Shown: positions 1 to 38,776 of the stretch, piece after piece
How positions within the stretch are numbered: the first letter of the stretch is position 1
Layout: each line of letters begins with the position of its first letter
Virus record (IMG/VR): IMGVR_UViG_3300018984_000002
Span: 1 to 38,776 of that record
Direction: 5' to 3' (one strand)
Source: a virus
Length of the DNA stretch: 38,776 nucleotides
The notes under the pieces: generated by a model
What the model was told of the DNA's origin: nothing
Seen by the model: the letters and a program-made list of their open reading frames with translations, nothing else
The model's database searches: none
Position numbers and translations under genes: made by a program

Positions 1-219
1 TAGACTTTTTTCTCCAAAGTTAAGATCGTTAATATAACAATCTGTAAAGTCATGCTTATTTAATCTCCTTCCTAATTTTTTTTCACAACATTCAATACAT
101 ACCATTCCATCTTTAGAATTATGTATCAAATTCCATACACAAGACTTAAGGTAAAAATGTTCGTATTTAGTGTCTACTTTGCAATAGACGCATAGCCATT
201 TTTTGTCTCGCTTAGGCAT
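1..219 (-). CDS. hypothetical Zn-binding phage protein (partial, runs off the window edge)
   Basis: Not in the ORF track; read manually as MPKRDKKWLCVYCKVD...MVCIECCEKKLGRRLNKHDF, with two CxxC pairs. Confidence 0.7.
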   Translation of the reverse strand, partial: MPKRDKKWLCVYCKVDTKYEHFYLKSCVWNLIHNSKDGMVCIECCEKKLGRRLNKHDFTDCYINDLNFGEKSL

Positions 220-220
220 T

Positions 221-418
221 TTATCTTTCTAAGATAGCTTTAAGTACTACTAAAGCTTCTACTAATTCATTTGTATCAACAGTATAAGAACTTTGCGTAT
301 TACCTAACTTATCCACTACTTGAATAGTGGTGCTATTCCCATATGGAGAGATAATAAGTTCGTTAGAATCGTAGCAACCTTCCTTATGGAATGCTTTTAA
401 AATTAATTTAGTTTTCAT
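221..418 (-). CDS. hypothetical protein
   Basis: 65-aa ORF tightly packed in the leftward gene array. Confidence 0.65.
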   Translation of the reverse strand: MKTKLILKAFHKEGCYDSNELIISPYGNSTTIQVVDKLGNTQSSYTVDTNELVEALVVLKAILER

Positions 419-502
419 TAAAGAGTCTTTGTCGTATTCAAAGTTAGTACAGCCTAAATTTAGGCATAATTAAGAGTCCGAAATAATAGGGCTTACTAAA
501 TC

Positions 503-706
503 TCAGTTAGGATCTTCACCTATATCTGTTCCATCAGAGTTCCATTCACAATCTCCGTATCCAGGTATATACCCTGTTAAATAATACATACCTACATTAC
601 TTTCATCCCAGCATTTTGACTGGTCTTCTGGTATAGAAACTATTTCTGTGACAATGGCTGTTTTGTTGTTTCTAGTTAAATAATTACCAGGTTTAAATTC
701 TTTCAT
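503..706 (-). CDS. hypothetical phage protein (Y-x-T-R...W...G type), possibly truncated by a TGA
   Basis: 67-aa ORF; the frame continues DLVSPIISDS after the TGA. Confidence 0.6.
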   Translation of the reverse strand: MKEFKPGNYLTRNNKTAIVTEIVSIPEDQSKCWDESNVGMYYLTGYIPGYGDCEWNSDGTDIGEDPN

Positions 707-707
707 C

Positions 708-860
708 TTATTCTTCTTCTGTTTGTGCGTCTTGTATTTCTTCTTGTTTCACAGCATCCATAGTATCTGCCCAATCTGCATAAGTGTAAGCCTTTTCAGG
801 ATTCCCACTCTCTACAGCTTCTGAGGCTTTTTTACGCCAATCATCTGAAGTATTAGTCAT
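708..860 (-). CDS. small acidic hypothetical protein
   Basis: Manual translation MTNTSDDWRKKASEAVESGNPEKAYTYADW... (50 aa) fills the gap between ORFs; AAGG upstream. Confidence 0.6.
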   Translation of the reverse strand: MTNTSDDWRKKASEAVESGNPEKAYTYADWADTMDAVKQEEIQDAQTEEE

Positions 861-876
861 GTGTGCTTTACCTTTA

Positions 877-1245
877 CTAAATTAGCTTCAACTTTTTAAC
901 GTAACTTTCTTTTACATACACAACCATCTTATCCTCAAACAGTTGTTTAACTATTGCAGAGGAAGGAACTTTACCTTTTAGTGGCAGATAGTTTTTACTT
1001 ACTAAATCATTTAACTTAAATACCCTAATGCGTCGATTTGTTTTAGGGCACTTAATCATTTTAGGTACAAGTCCAGTATTACAGTATCGCTCGATTCTTT
1101 GTTTAACTTCAAACTGTTTACACCAAGTAAGTTGAGCATCGTAATACTGAAGAGAAAATAGGGTAAGTGTTTTACGTCCTGCAAACACCTGTATTTCGGA
1201 CAATTCATTGTTTAGTTGATTTTTGACAATGGTACTAAATGACAT
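877..1245 (-). CDS. hypothetical basic protein
   Basis: 122-aa ORF with a clear AAGGAG Shine-Dalgarno upstream. Confidence 0.7.
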   Translation of the reverse strand: MSFSTIVKNQLNNELSEIQVFAGRKTLTLFSLQYYDAQLTWCKQFEVKQRIERYCNTGLVPKMIKCPKTNRRIRVFKLNDLVSKNYLPLKGKVPSSAIVKQLFEDKMVVYVKESYVKKLKLI

Positions 1246-1263
1246 AGTGAACTCCTTAATTAC

Positions 1264-1299
1264 AAAAAAAATAGCTTACTAGATAAACCAGTAAGCTAT
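1264..1299 (-). terminator. intrinsic terminator
   Basis: ATAGCTTACT/AGTAAGCTAT stem followed by a T-run on the minus strand. Confidence 0.7.
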
Positions 1300-1327
1300 G
1301 ACAATCCTTACGAGAAAGTTAAGTTGC

Positions 1328-1831
1328 TTAATCCCAATGCTGAATTAATGATGTGAACAACCTAATCAGAAATGCTTCTTCAACAAACTTGCTACTATTC
1401 TTAGTCTCTTTCAATTCTTGAAGATCAAGAATAATCCCACGCACAGTATTATTCTTTTCAAGGTATTCTTGAAAGGTAAAAGAATTGGTAACAGAATTAT
1501 AACTAAAAAGTGGATTTACAACTACTTCTATTAAATGTTTTCTAGCTGATAATAAATTACTATAAGGACTTGGTGGAGCTATCCATTTTGAACAACCATT
1601 TTCTAAGGGAATAAAATAATTCTCATTAAAAGAATTAACATCATATTCTTCATCATCAAATAAATAAGTTAAGTAATCTTCAGGTTCAACTAAAATACCC
1701 GATGCTTTTCTAAACTCCAAAGATTCGTTTCTAAATACACGAAAATAATCGTTAGTTTTATCTATTTCAAATACACATTTGACATAAATATCACTTTCAC
1801 GTTCTTCGACAATTAATTCAACAATTTGCAT
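1328..1831 (-). CDS. hypothetical protein
   Basis: 167-aa ORF, no motif recognised. Confidence 0.65.
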   Translation of the reverse strand: MQIVELIVEERESDIYVKCVFEIDKTNDYFRVFRNESLEFRKASGILVEPEDYLTYLFDDEEYDVNSFNENYFIPLENGCSKWIAPPSPYSNLLSARKHLIEVVVNPLFSYNSVTNSFTFQEYLEKNNTVRGIILDLQELKETKNSSKFVEEAFLIRLFTSLIQHWD

Positions 1832-2115
1832 AGTAGTTAAATAAACTCTATTAGTGGCTTATACAAAGCCACCATACAATTTACTTAAACAAACAATTTA
1901 AGGTAGTCCGAAACAATAGTGTGTAAGACGAGGTTTACGGTTTTTCTAGGTATACCCTCAAACAAGCACAAACAATCCAACTAAGAAGAAATACGTGCAT
2001 AAGCGGAGCGTAAGCTACCCAACCTATCTGCACAAGAAAAGAAATAACTCCCACACTAATTAGTGCTGTAATCAAATCAATCGCAAGCCAAGTATAGTTC
2101 ATAGTTTTTAATACT

Positions 2116-2322
2116 TTAATTTAAGACAAAAGCTTTAAAAGTATTCTTTTTATAAATACTTGCTATGTCCTGAATTCCGCCATTTAAATCAACCAATTCT
2201 TTGATTGTTAAACTAGGTTTAAGATAAGGTTCATCGTATTCAGGATTGAAAATAAATACTTCTAAATCACCGTGCTGTTGTTTTAGTTCCTGAATTTTCT
2301 TTTCAAGATCACTAAGCTTCAT
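2116..2322 (-). CDS. hypothetical protein
   Basis: 68-aa ORF (MKLSDLEKKIQELKQQHGDLEV), typical small phage protein; AAGG upstream. Confidence 0.65.
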   Translation of the reverse strand: MKLSDLEKKIQELKQQHGDLEVFIFNPEYDEPYLKPSLTIKELVDLNGGIQDIASIYKKNTFKAFVLN

Positions 2323-2386
2323 AGTAATTACCTTGCTATTATTTTCGGACTCTCGCGTAATTATCTTATGACTACTAAATTAATTT

Positions 2387-2728
2387 TTAATTTATTTCCT
2401 TAAACCAAGGTCTTAAAATTTTACGTATGTTGATACCTATAAAATTACGCTTAAAATCTAATGCATAATCTGGAGCGCTAACTACTTCATTATTAATATC
2501 AAATCCCAAAGTATCATAATAATCTTCTTTCCCAATATCAAAGAAACACATATACATAGTAATTTTGTTTTCTAAATACTCAATAGTTTTTTCTTTTAGT
2601 ATAGGAAATACTTCATCTTGAAAATCACTAGTTACTAGAATATCAGGAATCTCTGATACAAAACCAGTAAAATAACCAGTTTCAGGAGTGTATTGAATAG
2701 TGTATGTAAATGTATCTGCTAATAACAT
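2387..2728 (-). CDS. HicB-like antitoxin domain protein
   Basis: YTIQYTPETGYFTGFVSEIPDILVTSDFQDEVFPILKEKTIEYL resembles the HicB N-terminal beta-beta-beta-alpha pattern. Confidence 0.55.
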   Translation of the reverse strand: MLLADTFTYTIQYTPETGYFTGFVSEIPDILVTSDFQDEVFPILKEKTIEYLENKITMYMCFFDIGKEDYYDTLGFDINNEVVSAPDYALDFKRNFIGINIRKILRPWFKEIN

Positions 2729-2791
2729 TAAACAACTTCTTTAAAGAAAACATATTAGCCCCCTAAGTAAAGAGGGCTATTTATTTACTAG

Positions 2792-3034
2792 CTAGACTAT
2801 TGATAATGTACCTTGTTTCACCCAGCCATCGAAATGTAAAGGATTTACATTAGAATTTAACTTCATTGAATCTGTACATTCCATTATCTCTGTACTAGGT
2901 AGTAAACCTACAGCATCATTTGTTAAACCTAATTTGTCACTTTCGTCTGGTTGAATAATATATTTGCCTACAGTTGCAGACACATAGTAAATATTACCAT
3001 CACGTTTTATTGTGCCTGAGATTTGCATTGGCAT
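2792..3034 (-). CDS. hypothetical protein
   Basis: 80-aa ORF in a packed array. Confidence 0.6.
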   Translation of the reverse strand: MPMQISGTIKRDGNIYYVSATVGKYIIQPDESDKLGLTNDAVGLLPSTEIMECTDSMKLNSNVNPLHFDGWVKQGTLSIV

Positions 3035-3036
3035 TA

Positions 3037-3258
3037 TTAAGCCCCATCTATACCATGTTGACGTAACTCTGCATCTACACGGTGTTTTTGGTTATTAGCT
3101 TGTATGTATCTTTCGTCGTCTACGTATAGTTGATTAAACAAGGCGTCTTCTTTTTCTTCTTGATACGCCCTAGATAAAGCAATTATATTCTCGACTTGAT
3201 TATGTTTGTCTTGGTAGTCTTGGTTTTTATTACACATATAGCTATTACTCCATTTCAC
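3037..3258 (-). CDS. hypothetical protein
   Basis: 73-aa ORF; the true start may be the internal MCNK. Confidence 0.55.
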   Translation of the reverse strand: MKWSNSYMCNKNQDYQDKHNQVENIIALSRAYQEEKEDALFNQLYVDDERYIQANNQKHRVDAELRQHGIDGA

Positions 3259-3478
3259 TCTCTATCTTGAGCAATTCTTCCTCAGTATCTAACTGATCTA
3301 TATAGCAATTTTCTATTGTTACTAGTAAATCCAACAAATCGCTTTCTACTTTTGTAAGAGTGTCTTTAGTCATTAAGTCATTTATGTTGTGAATTAATTG
3401 GCTGTATTCTTTGTGATTTGAAACTGGTTTAGGTTGATACTGAATTAATAAATCCATGTACGATTTTTCTTCAATCAT
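3245..3478 (-). CDS. HigA-like antitoxin N-terminal domain (no HTH)
   Basis: YMDLLIQYQPKPVSNHKEYSQLIHNINDLM...ESDLLDLLVTIENCY resembles the N-terminus of cyanobacterial HigA-type antitoxins. Confidence 0.55.
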   Translation of the reverse strand: MIEEKSYMDLLIQYQPKPVSNHKEYSQLIHNINDLMTKDTLTKVESDLLDLLVTIENCYIDQLDTEEELLKIESEME

Positions 3479-3479
3479 T

Positions 3480-4277
3480 TTATTGGTTTATTACTTGACT
3501 ATTTTTTAACAAACTTAAGTAATCAGGATTACCCTGCTTAAAACAAACTACTCTATTTATCTTTTTCTCAAGTATTAGTTGAGTACATAAATAACAAGGA
3601 GTATAACTAATAAATAAATCATCTCCTGGTTTTGAATATTCTAATACGACTTGTTCAGCATGAGGGAAAGCACAACTAGGTTTGTTACTATCGCGTAAAC
3701 CAAAAGTATTATTGACTAAATTATATTCACATCTTTTACAATACTTACCCACATTACTAGCGTTAGACCCACTAGCAACTGGAACACCATCTCTGACTAA
3801 AACTGCCCCTACTTTCTTAGTAATACAAATACTATTGTTTTCGGACTCTAACAATAACTTTTCTATGTCACTTGTATGATAACTAGTGGTTTCAGAATTA
3901 CAAAATTTAACTTTAAAACCATTACTTTCTAATCGATAAGAAAAAGTAGATTCTAAGTTAGTAGTCCTAGGTATACCTTTAGGTCTTGCTGTAATTACTA
4001 ATAGGTTTTCGTCTATATACCCTTTCTCGTATTTGTCTATAGTTAGTTGTTCGATTTGGTATCTAATATTTAATGTAGTTAAAAATTTAACTAAATCTTG
4101 TTCTCTCCAATCATAAGTAAATAGTGGTCGGGTATTACCTTTACGTTGTTTTATACGTTCGTCTGTCCACAATCCTACAACTATCTCAGTTAAGTTATAT
4201 TCTGCAATTACTTTTTGAATATAACTTTTGTGTCCTGGATGCAATACATCAAAACAACCATGAATTAATGCTTTCAT
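3480..4277 (-). CDS. cytidylyltransferase-like (HxGH) + dCMP/cytidine deaminase fusion
   Basis: GCFDVLHPGH and KG..RP motifs N-terminally; C...KVGAVLV, HAE and PCxxC zinc-deaminase motifs C-terminally; ATG start at 4277 preferred. Confidence 0.85.
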   Translation of the reverse strand: MKALIHGCFDVLHPGHKSYIQKVIAEYNLTEIVVGLWTDERIKQRKGNTRPLFTYDWREQDLVKFLTTLNIRYQIEQLTIDKYEKGYIDENLLVITARPKGIPRTTNLESTFSYRLESNGFKVKFCNSETTSYHTSDIEKLLLESENNSICITKKVGAVLVRDGVPVASGSNASNVGKYCKRCEYNLVNNTFGLRDSNKPSCAFPHAEQVVLEYSKPGDDLFISYTPCYLCTQLILEKKINRVVCFKQGNPDYLSLLKNSQVINQ

Positions 4278-4400
4278 ACAAAAACTAAAAAACTTACAAA
4301 TACTTCTCAATTACATCGGCTATTTCTAGAAAAATAGCACCGTTATCCTAATAAATAAAAACAGAAGTATTAACATTCACAGTACAGTCAGAGTACTTAT

Positions 4401-4601
4401 TTACTTTCTGTTTTTTGTTTCAGTAAATGTTACAGTCCCATCTATACCACGTTGCACAACCGTTGTTTTAATAGAGTCTTCTTGTTTAACAACAACAGTT
4501 AAAGTATTAGTATTAGATATTTCTTCTGTAGGTTCCAAAAATACTTTTTGTGCAGATTTTATTAAAGCTTCGCTTAGATGTTGTCCTAATGAGTCTGTCA
4601 T
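4401..4601 (-). CDS. hypothetical protein
   Basis: 66-aa ORF with AGGA upstream. Confidence 0.6.
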   Translation of the reverse strand: MTDSLGQHLSEALIKSAQKVFLEPTEEISNTNTLTVVVKQEDSIKTTVVQRGIDGTVTFTETKNRK

Positions 4602-4905
4602 ATGTTTTTTCCTAGGTAATGTTCTTAAAATTATATTAGTAAATACTGTTGTAGTAGTCTAAAGCTTCTTTTAAAGTATCAAAGGTTTAATTGCTAAATA
4701 CCTTATAAGTTAATGAGTTGTAATAAGGGTAAACTGTAATTTCTTACAGCCATTACTAACTATTATTTGTGATAACTCACAATCACGTAAAAGTTCTATG
4801 TCTACTTCGTGCATTTTAAACCCTGATATATTTTTGGCTTCACCGTCTTCGCACACAAAGAAACTACTCACCCAGACTAACCGAGTGAGTAATTATAGTT
4901 AATAT

Positions 4906-5124
4906 TTAAACTGTTTTATCAACCAAACCTGATGGCTCAGTTTCTGGAGGTAACAACTTTCCATCTTGTGCATATTCTTCTTTAATCATTTCAAACACAC
5001 CAAACAAATTAGCAAAAGCCAGTTGGGGTGTATCTCCCATAGCATGACATCCTGGGATTGCTGGTATATAAGCAACGGATGTACCATTGCTGTCTGGGTG
5101 AATAACTATAACGTAGTTTTTCAT
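4906..5124 (-). CDS. hicB: HicB family antitoxin (toxin-binding domain only)
   Basis: MKNYVIVIHPDSNGTSVAYIPAIPGCHAMGDTPQLAFANL...YAQDGKLLP carries the HicB P.LPGC...GDT..EA signature. Confidence 0.8.
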   Translation of the reverse strand: MKNYVIVIHPDSNGTSVAYIPAIPGCHAMGDTPQLAFANLFGVFEMIKEEYAQDGKLLPPETEPSGLVDKTV

Positions 5125-5186
5125 TTGGGTTTTATTCCTAATTACTAAAGCTCTGTCTTCCCAGGTTGTGGGAAGAGACAACTTAG

Positions 5187-5507
5187 TTATATGTTTTTAT
5201 GTTGTTGAGCTATAAGCTGGCGATGTTCATCTGATGGAGTAAAAGCATTACACCTCTGTACATAGAAAGGTATACCCTCTGGAGACTTTACTAACGACAC
5301 ATGATGGTCGTCAAAATATCGACTAACTTTATGTTCGTCAGCAAACTGGGTAAACTTCTTAATGATGTGTATTTCTATTCGTGGTGTATCGTAAAAAGTT
5401 TGACTCATGCAATACTCTTTGGCTAGTTCCAACACACTAGCTATATCGTTAGTCGGGGCATATAAAGCTCCTATTACCTTAGCAGAATCGTCTTTAAGAA
5501 ATTGCAT
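5187..5507 (-). CDS. hypothetical protein
   Basis: 106-aa ORF with GAGG Shine-Dalgarno. Confidence 0.65.
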   Translation of the reverse strand: MQFLKDDSAKVIGALYAPTNDIASVLELAKEYCMSQTFYDTPRIEIHIIKKFTQFADEHKVSRYFDDHHVSLVKSPEGIPFYVQRCNAFTPSDEHRQLIAQQHKNI

Positions 5508-5572
5508 GGTTGCACCTCAAAACAACAAAGAAAAAATTCCTACCCAAGGTAATAAAAAGCCCTCTAGAGAAG

Positions 5573-5833
5573 TTATACCTTCTCTGATTTGATGATGGTT
5601 TGAACTTCAATCCAGTCGTACTTCCCTTCTTGAGCATCCTTAAAGCTACTCAATCCTGGATAAGTCCAAGCTCTAAGTTCTTCACTCCAGTAACTAGGAC
5701 TTCTTTGGGCTTGTAAACCTTTGACAAAATCCTCTTGGGAACAATGCAACTGTTCCCCATACATTGCATTATCCACAAAAGCCAGAAGTTGTTCGCCCCG
5801 TCTTGTGAATTCAACTTTAATCGTGTTATTCAT
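5573..5833 (-). CDS. hypothetical protein
   Basis: 86-aa ORF; its leader is similar to that of 5187..5507. Confidence 0.65.
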   Translation of the reverse strand: MNNTIKVEFTRRGEQLLAFVDNAMYGEQLHCSQEDFVKGLQAQRSPSYWSEELRAWTYPGLSSFKDAQEGKYDWIEVQTIIKSEKV

Positions 5834-5891
5834 GGTTTTGCTTCAAAATTACAAAGAAAAAAAATACTACGTGAAGCCCCACCACACAAAC

Positions 5892-5924
5892 AAAAAAAGC
5901 ACTAAGTCAACCCTGACCTAGTGC
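5892..5924 (-). terminator. intrinsic terminator
   Basis: GCACTA.GTCA/TGAC.TAGTGC stem with a T-run on the minus strand, downstream of 5988..6755. Confidence 0.6.
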
Positions 5925-5987
5925 CTTGTGGTTATTTAGTGGCTATAGCGTATGTCTTACTTAGAAATAGACCCTTATATTTTCGGA

Positions 5988-6755
5988 CTATTTGTTCTTA
6001 GGCTTCTCAGCCATAGCTACGGCAACTTGTGTAGCGTCTTTATCTACTACTGGTGAAACACTAGCTTCGATAGCTTTAGATTCGCTGTAGCCTGGTAGAG
6101 ACTGGATTCTAGTAGCAATCTTTTTGTGGCTGTCAGATACATAAGCCTTATGGTCACTAAGCTTAGTGTATGTATCCAGAGTCAAACGTAACAACTCATC
6201 TTGACTTAGTGGTGCTAAACCTTCTTTAAGTTGAATGTCCTTATCGCTACCCGACACTTGCGAATCGTTTTTCATTCTGGCAAGTATCTCAATACCAACA
6301 AGTAACCAACTTGAGAACCTTGCACCTAGACACTGTGGGTCTAACAGTTTTTGTACCGCTTTAGGCAATACCACAGTATTGATACAATGCAAGTGATTTT
6401 GTACTACTGTCTCAATACGCTCACCCGCTTCGTTGTAGTGGGCGATTTTGCCCCCCTTGCCTACAGTTTCACTTTTCAAGTGGTGTTGTTCTAGGGATGG
6501 CATAAAGTTCTTGTCAAAGGTAACTGCTACTACTGGCTTGTACTGGGTTTGAGTAATAGCCTTTGTTTTGTATCCTGGTAGATTTTTTTCAGGGGTTAAG
6601 TTGGTAGGAGTACCAAAGGATACCGTAATCCCTAATTGAGGGAAGTCGGAATGAACCTCGATCATGTAGTAATGGTCTTTGTATTTTTCGTTATCCATAC
6701 GTAATGCAACGGGGACAACGATGTTTGTGTCTAGAAAACCAATTGAGTGAGACAT
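5988..6755 (-). CDS. hypothetical protein
   Basis: 255-aa ORF with AAGGA Shine-Dalgarno; no family recognised. Confidence 0.75.
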   Translation of the reverse strand: MSHSIGFLDTNIVVPVALRMDNEKYKDHYYMIEVHSDFPQLGITVSFGTPTNLTPEKNLPGYKTKAITQTQYKPVVAVTFDKNFMPSLEQHHLKSETVGKGGKIAHYNEAGERIETVVQNHLHCINTVVLPKAVQKLLDPQCLGARFSSWLLVGIEILARMKNDSQVSGSDKDIQLKEGLAPLSQDELLRLTLDTYTKLSDHKAYVSDSHKKIATRIQSLPGYSESKAIEASVSPVVDKDATQVAVAMAEKPKNK

Positions 6756-6850
6756 GATAAAAGAGTCCTTTCAGGTAATCCGAAAATAATAGGTGTACTA
6801 CAGTTGGTAAGTAGTTTATACCGTCTTGCTTAGGACAAGGAATTAAAAGC

Positions 6851-9148
6851 TTAATCAGTGCAATCTTTTAGCATTAAACCACCGTTTAATTTAGCCTTAG
6901 TAGGAACACCGTTAATTAGTATTTGTTTGTGTTCACTAAACGGGCTACGCTCTAACATCTGAATAGCATCGTTTAGTGTAATCGCCGTTACTGCTTTACC
7001 ATAAGACATTAAATAACGGTAAACACTATTGCACCATTGTGTAAATGGTTTATCTGTATTGTCGTTATAGTGTGTAAGATTACCGTTATTTAAAACTGCT
7101 AATTCTACACCACCGTAAGTTCTTAGTAATTTAAGCAAAGTCACAGCGTAGTTGTCATTACTTACTAACAAAGTTGGAGTGAAAAGACACGCTAGTTTTT
7201 CTGTAGGTGGATAAGTGTCTAACACACGTTGCGCTATACGTGTTATTTGTTTCTTAGTTAGTGATTCACCATCAGTTAAAACTAAGCGTCCTAAATACTC
7301 AGTTTTATCACGGTCTTTAAAGATGCCTTCTCCAGTAAAACGAGTCAACATTTTAGTGATGTATTTAAGGTCACTTTTATTGCTGATAGGTTTTACATTT
7401 CTGTTAGGCTTAACGCAATCACTAATACGGGTTTTAGTAGTGATGTTGTTTAACCCTAATACAAATTTAGAGTTAAGTAAGTTACCTGGTAAAGACAATA
7501 CCCAGGTATTAGCAACCGCTACAATACGCTCTGGACATTTAGCATTAGGATGTAAAACTACCTTATGCTTAACCGTGTCTCTTTTAGCAATTAAAAGCTT
7601 GCTACCGTAAAGCTCTCCACTAATTAGCTCATTACTTACTTTTAAATCGTGAATTTTAAGTGGTTTACCATCGAGTGTTTTAAGCTCATTAAGAAACGTG
7701 GTAATTGCATTTACATTATCGAGGCTTACTAGATTTAGTTTTTCACTAATCCAGTTAAAGCGTTCTAGTCTTGCTTCACTACCCCCGCGTACCATATCTA
7801 ACGTTAAGTTACGCCATTGTTTATGTGAGAATTCAAGGACTTCTAAATAACCTACATCTTGTAGTAGTCTGCCATTTACTAAGTCATTAGCACTTACATT
7901 ATGAGGAGTTTCTCCAGCTACGTCACCGTGAGGTAATGACCAAAGCCTGACACGGTTGGTTTTGTCTAACTCAAAGCAAAATGTTTTATCGCCGTCTTTA
8001 AAGCTAGGTGAAAAGCCGTTGTGTATTTTTCCTCTTAAGTGGGTGAAACTACGTTGACTTACTTTCTGTTGTGCAATGTCTTTACGACGCTTGTAGGTCT
8101 TTACTTCAGCTACCTGTGCATCGGTTAATGGGTCATCCGTTTTCTTATGGTCAAACAGAAACTTGATTGCTTGAGGGGAAAGCTTATCTATTGCAGGATG
8201 ATTTTCAGGTAAGGCAGATATAAGACTGCAAGGATAGACCTGCATACCATTAACAGATATGGTGTCAATACCCTCTACATTGGCTTTACCGTCTCTGATA
8301 AATGGTTCGCTAAGGAATCTTGCAGCCCTAAATAACACTGATTCCTTGACACTTGGTTGACCTACATTACGTCCTGGACTTTCTGTAGTATCCATAATGG
8401 TTTTGCGGCGATTACCGTAACCATTATTTACTTGCTTTTGTTTTTCGGTACGCTTAATCTTTTGATCATTCACACCTTCAACCACAATGGTCTTTGGTTT
8501 CATCTTGATAGACACAACTGACCTAGAATAATCAAACTTCTTGACATCTGGCAGAATGCTATTCAGTGTCTCTAGAAGTTCGAGTAAGTCACGCTTATCA
8601 TACTTATCTGTGACTGGCTTATATCCCCCGCTAACAGCATGGTCAATGTAATACCATGCAAACAGCTTTGTAGGTGTGACTACTAGCTTGATAGATAGTA
8701 ATGTTTTAGCGACATAGCTTGTTTCAGCGTAGAGATACACTGCCAGTGCTATGTATTCAGCTAAGACAGACTTGAGGATATACGTTGACAAAGGATACTT
8801 GGATGTAGAAGAGACAATATTGGAGTCCGAAAAATAAGTAGTGTCTAGCGGGGGCTTAATTTCTATTTCTACTTCTGGGACAGGGGGTGTAGTAACTTGT
8901 TCCTTTGTCTCCTCTACTATGTCACTGTTAGGTATAACACCAGAGGTAATCTGATTCCACACACTAAAGTCGCCGTCTAGAGAAGGTGTAATAACTACGT
9001 ATTCATTAGCCTTATTGTTTTCGGTCTCTTCTAAAGCAACTAAACTATCAATCATTTGTTGCTTTGTAGACTGCCAAGTTAATGCAGTTAATTGTGCTTC
9101 TTTAACTAATGACCAAAGCTGTGATTTAGATAGTGAAGAGTAATCCAT
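6851..9148 (-). CDS. large hypothetical protein with a possible N-terminal Rho-N/HeH-like helical motif
   Basis: 765-aa ORF; MDYSSLSKSQLWSLVKE...STKQQMIDSL resembles helix-extension-helix nucleic-acid-binding motifs; the rest is unrecognised. Confidence 0.7.
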   Translation of the reverse strand: MDYSSLSKSQLWSLVKEAQLTALTWQSTKQQMIDSLVALEETENNKANEYVVITPSLDGDFSVWNQITSGVIPNSDIVEETKEQVTTPPVPEVEIEIKPPLDTTYFSDSNIVSSTSKYPLSTYILKSVLAEYIALAVYLYAETSYVAKTLLSIKLVVTPTKLFAWYYIDHAVSGGYKPVTDKYDKRDLLELLETLNSILPDVKKFDYSRSVVSIKMKPKTIVVEGVNDQKIKRTEKQKQVNNGYGNRRKTIMDTTESPGRNVGQPSVKESVLFRAARFLSEPFIRDGKANVEGIDTISVNGMQVYPCSLISALPENHPAIDKLSPQAIKFLFDHKKTDDPLTDAQVAEVKTYKRRKDIAQQKVSQRSFTHLRGKIHNGFSPSFKDGDKTFCFELDKTNRVRLWSLPHGDVAGETPHNVSANDLVNGRLLQDVGYLEVLEFSHKQWRNLTLDMVRGGSEARLERFNWISEKLNLVSLDNVNAITTFLNELKTLDGKPLKIHDLKVSNELISGELYGSKLLIAKRDTVKHKVVLHPNAKCPERIVAVANTWVLSLPGNLLNSKFVLGLNNITTKTRISDCVKPNRNVKPISNKSDLKYITKMLTRFTGEGIFKDRDKTEYLGRLVLTDGESLTKKQITRIAQRVLDTYPPTEKLACLFTPTLLVSNDNYAVTLLKLLRTYGGVELAVLNNGNLTHYNDNTDKPFTQWCNSVYRYLMSYGKAVTAITLNDAIQMLERSPFSEHKQILINGVPTKAKLNGGLMLKDCTD

Positions 9149-9187
9149 GATTAACTAACCTTTATAGTTACTGGAGTAGAGCTAGTA

Positions 9188-9236
9188 AATTAACTCTGTC
9201 TAGGGAAGTTTAGATAATCCCTAGAAACAATTAATT
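9188..9236 (-). other. intergenic RNA hairpin, copy 1
   Basis: AATTAA-ctctg-TCTAGGGA...TCCCTAGA-aacaa-TTAATT. Confidence 0.65.
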
Positions 9237-9555
9237 AACTTGCAAAGCTTGTTCTGTGTATCCCTTTTGCGTAATTAGGATATACCATATCTCTAGTTAT
9301 TCTTTCTCCAGTCATTAAATCAACCTGTAAACAATCATCGTAACCATTCCAATTTTCTCTGTAACGATGCACAGAAGCACTTTTACAATCATCTGAGATA
9401 ATACAAAAACAACGTCCATAACCAAGAAAGTACTTTATGTTCGGAATCATTGTAGTAGCATAATATGCCTCTACAAACATTTCGTAGTTAGGTCTATCCC
9501 AATCATCAAAGCCAATTAAACAATTACGCCCATTAAACTTGTCAATGTGTATCAT
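9235..9555 (-). CDS. hypothetical protein
   Basis: 106-aa ORF. Confidence 0.65.
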   Translation of the reverse strand: MIHIDKFNGRNCLIGFDDWDRPNYEMFVEAYYATTMIPNIKYFLGYGRCFCIISDDCKSASVHRYRENWNGYDDCLQVDLMTGERITRDMVYPNYAKGIHRTSFAS

Positions 9556-9604
9556 TTTTTTCTGCTGCTAAAGTGTGAACATTTAGAGTTATTTACATGA
9601 GGCT

Positions 9605-9666
9605 AATTAACTCTGTCTAAAGTAATCTAAATGTTTTAATTTAAACTACTTTAGAGACAATTAATT
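9605..9666 (-). other. intergenic RNA hairpin, copy 2
   Basis: AATTAA-ctctg-TCTAAAGTA...TACTTTAGA-gacaa-TTAATT; compensatory stem changes relative to copy 1. Confidence 0.65.
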
Positions 9667-9676
9667 ACTTCGTGAA

Positions 9677-9895
9677 TTAACTGATTACCATGCTTTCTAA
9701 AACTACTTCACTAACAACCATTGTTTGGTGGTCAGGTTCAAACACACCATTTAAGCAGTAATAACGTGTTTGACTATCTATGTGATTACCCACATCTAAT
9801 CTCCAAGTAGGGTTAGTTGCAACTGCCATTAAATCGCCTTTGTTATTTCTGTATTCACGAGTAGTTGCGTTGATGTACTTTGTGGTGAATTCCAT
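9677..9895 (-). CDS. hypothetical protein
   Basis: 72-aa ORF with GGAG Shine-Dalgarno. Confidence 0.65.
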   Translation of the reverse strand: MEFTTKYINATTREYRNNKGDLMAVATNPTWRLDVGNHIDSQTRYYCLNGVFEPDHQTMVVSEVVLESMVIS

Positions 9896-9950
9896 TGTGT
9901 ATCTCCAATAATGGTGGTGTAAGCTTTAGGACTGACTATTATTTCGGACT

Positions 9951-10163
9951 CTACCAAACGTGATAAACACGACCTAATGCCCCAATTAAGCCACCAGTTA
10001 CAGTACTTAAAATCACACAACTAAAAGCCACTTTGTAACTAGGATATTTAGCGAGAGTTTTATTTGTTAAAACATATGCTAAATAACAGACTAGGAAAGT
10101 CATTAACGTTGATGCAACATTGAAGTCAGAAGTACGTAAAACATCAGCCATTAAAGTAGACAT
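9951..10163 (-). CDS. small membrane protein (2 TM)
   Basis: 70 aa with two hydrophobic segments; GAGG Shine-Dalgarno. Confidence 0.65.
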   Translation of the reverse strand: MSTLMADVLRTSDFNVASTLMTFLVCYLAYVLTNKTLAKYPSYKVAFSCVILSTVTGGLIGALGRVYHVW

Positions 10164-10353
10164 AGTAAACCTCGTAAGGAATAATCGAGCTAATTAGGCT
10201 CTATAAGTCCAGAGAAACTATAGCCCTCTTAGACTGTACAGCCTAGTGCTGTGGGCATCTGGGTGTGTAGCTCAACCTTTATGAGCCGTTCCAGATAGTG
10301 TTAGCCGTCGTCTCCTTTTGGGAATCGCAAGACCCTTCGCTTGCCATGTATTA

Positions 10354-10382
10354 AAGATACCCTTACACCATTCGTATGTCAG
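10354..10382 (-). promoter_or_regulatory. sigma70-type promoter for the leftward early arm
   Basis: CTGACA-17 nt-TATCTT on the minus strand at the divergence point. Confidence 0.55.
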
Positions 10383-10541
10383 TAGGTGGTACAAATGGCT
10401 GTAACCTATACGTGGTAAGGGTTTGAGGTGATAGGGGATTTGTTACTTTTGGTGGAAACTTTACACACTATACAAACATCTACCAATCACAACAAAAAGG
10501 TACACTTAATACATACCTTTCACCCTAATCCCACACTAAAT

Positions 10542-11315
10542 ATGCCAAGAAATGACAATAACATATCTATAGTTCCAGACCCGAATCTCATCAGTAATAC
10601 AACAGCCCCAAGCGAAGCCACAAGAGTAGGTCGTCGTCAGATAGATTGGATAACAATCGAAGCAGAATACATACACGGCAGTCTAAAAATAGACCCTGAA
10701 AGTGGTTTACGTACAATGCATTTTCCAACCAATGACGAATTAGCTGGAAAATATAGTGTACCCATATATTCTGTTAGACAAAGATGCACAGAAAATAAAT
10801 GGGTCGAACGGCGTGAGCTATACAAACAAAAAATTAAACGTGCAATTGGTCAAGAAAGAGTGCATTCATTAATGAGTGAAAGCTCACGATATGATGCAAA
10901 AAATCTTATTCTTTTAGATAGAATTTATGACCAAGTAGAAAGATGGTTAGATGCACACGAAGTCGAAGACTATGATGATGAAACAGGTAAACCCAGCATA
11001 AACCGTAACCACATGAAAGATATAGATTTAGCAATAACTATATTAAACAAAGGTCATGTGTTAGTAAGAAATATAATGGGAGAACCAATAAACGCCGAGA
11101 AAATAGTTAACGAACTAATGCAATTACAAAATGACGAACAAAAGCAAATACAAAAACAAGGTAAAAATACAAAGAAAAAGATTAACAATTTGTTAAAACA
11201 AGTAGAAGACCGTCAAGATATCCTCAACAATTTAATGACTAAAAAGCGTCAAATTGAGGGTGAAATAAAAGATGTGATGACATTAGATGTAGCAAGCACG
11301 AGTGAAAACGAGTAA
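10542..11315 (+). CDS. putative terminase small subunit
   Basis: IDWITIEAEYIHG...ELAGKYSVPIYSVRQRCTENKWVERR is an HTH-type TerS-like N-terminus; coiled-coil C-terminus; lies upstream of TerL; ATG 10542 preferred. Confidence 0.65.
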   Translation: MPRNDNNISIVPDPNLISNTTAPSEATRVGRRQIDWITIEAEYIHGSLKIDPESGLRTMHFPTNDELAGKYSVPIYSVRQRCTENKWVERRELYKQKIKRAIGQERVHSLMSESSRYDAKNLILLDRIYDQVERWLDAHEVEDYDDETGKPSINRNHMKDIDLAITILNKGHVLVRNIMGEPINAEKIVNELMQLQNDEQKQIQKQGKNTKKKINNLLKQVEDRQDILNNLMTKKRQIEGEIKDVMTLDVASTSENE

Positions 11316-12108
11316 GCAACAAACAATAACAATAATGAGTAGTCAACGAATGTTAATGAGTAATAGTAATACCAAAGAGCCTATTATTTCGGTCAGTCCT
11401 AGTCCTGGTGTTTCGCCACCACCAATAAACGTAAATTTGCGAGACAAGATATTTATTGTAGGTAGCCAATCGTTAGGTGTGCTTACGTTACTAATTTTGG
11501 TATGGGTACACAAGTACATACTGCAACCTAGATTAGCCAGTGTAAAACGCACACTGTCCTTACCACTAGAAGTAGATCGTAGTATCAACCAAATGTTGGG
11601 TAATTTGCTTGAAAAGTCCAATGCCAGTAGAGTTATGGTGGCACAATTTCACAACGGACAGAAATATTATTCGGGGTATAGTTACGAGAAACTAACAATG
11701 ACTCACGAAGCAGTAGAAAATGGTGTGTCGGCGTTTGCTCTAACATTGCGAGACATACCGCTTAGTTTTTACTCAGAAGAAATATTGTTGGCTAAGAAAA
11801 ACAAAGAATACAACAAAATCACATTTATCACGCCAGACACGTTGGTCAACAGTACGAGCAAACAACGTATGTTGCGTAATGGTGTCGAGGGTTATTACTG
11901 TTTTATGCTTCAGACTGAAATCGATGGGGAAGTGCGGGACATAGGAGTAATATTTATCCAGTATCTAGACTTACATTGTGTGCGTGAAATAACTTCTGAT
12001 ATGAGCAATTTAATTGCAACTATCGAAAGTTATCTTAGTCCTAACGAAAGTGAAAATAATGTAAGCAAACTGTTTGGCGAATTGTTCGGGGTGTTTAATA
12101 AAAAGTAA
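11302..12108 (+). CDS. single-TM + GAF-like domain protein (putative T4 T-like holin)
   Basis: One TM segment (LGVLTLLILVWV) followed by LLEKSNASRVMVAQFHNG...IGVIFIQY, a GAF-like pattern. Confidence 0.5.
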   Translation: MKTSKQQTITIMSSQRMLMSNSNTKEPIISVSPSPGVSPPPINVNLRDKIFIVGSQSLGVLTLLILVWVHKYILQPRLASVKRTLSLPLEVDRSINQMLGNLLEKSNASRVMVAQFHNGQKYYSGYSYEKLTMTHEAVENGVSAFALTLRDIPLSFYSEEILLAKKNKEYNKITFITPDTLVNSTSKQRMLRNGVEGYYCFMLQTEIDGEVRDIGVIFIQYLDLHCVREITSDMSNLIATIESYLSPNESENNVSKLFGELFGVFNKK

Positions 12109-12109
12109 T

Positions 12110-13726
12110 ATGCCTACACAACGTGAGTTACAGCGCGAACTTGAAAAAATCGAGTCAGAGATAAGGCGACTACAAGGTGAGGAAGCTGAACACGAAAGTC
12201 AGCTAGAAAGTCTGCTCACCGAAGAACTAAATATGTTGGCGGAAGGCAACCTTTATCATTTTGTGGTGGCTGCATGGCGTTATATCGCGAAAGGCGAATT
12301 CAAGGACAATTGGTATGTCGATGCTATTTGTGCCCATCTGGAGGCTTTACAGCGCGGAGAGATACGTAAATTAGCTATTGCAATCTCACCAAGGCTGGGC
12401 AAGTCCACCATTTGTAGTGTCGCGTTTCCGGTATGGTGTTGGTTACAGGACCCTGGACACACATTTATCACTGCTAGTTACGGGGCTGATCTTGCATTGC
12501 GTGATGCAGTAAAAAGTCGTAGCTTAATTACTACAAGTTGGTTTCAGAGTTTGTGGGGTGATAAGTTTCACCTTAAAAGCGGTAGTAACCAAAAAAGTAA
12601 ATACGAAAACAATTATGGCGGTTTCCGCCTAGCTACAAGCGTCGAAGGACGGGGTACTGGTGAAGGTTCTAAGTTCTTAGTAATAGATGATCCACACAAA
12701 GCACAAGAATCACAAAGTAAAGCTGCCAAAGATAATGTGGCAGATTGGTACTTTGATACTATGTCTTCTCGTTGGGAAAGCCCAGATACTTTTACTCAAC
12801 TAATCATTCACCAGCGATTAGCTGAAGACGATTTAATTGGCAGAGTATTGTTGCAAGACGAAGGTTGGGAGTATTTTGCATTACCGATTGAGTACGACCC
12901 TGACATTACTTACAGTACTTCAATTGGTTTTAGCGACCCTCGTAGAGGAGAAGGTGAGCTACTTTGTCCAAATATCTTAGATGAGAAAACAATACTATCC
13001 GAAAAGAAAAAGGGTGAATGGAGGTGGGCAAGTCAGTTTCAACAGCAACCAGTGCCCAAAGGCGGCGGGTATGTTAAGGCTGAACAGATACTAGAATATG
13101 GTCCAAATGCTTTGCCAGACCATTTTGATATGTTAATTTGTTCGTGGGACTTAGCTGAAAGCACTAAAGGGGATTATTCGGTAGGGACTGTGTGGGGCAA
13201 AATAGGCAGTAAAAAGTATCTGTTAGATTGTGTGCGTCGCAAGATGACATTTCCGCAACAAATAGAAGCTATTATCAATTTGCGATTAAAATATCCAGAT
13301 TGCCGAGGGATATTAATAGAAAAGAAAAGTAATGGTCAAGCAGCTATGGATACTTTGCAGCAATACATAAGCGGTATAGTACCAATGGAACCTAAAGAGT
13401 ATGGTGGAGATAAAGAAGTAAGATTAGAAGCTACAACACCACAATTTGAAGCAGGTAATGTATATTTTCCATTACCTAACAGTGAGAATCGTAGTTGGCT
13501 AAAAGAATGCACAGCAGAGTTATTAATGTTTCCTAAAGCTAAGAATGACGATTTTGTTGACACATTAAGCTATGCTTTGTTGTATTTAGCAAAATACGGA
13601 CAAACACTTAAACAATACGTCACGGTAGACACCAACGCTACTAAAGAAGAATCGGTAATTGATTTATTTGATGTGCGACTAATCGACAATAATGCTGGTT
13701 ATTATAATAATTTGTTTGGCAGGTAA
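12110..13726 (+). CDS. terL: terminase large subunit
   Basis: Walker A PRLGKS, Walker B LVIDD, FQQQP motif, RNase H-like nuclease SWD...DDFVD; ATG 12110 preferred. Confidence 0.93.
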   Translation: MPTQRELQRELEKIESEIRRLQGEEAEHESQLESLLTEELNMLAEGNLYHFVVAAWRYIAKGEFKDNWYVDAICAHLEALQRGEIRKLAIAISPRLGKSTICSVAFPVWCWLQDPGHTFITASYGADLALRDAVKSRSLITTSWFQSLWGDKFHLKSGSNQKSKYENNYGGFRLATSVEGRGTGEGSKFLVIDDPHKAQESQSKAAKDNVADWYFDTMSSRWESPDTFTQLIIHQRLAEDDLIGRVLLQDEGWEYFALPIEYDPDITYSTSIGFSDPRRGEGELLCPNILDEKTILSEKKKGEWRWASQFQQQPVPKGGGYVKAEQILEYGPNALPDHFDMLICSWDLAESTKGDYSVGTVWGKIGSKKYLLDCVRRKMTFPQQIEAIINLRLKYPDCRGILIEKKSNGQAAMDTLQQYISGIVPMEPKEYGGDKEVRLEATTPQFEAGNVYFPLPNSENRSWLKECTAELLMFPKAKNDDFVDTLSYALLYLAKYGQTLKQYVTVDTNATKEESVIDLFDVRLIDNNAGYYNNLFGR

Positions 13727-13771
13727 ACTATAATAGAAAAGCAAATATCCTAAATAACCACCTAACAAACA

Positions 13772-14452
13772 ATGAACAATTGCAATTACGGTATACTTTC
13801 CAATTACTCAGATAATATAGAAAACCCAACTTATGTTGGAGGATTATTTCCTAAAGGTTATTTATCAGCAGTAGTAGGAGAAAGTAGTATTGGGAAAAGT
13901 TTATTAGTATTAACAGCTACTATGCCAGGTAAAAAACACTTTTATCCAATAAATCCTTTAAAAATAAATAACTACCATCAAGTACTTCTTATTGAAACAG
14001 AAAGTAAATTACCTAGATATGTAAAATACCTAAACAAACTACAAGCTGATTTAAATTGTTATTACACACCTTATAGTAATACTAATTATCTGTGTAATTT
14101 TAATGATGAACAAGATAGACAACAGATAATATCTAGTATTAAAAGTATCCAACCAGAAGTACTTATTGTAGATAGTATTACGGCATTTTGTGAAGGTGAG
14201 ATAATACCTTATTCTTTACAGTGGTTATCTAGATTAGCTAGTAAATATAATATTGCAGTAGCAATTACAAATCTACTTGATAGAGAAATTCTAAGAAGAT
14301 ATAGTTTGATCTACAGACACTCTAAAGTTGTTTATGAAATGTCAGAACCTAATGACTCTAATAAAAAAATTAAACAGCTAACTAAATTAAAAGATATAGG
14401 TCAGGAACCAGTAGAGGTGAAAACTATATTTGAATTTCCTTATTTAGACTAA
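13772..14452 (+). CDS. RecA-like/AAA_25 ATPase (paralogue 1)
   Basis: GGLFPKG...GESSIGKS Walker A, LLIETE, LIVDS Walker B. Confidence 0.8.
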   Translation: MNNCNYGILSNYSDNIENPTYVGGLFPKGYLSAVVGESSIGKSLLVLTATMPGKKHFYPINPLKINNYHQVLLIETESKLPRYVKYLNKLQADLNCYYTPYSNTNYLCNFNDEQDRQQIISSIKSIQPEVLIVDSITAFCEGEIIPYSLQWLSRLASKYNIAVAITNLLDREILRRYSLIYRHSKVVYEMSEPNDSNKKIKQLTKLKDIGQEPVEVKTIFEFPYLD

Positions 14453-14473
14453 AGTAGTTTCTTAAAACTACTG

Positions 14474-14505
14474 AAAAGAGATGTATTTGTGGTACATCTC
14501 TTTTT
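14474..14505. terminator. bidirectional intrinsic terminator
   Basis: AAAAGAGATGTA/TACATCTCTTTT perfect stem between convergent genes. Confidence 0.8.
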
Positions 14506-14507
14506 AT

Positions 14508-14789
14508 TTAAATTAAATGTGTATACTCACTTAAGAAATGAGGTTTATGTTTAGGTAATTCAAATGTTGCCCAATCTTCAGGTTGTTTAACTCTTAAAAT
14601 TTCTAGCATTTCTTCTGGAGATTTATTCTCACATAAAGCATAGCAATTTAAATAATCTATTTGATATCTAAATAACCATACTTTATGTTCTTGATCCCAC
14701 ATACCATTTGATGCCGCAATATCTTTACGATAACTGTAAGTATTACGATGTTTTAATTCCCATACACCAGGATAGTTTTTGCTTTTCAT
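14508..14789 (-). CDS. hypothetical protein
   Basis: 93 aa; NTYSYRKDIAASNGMWDQEHKVW resembles short 'G..W....K.W' phage domains. Confidence 0.65.
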   Translation of the reverse strand: MKSKNYPGVWELKHRNTYSYRKDIAASNGMWDQEHKVWLFRYQIDYLNCYALCENKSPEEMLEILRVKQPEDWATFELPKHKPHFLSEYTHLI

Positions 14790-14793
14790 AATA

Positions 14794-15675
14794 TTATTTT
14801 TTACGTTTTCTTTTGACCCAATTGATTAGGTTGTAAATAGTTTGATTAGGTTCTTTCTGCTGTATTAGTAATGCTATCTGCTTATCCGACTTAGTTATAT
14901 TATCTGCATATATTTTATTTCGGACTCCTTTAGTCCCAGTTTCTATTTGTTGTTCGGCGATATCTGCAAAAACTATCTGATTATTTTTAACTGTAAATTT
15001 GTGAACAGTAGTATCTAAATTATTTAAATTATTTTTTATTTGATAAAGCTTTCTTAGTAAGGTATCTTCTTTTTCTAATGCCCAAATTAGTTGCGGTAAT
15101 TGGTTATAAGTTGAATGACCCCGAATATTGTTAACAGATATTCTTTTGTTAACTAAAGTTTTATTTAAGTAATGGGTACATACTACAGCTATATTAAATT
15201 GTTCTGCAATATCAGCCAATACACACATACCTGGACCAACAGCAACTGTATTCTCATCTACTCCCATATTAAAACCCAATAAACTATCCACAATAATTAA
15301 TTCAGGTGGTCTGGCTTCAATGTCCGAATAAATAGCCTTGATGTCTTCTTTGTTATTGCCATTGATTGTATCGTTAATTGTTTTTGGAATATAATACCGA
15401 CTCATATTAGCTTCTAGATTAACTAGTCGTCTTATCCAGTCGCGTTTGCGGCTTTCTGTCTCTATTAACATTACGTAGCCTTGATCTGTAACGTAATGAT
15501 TGCCAGGTAATAAACTTTTACCTGCCGTAACTGCCAAACTAGCATGAAGCATTAATTCTGTTTTACCAATATCTCCTTCTGCAACAATCATAGATAACTT
15601 TCCTTTAGGAAATAATCCACCAATGTATTGTGTATCATTATCCATATCATTTACATATTCACTCAAATATTTCAT
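14794..15675 (-). CDS. RecA-like/AAA_25 ATPase, RepA-helicase-like (paralogue 2)
   Basis: GGLFPKG...AEGDIGKT Walker A, MLIETE, IIVDS Walker B, THYLNK, RG, KNN motifs. Confidence 0.85.
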   Translation of the reverse strand: MKYLSEYVNDMDNDTQYIGGLFPKGKLSMIVAEGDIGKTELMLHASLAVTAGKSLLPGNHYVTDQGYVMLIETESRKRDWIRRLVNLEANMSRYYIPKTINDTINGNNKEDIKAIYSDIEARPPELIIVDSLLGFNMGVDENTVAVGPGMCVLADIAEQFNIAVVCTHYLNKTLVNKRISVNNIRGHSTYNQLPQLIWALEKEDTLLRKLYQIKNNLNNLDTTVHKFTVKNNQIVFADIAEQQIETGTKGVRNKIYADNITKSDKQIALLIQQKEPNQTIYNLINWVKRKRKK

Positions 15676-15690
15676 TATTGCTCTTTATTA

Positions 15691-15814
15691 ATTATCAGTT
15701 ATTACAATTATACTATATATAATATAGAAAACTGATAAATAAAATGATAGCCTTACCACATAAGGGTTTCAGGCTATCAAAATTGATAAATTATCAGTTT
15801 GGGTTTGATAAATT
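15691..15814. repeat. TGATA(A) repeat cluster around a CCTTAC-N-TAAGG palindrome; candidate origin or operator
   Basis: About 7 TGATA/TATCA copies in both orientations around GATAGCCTTACCACATAAGGGTTTCAGGCTATC. Confidence 0.5.
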
Positions 15815-15870
15815 TAATAATCTGTCCTCTTACACTACAATAAGTAATTAGTACTACTAGTTATTTATTC

Positions 15871-16251
15871 ATGTATTACTTAAGTGACATCTCAGAATTT
15901 GCTCGTAAGAAAGGTAGTAAAGATAAGCAAAAAAGAAAAGTAGGATTATTTGACACCAATAAACCAAGTGTTGTTGGTCAAAAGTCTTTTAAGTTTGGAC
16001 CAAAAAAAGGTAAATATATGAGTAAAGCTCAGGGAGCAGGGTGGGTTGGTTTAGGCACAACATTGGGTAGTGTTGTGGGAGGTACACTTGGTTTAGGCAA
16101 TATGCTGGTTAACAAAAAATACAGTACAAAAGGTATGTTGTCTACTGTAGGAACTGGTGCAGCATTAGGAGCAGCATTAGGTGGTGGAAGTGTATACAAC
16201 GAACACCGTAACAGTAAATACAGTTCACTATATAAAGGTAAAAAGAAATAA
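15871..16251 (+). CDS. basic Gly-zipper protein, leader family
   Basis: MYYLSDISEF-ARKKGSKDKQKRK; two GxxxG-rich hydrophobic helices. Confidence 0.8.
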   Translation: MYYLSDISEFARKKGSKDKQKRKVGLFDTNKPSVVGQKSFKFGPKKGKYMSKAQGAGWVGLGTTLGSVVGGTLGLGNMLVNKKYSTKGMLSTVGTGAALGAALGGGSVYNEHRNSKYSSLYKGKKK

Positions 16252-16284
16252 CTTAAAATTAATATAATTATTACTAACAATCTT

Positions 16285-17202
16285 ATGTATTATTTATCAG
16301 ATATTAGTGAAGCACAGTTTGCAAGAAAAAAAGGATCTAAAGATAAAAGGAAAAGAAAAGGTAAATCGCTACTAAAAGGTGCAGCAATTGGAACATTGGC
16401 GTTAGGAGCTTTAGGGTTAGGTGCTTATGCATTAGCTAAAGGAAAAAGATTACCAATTAAAAATCAACCTATAACTGTTAACTCGCCAATTGACAAAATT
16501 CCTATTACTCCGGAAATGATAAAAGATCAAGAAAAAACAAAAACATATTTAAGACGCTCAAAACTTATGAGCAGAGAATTAAAACAAATGGGTAAGCCTA
16601 ATGTATCTAAAATTCAAACACAAAGAGACAGATTAAATAAAGCATTAAAAAAAGTAAGAAATGATCCAAAATTAAACACTGAAGCTAAAGTAAGAATAGA
16701 AAGTAAAATAAAAAAACGTATTAAGTCTAATCAACAATTACAAAGAACAGCTGCTTTAAATGCTGTTAAAAACAATGCAGATTATAGTTTATTTTTAGGG
16801 GATTATGTAGCACAATTTGCAAGGAAGAAAGGTAGTAAAGATAAAAAGAAAAGACAAAGTAAATTAGGTAAATTCCTTAATGGAGAGTTAAACGCTAAAA
16901 CTGGTAAACGTAATGTCACACTAAGAGAACCTGTTATTAAACGTGCTGCTGTAGGAGCCGGAGTTGGGGCAGCTGGTTTAAGTACTTTAGGTTTAACTAA
17001 AGGAATTGAACTAATAAAACAAGCTCCTCACTTAAATAAACAAGCAGCTAAAAGATTAATAATGGGTAATACCAAATTAGGTTTAATAGCAGGGGGAATA
17101 GTTGGAGGAACACTAGGAGCTGGTTTAGGAGTAGTAAAATATGTGGGTAGAAAAAATACTTTAAAAGATGTTAAGCGCTACGAAATAAAAGCTAAAAAAT
17201 AG
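16285..17202 (+). CDS. basic Gly-zipper protein, leader family (two tandem modules)
   Basis: MYYLSDISEAQF-ARKKGSKDK and an internal ADYSLFLGDYVAQF-ARKKGSKDK. Confidence 0.8.
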   Translation: MYYLSDISEAQFARKKGSKDKRKRKGKSLLKGAAIGTLALGALGLGAYALAKGKRLPIKNQPITVNSPIDKIPITPEMIKDQEKTKTYLRRSKLMSRELKQMGKPNVSKIQTQRDRLNKALKKVRNDPKLNTEAKVRIESKIKKRIKSNQQLQRTAALNAVKNNADYSLFLGDYVAQFARKKGSKDKKKRQSKLGKFLNGELNAKTGKRNVTLREPVIKRAAVGAGVGAAGLSTLGLTKGIELIKQAPHLNKQAAKRLIMGNTKLGLIAGGIVGGTLGAGLGVVKYVGRKNTLKDVKRYEIKAKK

Positions 17203-17261
17203 TCCGAAATAATAAGGGTTTAGCTACCAATTAAACTGTTACCCCTTATATTTTCGGACTC
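17201..17261. repeat. inverted pair of the dispersed TTTCGGAC motif
   Basis: AGTCCGAAATAATAAGGG...CCCTTATATTTTCGGACT between convergent genes. Confidence 0.8.
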
Positions 17262-17279
17262 TTATTGTATTTATTTTTC

Positions 17280-17627
17280 CTAATCAACCAATATATCTTT
17301 ATTCTCTTGTCTAGTGCCTCCTTTTTCTACTAGTTGTTTAAACTTTTCTCCACTACGGAATGTGGGTACTTGGTGAGTTGGAATGTAGTAACTTTGATTC
17401 TTAATAGGATCTTTACCATTACGCTCTTTAAACGTATAGCTGTCATAAGTACCGTGTCCATATATACTTACACGCTCACCACTAGCCACAGTGGTATGAA
17501 TCATATATAAAAAAGAATTCAAAATAAACTTAATCTTGTGCCGTGCAATCTTTTCTCCATACTCACGGTATGTTTTTTCTTGCAACATACATACTAAATC
17601 GTCAATTGTCTTTGAGTTAATGTTCAT
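17280..17627 (-). CDS. HU/IHF family DNA-binding protein
   Basis: GERVSIYGHGTY...ERNGKDP...IPTHQVPTFRSGEKFKQLV matches the HU/IHF arm pattern; ATG 17627 preferred. Confidence 0.85.
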   Translation of the reverse strand: MNINSKTIDDLVCMLQEKTYREYGEKIARHKIKFILNSFLYMIHTTVASGERVSIYGHGTYDSYTFKERNGKDPIKNQSYYIPTHQVPTFRSGEKFKQLVEKGGTRQENKDILVD

Positions 17628-17714
17628 GGCTAAATAGTAATCTGGGATAGTCGTAATTATAACAGGTAAACACAAATGATTTAGTATTAGTAAATATACT
17701 AGAGTTCATTATTT

Positions 17715-20700
17715 ATGCCTGTTTATAATTTAGAAACTACTTTCCCACCAGAAACTAAGACTAAAAATATACTAAAAGAATTAGATGGTATTACAGATAG
17801 TTTTACTGGTAGTCTTGTTAATCAAATAAATAAACTATTACTACACCACATTACCAGTAATAGTACTAAGACTTGGGACGACGCTTTAGCTGGTTTAGAT
17901 AGTAAAAAATTAAAGCCACTAATATATAACCACATTAGTCAGCTCTGGCAGAGTAGTTGGAGTGTAGGTAGTCTTCATGGTAGAAAAGATATTCTGTCCA
18001 TCTACAAGAAAAACAAAGTTAAACGGTTTAATGAACAACTAAATTTAGCTACTTTCGCTACACAAAACAACGATGGTTTAATTGGGCGTTTAAGTAAACA
18101 AATTGAAAATGCAATAAAAGGTCAACAAGAAGTTGGCAAAAAACAAGAAGACTTAGATAGCAGTATTTCTAAATTACAACAAGGTATTAATAATCCCACT
18201 AAATACGCTAAAAATAATATTAATCGTGACAGAAGTTTTAGTCCTGAAGAACAAGAAACTATTAGAAATACTTTATCTAATAGATTAACTGAATTAAATG
18301 CTGAGAAACTAGCGTTAAATAAACAATCGAAAGCACTTAAACAACAAGAAGAATTTGCACGTTATCAGTTAACTAAAGCTGCCAATAATCAGCCGCTTAC
18401 TAATACACAACAACCAACTGTACTTAGTCAAGAAGAAATACAACAACTAAGGAGAGACAAAAAACAGCGACAGCTACTACAAAAAAATGAAAGACAAAGT
18501 ACCAAAGAATTAGAACGTCAACAACAATTACTTATCCCATTAGAAAGTAATAAATCTTTGGCATCCCAAGTTACAAAAGATATTCGTAACCGTAGAATAC
18601 TAGAATCGCAACGTAACAGAGATGTAAGTAATCAATTAAAAGTACCAATTAGTTTAAAAGACGAAACTGAGTTTGGTAAATACTTAGATAAAAGGTATGA
18701 ATATATTGCAAAAAAACTAAGTGACGATGTTAGTGAATCAACTAAACAAAATATACAAAGTTTAATTGGAAATACTAAAAATAAAATTGCCACCTATTTA
18801 TCGAGTACTGAGCAGAAGAGAGAGCGTAATTTGTTACAAGCTTTAAGTCCACTGTATCCAGACTATGGTGCTGAAGCAAGGAAGATTATTAAAGAAAAGA
18901 AAGATAGTCTGTTAACTAAAAAAGAAATACAAGCCCAGCAAGAGATTATTAATAATACTTTTAACCCGCGAGAAAAACGTGCGTTGCAAGAAAAACTAGA
19001 CAGAGATTTGTCTCAAGGTATTACATTAAGTCAAGACCAAGCAAGACGATTAGGTCTTACCAGCAACAAAATAAGCCAAAGAGATCTAGAACAACTATCT
19101 AAAAAGAAATCTGTTTTGCCGCGCATAAAACGTACAGCATTAACAGAGTTGTCAGCAGCTTACAACTATGGACGCTTTGCACACTACGAAGCAGACGGCA
19201 TAGAACTAGTGCGTTGGGTAGTTAGCGTTGAACACTTACGTATGGAAAGACAAACTAAGAAGCCATACAGTGGGCAAGGAGTGGTGTGTGAAATGTGTGT
19301 GGGTATGGCAGATAGGGATACAGGATATGGTCAAGGGGTGTATGATACCTTATTATTTCGGACTGACCGGATGATACCTCCACCAATTCACCCTAACTGT
19401 AATTGTTATCTCGAACCTGTTGAAGGTAAAAGAAATAAAGGTTTATTATCAGGTGGACAATTGGCTAGTGCAGCAATTCTGGGAGGTGTGGCGTTAGCTA
19501 GTATTGGTTTACTAAATAGAATGTTTAATCGTACTCGACCTAGTGTAGCTAGAGCAGCTTTAAATGACTTACTAGAAGATGTTCCTAGATCTGTACTACA
19601 AGAACTTACTGTTCCTACCCAAAATCTTTATAATGTATTGACTGTTAAACATAAAGAAAACTTAAATATACAACTACAAGCTCCAAGTCCCACTTCACAA
19701 CCTATACGTTTATCTAATGAAGAAGATATACTAACCGCTAATCGTGTAATAGAAGATTTAGAAAAACCTATTGTTAATGCTAAGTCAAAATATAGTATTG
19801 GGCAAACAATTAAAGGTCGTAATAATCGTGTATTAACTGAAGGACAACGTGCATTAGGAAATGACATTCAGACTATAAACAAAGCACAACAGTTAATCAG
19901 GGAGTCCGAAAATAAAAGAGCATTATTCAAGGAAAGGTTTCAAGCGGCAGAAGGTAATGTGCAATTACAAAATCAACTACTAAATCAATACAGTAAATAC
20001 ATTAGCGATTTAAACAAAACTATTAACAGTTTGGATATTAGTCAAATTAAATTAGTTAATGCTTACAACAGTGCAAATAATGCACTAGAAGAAACCAAAC
20101 AAACAATGCAAAGATACAGAGCTGTAGATGCTTTGTCACCGGGTTTAGTAAATGCAGATGATTTAGTTAATAATACTAATTCTGTTAAAGTACTTAATAA
20201 TCAAAGTAATAGACTTTATAACAACATAAATAATACACAACAACAACGTAATGAATTTAGAGATACTTTATTAAATACTAAAAACAGTTTAATAAATGAC
20301 ACTAGTATGTCACAGTTGTATCTTCAGAATAAATCAAAAGAATTGAACTATCTAAATGAAATACTTACAGATAATTTAGGTCGTAGTACATTAGAAACTA
20401 ATTTATCTATTGCAGAAGAATATATAAATGTAGTGCGTCAAAGAGTAGTAAATCAGGCGGCGACTAACCCCAGAGATTACACCAAAAGTTTAGCGGATTT
20501 AGAAAATGCAGTAGAGCAACTAAATTTAGTGCGTAGTAGTACAGATAGTTTTAATTTAGATATGGAACTACTGGATCGTGCAGCTAATAACCCAACTGCA
20601 AATATAAACGGTGTTAGTAGTAATCCTAATCAGCAAATAGCCCAAGTAGTAAAAGCGAAGCTCGATAGATTGTCTCAACTAGAAGTAGAAAGTAATAATC

Positions 20701-21005
20701 TGCAAGTACAACTAAAACAGTTAAAAGAGAATAGTCCTAAAGCAAAAGACCAAATATCTATCAATCCAAGACAATTAAATAAAGAAGTACTGTTAAACAA
20801 TATTACACGGCAGATGGGTAGTTTGGCTTACGAGCAACAAAGCTTAAATCCTACTAACCCTAGGTACAATGAAATTAGTAATTTAATTAATGAACTTAAT
20901 GTGCAAAAGAATCAAATAGATAATGCTTATTTCAAACGTGTATTAAATACAGAGTTAATTCAAATAAAACAACCTAAGAAAAGGATTACGGTAAATGGCA
21001 GATAA
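17715..21005 (+). CDS. Mu gpF/SPP1 gp7-like minor head protein with long coiled-coil extensions
   Basis: RTALTELSAAYNYGR...VRW...VCEMC...PPIHPNCNC signature, then a TM-like segment and Q/N-rich coiled coils. Confidence 0.8.
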   Translation: MPVYNLETTFPPETKTKNILKELDGITDSFTGSLVNQINKLLLHHITSNSTKTWDDALAGLDSKKLKPLIYNHISQLWQSSWSVGSLHGRKDILSIYKKNKVKRFNEQLNLATFATQNNDGLIGRLSKQIENAIKGQQEVGKKQEDLDSSISKLQQGINNPTKYAKNNINRDRSFSPEEQETIRNTLSNRLTELNAEKLALNKQSKALKQQEEFARYQLTKAANNQPLTNTQQPTVLSQEEIQQLRRDKKQRQLLQKNERQSTKELERQQQLLIPLESNKSLASQVTKDIRNRRILESQRNRDVSNQLKVPISLKDETEFGKYLDKRYEYIAKKLSDDVSESTKQNIQSLIGNTKNKIATYLSSTEQKRERNLLQALSPLYPDYGAEARKIIKEKKDSLLTKKEIQAQQEIINNTFNPREKRALQEKLDRDLSQGITLSQDQARRLGLTSNKISQRDLEQLSKKKSVLPRIKRTALTELSAAYNYGRFAHYEADGIELVRWVVSVEHLRMERQTKKPYSGQGVVCEMCVGMADRDTGYGQGVYDTLLFRTDRMIPPPIHPNCNCYLEPVEGKRNKGLLSGGQLASAAILGGVALASIGLLNRMFNRTRPSVARAALNDLLEDVPRSVLQELTVPTQNLYNVLTVKHKENLNIQLQAPSPTSQPIRLSNEEDILTANRVIEDLEKPIVNAKSKYSIGQTIKGRNNRVLTEGQRALGNDIQTINKAQQLIRESENKRALFKERFQAAEGNVQLQNQLLNQYSKYISDLNKTINSLDISQIKLVNAYNSANNALEETKQTMQRYRAVDALSPGLVNADDLVNNTNSVKVLNNQSNRLYNNINNTQQQRNEFRDTLLNTKNSLINDTSMSQLYLQNKSKELNYLNEILTDNLGRSTLETNLSIAEEYINVVRQRVVNQAATNPRDYTKSLADLENAVEQLNLVRSSTDSFNLDMELLDRAANNPTANINGVSSNPNQQIAQVVKAKLDRLSQLEVESNNLQVQLKQLKENSPKAKDQISINPRQLNKEVLLNNITRQMGSLAYEQQSLNPTNPRYNEISNLINELNVQKNQIDNAYFKRVLNTELIQIKQPKKRITVNGR

Positions 21006-22596
21006 AACAGTAAAAGTAAAATCTTCAGTACGTAAAGGAAAGATTGTTAAAGGATACAACCGTAGTAAAGGTAAAAATACTAGAGCTAGTTTAGTAGGTT
21101 TGTCTACATTAGCTGGAGCTGCTGGTGGTTTTGTAGCAGGTAGTAAAGTAGGCGCTAGTCATCCATTAATTGGCGGACTAATGGGCACTATAGGTGGTAC
21201 TATTGCAGGGACTGTTGCCGCAAACAAATTATCCAGTACTTTGTTTTTAGATAAAGAACAAAAGAAACAAAAAAAACAACAATTAAACAAAATACAATCT
21301 ACGCAGATTAAAGCTCAAGGATTTAAAGACCCTATACAACAAGCAGCTAAAAGTGGAATCAATCAAGCTATCTTGGGAGGTACTATAGCTGGGGGTATCT
21401 CTTTAACTTTGTCAGATAAAAAATCAGGAGGTTATTTAAGAAGCTTAGTAGGTGGAGGAGATAAAAAGAAAATAGTCACTTTTGAACCTACTTTTGGAGG
21501 ATACGAAGCTACAACAGTTTTGGCTCCAGATCTAAAAAATATGGACAATAAACTGTACTCTAAAATGGGTGGAAAATTAGATGCAGATTTAAACAAAAAG
21601 TCTATTCCTGTTTACGAAAAGCCTCATTCAAAAACACTTCCAAAAATTGCAGACAATATAGATAGTTTTGTAAATCAAAATAATCTTAAGCGAGGAGATA
21701 TATACCAGTTAGACCCTCAAGGATTAAACAAAAGATTTGCTAATAAGTATTTAGCAAAAGTAGCAATTAAAGCACGTAAAGCAGCTGTTGTAGGAGCGGT
21801 TGGTTTAGGAACATACAGTGCTATTAAAACTTACTTAAAAACAAAAGATAATAACAAAAAATATAAGCTAGAAAGAAAATTTAATAAAGTAACTATCCCC
21901 AATCATTTAGCTGAATTCAGTACAAAGCGTGTTACTGTTAAATCTTCTATTCGTAAAGGAAAAATAGTTAAAGGATATGACAGAAATCAACGTTCTAGAG
22001 TAAACGGAGTAATAGATGTAGGTGCTGCAACTATAGGAACAGGATTAGCTTATAAAGGAATAAAGTCTTATTTAAATACAACTACAGAGCTGGCTAATAA
22101 ACCTTACACAGATTCTTTAAGACAACAAAAAAATTACTTTAATGAACCTACTGTAGTAAGCAATAAAGCTAATGCGATTAAAGATAACTACAAAAACAAA
22201 GGATTACAACAATTAAATGAATACAAACGTAAATTAGATAATGCAAAAAATATTACAGATGTAATTGATCCAGGGACAATTAAACCAAATAGTAAAATAA
22301 GTAGTTTAGCTATTCGAGATACACAAAACACTTTAACTGATGAAGTTAAAGATAGTTTGTTACGACAGAAAGTAAAAACAGTAGCCAGTGAACAAGGTAG
22401 ACGCGCCAAAGTAGCTGTTAAATTAGAACAATTAGCTAGTGATAAATATATTAAAAATATGGGTAAGATACCGAAAATCAGTAATAAAGTTACAGCTATA
22501 GGTTTAGCAGGACTAATTGGTACAACCGTAGGTATAGGAGCTGTTAACAGTGTTAGGAAAGTAATAAATAATCGTCGCAGTAGAAAAAATAAATGA
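20995..22596 (+). CDS. basic Gly-zipper protein, two VKSSxRKGK modules
   Basis: VKVKSSVRKGKIVKGYNR at the N-terminus, and again after LAEF-S; several Gly-rich hydrophobic helices. Confidence 0.8.
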   Translation: MADKTVKVKSSVRKGKIVKGYNRSKGKNTRASLVGLSTLAGAAGGFVAGSKVGASHPLIGGLMGTIGGTIAGTVAANKLSSTLFLDKEQKKQKKQQLNKIQSTQIKAQGFKDPIQQAAKSGINQAILGGTIAGGISLTLSDKKSGGYLRSLVGGGDKKKIVTFEPTFGGYEATTVLAPDLKNMDNKLYSKMGGKLDADLNKKSIPVYEKPHSKTLPKIADNIDSFVNQNNLKRGDIYQLDPQGLNKRFANKYLAKVAIKARKAAVVGAVGLGTYSAIKTYLKTKDNNKKYKLERKFNKVTIPNHLAEFSTKRVTVKSSIRKGKIVKGYDRNQRSRVNGVIDVGAATIGTGLAYKGIKSYLNTTTELANKPYTDSLRQQKNYFNEPTVVSNKANAIKDNYKNKGLQQLNEYKRKLDNAKNITDVIDPGTIKPNSKISSLAIRDTQNTLTDEVKDSLLRQKVKTVASEQGRRAKVAVKLEQLASDKYIKNMGKIPKISNKVTAIGLAGLIGTTVGIGAVNSVRKVINNRRSRKNK

Positions 22597-22994
22597 AAAC
22601 CCTATTTATTTCGGACATAGATATATTATTTTCTAGACCTAAAGGAAGCAAAGACAAAACCCCTCGTAAAAAAAGAATCGGGTTAGGTTCAGTGTTGGCA
22701 GGCAGTGCAGTTGCAGGTGGAACTAGAGGTGCTTTGGTTGCACATTTAAAAATGAGAAAAGGATTTAATTTAGTCTTAGCTAATAATGAAGATAATTTTA
22801 AAAAAGCTATTAAGTCAGGAAATCCTCACGCAAATATAATTTATCCAAGTAAAGCCAAATTAAAACAAATTTACATCAAGAAGTTAAGCGGTAGAGCGGG
22901 AAAAAGTGCATTAACTAGTGCAGTATTATCTGGGGCAGGTTACGGAGCATACAACTTAATATCTAAGCATTTAGATAAGAAAAAAACAGAATGA
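22593..22994 (+). CDS. basic Gly-zipper protein, leader family
   Basis: MKTLFISDIDILF-SRPKGSKDKTPRKKR (AT-hook-like). Confidence 0.8.
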   Translation: MKTLFISDIDILFSRPKGSKDKTPRKKRIGLGSVLAGSAVAGGTRGALVAHLKMRKGFNLVLANNEDNFKKAIKSGNPHANIIYPSKAKLKQIYIKKLSGRAGKSALTSAVLSGAGYGAYNLISKHLDKKKTE

Positions 22995-24199
22995 AAACAT
23001 TATTTATTTCAGATATAAACACCAATTTCGCGAGAGAAATAAAAGTTAAATCAAGTATACGCAAAGGAAAGGTTGTTAAAGCACATATTCGTAAAGGAAA
23101 AGATAAGAGATTAATTAGCAATGCCCAAGTTGCTGCTATAGGTAGCTCGGCTTTACTTGGTTTAGGGTTAGGTACTTACGGGATTTTAAAGGCAAGATAT
23201 AACTTAAATATAAAAATATCTGCCAAAGAAGCTTTAGAATTATCTAAAAAAATAAAACCTGCTCAATTATCTACAGCAGAGCTTAATCGTCCGAATATAA
23301 ATTATGCGGTTGCTGGGCTTAATTATGGTGCAGAAGCAAAAAGTAGTAGTCAGCTATCTAAATACATCCACAGCAAAGTAAAGGGACATACTATTGCTAT
23401 TGATACTAGAAGTATGAATAACCTTCCAGATACTCCACCTGGAAATAGTGCTAGACAACTATTTGACTTAACAACAACTGCGGCTAAAAAAGGCATTTTA
23501 AAAGGCTATAATCCAACAGCTAGAGAATTAGCGGCAACTGTCAAAGCCAATATGGATATGTATCCTGATAAAATACAAACTTTGCATGGACACAGTTCTG
23601 GGGGATACGTAACTAATGAAGCTATGCATATCCTAAAACAAATGGGTGTAGACACTAACAAATTAAAACAAGTAACTTATGGGGCAAATAGCCATGGTAT
23701 TTTACCACCAGCTAAAAATTCGCTACACATACTAGATAAAAACGATTGGCAAGCAGGACCATTTAAGTTTCCAGGTGCTGTAATTATTAATAAAAATAAT
23801 AAAAAGAAACCCGGTAAATTTGTGGATAGATATATGTCTGACCACGGAGCTTACCACTACTTATCTAATGATGAAAGTAATAAACTAGTTAAAGACTTTG
23901 TTATTCCTAAAGATTACGTAGCACCTAAACTAATTACAGTAAAACCTAAACCCACAGTAACTGTAAATAGTGAAAAACCTTTAGCAAATGAAATACAGCA
24001 AATAAAGCAAAGTGGTAAGAATCTAAAAGAAATCAAAGCTAAATACGATAAGGCAGCTAGTAACACCAATATCCCAGAAGACAAAAAAGAAGCAGCATTA
24101 AAATCTGCCAAAAAGAAACTAGTTAATGCACAAAATATTTATAACAATAGTAAAAAAGCTGTAAAAGATAAAGTAGATGCAAACCGCAAATCCAAATAA
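22991..24199 (+). CDS. leader-family protein carrying an alpha/beta-hydrolase-like domain
   Basis: MKTLFISDINTNF-AREIKVKSSIRKGK; TM; nucleophile elbow GHSSGG; candidate Asp (DKND) and His (DHG). Confidence 0.7.
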   Translation: MKTLFISDINTNFAREIKVKSSIRKGKVVKAHIRKGKDKRLISNAQVAAIGSSALLGLGLGTYGILKARYNLNIKISAKEALELSKKIKPAQLSTAELNRPNINYAVAGLNYGAEAKSSSQLSKYIHSKVKGHTIAIDTRSMNNLPDTPPGNSARQLFDLTTTAAKKGILKGYNPTARELAATVKANMDMYPDKIQTLHGHSSGGYVTNEAMHILKQMGVDTNKLKQVTYGANSHGILPPAKNSLHILDKNDWQAGPFKFPGAVIINKNNKKKPGKFVDRYMSDHGAYHYLSNDESNKLVKDFVIPKDYVAPKLITVKPKPTVTVNSEKPLANEIQQIKQSGKNLKEIKAKYDKAASNTNIPEDKKEAALKSAKKKLVNAQNIYNNSKKAVKDKVDANRKSK

Positions 24200-24204
24200 T
24201 AAAA

Positions 24205-24433
24205 TTAGTGTATGTATTTAGCTATTGTTGTATTTGTTATTTGCACTATTTGGGTGACACCCAACTTAAGACTATTATTTTCGGACTCCTAAAACATATT
24301 GGCTATAAACATTAGGGTATTTATCTTTAATTTGTTTTGCTAAACCATCTCCCATTACACCTTTTAAATTAACTTGATGTGCAATTAAGCCTTTTGTTAT
24401 GTCTAATAAATCTCCATTTATAACATTAAGCAT
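24205..24433 (-). pseudogene. macrodomain (ADP-ribose-processing) gene remnant
   Basis: MLNVINGDLLDITKGLIAHQVNLKGVMGDGLAKQIKDKYPNVY is a macrodomain N-terminus; stop at 24275, with a macrodomain-like continuation LKLGVTQIVQ in a shifted frame. Confidence 0.75.
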
Positions 24434-24678
24434 TATCTATCTTTACCTTCATCATCAAAGTTACTTAAAAAATACATAGGACTTACATTTAACAACTTAC
24501 TGAAATAAATAAGATTATCTATAGTCAAATTACGTTTACCTGTTTCTAGTAAACTTAAACCACCTTGGTTATACCCAGATATTCTGCTAAATTCTCCCTG
24601 AGAATAACCACATTTCTCTCTGGCTTTTTTAAGCTTAATTCCCACTCTTTTGTTTAAGCTTATTTGTTTTTTATACAT
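24433..24678 (-). CDS. XRE-family HTH transcriptional regulator
   Basis: LKKAREKCGYSQGEFSRISGYNQGGLSLLETGKRNLTIDNL is an HTH_3 pattern. Confidence 0.9.
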   Translation of the reverse strand: MYKKQISLNKRVGIKLKKAREKCGYSQGEFSRISGYNQGGLSLLETGKRNLTIDNLIYFSKLLNVSPMYFLSNFDDEGKDR

Positions 24679-24751
24679 TGCAGCAAGTAATTAAGTATCC
24701 TTATTTTAATATATCTGTGTTTAGTATTTAGGATATATAGTGAATTAAATT

Positions 24752-26011
24752 ATGACTACACGCACAAGTAAAAAAAGAAATATTAATAATACAGTGCCAG
24801 TCACACATTTTGAGGCACAACCATTATCTGCCGAATTTAAGGAAGCAGATGGACATATTCAGACTAGTGCGTTGATATTAGTCGAAGGCGAACATATTGA
24901 CAGTAAACAACGTAAGCATATTTTCTCAGCAGAGAGAATTCAAAAAATAGCAGACAATACAAATCGCTTACTACAAATGGGTACACGAGTACCTTTTTTA
25001 GCTGATCATATTAAGGCTCAAGACAAAACTTATGGTGATTTAGATGGCTCTATCGAAACTCGTGTAATTACACCAGAAGATATTGGAGATTCTAGATACA
25101 ATCATTTAGTAGGAAAATTTGGTGCTTTTGCTAATCAAATAACAATTAAATCCCGGCAAGCCATAGAACAGTACAGAGATAAGCTACTATCAACTATTAG
25201 TCCTGGTATAGATATTGTTTCGGACTGTATTAGAGAAATTAGTGCAACAAGTACACCAGCAATTGTTGGTCTAAGACTATTTAAAGGTCATGATGCTGGA
25301 TTAGCTACATTTGCTTTATCGTTTGACGAACTAGAAAATAGTGACGATCAAGTAGATCAAGTAAAACAGCAATACGACGAACTTACTGAGGATTTGTGGT
25401 TGGTTTTGGCAAGTATTCTTACTGCAACTGACGAAGCACTAAATGGTCAAGATCAAAGTCAATTAATGGAAAAAGCATTAGATGATTTTGAAACTCGACT
25501 GTTAGAAGTATTAGGTGTACAACCTGAAGACGAAGAATCGGAGCAACAACCTACAACACCAGCTCAAGAAGACACCAAAGCTCAACAAAGTGCTGGTATG
25601 CCAAGGACACTATCTCAACGTGGTAGTCAGGCACAATACAGTCTGCCAGAATCAAACCAAGTATTAGCAGCTTTTACTTTGGATGAGATGGAAAAGTTGG
25701 CTGAGTTTGGTATAGGAAGTGCATTTAAAACAGCACGGGCAGCTTTAGGAGGTGCTGCTAAAAAAGTAGCTACTGAAGCTAGCAAAACTAAAAATATGTC
25801 TAAATTAGGTTTTGGTATTTCCAAAGCCAAAGCCTCTCTGTCAGGAAAAGGTAGACTGAAATCTAATCTAGCTGGTATTGGTGGTGCGGCTAAAGCGGCT
25901 TATGGTACTACTGGTGGTAAAATTGCTGCTGGTGGTTTAGGTGTAGCCGCAGTAGGAGGAACAGCCATGGGAGTAAATAAACTACGTAAACCCAAAAGAC
26001 CCAAATTTTAA
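24752..26011 (+). CDS. putative prohead protease with an acidic linker and a basic Gly-rich C-terminal module
   Basis: Position upstream of scaffold and capsid; VPFLADH...ISPGI...EISATSTPAI resembles Mu gpI/HK97-type head proteases. Confidence 0.65.
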   Translation: MTTRTSKKRNINNTVPVTHFEAQPLSAEFKEADGHIQTSALILVEGEHIDSKQRKHIFSAERIQKIADNTNRLLQMGTRVPFLADHIKAQDKTYGDLDGSIETRVITPEDIGDSRYNHLVGKFGAFANQITIKSRQAIEQYRDKLLSTISPGIDIVSDCIREISATSTPAIVGLRLFKGHDAGLATFALSFDELENSDDQVDQVKQQYDELTEDLWLVLASILTATDEALNGQDQSQLMEKALDDFETRLLEVLGVQPEDEESEQQPTTPAQEDTKAQQSAGMPRTLSQRGSQAQYSLPESNQVLAAFTLDEMEKLAEFGIGSAFKTARAALGGAAKKVATEASKTKNMSKLGFGISKAKASLSGKGRLKSNLAGIGGAAKAAYGTTGGKIAAGGLGVAAVGGTAMGVNKLRKPKRPKF

Positions 26012-26035
26012 TTTACAAAATAAAGGATAAATAGT

Positions 26036-26626
26036 ATGTCAAAGTCAGTTGTTGCAGCATTTAGTATGTCGGATTTAGAAAGCCTTAATGGTTATTCTCA
26101 TCTGGCTAACTTTGCTCGTAAAAAAGGTAGCAAAGATAAAAAGAAAAGAATGAGTAAAGGGGGCATTGCTGCTGGTTTAGCCGGAGCGGGTGCTTTAGGT
26201 GCTGCTGGAGCTAGATATGGTGGAGGTGCTGCTGCTAAAGTTTATGGTGGATTAAGAAAAGGTGGTGTAGGTCGTAAAGAAGCTGCCAAATCTGCTCGTG
26301 ATGTAGGAGCATTTGTTGGTAAAAACAGATTAAATCAAGATGTGTCAGCTTTAAAAAATATGCCCAGACAAGTGGGTAAAGCTGGTGGACGTTTACTTGA
26401 CTCATTAAAAAGAGCCGGAGGTGCGGCTAAGTCCGGTTTACAAACTCCAACAGGAGCAGGTGGAACTAATGCAGGTAAGCTACGTGAACCACTAAACCGT
26501 TTAGGTAATGCTGCCAAAGGTGGATTAAGTACTAAAGGTGGCAAACTTGGAGCTGGTTTATTAGCTGCTGCTGCTGTAGGTGGAGCTGGTGCTGCCGCAT
26601 TACGTAGCCGTAAAAAAAGGAAATAA
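26036..26626 (+). CDS. basic Gly/Ala-rich protein, leader family
   Basis: VVAAFSMSDLESL...LANF-ARKKGSKDKKKR; Gly zippers at both ends. Confidence 0.8.
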   Translation: MSKSVVAAFSMSDLESLNGYSHLANFARKKGSKDKKKRMSKGGIAAGLAGAGALGAAGARYGGGAAAKVYGGLRKGGVGRKEAAKSARDVGAFVGKNRLNQDVSALKNMPRQVGKAGGRLLDSLKRAGGAAKSGLQTPTGAGGTNAGKLREPLNRLGNAAKGGLSTKGGKLGAGLLAAAAVGGAGAAALRSRKKRK

Positions 26627-26629
26627 CTA

Positions 26630-26917
26630 ATGTTACTAAGTGAAGCTACTTTTGCCACATCAACTTTAGGTATTACCAAACCCCGCAAAAAGAAACTAGT
26701 TGGGTTAGGAAGTGCTGCTACTAGTGGTGCTATTTCTGGAGGTGGAACTGGTGCTTTGGTTGGGCTACTAGCTAAACATAGTAATAGTGGTTTTCAACGT
26801 AATGCTGCAGCAGCAGGAGCAGCAATAGGAGCTGGTATGAGTATAGCTAAAAAGCTTAAATCTACTAAACCTAAGACACCCAAAATACCCAAACCCAAGA
26901 AAACAAAAACAATATAA
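26630..26917 (+). CDS. basic Gly-zipper protein, leader family (short leader)
   Basis: MLLSEATF-ATS...KPRKKK; Gly/Ala helices; KP-rich tail. Confidence 0.7.
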   Translation: MLLSEATFATSTLGITKPRKKKLVGLGSAATSGAISGGGTGALVGLLAKHSNSGFQRNAAAAGAAIGAGMSIAKKLKSTKPKTPKIPKPKKTKTI

Positions 26918-26930
26918 GGAATCAAAGATT

Positions 26931-27890
26931 ATGGCAGGTTTACAACAACTACAAAATACTGAAGAGATTACTGATATTCAGTATCACATGGGACTTTACG
27001 AAGAGTTAATTGAGAATCTTGACAATGCTGTTGAAGCTGGAGTTATGGATGAAGCAACAGCTAAAGCTCATAAAGCACAAGCAATTATTGACCTTAATAA
27101 CCGTTTGTTAGAGTCCGAAAATATTGATGAAGAAGAACTACAAGCAATATACGGCGACTCAGAATATTCGCAAGGTGATGAAGGTGTGGCTAATTTTAGT
27201 ATTGGTAATCGTTTTGGGGCTGCATTAATTGAATTAGGCGAACAAGCAGGTTACGACGATATAAAGTCATTGGTGTATGACATAGCCGAACTCACAGAAA
27301 ATGACCCTGAAGACATTGCAGGACTAATTACTGGGGACAGCGAACCGGACGATAATTTAGCCATTTACCTAGCTCGTTGCTTTGAGCTTGACGAAGAATA
27401 TACTACAGATCTTCGTTTGGCAGCTATGGAAGCTCGTGGTGAAACTCTAGAAGATTACGAAGACAGTGATGAAGATGAAGACGAGGAAGACGCCGAATAT
27501 TCTCAAGTTACGGAACTAAATAACCGTATTGCTGAATTTGAGCAAAACCAACAAATTCGTGATGCTTTAAATGAACTAGAACTAAAAGCCAAACAAGTAA
27601 TGCCTCCGAGTGCAGTCAAAGTATTGTTTGGCGATTTTCAGCTTGAGAGCGATCGTGTTGCTGCATTTTCTCGTACAGCAGATCTTAATGGTGTAGGTGT
27701 TGCAGAAGAACTTTATGCAATGCAAAAAACCATTGAATTGTTCGAGAAAAGTGGACTCAACAAACTAGCCATGTTTCAGTCTTATTCTACTGGTACTGCT
27801 ACAGAAGTGACCGACGAAGACGCTGAAATTGAAGCACAAGCAAAACGTAATTTTGAGTTACGTAAAGCCCGTAGTCACAACTTAATTTAA
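26931..27890 (+). CDS. putative capsid scaffolding protein
   Basis: Very acidic and helical, between protease and capsid genes; multiple A-x-F/Y sites; short basic C-terminus. Confidence 0.6.
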   Translation: MAGLQQLQNTEEITDIQYHMGLYEELIENLDNAVEAGVMDEATAKAHKAQAIIDLNNRLLESENIDEEELQAIYGDSEYSQGDEGVANFSIGNRFGAALIELGEQAGYDDIKSLVYDIAELTENDPEDIAGLITGDSEPDDNLAIYLARCFELDEEYTTDLRLAAMEARGETLEDYEDSDEDEDEEDAEYSQVTELNNRIAEFEQNQQIRDALNELELKAKQVMPPSAVKVLFGDFQLESDRVAAFSRTADLNGVGVAEELYAMQKTIELFEKSGLNKLAMFQSYSTGTATEVTDEDAEIEAQAKRNFELRKARSHNLI

Positions 27891-27905
27891 AAAGGACTCC
27901 CACAA

Positions 27906-28742
27906 ATGTTAAACCGTGTTAGATACAACAGTGACCCACAAATCATTGCTTTTGCAGATATGCAAGAAGCACCAGTGAGTGCAACTGTAAATGCTACTTT
28001 TATTTCACCAGATGTAGACGGACGTAAAAATGTCCCGGCGGGTATGTGGATTGCTCGTCGTAAAGGTAGCGCTGAACTATGTTTTTTACCTCGTGCGACC
28101 ACAACTCAAGCTACAGACACTAATTCAAACACACTCAGACTCAACATTATTGCTCCTTTTGTTCCGGGCGATAAGTTGTATGTGATTGAACCTTACGCAA
28201 GTGTGAGTGTTACAGGCGTTAGTGTAGGACAAACATTAATTATCACAGTTAATGGTCGTGCCACTACAGTTACTGCTACCACAACGTCTATTTCTGATTT
28301 GATTAATCTAGCAGCACAAGCATTACTTAATAGCCAAGTCCGGGCAGTTCCAGATACCACTAACAATAAGTTGTATTTGTTCTCTAAAAACAAGAGTGAA
28401 TATCCACTAACTGTTACTGGTACGGCAACTGCATCTGCTAGTGACAGCAAATTGACTACACCTGCATCTGAGCTTGGCACTATTCAGTCAATTAATCCAA
28501 CTACTAAAGAGGTTACTTTGACTGGTAATGCTGGGTATGTATTACCTGTTGGTAGCCACATAGGAAGTCCTGTAGAAGACATTCTTGGTTTGAATGTACA
28601 TTCTCACGATTTCTCTACCACACTGTCTAAACACATTAATGGCTTGACTGGAGCAATTGGTGTGTATCAAAGTGCATTACCTTATCTTGATGATGAGATT
28701 AAGGATCGGTTTCCCAAGATGTTGTTCCGTTCACGTTTTTAA
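27906..28742 (+). CDS. putative head decoration/cement protein
   Basis: Immediately upstream of the capsid gene; DGRKNVPAG motif, beta/Thr-rich insert, ...LPY... C-terminus. Confidence 0.6.
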   Translation: MLNRVRYNSDPQIIAFADMQEAPVSATVNATFISPDVDGRKNVPAGMWIARRKGSAELCFLPRATTTQATDTNSNTLRLNIIAPFVPGDKLYVIEPYASVSVTGVSVGQTLIITVNGRATTVTATTTSISDLINLAAQALLNSQVRAVPDTTNNKLYLFSKNKSEYPLTVTGTATASASDSKLTTPASELGTIQSINPTTKEVTLTGNAGYVLPVGSHIGSPVEDILGLNVHSHDFSTTLSKHINGLTGAIGVYQSALPYLDDEIKDRFPKMLFRSRF

Positions 28743-28777
28743 TTTGAAGTAATAATTTAGGACACTAAATAAAGAAT

Positions 28778-29935
28778 ATGGGATACATTGCCAATTGGCT
28801 AAATGATAAACAACAAGCTAAAGAAGCTGACTGGATTATTGAGTCAACACTCACGACTCTTAAACAACGGTCAGGTATTCTTGACCCGTATATGCCTATC
28901 AAGCAATACGATTCTAGAAACTTCTTGGCTTATGTTGTAGAGCAGATTAACACTATTGCAAGTGTCGTTGCTTATGGGTCTAATATTCCCCTCACACGAC
29001 ATAATGCAATTCAGAAACTGACTATTCAGATGGTCAAGATTGCATTGAGTAGGGTTTACGACGAGCCTACTCAGTGGGATATGCGTGACAGTATGATGTT
29101 TGCTAAGGGAGCAGCTGTTACAGTACAAGACCAAAAGATGTCTGACGGTAGTGTTGTTAAAGGTACTAACAACGATTTAGCTAATTACCTTTGGGGAAGT
29201 ATTGAGCAACTAGTTAAATCGTGTATGGATACCTTAAATGTAATGACATGGCAGTTATTACAGACTGGTACTGTTAATTTTACAGATACTCGAACAGAGA
29301 CTACTACTGTAATTAACTTTGTAGACCCACAAGCTGATTACAATCATTTTCCTGAAACATTAGTACAAACAGGAGCTAATGCTAATCCCCAAGATAATGT
29401 TTGGAGTGATTATGAGTATGCTAACGGACTACAGCGATTGTTCTTGGATGTAGATACCTTTATAGATACTAATGGTAATCCCCCCGACCTCATTGTAATG
29501 AGCCGTAGAGCGCGTAATGATTTACTGAATCAAAAGACTACCAAGGAAGCTGCAAGGCAGATGATGGCTAGTACTCAGGTGGGTACGGTGTCTCCAGATA
29601 TGTTGAAGAACATTCTTAGCGCTAGAGAGTTACCAGAGATTAAAACCTTTGATGAACTATATCAGATTGAGAATGTTAATAAGCAGATTACTAAGGGGCG
29701 GTTTTTGAATGATAATCGCTACTGTTTCTTGGTAGAAAATGCTGGAGTTAGGGCAGTGGGACCAACTTTGGAATCGGCAAACGGAGCATTGGACCTGAAT
29801 CCTAAATCCGGTGTTTATGTGTCTACAAGGGAAGTAAACAAAGAGCCTCCGATTGATTGTACTACTGCAATTATGACTGGCGTACCTTTTGTGGGAGATC
29901 CAAAGAAGCTGTTTTCTAGACAAGTCAAAGCATAA
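28778..29935 (+). CDS. major capsid protein (lambda gpE-like, HK97 fold)
   Basis: 385 aa; ASVVAYGSNIP, WQLLQTG, PDLIVMS, C-terminal EPP...GVP motifs of gpE-family capsids; followed by a terminator. Confidence 0.85.
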   Translation: MGYIANWLNDKQQAKEADWIIESTLTTLKQRSGILDPYMPIKQYDSRNFLAYVVEQINTIASVVAYGSNIPLTRHNAIQKLTIQMVKIALSRVYDEPTQWDMRDSMMFAKGAAVTVQDQKMSDGSVVKGTNNDLANYLWGSIEQLVKSCMDTLNVMTWQLLQTGTVNFTDTRTETTTVINFVDPQADYNHFPETLVQTGANANPQDNVWSDYEYANGLQRLFLDVDTFIDTNGNPPDLIVMSRRARNDLLNQKTTKEAARQMMASTQVGTVSPDMLKNILSARELPEIKTFDELYQIENVNKQITKGRFLNDNRYCFLVENAGVRAVGPTLESANGALDLNPKSGVYVSTREVNKEPPIDCTTAIMTGVPFVGDPKKLFSRQVKA

Positions 29936-29964
29936 TTCTTTTTCAGTTTCTTGTTACCAAAATG

Positions 29965-29995
29965 AACCTCTCTAGATTATTCCAGAGAGGTTTTT
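29965..29995 (+). terminator. intrinsic terminator after the capsid gene
   Basis: AACCTCTCT/AGAGAGGTT stem followed by a T-run. Confidence 0.75.
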
Positions 29996-30007
29996 CTTTG
30001 TTATAAT
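29980..30007 (+). promoter_or_regulatory. extended -10 promoter of endonuclease 1
   Basis: TTCCAG-16 nt-TATAAT with TG at the extended position (TGTTATAAT). Confidence 0.6.
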
Positions 30008-30040
30008 ATAGGTAGGTAACAAGACAAGTACTGAAAGAAC

Positions 30041-31114
30041 ATGATTATTTACGAACATTGCCCGATTCTGTATATTTATGCATTACTCGACCCAATCACA
30101 TCTGAAGTGAGATATGTAGGTCAAACTAAAAATCCACGCAAAAGGTTACTAAGCCATATATCTCTAGCTAGAACAGGACGAGAACGTAATCATAAGGCTT
30201 GTTGGATTAAGGGCTTACTTAGTAAAGAATTAGAGCCTATTCAGAAACTACTGGAAACTTGTGAAATAGAAATAGGACATAATCAAGAAGATTTTTGGAT
30301 TAAGTATTACCAGGATAAAAACCACAGAATACTAAATACAGAGGCTCCTGCAAAAACACCTTGCTTGAATCGCCCTCAAACTGACTCTGAAGTACAGGTT
30401 AACCGAGAACGTCAGTTAAGTCGCAATAGTAAAACTCGTGCAGTTTCTTATCACGGAGTACACATTCATGCTAAGAACTCAAATGTACCTTATCGTGCAT
30501 CCCTTCGTATTAAAACAGTAAGACATCATCTAGGTCAATGGGATAACCCCGAAGAGGCAGCACGAGCCTGGGACAGTGCTATGGCTTATTACTTTCCAGA
30601 CCACAAGATATTTAATTTTCCAGATAGTGTTGTCCCTTTAAGTATAGATGAGATCAAAAAAACTAGAACAGCATTAGTCAATCAAACGTCTCAACATAGG
30701 GGTGTGACTTTAATTAAAAAATCTGGTCTTTGGGCAGTTAGTTGTTCTTTCGATAATAAAAAGACCAAGGTAGGTACTTTTGAAACAGAAGAAGTAGCGG
30801 CTATGTATCGAGATAGCTTGGAATTATACTATAACCCAGATAAGCCTAAGCTTAATTTTCCTGATAAAAGTAATAAAGCACTATCTATTGAGGAAGTCCG
30901 AATAATAAGCAGGCAGCTAAAAGGTTTATCCGACACCCAAACATCTAAATATCCTTATATCTTTTACCAGAAACGAGAAAACAAATGGGCATTTGAAATT
31001 AATAAATATCGTAAGTCTGGGTTCCAAACAGAACTAGAAGCAGCAAGGGCGCTTAACACCTACCTCACTATAAACAAAATAAACAAACCAATACTTAAAC
31101 TACAAACCTCCTAA
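30041..31114 (+). CDS. free-standing GIY-YIG homing endonuclease with three AP2-like domains
   Basis: IYALLDP...RYVGQT..PRKRLLSH; repeats LGQWDNPEEAARAWD, VGTFETEEVAAMYRD, GFQTELEAARALN. Confidence 0.85.
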   Translation: MIIYEHCPILYIYALLDPITSEVRYVGQTKNPRKRLLSHISLARTGRERNHKACWIKGLLSKELEPIQKLLETCEIEIGHNQEDFWIKYYQDKNHRILNTEAPAKTPCLNRPQTDSEVQVNRERQLSRNSKTRAVSYHGVHIHAKNSNVPYRASLRIKTVRHHLGQWDNPEEAARAWDSAMAYYFPDHKIFNFPDSVVPLSIDEIKKTRTALVNQTSQHRGVTLIKKSGLWAVSCSFDNKKTKVGTFETEEVAAMYRDSLELYYNPDKPKLNFPDKSNKALSIEEVRIISRQLKGLSDTQTSKYPYIFYQKRENKWAFEINKYRKSGFQTELEAARALNTYLTINKINKPILKLQTS

Positions 31115-31143
31115 AAACTTTTAATACTAACTACCTACAATTT

Positions 31144-31171
31144 AAAGAGGGTGGACTCCCTCTTTTTTTTT
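31144..31171 (+). terminator. intrinsic terminator
   Basis: AAAGAGGG/CCCTCTTT stem plus a long T-run. Confidence 0.8.
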
Positions 31172-31201
31172 ACTACAATTAAATTAAAACTAAAAAATAA
31201 T

Positions 31202-31501
31202 ATGTATTATTTATCTGACTTTAACACTGCTAATTTTGCTAGAAAAAAGGGTTCTAAAGATAAAAAGAAAAGAACTTTAAAAAATCCATTAAAAGCAGGC
31301 TTAATTACTGGAGGATTAGTAGCTGCTACTCCAACAATGATTGGTTTAATGGACAAGGATATTAATAAACTAAAACGTGTACCCGCAAAATACAAGCTAG
31401 CAGCTGCAATTGGGGGATTAGGTGTAGGTGGATTAGTTGGATTAAAAACTAGACAAGAAATGAAAAATGGTGGTAAGTATATTACACCATTACAAAAATA
31501 A
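31202..31501 (+). CDS. basic Gly-zipper protein, leader family
   Basis: True start is ATG 31202: MYYLSDFNTANF-ARKKGSKDKKKR. Confidence 0.8.
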   Translation: MYYLSDFNTANFARKKGSKDKKKRTLKNPLKAGLITGGLVAATPTMIGLMDKDINKLKRVPAKYKLAAAIGGLGVGGLVGLKTRQEMKNGGKYITPLQK

Positions 31502-31508
31502 CTAAAAC

Positions 31509-31538
31509 AAAAAGAGATAGCTATTAAACTATCTCTTT
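31509..31538. terminator. bidirectional terminator
   Basis: AAAGAGATAG/CTATCTCTTT stem between convergent genes. Confidence 0.7.
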
Positions 31539-31548
31539 GCTTTATTAT

Positions 31549-32049
31549 CTAAATAATCTCCTTAACAATACCTAAATCTAAAGCTTGTTTGGCGTTAATA
31601 TAAACTTCTTTATTTTCCCAACCAATCGGGGTTTTTAATTTCTGATTTTCTATCTCTAAACACACTTTAGTTAATTCTTCACATTCAGCTACATAGCTAA
31701 TTGCGTCTGGCTGTTTAACATCATAAAGTGAAAAACTAATTGGGTGAAACAACAACCTTGCATTTTTATACATACTTACATTTTCAGTAGCAAATAAACA
31801 CATAGTTGCTGCACTTGCACAAAATCCACACACAACAATAGAAAAAAGTGCGGGGTTTTGTTGTGCAATTAAATCATATAAAAATAAACCTGCATAAACT
31901 TCGCCGCCACCCGAAGTAATATAAAATGTACTTTTCTTTTCAGTGTCTAAATTATCTAGACACTGTTTTAAATACATTATTCCTTCTTGACATATTCTGC
32001 CTGAATAATAAATAGTGTTGTTGTTTCTGTTGCAAGTATAATCTGGCAT
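31549..32049 (-). CDS. clpP: ClpP-like serine protease
   Basis: YITSGGGEVYAG, CASAA (catalytic Ser), LFHP (His), YINAKQALDLGIV. Confidence 0.85.
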   Translation of the reverse strand: MPDYTCNRNNNTIYYSGRICQEGIMYLKQCLDNLDTEKKSTFYITSGGGEVYAGLFLYDLIAQQNPALFSIVVCGFCASAATMCLFATENVSMYKNARLLFHPISFSLYDVKQPDAISYVAECEELTKVCLEIENQKLKTPIGWENKEVYINAKQALDLGIVKEII

Positions 32050-32072
32050 AATAAACCTCTTAATTTAAAACA

Positions 32073-32081
32073 AGTATAGCA
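32073..32081 (-). promoter_or_regulatory. extended -10 promoter of clpP
   Basis: TGCTATACT upstream of an AGAGG Shine-Dalgarno. Confidence 0.5.
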
Positions 32082-32175
32082 AAGTATCTAGCCATCTAGC
32101 TAGCTAAAAAAACAACAGTTAATTTTTGCTATTTTAATAACTAAAATATAAGTATTACTAGTGTTTAAATAATGT

Positions 32176-33183
32176 ATGTATTTTATTTCTAATATTCAAA
32201 ACAATAAAATAGCTAATTTTAAGACTAAAGAAAAAAAGAAAAACAACAGAGTAGCTATAACTAGCGGTATTGGCGCAGCTTACTTAGGACAAAAAACAAT
32301 TAGATCAGGTATACCTCGTTTGTTAGGTGTACGCTTAGAGTCACATAGTACTAGTAAAAAGACTGCTAAAGAAATACTTAAAAATGGTGGTATTTTAGAT
32401 CCAAATAAAAGTGGTAGCGGAGCTATACGTGCTTTAGAATCTAATGCCGCAGGTGTGGGGACTGATATTAATAAGGCAAAAAATAAAGTATACATAACTG
32501 GTATTCACAAAAATGCTATTGCCCGTGAAATGCCATCTCCTATGGGATTTGGTACTGTTACTGTTGATGCCAAAAAAGAAAACCCGCTTCAGCAAGTTAT
32601 TAACCGAGCAGACCAACGTAGAGGTTATAGAGGTCAAAGCACTATTGATTGGGATTTTGTTAATAAAGATTCTAAAAGGTTTCAAGAATTAGATAAACAA
32701 ACTTTTCAAACACCTTTTGGAAAATCGTTACCTAATCAGCAATTAGCTGATGAGTACACAAATATATTAAAAGGTAATCAAGAAAGACTTGCAGGTGAGC
32801 GTAGTAAAGCCGTATTAAAAGGACAACTACCCACAACAGGTCGTAGTTTATATATTGGTGGTAGCGACGAGTTTTTTAATAAAAACTTTAAGCCTGACTT
32901 CGACGATCCTAGAGCAATGTATTCTGAAGAAAAAGTAAAAGTGTATGGTAATCGTTTAAAAGCCACAGCAGCAGCAATTAAAAAAGAAGGTTTACTAAAA
33001 CTGATGAAAGGTAATCCTAAACGAGTATTAGCAGGAGCAGCAATAACAGGTCTTGGTGGCTTAGGTACGGGTATTTTAGCTAAACGTGCTATTGACAATA
33101 GTATTGGGGAAATTAAAGTAAAAGACTTTTTTAGACGTGGCAAGAAAGTAAAAGGTTATTCACGTAAAAAGAAAAAGAGATGA
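32176..33183 (+). CDS. leader-family protein with a possible ADP-ribosyltransferase-like core
   Basis: MYFISNIQNNKIANF-KTK; SHSTSKKTAKEILKNGGILDP...VYIT resembles H-G-T...I...G..P / Y-x-T ART motifs; C-terminal VKDFFRRGKKVKGYSR. Confidence 0.6.
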   Translation: MYFISNIQNNKIANFKTKEKKKNNRVAITSGIGAAYLGQKTIRSGIPRLLGVRLESHSTSKKTAKEILKNGGILDPNKSGSGAIRALESNAAGVGTDINKAKNKVYITGIHKNAIAREMPSPMGFGTVTVDAKKENPLQQVINRADQRRGYRGQSTIDWDFVNKDSKRFQELDKQTFQTPFGKSLPNQQLADEYTNILKGNQERLAGERSKAVLKGQLPTTGRSLYIGGSDEFFNKNFKPDFDDPRAMYSEEKVKVYGNRLKATAAAIKKEGLLKLMKGNPKRVLAGAAITGLGGLGTGILAKRAIDNSIGEIKVKDFFRRGKKVKGYSRKKKKR

Positions 33184-33521
33184 CCACACTATTTATTTCG
33201 GACTGCATTACATTTAGTAGAAAACTAGGAAGTAAAAACAAACGAGTAAAATACAAAGGACAAACCTTTGAAATAAGTAGACCAAAATCAGCTACACAAA
33301 AAGGTAAGAAAAAACAAGTAACTGTACGCAACACAAGTACTGGACGAACAAAAACAGTAGCATACGGTGCTAAAGGTTATTCTGATTTTAGAAAAAATAA
33401 AAACGACAAACGTCGAGATAACTATCATGCTAGACACAAAGGTATTAAATTAAAAGATGGTAGTCGAGCTACAGATAATCCATTACAACCCGCATATCAC
33501 TCTTTACGGGATTTATGGTAA
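33180..33521 (+). CDS. leader-family basic protein with a DUF5754-like domain
   Basis: MTTLFISDCITF-SRKLGSKNK; KK..V...V.YGAKGYSDF...D.RR..Y.ARH...P.Y.S...LW. Confidence 0.6.
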   Translation: MTTLFISDCITFSRKLGSKNKRVKYKGQTFEISRPKSATQKGKKKQVTVRNTSTGRTKTVAYGAKGYSDFRKNKNDKRRDNYHARHKGIKLKDGSRATDNPLQPAYHSLRDLW

Positions 33522-33589
33522 GAGTCCGAAATAATAGGGTTTAGGTGTTTATCGTTTAAAATAAAATTAACTATACAATACTAATATTT

Positions 33590-35077
33590 ATGGCTAGTCT
33601 ACCCAGTAAACAAGATGTTATTGATAATCTAAATACTTTTTATGGCGTTAATAGATACACAGACTTTGACAAAATACCTTTTGAAGAATTAGCTTTAAGT
33701 ATATTAATTCATTTAAATAGTAATAGTTCTGGCGGCGGTGGAATTGTTGGGGATAGTGTTAGTGTTAGTAACTTTCCTAGTAATCAAACAATATCTGGTA
33801 ATGTAAGTGTAAATAATTTTCCAGAAACACAAGCAGTAGTTGGTGTTGTTAGTGTTAGTAATTTACCCACAACACAACCTGTTAATGGTACAGTTAATAT
33901 TGGCAACTTCCCAAGTACCCAAGCTGTTTCTGGCAATATCAGTATCACTAATTTACCAGAAAACCAGACTGTAAATGGTACTGTAAATATTGGAAATTTT
34001 CCTACTACACAACCAGTTAGTGCAAGTAGTTTACCTTTACCCACCGGAGCTGCAACAGAAACGACTTTAAGTAATTTACTTACTAAATTACCAACCAATT
34101 TGTCTGGGGGGAGATTGTCGGTAGATGGTAGTGGAGTAACGCAACCAGTAAGTGGGTCAGTAACTGTTAGCAATTTTCCAAACACACAACCCGTAAGTTT
34201 AGTTAGTTTACCTAGTTTACCAACTGGTAACAATAGTATCGGCAGTGTAACAGTTAGTAACTTTCCTAATAATCAAAGTGTTAGCGTCACAGCATTGCCC
34301 TCAATACCCTTACCAACTAATGCAGCTACTGAAACTACGTTATTAAATATTGTTAGCAAGCTACCTAGTGAACTTAGTAGCGGTGGTAGATTAATTATTG
34401 ATGGCAGTGGGGTTACTCAGCCAGTAACTGCTAGTAGTCTACCGTTACCAACAGGAGCCGCGACTGAGACTACCTCAAATAACATTAAAAATAGATTGCC
34501 ACCCAATCTAGGAAGTAACGTAGTTGCAAATAGTCTGCCTGTAACTTTAGCAACAGATGGTATATTTGCCGTAGCGTTTGGCGCTAGGAATGATGTACAA
34601 GCTACTAGTGATACTGCTGACACAGGTTATATATCGTTATTTAAACGATTTTTAACAAAACTTACTAGCTATTTCCAAGGTGTAGCAGGTAGTCCCAACA
34701 ATAACGTTATCACAGTACAAGGACATACTTCGGGTATACCCCAAAATGTAGACCAGTCACGTAATTTAGTTAGTGCAACAATAACCTTTCCGGCAGGTAC
34801 TACATCTAACACTTTTACTATTGATAACAGATTAGCAATTATTTTTTGTCCACCAATAACTGGCGCACCAACATTAACTTTACAAGTTAGCTTTGATGGA
34901 ACAAATTGGGCGAATACCAGTGTGGCGTTACTAGCAGATGCGAGTAACTGGAAACTAATTGAAGCAGACTCGTTAGCCAAAGTATCTGGAGCTTTTGGGT
35001 TGACAAATGCCTTTAGATTTATTAGTTCAGTATCAATTACGGCTGTCACTTTGCGTGTTCGGAGCATTACAAAATGA
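33590..35077 (+). CDS. repeat-rich fibre/structural protein
   Basis: Tandem ~14-aa V.(V/I).NFP..Q.V.G repeats and three LPT(G/N)AATETT repeats. Confidence 0.65.
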   Translation: MASLPSKQDVIDNLNTFYGVNRYTDFDKIPFEELALSILIHLNSNSSGGGGIVGDSVSVSNFPSNQTISGNVSVNNFPETQAVVGVVSVSNLPTTQPVNGTVNIGNFPSTQAVSGNISITNLPENQTVNGTVNIGNFPTTQPVSASSLPLPTGAATETTLSNLLTKLPTNLSGGRLSVDGSGVTQPVSGSVTVSNFPNTQPVSLVSLPSLPTGNNSIGSVTVSNFPNNQSVSVTALPSIPLPTNAATETTLLNIVSKLPSELSSGGRLIIDGSGVTQPVTASSLPLPTGAATETTSNNIKNRLPPNLGSNVVANSLPVTLATDGIFAVAFGARNDVQATSDTADTGYISLFKRFLTKLTSYFQGVAGSPNNNVITVQGHTSGIPQNVDQSRNLVSATITFPAGTTSNTFTIDNRLAIIFCPPITGAPTLTLQVSFDGTNWANTSVALLADASNWKLIEADSLAKVSGAFGLTNAFRFISSVSITAVTLRVRSITK

Positions 35078-35544
35078 GTTTAGGGCTTATTGTTTGTGGA
35101 ACCCCTTTATTTTCTGTTACATATACCTACACTCTTTTAAATAGAAATGGCTGGACTGCAACAGCTTCTAATGAAAGCTCAGACTCATTTATTAAAGCTC
35201 AAGCATCAATAGACTCAGATACTGGCAGTCGCTATTTATCTCAGACAAATCAATATGTAGGAATGTGGGTTGAATTTAATTTCAATGCTTTGATTTCTAT
35301 TGCACAAATAGAAATTCAATGGAGCGGAAATCATTGGGCTAGAGGTTTTAGGTTATTACCCTCCGTAGATGGGGTAAATTATAATACTCAAATTTTTTCT
35401 GGATCAGGTATAAATCCTAGTGTTATACCTACTCAAAAAATTCAGTTTTCTCCTATCGAAGTTAGAAAAATTAAACTAGAAATTACGCAATCTTTTGGGG
35501 ATTGGTTAAGCTTCTTTGAATTCCAAGCTTATAAGGCTGTGTAG
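35074..35544 (+). CDS. discoidin/F5-8 type C (CBM32-like) domain protein
   Basis: GWTATAS...SIDSDTGSRY...WVEFNF...SVDGVNY...VRKIKLEIT...WLSFFEF. Confidence 0.8.
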   Translation: MSLGLIVCGTPLFSVTYTYTLLNRNGWTATASNESSDSFIKAQASIDSDTGSRYLSQTNQYVGMWVEFNFNALISIAQIEIQWSGNHWARGFRLLPSVDGVNYNTQIFSGSGINPSVIPTQKIQFSPIEVRKIKLEITQSFGDWLSFFEFQAYKAV

Positions 35545-35578
35545 TGGTATGCCAAACACTAAAGAAGAATAATAAAAA

Positions 35579-36058
35579 ATGAGTATAGGAATAAGTGTTT
35601 TTGGTATTCCAATTTTTAACCCTATAAATCTTATTTCTACAAACGCAGGCTTTGAACAAGATTTTACGGGTTGGTCACGTTTTTCTGGGGATTATAGTTC
35701 AAATAACCTAGATATTGTAAATAGTCCTGTTCATTCAGGACTTAAAGCATTTAAATTTGGGGGAATATCCCCAAATACATACACTTTTAGAACTATAAAT
35801 AACGTAGCTACAGGCAGTTATACCTTGGGTTGTTGGTATTTAAATAGCAGTCCTTCTGGTAATATTTATATGTATAGAAAAAATAGAACAAATGGGGCAG
35901 ATAGCTTAGTACTACTTAATACATTAAGTACAACATACTTGCAAATAGCTTTTACGTTTTCAACAGATGCTGGAACTTTAGAAATCGGCTTTGGAATAGA
36001 TAACGCCACAAATACTAATCCCGTATACATAGATGATGTTTTTTTGTATAAAAACTAA
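35579..36058 (+). CDS. CBM4/9-like carbohydrate-binding domain protein
   Basis: NLISTNAGFEQDFTGW...HSGLKA...YTLGCW...VYIDDVFL. Confidence 0.75.
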   Translation: MSIGISVFGIPIFNPINLISTNAGFEQDFTGWSRFSGDYSSNNLDIVNSPVHSGLKAFKFGGISPNTYTFRTINNVATGSYTLGCWYLNSSPSGNIYMYRKNRTNGADSLVLLNTLSTTYLQIAFTFSTDAGTLEIGFGIDNATNTNPVYIDDVFLYKN

Positions 36059-36116
36059 TGTTTTTAAATTTTAATATACTTAGTGAAAAAACAATTTCAG
36101 ACCTTAATTTATTTAT

Positions 36117-36509
36117 GTGTATAATGTAAATGCAACCAAGATGATATTTATGAACAAACAACTAGATACAACTAAACCTATTATTCTTACTCGTTCTTTT
36201 CATAATTCTAGAGGTAATTATTACCCCGCTAAACAAACACCTTACTATCCAGGTGAAATTACTACAGATGCTTGGGAATTTCAACACAGTATTCAATACA
36301 CAGAACAAGTAAAAGTAGAGTCCGAAAATAAGGCTTTAGTACCGGAGCCTGATGTTATTATTACTAATAAACCACAAGTTGAAGTTTTTGTAGAGCCAGA
36401 GCCAAAACCAACTATTGATTTAGAAATAACAGAACCAAGTGAAGTTCGGGAATTAACACCGTCTGGTAATAAAACAATTAAAGCCAAAGTAATTAAGCAC
36501 TCTAACTAA
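36117..36509 (+). CDS. hypothetical protein
   Basis: 130-aa ORF with a P/E-rich C-terminal half; start uncertain. Confidence 0.6.
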   Translation: MYNVNATKMIFMNKQLDTTKPIILTRSFHNSRGNYYPAKQTPYYPGEITTDAWEFQHSIQYTEQVKVESENKALVPEPDVIITNKPQVEVFVEPEPKPTIDLEITEPSEVRELTPSGNKTIKAKVIKHSN

Positions 36510-36528
36510 AAACAGATAAACATTAATT

Positions 36529-36552
36529 AAGGGGCTAAATTGGCTCCTTTTT
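36529..36552 (+). terminator. intrinsic terminator
   Basis: AAGGGGCTAA/TTGGCTCCTT stem plus T-run. Confidence 0.55.
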
Positions 36553-36555
36553 ATT

Positions 36556-36939
36556 ATGGATATAAAAGATAGTTACACACCTAAAATAGTGCAACGCTAC
36601 AAACACCTTTTATTTTCGGACTCTACATTACTCAATAATGCAGAAGCACAAATATTTCGTAGTGGAGGTTGCAGTACGCGACTTAAACTACTATCCACAA
36701 ATGGAGTATTAAAACATTGTACTAGTGCAGATTTACATGGAGTTGTTACTAGTGATTATATATGTGAGTTTATTAACAGTAATTTAGATAGTCAAACACT
36801 AAAAGACTATATTACTACTATTAGTAAGCAAGAAAAAACAAATACAGAAATAGATAATATTTTAAATCTAAATACAGTACCTCGTAGTGTTTGGATAATA
36901 GTTAGTTTTTATAAGCAATACATAAATGCAAATTACTAG
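36556..36939 (+). CDS. hypothetical protein
   Basis: 127-aa ORF overlapping the next gene. Confidence 0.6.
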   Translation: MDIKDSYTPKIVQRYKHLLFSDSTLLNNAEAQIFRSGGCSTRLKLLSTNGVLKHCTSADLHGVVTSDYICEFINSNLDSQTLKDYITTISKQEKTNTEIDNILNLNTVPRSVWIIVSFYKQYINANY

Positions 36940-37255
36940 TCGTAAGTTATTCGAGAAATGGAAACGCAATAAAAGTGAATATTTAAGTGTAATTACAGTA
37001 CTACTGCGAGAAAGTAAATACCTTTGTCCTAAGTGTTTAACTAATTTAGATATTTCCACAGCACACTGTTCACATATAGTTAGCTGTAAAACACTAGATA
37101 AATACAAAGCGTTTTGTTTAGCTACTAATATAAATAATCTAACTGTATGTTGTAAGACTTGTAATTTGAAACAAGGTAGTAAAACAGAAACAGATTTAAT
37201 TAGTGAAAAACTCTTAGTACAACTAAAAGAATATAATTTTAGTATCAGTAACTAA
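36926..37255 (+). CDS. HNH/NinG-like endonuclease
   Basis: CPKC...HCSHI...NINNLTVCCKTCNLKQG. Confidence 0.75.
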   Translation: MQITSRKLFEKWKRNKSEYLSVITVLLRESKYLCPKCLTNLDISTAHCSHIVSCKTLDKYKAFCLATNINNLTVCCKTCNLKQGSKTETDLISEKLLVQLKEYNFSISN

Positions 37256-37262
37256 ATATAAT

Positions 37263-37691
37263 ATGCAAACACTATTTATTTCGGACATTCAAACTGCTAG
37301 TTTTGCTAGAAGAAAAGGTAGTAAAGACAAAACTAAACGAAAAGATAGATCAACTATAGGTAGATTAGTGGGAGCGGGTGTTGGTGCTGCTGGAGGAGGA
37401 GCTTTAGCCACAGCAGGTGTTGGTATAGCCGGAATGTATTTAGCTAAAAAAGCTGGTGTAGGTGCTGCGGCTGGTGCTTTAGGAGATTTAAAAGCAGCAA
37501 GTAGATTAGCCATGCTGAAAAAACACCGTAAAGCTATTGTGTTAGGTGGAGCTGCTTTGGGTGCTACAGCTGGTGCTACTGCTAATACAGAACAGTTACA
37601 AGAGGGAAGACGTATTGTTAGTACAGGAAATAGAACTTCACAGGAGCTTCGTGGTTTTCTGTCGCTTGGAAAACGATATGGGGTACTGTAG
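37263..37691 (+). CDS. basic Gly-zipper protein, leader family
   Basis: MQTLFISDIQTASF-ARRKGSKDKTKRK; Gly/Ala helices. Confidence 0.8.
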   Translation: MQTLFISDIQTASFARRKGSKDKTKRKDRSTIGRLVGAGVGAAGGGALATAGVGIAGMYLAKKAGVGAAAGALGDLKAASRLAMLKKHRKAIVLGGAALGATAGATANTEQLQEGRRIVSTGNRTSQELRGFLSLGKRYGVL

Positions 37692-37732
37692 TTCCACAGT
37701 AAGGTTTACGTGTTATAATCAAATTAACACGT
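37692..37732 (+). promoter_or_regulatory. extended -10 promoter with overlapping hairpin, endonuclease 2
   Basis: TTCCAC-16 nt-TATAAT (TGTTATAAT); ACGTGTTA/TAACACGT inverted repeat. Confidence 0.6.
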
Positions 37733-37748
37733 TTTTCGCGAATATCTT

Positions 37749-38747
37749 ATGCAAGGAACATATATTTACTGCTTAAAAGATCCTGTAGATTTTTCTATTA
37801 AATATATAGGCAAAAGCAATAATCCCAAAGATAGATACGTTAATCATATATCTGAAGCTCGTACAAACAAAGGAATTAATTCCGAGAAAGATAAATGGAT
37901 ACAAAACTTGCTCGGTAAAAATTTAGCACCAACACTAGAAGTAGTTGAAGAAGTTACTTTTGATAACTGGGAAGAGAAAGAAAGATATTGGATAAAAAAA
38001 TATAAAGGAGAAAATCAACCTTTATTAAATAAAGCGTTAGGTGGATATGGTAGTTTTGCTTGTCTTAAAGGTAAAACATCCAAATATATTAAAGTAACTT
38101 TTGCTAAAGATAAAACAAAATATCCTTGGCTTGTCCAGTTTCACTTACCAAATAAAGATAAAGTAGTTCATGTAGGACACTTTGCTACAGAAATAGAAGC
38201 GGCAAAAATAGCTGACTCATTATATCTTTACTACTACGGAGAAACACCAAATAAAGAATTATATCCAGATGATTTTAATGAACAATGCAGTGGTATTTAT
38301 CCTATTAGTTTTAAAGATATTAAAGAACAACTAAAACAACGAGAACTAGATGACCGTCCAGAATATCTTATTTACTACGACAAATTTGCTAAACGTTGGA
38401 TAGCTCATAAGACGGTTATTGGTCGTAGTAATGGTATTCGCAGACATAACATTACTATTGAAGAGGCTATTACTTTAGCTGAATCTTGGTTTAACAGAGT
38501 CCCTAATCAACAGGAGATAGAAGTTATTAAACAACAAATATTAAACAATCAAAATAAACAATCCTCTAAATACAAAGGAGTTAGTTTCAAAAAAGATGGA
38601 CGTTATTACGTAGAAACTCGTGTTAAAGGAAAACGGTATTATGGTGGTGCTTTTTTAAACGAAATAGATGCAGCTCTTGCATATAATAAATTAGTTCTAG
38701 AGAATAATCTAAATAAAGAATTAAATGTAATAAATACAGCTAACTAA
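37749..38747 (+). CDS. free-standing GIY-YIG homing endonuclease with AP2-like domains
   Basis: IYCLKDP...KYIGKSNNPKDRYVNH...ERYWI; VGHFATEIEAAKIAD; SKYKGVS...GAFLNEIDAALAYN. Confidence 0.85.
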   Translation: MQGTYIYCLKDPVDFSIKYIGKSNNPKDRYVNHISEARTNKGINSEKDKWIQNLLGKNLAPTLEVVEEVTFDNWEEKERYWIKKYKGENQPLLNKALGGYGSFACLKGKTSKYIKVTFAKDKTKYPWLVQFHLPNKDKVVHVGHFATEIEAAKIADSLYLYYYGETPNKELYPDDFNEQCSGIYPISFKDIKEQLKQRELDDRPEYLIYYDKFAKRWIAHKTVIGRSNGIRRHNITIEEAITLAESWFNRVPNQQEIEVIKQQILNNQNKQSSKYKGVSFKKDGRYYVETRVKGKRYYGGAFLNEIDAALAYNKLVLENNLNKELNVINTAN

Positions 38748-38776
38748 AAAAAAACAATCATAAAGCGTTAAAAGAC

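Follow-up and report, generated by a model that had tools for sequence, protein, structure and literature searches.

What reads a short DNA word that recurs along the whole length of a viral genome? The window analysed here, 38,776 bp in full, is the start (bases 1-38776) of one virus record of 127,110 bp (genome G000), and a sequence-only reading had picked out a dispersed motif in it and proposed a genome-wide recognition mark. We found that the 17-nt word CYTWTTA-TTTCGGAC-TC is a DNA-level signal, maintained by selection and private to one cyanophage-like virus clade, and that it is kept, at about one copy per 2.2–2.7 kb for each strand taken by itself, regardless of gene content or transcription direction.

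A selected word private to one phage clade

All 22 exact copies of TTTCGGAC reported for the window were found (Table 1), 14 on the plus and 8 on the minus strand. Dinucleotide shuffles gave a mean of 0.43 (maximum 3), in agreement with the earlier estimate of less than one chance copy. The whole genome holds 85 exact copies (47 plus, 38 minus) versus ∼1.6 expected. The core is sharp: each one-mismatch variant has at most 6 copies genome-wide, TTTCGGTC being the commonest decayed form, and the six near-matches noted previously proved to be one-mismatch cores with correct flanks. The word has 8 invariant and 9 biased positions. A position matrix of all 85 copies bore out the proposed length of 17 nt, although the consensus as first written contained one surplus T.

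Permuting synonymous codons with the proteins kept yielded 0.58 ± 0.77 copies in the genes of the window, where 14 are present. Genome-wide, 55 genic copies compare with 1.74 ± 1.37 (maximum 7) in 300 protein-preserving codon shuffles. The excess persists under these shuffles; the constraint is on the DNA and not the protein, as had been claimed. Placement was also as described, with both orientations, genic and intergenic sites and several reading frames all seen; of the genic copies 25 run sense and 30 antisense, with every frame represented. Intergenic DNA makes up 7% of the genome and holds 30 of the 85 copies, a ∼5-fold enrichment. Density is uniform over the early, structural and replication modules, and copy orientation has no association with the direction of transcription; a 49-kb block of 88 minus-strand genes carries 20 plus and 15 minus copies.

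Table 1. Word copies and a candidate reader gene in the window
Feature	Position	Strand	Context
Exact copy	476..483	-	intergenic, two minus-strand genes flanking
Exact copy	1194..1201	+	antisense, within ORF 877-1245(-)
Exact copy	1906..1913	-	intergenic
Exact copy	2343..2350	+	intergenic, opposed to direction of flanking genes
Exact copy	3839..3846	+	antisense, within ORF 3480-4310(-)
Exact copy	5981..5988	+	intergenic, abuts stop of ORF 5988-6755(-)
Near-copy TTTCGGAT	6778..6785	-	5' flank correct; probably a weak or decayed site
Exact copy	8825..8832	-	sense, within ORF 6851-9148(-)
Near-copy TTTCGGTC	9019..9026	+	correct flank
Exact copy	9942..9949	+	amid small minus-strand ORFs
Near-copy TTTCGGTC	11387..11394	+	correct flank
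Exact copy	14918..14925	+	antisense, within AAA_25 ATPase gene 14794-15675(-)
Near-copy ATTCGGAC	15322..15329	-	correct flank
Tight inverted pair	17202..17259	both	GTCCGAAA 17202-17209, TTTCGGAC 17252-17259
Exact copy	19356..19363	+	sense, within ORF 17715-21005(+)
Exact copy	19904..19911	-	antisense, within ORF 17715-21005(+); position kept in G001
Exact copy	22609..22616	+	in frame, codons 6-8 of ORF 22593-22994 (MKTLFISD leader); position kept in G001
Near-copy ATTCGGAC	23289..23296	-	
Exact copy	24279..24286	+	antisense, 3' end of ORF 24275-24433(-)
Exact copy	25218..25225	+	sense, within ORF 24752-26011(+); position kept in G001
Exact copy	27113..27120	-	antisense, within ORF 26931-27890(+); orthologous G001 site without copy
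GIY-YIG + AP2-domain endonuclease	30041..31114	+	next to capsid gene, syntenic in G000, G001 and G002; candidate reader, for nicking only
Near-copy ATTCGGAC	30896..30903	-	correct flank
Exact copy	33196..33203	+	in frame, codons 6-8 of ORF 33180-33521 (MTTLFISD leader)
Exact copy	33524..33531	-	intergenic, directly past stop of ORF 33180-33521
Exact copy	36320..36327	-	antisense, within ORF 36117-36509(+)
Exact copy	36614..36621	+	sense, within ORF 36556-36939(+)
Exact copy	37279..37286	+	in frame, codons 6-8 of ORF 37263-37691 (MQTLFISD leader); position kept in G001

The word recurs, with matching density and spacing, in two further lineages of only ∼51% protein or ∼69% DNA identity, which supports the proposed recognition mark. 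G001, with ∼51% protein identity to G000 and 85 of 196 proteins in common, has 101 copies (49 and 52 on the two strands), and L261 has 22 in 23 kb. Exact copies occur about once per 1.5 kb in G000 and its distant relatives (0.7–0.9 per kb in G000 and G001). Between L261 and G001, 7 of 8 positions are conserved at ∼69% nucleotide identity, with ∼0.05 per site expected, and other comparisons show turnover (4/10, 5/18 and 1/5 conserved). Word positions are conserved well above neutral expectation; positional conservation holds for part of the sites, and others have turned over.

The word was enriched in none of 401 evenly sampled cyanobacterial genomes, of which none exceeded ∼300 copies and the single copy-number outlier is compositional, and a 17-mer scan of 185,579 species genomes found enrichment in none. 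As an enriched word it is absent from the sampled bacterial genomes and hence phage-private, which disfavours a host-type Chi, HIP1 or uptake word. With the DUS of Neisseria and the USS of Pasteurellaceae the word shares an exact short core with biased flanks at ∼1 per kb, equal orientations, copies written through genes in several frames, spacing more even than chance, and inverted pairs that serve, in this phage probably, as terminators. However, those words are chromosomal, in competent bacteria, and read by uptake machinery, whereas this one is limited to a phage clade, is not found in candidate host genomes, and is regularly spaced in a strand-specific manner.

HIP1 (GCGATCGC), known from cyanobacteria and some cyanophages (PMC5861425, PMC13756078), shares an octamer core, a density of ∼0.5–1 per kb, a quasi-regular distribution and the cyanobacterial or cyanophage setting. 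The distant relatives G005 and L262 carry this host palindrome instead, at 0.44–0.84 per kb. In contrast to the asymmetric, phage-private word, HIP1 is palindromic, host-wide and linked to CGATCG methylases. The similar density of HIP1-type words would suit a non-functional by-product of mutational or repair drive (HIP1-style, methylase-linked very-short-patch repair), and a selfish mini-repeat belongs to the same class of explanation. We consider this class very unlikely: a search of the phage for C5, N4/N6 and Dam-type methyltransferases found none, one-mismatch neighbours show no depletion beyond the background level, and drive does not predict even spacing along each strand. Nor is the word a mobile element, because sequences beyond the 17 nt are unrelated between copies.

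Strand-dependent spacing

Same-strand copies are regularly spaced, with a coefficient of variation (CV) of 0.61 in G000 and 0.59–0.60 in G001 versus 0.97 for random placement, and the regularity persists against a 400-bp hard-core null (P∼1e-3). The mean same-strand gap is 2.2–3.3 kb (minimum 275–503 bp, maximum 5.3–8.4 kb). With permuted strand labels as the null, P = 5e-5 and <5e-5; in the two genomes strands alternate 57 times (42 expected) and 73 times (50 expected), and the dependence on labels is also seen among unpaired copies (P = 0.026 and <5e-5). Since same-strand spacing is both regular and label-dependent, we infer that the reader of the word works on a single strand or in a single direction, which narrows the original claim to a strand- or direction-specific reader.

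An abundant double-strand DNA-binding protein that organises, condenses or globally regulates the genome is a quite improbable reader. The asymmetric 17–19 bp site is a typical protein footprint, IHF-type proteins read asymmetric sites, and pooled loci from both strands are also even (CV 0.71 and 0.68). Candidates are an HU/IHF-like protein (17280-17675), an XRE protein (24433-24678) and a packaged basic protein; G001 keeps the HU-like gene (43% identity) and the XRE gene (53%). However, an orientation-blind binder predicts neither label-dependent regularity and alternation, unpaired copies included, nor the retention of adjacent opposite-strand copies as pairs. The same label dependence counts against an orientation-blind HU nucleoid site, which had been put forward, and against a dimeric operator; moreover, the word is non-palindromic, unlike a dimeric XRE operator, and its density is uniform across modules.

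A Chi-like polar signal, at which a translocating helicase-nuclease or recombination machine, coming from any double-strand end, stops degrading DNA or initiates recombination, appears equally improbable. An exact 8-mer core in equal orientations, evenly spaced in each, is what protection from arbitrary ends would require. Many restriction palindromes are purged from the genome (GGCC, for example, 0 versus 72 expected), so breaks are a real threat, and the phage itself encodes an exonuclease as well as an annealing protein of the Sak4 type. If true, such a signal would suit a phage with a restriction-rich host and possibly permuted DNA ends. Chi sites of RecBCD and AddAB are likewise exact, non-palindromic, orientation-dependent 5–8-mers over-represented genome-wide, but Chi belongs to the host genome, where it has a replication-oriented skew. 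A Chi read by the host should abound there, and it does not in the 401 cyanobacterial genomes; recBCD is patchy among larger-genome cyanobacteria (PMC5101192). The present word is strand-balanced, its 17 conserved positions are long for Chi, and neither a UvrD- or RecD-type helicase nor a cognate helicase-nuclease was found in the phage.

Inverted pairs at gene ends

At gene ends, copies on opposite strands are often closely paired as hairpins, 26–50 bp apart and always in the order GTCCGAAA...TTTCGGAC. As RNA these would fold strongly (-13 to -24 kcal/mol, z -3 to -6) and be followed by U-rich tails. The pair in the window lies between the convergent genes 16285-17202(+) and HU-like 17280-17675(-), is predicted to fold on either strand (-23.0 and -24.1 kcal/mol, z -4.4 and -4.8), and is likely a bidirectional terminator. 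Tight pairs are probably word copies co-opted as gene-end terminators; uptake sequences in Neisseria and Haemophilus have been co-opted in the same way.

These hairpins, the intergenic enrichment and the -10-like TATTAT within 38 of the 85 copies are what would be expected of a signal at the level of RNA or transcription (promoter, terminator or stoperator-like block). Single copies make up ∼80% of the total, however, and have no orientation bias relative to genes. Cluster A mycobacteriophages have stoperators, asymmetric 13-bp sites for the repressor, which also number dozens and are both genic and intergenic, but stoperators are oriented with transcription, and the word is not. A terminase or packaging site would need only one orientation, because translocation is unidirectional. 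As the primary role of the word, we regard this whole group as highly improbable. Packaging and ejection signals, both among the earlier suggestions, gained no support, although the data are compatible with them.

Candidate readers: nicking endonuclease and primase

A phage endonuclease nicking one strand at each word, in the manner of the localized nicks of T5, phiKMV-like and tf/Rembedalsseter-like phages, seems unlikely, if worth weighing. A strand-specific act suits the strand-wise spacing, and the AP2-bearing, sequence-specific nuclease of Table 1 is conserved beside the capsid gene in every word-bearing genome and missing from G005. In plants, AP2/ERF domains recognise short GC cores, CCGAC among them. 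There is also a precedent: the nick-linked 9-nt WACTRTGAC is ∼13-fold enriched in 61 Pseudomonas phages of little nucleotide identity, with 88% of copies within genes (PMC11780129). Like our word, known nick words are clade-specific, asymmetric, at least ∼9 nt long, conserved despite such divergence and mostly intragenic; unlike it, they are strongly strand-biased and clustered in one region, at ∼9–13 copies per 45 kb or ∼0.2–0.3 per kb (PMC11780129). The 85–101 copies of the word are strand-balanced, evenly spread genome-wide and form hairpin pairs, and nicks at pairs 26–50 bp apart would come near to double-strand breaks. Furthermore, the GIY-YIG-AP2 proteins of G000 and G001 are only 39% identical, below the genome mean of 51%, a surprising divergence for a protein that would read an invariant word.

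Our best explanation, held tentatively at a probability of roughly 0.3, is that the word is a preferred start or loading signal for the phage's own T7-type primase and helicase. In the putative replisome, a stand-alone primase of the T7 gp4/DnaG type (genome 84713-85546; zinc ribbon and TOPRIM) would work with the adjacent AAA_25 helicase. The predicted fold of the primase, P0002 (pLDDT 94), best matches the solved cores of T7 gp4 primase (1NUI), Twinkle and DnaG; its zinc cysteines, EGEK and DxD are invariant. The pair is kept in all three lineages (50% and 69% identity), and the adjoining polymerase varies, being DnaE in G000 and L261 and family A in G001.

Read on the complementary strand, the word is 5'-(A)GAGTC followed directly by CGAAATAAWARGG, which may represent a start trinucleotide GTC like that of T7 primase, then an A/T-rich 3' flank and a TA/AA-RGG element. 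T7 gp4 primes at 5'-(G/T)(G/T)GTC-3' with an A/T-rich 3' flank and a ‘-10 element’ (PMC12839067, PMC6136900); site choice is governed by the A/T-rich 8-nt 3' flank and a dinucleotide TA, TG, GA or GG at flank positions 9–10 (PMC12839067), where the word has TA or AA. Both systems offer a kb-scale series of sites per strand. Unlike the word, the T7 core is degenerate and 3–5 nt long, and its 5' dinucleotide is unmatched, the word having G-A.

Several further points stand against the primase reading. To our knowledge an exact 8-mer is required by no primase, that of T7 using 3 nt plus context, and the commonest decayed variant would turn GTC into GAC. No dispersed private word was found in L267 or G005, which encode homologous primases (39% identity, with a 36% identical helicase, and 30%, respectively). 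Within the clade, the match of primase and word could be mere common ancestry, with ∼85 genes in common. Any one passage of a fork would leave half of the sites unused, and tight pairs would fold in the single-stranded template.

Very probably, some direction-reading viral DNA enzyme uses the word, and a self-mark private to the phage and read by a phage enzyme is a viable description. If that enzyme is the primase-helicase, each strand would offer priming sites at Okazaki-fragment-scale intervals (∼1–6 kb reported for T7; PMC12839067), whichever way the fork travels.

Abundance and sequence of the word

The window, which covers bases 1–38,776 of one virus record of 127,110 bp (33.4% G+C), contains 22 copies of the 8-mer TTTCGGAC or its complement, compared with 0.43 in dinucleotide-preserving shuffles. 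All 22 had been placed correctly by the sequence-only reading, and the six near-matches it listed proved to be one-mismatch cores in correct flanks. The complete genome contains 85 copies, 47 on the plus strand and 38 on the minus strand, at uniform density. The over-representation noticed in the window was confirmed, and it is stronger than could be known from the window.

Alignment of all genome copies gave the consensus C-Y-T-W-T-T-A-TTTCGGAC-T-C. Information content peaks in the 8-mer; towards the 5' side it tapers off, and towards the 3' side it stops sharply two bases past the core. The word is asymmetric and lacks dyad symmetry. The core is very sharp: each single-mismatch variant occurs at most 6 times genome-wide, about 17 copies are decayed or weak one-mismatch forms, and of the genome's 110 CGGAC pentamers, 85 are part of a word copy. 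A literature search with the raw 8-mer returned matches to primers only.

The enrichment also holds over a codon-aware background. When synonymous codons were permuted and the proteins kept, the 55 copies in the genome's genes compared with 1.74 ± 1.37 (maximum of 7 in 300 trials), and the 14 copies in the window's genes with 0.58. Genic copies use all frames and are found in the sense (25) and antisense (30) orientation. Intergenic DNA is 7% of the genome, yet it holds 30 of the 85 copies. Five structural-module genes open with the leader MxTLFISD, and in these the word lies in frame within the shared N-terminal leader; leader-encoded copies explain just 5 of the 85, and two of the leader-gene sites are conserved in G001, a 111-kb relative. 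Inside a 49-kb block of 88 co-directional genes, copies divide into 20 plus and 15 minus, showing that the word is not tied to transcription. The absence of orientation bias relative to genes led us to reject a promoter or stoperator. The operator for a regulator that had been among the options initially proposed was likewise not borne out, given the sense and antisense counts, the 20 to 15 division in the co-directional block, and the missing dyad symmetry.

Positions of the features discussed in the text
Feature	Position	Remarks
Split primase and AAA_25 helicase pair with adjoining polymerase	genome 79721-85546; G001 78073-82656 (L139/L140); L261 7468-13288
GIY-YIG + AP2-domain endonucleases	window 30041-31114 and 37749-38747
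MxTLFISD..F(A/S)RK.G leader genes	window 22593-22994, 33180-33521, 37263-37691; genome 39538, ~40244	word at codons 6-8
Tight pair of word copies	17202-17259	between convergent genes; hairpin on both strands

Strand-wise spacing and conservation among relatives

Copies on the same strand are spaced evenly, with a coefficient of variation (CV) of 0.61 on both strands versus 0.97 for random placement (P = 1e-4 and 4e-4) and smallest same-strand gaps of 503 and 423 bp. The regularity was evident against a hard-core null with a 400 bp exclusion (P ~1e-3), when strand labels were permuted with the real positions kept (P = 5e-5), and when paired copies were taken out (P = 0.026). From copy to copy the strand label switches 57 times, versus 42 expected. 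This strand-specific regularity suggests that whatever reads the word works on a single strand or in a single direction, and it argues against an orientation-blind binder. An architectural protein that binds the word would fit the footprint, but it does not fit the strand dependence.

Opposite-strand copies, in contrast, attract one another. Eight tight pairs, 26–50 bp apart, are all in the order GTCCGAAA...TTTCGGAC; in the reverse order, no two copies are closer than 308 bp. The tight pairs lie in intergenic DNA or at the extreme ends of short called ORFs, and they form predicted hairpins of -13 to -24 kcal/mol (z of -3 to -6), candidate intrinsic terminators whose tails are rich in U, though most are not U tracts of the canonical kind. 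A mobile mini-element was rejected as the source of the copies, as conservation extends no further than ~19 nt and the pairs have dissimilar loops.

Scanning IMG/VR for the pattern identified two relatives, G001 and G002. G001 is a contig of 38% G+C that aligns to the phage at the nucleotide level over 24 kb only (69% identity) and has 85 of 196 proteins in common with it, at a mean identity of 51%. It carries 101 copies of the word, 49 plus and 52 minus, versus 6 of a reversed control word, with flanks and a sharp core as in our phage and a same-strand CV of 0.59–0.60 (strand-label permutation, P < 5e-5). Its 11 tight pairs occur solely in the GTCCGAAA...TTTCGGAC order. G002, a fragment of 27.6 kb, is 96% identical to the window region and carries 18 copies; of 324 motif positions, 6 differ from the phage, where the background is 3.0%, too few differences to judge whether purifying selection acts. 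A third lineage, L261, was found through its DnaE (71% identical), and its 23.3 kb hold 22 copies, 11 per strand, with the same flanks and the same pairs. A nucleotide search against cultured phages gave no match. Two further contigs from the viral collection (G003 and G004) were set aside as chance occurrences or unrelated to the word. A contig of 20% G+C binned as a giant virus, IMGVR_UViG_GVMAG-S-3300012954-83_000001 (L067/L044), was likewise set aside; it has an unrelated ~38-nt dispersed repeat that happens to include the scanned 15-mer.

Conservation of individual positions in relatives is partial. Between L261 and G001, 7 of 8 orthologous positions are conserved; elsewhere there is turnover, with 4 of 10 and 5 of 18 conserved between the phage and G001 and 1 of 5 in each direction between the phage and L261. 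A neutral 8-mer at ~69% identity would be expected to survive in ~5% of cases. Survival above this expectation indicates that individual sites are under purifying selection. Sites do turn over; density and spacing are nonetheless maintained.

The main rival explanation for the word is strand-specific nicking, for which WACTRTGAC, from tf-like Pseudomonas phages, is the published precedent (PMC11780129). However, the nick-associated words of the tf, T5 and phiKMV types show strong strand bias and regional clustering (PMC11780129) and are ~3-fold sparser, whereas the word described here is uniformly dense and nearly balanced between strands both in the phage and in G001.

No enrichment of the word in sampled candidate host genomes

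We considered whether the word belongs to the host. The phage DnaE is closest to those of filamentous cyanobacteria (~40% identity), and its primase and helicase, among cultured phages, match those of Pseudanabaena phages only. Among 401 evenly drawn Cyanobacteriota genomes, none approached the phage density of the 8-mer, the maximum being ~300 copies per 5 Mb. One outlier (G169) had 46 copies versus 33 predicted by a third-order Markov model, with unconserved flanks, indicating that its count is compositional. The exact 17-mer form, present in 4 copies in the phage, was found as 25 singletons across 185,579 species genomes (GTDB, one per species). The suggestion of a Chi- or HIP1-like host word was therefore not upheld, and host uptake is rejected with it, by an indirect test in which the true host may differ from the sampled genomes.

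These data set the word apart from known iterated words. Chi sites are enriched and skewed in the host chromosome and are read by host RecBCD or AddAB, whereas this word is not enriched in the 401 cyanobacteria, the host itself being approached indirectly. The geometry would fit a Chi-like signal, but such a signal would here have neither a host word nor a nuclease. The word resembles DUS/USS in occurring in both orientations, with spacing more even than chance and inverted pairs as hairpins, but DUS/USS are chromosomal words of naturally competent hosts, and the phage word was enriched neither as the 8-mer in the 401 cyanobacteria nor as the 17-mer in the 185,579 species genomes. HIP1 is a palindromic octamer with a cognate DNA methyltransferase, whereas the phage word is asymmetric and has no methyltransferase match. 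Five Pfam models detected no UvrD- or RecD-type helicase and no DNA methyltransferase in the phage genome, where PF00145, PF01555 and PF02086 had no match.

Distant phages that share DnaE but have a DnaB-type helicase (G005 and L262–L264) lack the word. Two of them, whose DnaE is 49–62% identical to that of our phage, are loaded with HIP1: G005 (IMGVR_UViG_3300035686_000003) has 65 copies in 148 kb, spaced more evenly than chance (CV 0.78, P = 0.02), and L262 has 20 copies in 24 kb.

The phage genome and G001 are also purged, on a large scale, of restriction-type palindromes. In our phage GGCC is absent versus 72 expected, and G001 has 1 versus 102 expected. Other observed and expected counts were 0 and 25 for TTCGAA, 0 and 30 for ACATGT, 21 and 69 for GGWCC, and 0 and 13 for CYCGRG; GGATCC, ACCGGT, TGGCCA, GAGCTC, GCATGC and TGCGCA have zero copies each. 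A purge on this scale points to a host with many restriction systems, and it explains the absence of the neighbour word TTTCGAAC. Avoidance of CGATCG, strong by a base-composition estimate, was weak under a Markov null and was discounted.

Candidate phage-encoded readers and a possible replication signal

The sequence-only reading had proposed a recognition mark on the DNA itself; this is supported, and it can be sharpened to a phage-private mark read strand by strand. A word that is invariant in its 8-mer, asymmetric, private to a clade, independent of protein coding and spaced strand-wise suggests that its reader is a phage-encoded enzyme acting on one strand or in one direction. The candidates encoded by the phage are a primase of the T7 gp4/DnaG fold, an AAA_25 helicase, an exonuclease with a Sak4-type annealing protein, and two GIY-YIG + AP2 endonucleases.

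All three lineages that carry the word keep the primase-helicase pair. In the helicase, the C-terminal segment (residues ~385–440) has, by eye from the translation, the look of a possible winged helix. The polymerase next to the pair is swapped within the clade, being DnaE in our phage and L261 and family A in G001; because G001 keeps the word with a family-A polymerase in that position, DnaE is ruled out as the reader. The Rha regulator is unlikely, as it is present in L261 and G001 and was undetected in our phage. In addition to the replicative helicase, the phage has two small ATPase paralogues of the AAA_25 type (RepA/RecA-like), one at window 14794-15675 and one at genome 46722-47618, both on the minus strand; they match a single G001 gene. 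The first of the two GIY-YIG + AP2 genes directly follows the major capsid gene in the phage, G001 and G002, a synteny that is unusually stable for a homing-type nuclease. A Mu-type portal gene (PF06074; genome 72387-73736, plus strand) lies ~45 kb from the window's genes for terminase, protease and capsid, so the head genes are divided between two distant regions.

Fold and residue evidence indicates that the phage encodes a T7 gp4/DnaG-type primase, with a zinc-binding domain and a TOPRIM RNA-polymerase domain. The protein has a zinc ribbon and a TOPRIM domain (AF2 model, pLDDT 94); Foldseek matched it to 1NUI, T7 replisome chains, Twinkle and DnaG cores (E of 2e-6 to 6e-4), and 60 homologues show no variation at its zinc cysteines, EGEK or DxD. 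A sequence-level search of the PDB gave no match.

In T7, choice among GTC start sites is reported to be governed by an A/T-rich 8-nt 3' flank together with a favourable dinucleotide at positions 9–10 (PMC12839067, 2026; see also PMC6136900), and usable priming sites are reported to lie 1–6 kb apart (PMC12839067). The complementary strand of our word reads (A)GAGTC-CGAAATAAWARGG. The T7 GTC start site, with its cryptic C, is thus present as the beginning of the core's reverse complement in 85 of 85 copies, which speaks to presence and not to use. The 3' flank of GTC is CGAAATAA, A/T at 6 of 8 positions, followed by W-A (TA or AA at flank positions 9–10) and then RGG; it is similar to the T7 model, which would however tolerate far more variation. 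The 5' side does not agree: the (G/T)(G/T) that T7 copies into its tetraribonucleotide primer is unmatched, the consensus 5' of GTC being (A)-G-A (from +8 T, +9 C/A/T and +10 T on the TTTCGGAC strand).

Since GTC, the A/T-rich flank and the TA/AA dinucleotide resemble what is reported for T7 site choice, we rank first, at a tentative probability of roughly 0.3, the reading of the word as a priming or replisome-loading signal. Several points hold the figure down to this level. To our knowledge, no primase demands an invariant 8-mer, and there is the 5' mismatch. Homologues of the module also occur without a dispersed private word: L267 (primase and helicase 39% and 36% identical) has only a tandem repeat, and G005 (primase 30% identical) only a clustered operator-like repeat. 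Finally, the co-occurrence of the word with the primase-helicase pair may be plain shared ancestry. The G005 repeat, of ~20 nt and built on GACCGGATCAAATTG, has clusters at 28.4, 66.5, 84.5 and 127.9 kb; their appearance is that of operator or iteron arrays, unlike a dispersed word.

A bolder form of the priming reading, which we regard as speculative and rather improbable, is a private replication-start code. The clade's T7-type primase-helicase would initiate essentially only at the 17-nt word, and in sister clades diverged forms of the module would read dialect words of their own. By writing the word every 2–3 kb per strand, the phage would make the replisome work on phage DNA and not on host DNA. 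Proposed dialects are CAG-A(4-6)-G in Pseudanabaena phage PA-SR01 and the candidate GTAAGAAAA. The cultured PA-SR01 (MT234670.1, L268–L270) has 92 copies of CAG-A(4-6)-G(AA), 47 plus and 45 minus, in 137 kb, and a homologous primase-helicase pair of ~25% identity at 108.4–111.0 kb. Its word, which may be a dialect of the same system, is fuzzier than ours and regularly spaced on one strand only.

Words iterated across whole genomes, among them Chi, DUS/USS, KOPS and HIP1, have in every case been a pointer to some machinery that handles DNA; as far as we know, HIP1 itself remains unresolved after 30 years. The present word is a practical marker for spotting members of the clade in metagenomes, and PA-SR01, a cultured relative on Pseudanabaena with a sister word, makes the question of its reader testable at the bench. 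Pam2 is another cultured relative. If the reader is a nickase, the word would extend the unexplained phenomenon of phage nicks to a balanced, genome-wide form. If it is the replisome, the word would be the first primase or helicase-loading code of this length, one that keeps replication to viral DNA.

Follow-up and report, generated by a model that had tools for sequence, protein, structure and literature searches.

What does a short leader ending in phenylalanine do on about a dozen otherwise dissimilar head-region proteins of an uncultured cyanophage-like virus, and does it stay attached to them? The proteins concerned are very basic (pI 10–11.5) and Gly-rich, and have in common this N-terminal leader and the conserved Lys-rich stretch that follows it. 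They were studied in a stretch of 38,776 nucleotides, herein called the window (positions 1 to 38,776 of IMG/VR record IMGVR_UViG_3300018984_000002), from a genome of 127,110 bp. Judging by sequence, it is fairly probable that the N-terminal module combines a maturation propeptide with a conserved basic segment and is cut by the phage's prohead protease, and removal of the leader by the phage's own capsid protease, as with the internal head proteins of T4 and phiKZ, appears the most likely route.

A leader and a Lys-rich segment recur across the head region

The module was defined by the pattern hydrophobic-hydrophobic-S/G-D, 1–11 residues, A/I/S/V-x-F, A/G/S-R-x-x-G-S-K-D-K-x-K-R, in which the part from A/G/S-R onwards is referred to as basic A; an alternative segment, basic B, reads V-K-S-x-x-R-K-G-K-x-V-K-G. 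A unit consists of the leader (usually M-Phi-Phi-L/I-S/G-D-Phi, with A/I/S/V-x-F as its end), the Lys-rich segment, one or more moderately hydrophobic Gly-zipper helices or occasionally an enzyme, and often a basic C-terminal tail, and units stand singly or are concatenated as small polyproteins. All twelve genes listed in a preliminary description of the window are present and begin where it placed them (Table 1). The second module in 16285, the internal site in 20995 and three elements outside the window were missing from that list.

The grammar of leader plus basic module that it proposed was confirmed with a module HMM, which gave 11 strong matches (37–58 bits) when all six frames of the complete genome were searched; every one is on the + strand, clustered in the head region between 15.9 and 40 kb. 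The gene at 22991 matched through its leader only (17 bits), and the runner-up anywhere in the six frames reached 10 bits, with nothing above that value outside the family in 127 kb. The strict pattern [AS]R[KRP][KL]GSK[DN]K occurs nine times in the six frames of the whole genome, again always on the + strand and in the same interval. Since the module codons vary synonymously (Ser AGT/TCT/AGC, codon-family switches included, and Arg CGT/AGA/AGG), the conservation acts on the protein.

Table 1 Features of the head region, with three related elements that lie outside the window.
Feature	Position	Strand	Description
Member, 126 aa	15871..16251	+	49.9 bits; pI 10.3; two Gly-zipper segments
15871 leader	15871-15900	+	MYYLSDISEF; basic A from 15901
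Two-unit member, 305 aa	16285..17202	+	Modules 53.4 and 45.6 bits
16285 N-terminal leader	16285-16320	+	Basic A from 16321
16285 internal leader-like segment	16783-16818	+	YSLFLGDYVAQF; second basic A from 16819
Basic Gly-zipper protein, 533 aa	20995..22596	+	No leader; N-terminal basic B (VKSSVRKGKIVKG); weak sub-cut-off Pfam Gly-zipper match
20995 internal HLAEF/S site	21916-21918 (F codon)	+	LAEF/S...VKSSIRKGKIVKG; second basic B from 21937
Member, 133 aa	22593..22994	+	46.5 bits
22593 leader	22593-22631	+	MKTLFISDIDILF; DNA word at 22609; basic A variant SRPKGSKDK from 22632
Enzyme-bearing member, 402 aa	22991..24199	+	Leader 22991-23029, basic B, long hydrophobic helix, hydrolase, C-terminal coiled coil
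Prohead protease with helical scaffold-like domain and Gly-zipper/basic tail	24752..26011	+	Pam2 gp14 homologue, E 5e-35
Member, 196 aa	26036..26626	+	43.5 bits; pI 11.5
26036 long leader	26036-26113	+	AAFSMSDLESL...ANF; resembles protease AAF..AEF element; basic A from 26114
Weak member, 95 aa	26630..26917	+	Leader MLLSEATF 26630-26653; generic basic stretch only; Gly-zipper
Acidic scaffolding protein	26931..27890	+	Pam2 gp18; four aliphatic-A-x-F sites: F89, F203, F246, F282
Major capsid protein	28778..29935	+	phrog_29, 1.7e-15
Member, 99 aa	31202..31501	+	Leader MYYLSDFNTANF 31202-31237; basic A from 31238; 58.2 bits
ClpP-like protease	31549..32049	-	PF00574, 2.8e-12
Weaker member, 335 aa	32176..33183	+	Leader MYFISNIQNNKIANF 32176-32220; generic basic stretch; C-terminal basic B from 33118
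Member, 113 aa	33180..33521	+	Leader MTTLFISDCITF 33180-33215; DNA word at 33196; basic A variant SRKLGSKNK; 42.7 bits; DUF5754 domain
Member, 142 aa	37263..37691	+	Leader MQTLFISDIQTASF 37263-37304; DNA word at 37279; basic A from 37305; 55.7 bits; pI 11.4
Two-module gene, outside window	G000 39538-40242		
Orphan leader ORF, 18 codons, outside window	G000 40247		
Basic-B gene, outside window	G000 44078-45712	-	

Pfam and PHROGs assigned the members to no family, the only signal being a sub-threshold Gly-zipper match (DUF5754 is listed for 33180). In PHROGs, 15871 matched no family, and neither 20995 nor 22991 matched one of internal proteins; Glycine zipper 2TM (PF05433) scored 16.6 bits on 20995, below its curated cut-off of 24.2, with no match to the small members. 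Megablast of 24 kb against cultured phages returned no match, and a literature search for KGSKDK led to unrelated eukaryotic papers only. In 185,579 prokaryote genomes, the back-translated module pattern revealed no prophage source of the module; its sole match there, in Salinimicrobium, is due to chance, since the peptide is not encoded at that place.

The preliminary description also placed enzyme domains behind the leader, which was verified in a single member, 22991. Its central domain (about aa 95–310) is a cutinase/LipA-like alpha/beta hydrolase with a GHSSG nucleophile elbow (GxSxG) and invariant S202, D252 and H285; the predicted structure has a pLDDT of 76.7, and Foldseek retrieved cutinases and lipase A (E 6e-4 to 5e-3, probability 1.0). 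For the central domain of 32176, an atlas look-up yielded weak leads (TM by query at most 0.43), an ADP-ribosyltransferase-like row among them. The C-terminus of 24752 is a weaker member, with a leader-like AAF..AEF element followed by the Gly-zipper and basic tail, and leaders of the 26036 type are also found in L008, L012 and L022.

The closest cultured relatives infect cyanobacteria. The cultured phages Pam2 and PA-SR01 have protease, scaffold and capsid genes in common with this virus, and their Gly-rich proteins carry short leaders ending in ANF or AEF.

The phenylalanine behaves as a polypeptide boundary

A wide search with the module profile against 1.84 billion protein clusters matched 164 of them. 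Over the modules recovered, P1 was F in 152 cases and Y in five, while P1' was A in 117, G in 21 and S in 10; the leader measured 0–27 residues, with 1–11 residues from D to F, and 49 of the 157 modules were internal. Seven clusters are leaderless and start M-ARKLGSKDK, and the leaderless start of L021 was checked (a stop lies six codons upstream). The C-terminal unit of 16285 is a separate 151-aa gene in the relative L007, where it starts MYYLSDVAQF (52% identity, E 5e-27); as the internal module of one virus is a gene start in another, F/A behaves as a polypeptide boundary. Within our genome, A.F[ASG] was seen 12 times in head proteins against 2.9 expected (about four-fold), a count reached by none of 300 shuffles, and six times outside head proteins against 9.1 expected; the sites include disordered linkers of the scaffold and of 24752. 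Taken as sequence patterns, the leaderless starts, internal modules, variable leader length and A-x-F enrichment point to cleavage after F.

It could instead be that the module is never cleaved and forms an intact N-terminal domain of paralogous late basic Gly-zipper proteins, such as an oligomerisation or membrane-insertion motif, in which case the family could reside in the host membrane (lysis, exclusion) instead of being carried in the virion. The basic stretch and subsequent hydrophobic helix do resemble a membrane anchor (Kyte-Doolittle at most 1.9 over 19 residues); however, we consider an uncleaved module unlikely, because natural leaderless N-termini fall exactly at the predicted P1', internal modules match gene boundaries in relatives, leader length is highly variable, aliphatic-A-x-F sites recur in the linkers of the protease and scaffold, and in every relative the family genes lie interspersed among those for protease, scaffold and capsid.

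The cleavable leader of the preliminary description is indirectly supported by the shared x-x-F site before A/G/S and its recurrence in protease and scaffold, by the encoded prohead protease of the assemblin/gp21 fold, and by the position of the family within the head module. Further support comes from Pam2, whose Gly-rich proteins just 3' of the protease gene are present in virions (gp15 and gp17 were detected by mass spectrometry, the protease and scaffold were not; PMC9382816, Table S2), although this support is by position and composition only, since no sequence homology was detected between Pam2 gp15–17 and the Gly-zipper proteins of the window. Nor was homology detected between Pam2 gp9 and the HU-like ORF at 17280–17675 (-).

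The same description had the leader dock cargo on the scaffold, and this part was not supported: besides the seven leaderless clusters, many leaders have just 4–7 residues, and a leader that can be so short or missing altogether is ill suited as a docking signal. A packaging signal, if any, would therefore more likely reside in the ever-present basic module or in the Gly-zipper body, and the leader seems to serve as a recognition element and a removable mask rather than as a packaging signal. Strong conservation over at least ten P' residues exceeds what a cleavage site alone usually shows and implies a further function.

An assemblin-fold protease is the candidate enzyme

In its predicted structure, the protease domain of 24752 (about aa 28–186, 24833–25309) has the herpesvirus-assemblin/T4 gp21 protease fold. 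It aligned with the VZV protease (Z 10.6, rmsd 2.6, 114 aligned), T4 gp21 (Z 9.8, rmsd 2.7, 118 aligned) and the HCMV protease (Z 8.4), with unrelated rows at 7.0 or lower, and nearly all of the first 39 Foldseek ranks went to herpesvirus proteases. D85-H86 and S150 do not vary across 13 homologues; H86 and S150 are the candidate catalytic residues. The PF10123 (Mu-like_Pro) profile had no match in the genome at E<=1, 24752 included, and the PA-SR01 orthologue has been assigned to PF10123 by HHpred (PMC10286775). 24752 has A-x-F sites at F29 (24836), F187 (25310), F308 (25673) and F319 (25706); sites of this ORF sit in low-confidence linkers (179–197, 257–320) and are kept in homologues. The major capsid protein has no A-x-F site, which counts against the reading. 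The module and this protease are found together in six of six long contigs. Complex prediction for the protease domain (aa 28–260) with a leader alignment scored 0.00, which weighs neither way.

ClpP/S49-type prohead proteases occur in other phages, and a ClpP-family gene is present within the head region here, with another in the relative G003. It is nevertheless very unlikely that this enzyme, and not 24752, performs the cleavage, as its gene lies on the strand opposite to all head genes, is not in G002 (record 71% complete) and in L008 does not stand between the orthologues of 31202 and 32176, whereas 24752 has sites in its own linkers and accompanies the module in every long contig.

The leader might also mimic the N-terminal extension of L27 and be cut by a host Prp-type cysteine protease, as in Staphylococcus phage 80alpha. 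MYYLSDISEF'ARKKG is in register with the published L27 motif, MLxx(D/N)LQ(F/L)F'A(S/H)KK (PMC9405229), having D/N at P5, a hydrophobic residue at P4, F at P1 and then A-x-K-K-G; the shortest leaders fit this register, and across the family the spacing is variable. This host Prp/L27-type route is very unlikely given the variable D-to-F spacing, and given that neither the phage nor the 11.3-Mb assembly of Scytonema sp. NUACC26 (a candidate host, which holds a related phage contig) yielded a Prp (PF04327) at E<=1, that L27 in this assembly is the short form (MAHKKGTGS), and that the nearest cultured relatives are cyanobacterial phages.

An iterated DNA word writes part of the leaders

The hydrophobic-S-D core, presented in the preliminary description as a protein signal, is so only in part, and in part is a by-product of a DNA word in this clade. 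The word, GTCCGAAA, has 85 copies genome-wide. Four LFISD leaders and the orphan leader all read TTT ATT TCG GAC, after CTA, TAT or TAC, and on the opposite strand TCG GAC and the TT before it read GTCCGAAA; the LFISD leader subtype is written by this word, and the apparent leader conservation in this genome is partly imposed by it. Among 27 sense-oriented in-ORF copies, 18 give x-F/I-S-D in unrelated genes, and word-derived x-[F/I]-S-D also lies inside many non-structural genes. The word occupies the same position in those relatives that have it, in one case in a different frame (YYFGLLAEF). Despite these observations, it is hardly conceivable that the leader is the mere translation of GTCCGAAA and a T-rich flank with no role as protein: the MYYLSD leaders and 22991 are encoded by other codons, phages without the word (L003, L012, L013, L022) have the same leaders, with MYFLSDF, MFFLSDL, MIFLSDC, YFLGDF and synonymous variation in L003, L012 and L022, and the core is present in 79 of 108 N-terminal modules of the wide search. 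As a complete explanation the word is refuted; within this clade it partly confounds the LFISD subtype, a caution that a repeated peptide can partly mirror a repeated DNA signal.

Relation to known systems and significance

According to the propeptide reading that we favor, the protease 24752 would cut after an aromatic P1 residue, and would act on this site in its own linkers and the scaffold as well. The cut would free an A-R-K-K-G-S-K-D-K N-terminus on about 12 proteins, and these basic products would end up in the head with the DNA. Cleavage itself, the responsible enzyme and the virion location are what we infer from the patterns described above.

In T4, cargo is diverse and the CTS alone is conserved (PMC3012670). 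The CTS, which gp21 removes from IPI, IPII, IPIII and Alt, is likewise a short leader on unrelated Lys-rich head-region proteins with a common end site, and the protease fold is shared; however, it has no sequence similarity to the leader here. T4 cuts after E (L/I-x-E site), whereas the cut here is predicted after F/Y, at the end of A/I/S/V-x-F, with the strongest conservation on the P' side (RKKGSKDK). In addition, the leader here may be absent or only four residues long, which argues that it is not required for prohead loading, units are joined as polyproteins, the bodies are Gly-zipper helices, and the virus is related to long-tailed cyanophages and is not a T4-like myovirus. The phiKZ-type protease motif is S/A/G-x-E. 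In phiKZ-like phages (phiKZ gp175, SPN3US gp245; PMC5694885, PMC10052503), an assemblin-fold protease acts on many head proteins with one motif, in propeptides and at internal sites, but these phages have giant genomes and inner bodies and no conserved basic post-cleavage module. The capsid and scaffold of 80alpha share with L27 and the family here a short leader ending in F, followed by A-x-K-K (PMC5744158, PMC9405229), while the sites here are also internal and in the phage's own protease. Herpesvirus pUL26, Mu gpI and P2 gpO are protease-scaffold fusions with self-cleavage-type linkers, like 24752. To our knowledge, neither a Gly-zipper/basic C-terminal tail nor an aromatic P1 is known from these three systems.

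Beyond removal of a propeptide, and with considerable doubt, the module might be a portable self-releasing loading tag of a long-tailed phage, whereby any cargo behind leader-F/ARKKGSKDK would be packed into the prohead, freed by the protease and delivered with the DNA into a cyanobacterium. At least ten different cargoes would then be loaded by this clade, in some cases as polyproteins, among them a lipase-like enzyme and Gly-zipper proteins active on membranes. A wilder variant would have the Gly-zipper proteins arrange lipid within the head; the relative PA-SR01 is sensitive to chloroform (PMC10286775).

That internal head proteins can have a propeptide in common is established for T4 and the phiKZ-like giants and has not been described for long-tailed cyanophage-like viruses, and we came across no example in which P1 is aromatic or a conserved basic segment directly follows the cut. 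If true, our reading would provide a cleavage specificity for an uncharacterised branch of the assemblin-fold proteases, would make candidate packaged head contents of some 160 metagenomic protein clusters and, in each genome, of about 12 genes now called 'hypothetical', and would supply a candidate tag with which to load proteins into the capsids of cyanobacterial phages.

Genome context and relatives

The virus genome, G000, comprises 127,110 bp at 33% G+C and is 99% complete (CheckV), with the window covering its first 38.8 kb. From ~10.4 to 43 kb its genes lie on the plus strand and encode the large terminase, the head module and tail genes. Among cultured phages, Pam2 and PA-SR01, long-tailed cyanophages of Pseudanabaena, come closest in capsid protein (31% identity across 96–98% of the protein); the window has four head proteins in common with them: the protease, the scaffold, the 27906 product and the capsid protein. 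The assembly of a cyanobacterium, Scytonema sp. NUACC26, contains a 156-kb contig (L012) that is a closer relative than these two phages. Since its relatives are Pseudanabaena cyanophages and a contig of a Scytonema assembly, the virus likely has a cyanobacterial host.

Several further genes were observed in and around this region. The Mu-type portal gene is ~45 kb distant from the genes for protease, scaffold and capsid protein, and Pam2 is arranged likewise; a 1096-aa ORF, whose residues 477–570 resemble Pam2 gp10, was rejected as a portal candidate. Two genes with GIY-YIG plus AP2 domains, one directly 3' of the capsid gene, sit amid the head and tail genes and are likely inserted homing endonucleases. 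Three paralogous AAA_25-type P-loop proteins are encoded on both sides of the structural region, an HU/IHF-type DNA-binding protein on the opposite strand within the head module (locus L021 has a similar gene close to its terminase), and a discoidin-type F5/8 type C domain protein amid probable tail-fibre genes.

Coordinates of features in the window and, where marked G000, further along the genome
Feature	Coordinates	Strand	Match or assignment
Large terminase	12074-13726	+	
AAA_25-type P-loop protein	13772-14452	+	Pfam E 1.2e-4
AAA_25-type P-loop protein	14794-15675	-	Pfam E 4.3e-20
HU/IHF-type protein	17280-17675	-	PF00216, 1.9e-11
1096-aa ORF	17715-21005		
Candidate protease, ORF 24752	24752-26011	+	Pam2 gp14, E 5e-35
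Scaffold	26931 (start)		Pam2 gp18
27906 product	27906 (start)		Pam2 gp19
Capsid protein	28778 (start)		Pam2 gp20
GIY-YIG plus AP2 gene	30041-31114	+	
ClpP-like protease	31549-32049	-	
Discoidin-type protein	35074-35544	+	PF00754, 2.3e-12
GIY-YIG plus AP2 gene	37749-38747	+	
Word copies in leader codons	22609, 33196, 37279; G000 39551, 40260		
Two-module gene	G000 39538-40242		
Orphan leader ORF	G000 40247-40303		
168-aa gene	G000 40304 (start)		
Basic-B gene	G000 44078-45712	-	
AAA_25-type P-loop protein	G000 46722-47618	-	By eye only
Mu-type portal	G000 72585-73538	+	PF06074, 4.8e-19

A leader and basic module recurs in head genes and across phages

The preliminary description listed about 12 leader-tagged basic proteins, and the gene start of every one was confirmed. 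Their shared module consists of a leader ending in A/I/S/V-x-F, followed by a lysine-rich basic module of A type (A/G/S-R-x-x-G-S-K-D-K) or basic-B type (V-K-S-x-x-R-K-G-K). Six-frame translation of the whole genome yielded nine copies of the strict basic pattern, all on the plus strand at 15.9–40 kb, and a profile built on both leader and basic module gave 11 matches at 37–58 bits and a leader-only match in ORF 22991, with no other match above 10 bits in the 127 kb. Additional members were a second, internal module within ORF 16285, an internal LAEF-S site in ORF 20995 that precedes a basic-B module and, beyond the window, a gene with two modules and a basic-B gene. Just past the window, an 18-codon orphan leader ORF (MYYFISDYRAVDFQANLI-stop) directly 5' of, and in frame with, a 168-aa gene is a leader separated from its own gene by a stop codon. 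All members have a pI of 10.0–11.5, with Gly, Ala and Lys enriched two- to three-fold, and every member except 33180 has between one and three Gly-zipper segments of moderate hydrophobicity, of which the first usually comes directly after the basic module.

A 41-position module profile, searched against 1.84 billion representative proteins, retrieved 164 clusters at E ≤ 1e-3, and 150 parsed clusters provided 157 modules for counting. With the junction of leader and basic module (hereafter the F-A junction) set between P1 and P1', P1 was F in 152 modules and Y in the other 5, residues A (117), G (21) and S (10) predominated at P1', P3 was A (73), I (29), S (25) or V (19), and P2 was mostly E (60), N (35) or T (22). 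The modules were N-terminal in 108 cases, with leaders of 4–27 residues (modes 10 and 12) and a hydrophobic-S/G-D core in 79 of them, and internal in 49. The co-occurrence with the protease type that had been proposed as a check was found in each of the six long contigs that were inspected (G000, G002, G003, L012, L013 and L022), all of which encode both the module and a homologue of ORF 24752. No mention of the motif was found in the searchable phage literature, and we consider the module real, well delimited and previously undescribed.

The leader is a protein motif that overlaps a DNA word

Codon use shows selection on the basic module at the protein level: for Ser the module uses AGT, TCT and AGC, and for Arg CGT, AGA and AGG. 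The LFISD leaders of 22593, 33180, 37263 and 39538 and the orphan leader are spelled TTT ATT TCG GAC, preceded by CTA, TAT or TAC. TCG GAC together with the TT before it forms the reverse complement of a DNA word, GTCCGAAA, present in 85 copies in G000. In relatives possessing the word it sits in the corresponding leaders, in one of them in another frame, reading YYFGLLAEF ahead of ARKK. In the TTTCGGAC orientation there are 17 copies in the first 45 kb, five of them inside leader codons (F-I-S-D); leaders occupy well under 1% of that stretch.

If the leader were merely a translation of this word, only the LFISD subtype would be explained. The codons of the MYYLSD leaders and of the 22991 leader differ from TTT ATT TCG GAC, and synonymously varied leaders (MYFLSDF, MFFLSDL, MIFLSDC, MIYFLSNI and YFLGDF) occur in phages L003, L012, L022 and L013, the first three of which have zero copies of the word and L013 a single chance copy. 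The Scytonema-associated phage (L012) has its own over-represented 10-mer, GGTAGAAAAA, with its reverse complement (extended form 9 copies in 21 kb), which is absent from that phage's leaders; the word system appears to differ among related phages. The leader is a protein motif despite the overlap, and either the synonymous choice of TCG GAC over TCA GAT makes leaders a coding context that permits the word, or the LFISD subtype was shaped by it. Among sense-oriented in-ORF copies of the word, 18 of 27 read x-F/I-S-D, mostly in non-structural genes, and therefore a hydrophobic-S-D core by itself does not distinguish head proteins in G000.

Predicted cleavage and the candidate protease

Four independent lines agree that the F-A junction is most likely a cleavage site, as predicted from sequence. 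First, seven clusters start M-A-R-K-L-G-S-K-D-K without a leader, and in the leaderless member of L021 a stop codon lies six codons upstream of the start, so that the natural N-terminus falls exactly on the predicted P1' residue. Second, residues 170–302 of ORF 16285 align with a separate 151-aa gene of a 111-kb relative, which starts with its own leader, MYYLSDVAQF, and internal modules are typically preceded by the basic tail of the previous unit; by this comparison, internal modules act like gene boundaries. Third, leader length and the distance from the S-D core to F vary freely while P3–P1' is fixed. Fourth, A.F[ASG] occurs 12 times in head proteins against 2.9 expected (0 of 300 shuffles reached 12) and six times outside them against 9.1 expected, and the acidic scaffold and ORF 24752 contain four aliphatic-A-x-F sites each. 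Together, these lines support the earlier proposal that the leader is proteolytically removed. The predicted mature N-terminus, A-R-K-K-G-S (cut sites 15901, 16321, 26114, 31238 and others), resembles that of bacterial L27, which reads A-H-K-K-G-T-G-S in the Scytonema assembly, a short match that may be due to chance.

The model of ORF 24752 has a confident domain (residues 33–178), after which come a helical domain and disordered linkers. An exhaustive structural search matched it to the varicella-zoster virus protease (Z 10.6), T4 gp21 (Z 9.8) and the HCMV protease (Z 8.4), with unrelated rows at Z ≤ 7.0, and nearly all of the leading Foldseek ranks (first 39) went to herpesvirus proteases. 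Across 13 homologues, D85-H86 and S150, the candidate catalytic serine, do not vary. Its A-x-F sites (F29, F187, F308 and F319) all lie in low-confidence linkers, which divide the N-terminal extension, protease domain, helical domain and Gly-zipper/basic tail. Ahead of this tail, AAF-T/S-L/M-x-D/E-M-E...A-E-F is similar to the long leader found in 26036, the following gene, and ORF 24752 appears to bear one family unit at its own C-terminus; it is mainly for this reason that we take the Gly-zipper/basic bodies to be probable elements of the prohead interior. In L008, part of the 111-kb relative, the 26036 orthologue (at 7479) stops shortly past the basic module and the protease is divided between two ORFs (7581-8872), which may reflect sequencing errors or real frameshifts.

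Processing by the window's ClpP-like protease instead is unlikely, its gene being on the strand opposite to the head genes and missing in one relative. We regard cleavage by a host Prp protease, as for long L27, as unlikely: although the published long-L27 motif, MLxx(D/N)LQ(F/L)F'A(S/H)KK (PMC9405229), is strikingly alike in register to the module, no Prp was found in the phage or in the Scytonema assembly, the L27 of that assembly is the short form, and long L27 has not been reported in cyanobacteria (PMC9405229). A module that is never cleaved would be difficult to reconcile with the way the F-A junction acts as a boundary.

Cargo and proposed role

In contrast to the window family, neither an LFISD core nor an RKKGSKDK module occurs in Pam2 and PA-SR01. 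Between protease and scaffold they encode Gly-rich proteins with short leaders ending in ANF or AEF and several internal R/K-K-S-A-N-F sites; no sequence homology was detected between those of Pam2 and the window family. Mass spectrometry of Pam2 virions found gp15, gp17, gp19 and the capsid protein but neither the protease (gp14) nor the scaffold (gp18) (PMC9382816, Table S2), as expected for packaged cargo with scaffold and protease discarded.

The majority of window family members consist solely of Gly-zipper helices flanked by basic ends. ORF 22991 has a central cutinase/lipase A-like alpha/beta hydrolase domain with a GHSSG elbow and invariant S202, D252 and H285 (model pLDDT 76.7; Foldseek matches to cutinases and LipA at probability 1.0), and in its orthologues from other contigs both leader and basic-B module are retained; DUF5754 is present in ORF 33180. 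For the domain of ORF 32176, a structural look-up gave only weak leads and led to no assignment. The suggestion that the leader docks cargo on the scaffold found no support, as the basic module also occurs in leaderless proteins and in those whose entire leader is MINF or MYEF. Any packaging signal more likely resides in the basic module or body, and the leader would serve as a removable mask and recognition element. We infer cleavage at the F-A junction; most likely the module equips internal head proteins in a clade of long-tailed, cyanophage-like phages with propeptides that a protease processes. Lysine-rich internal proteins of T4 contact DNA (PMC3012670), and by this likeness DNA binding and ejection of the family proteins are plausible.
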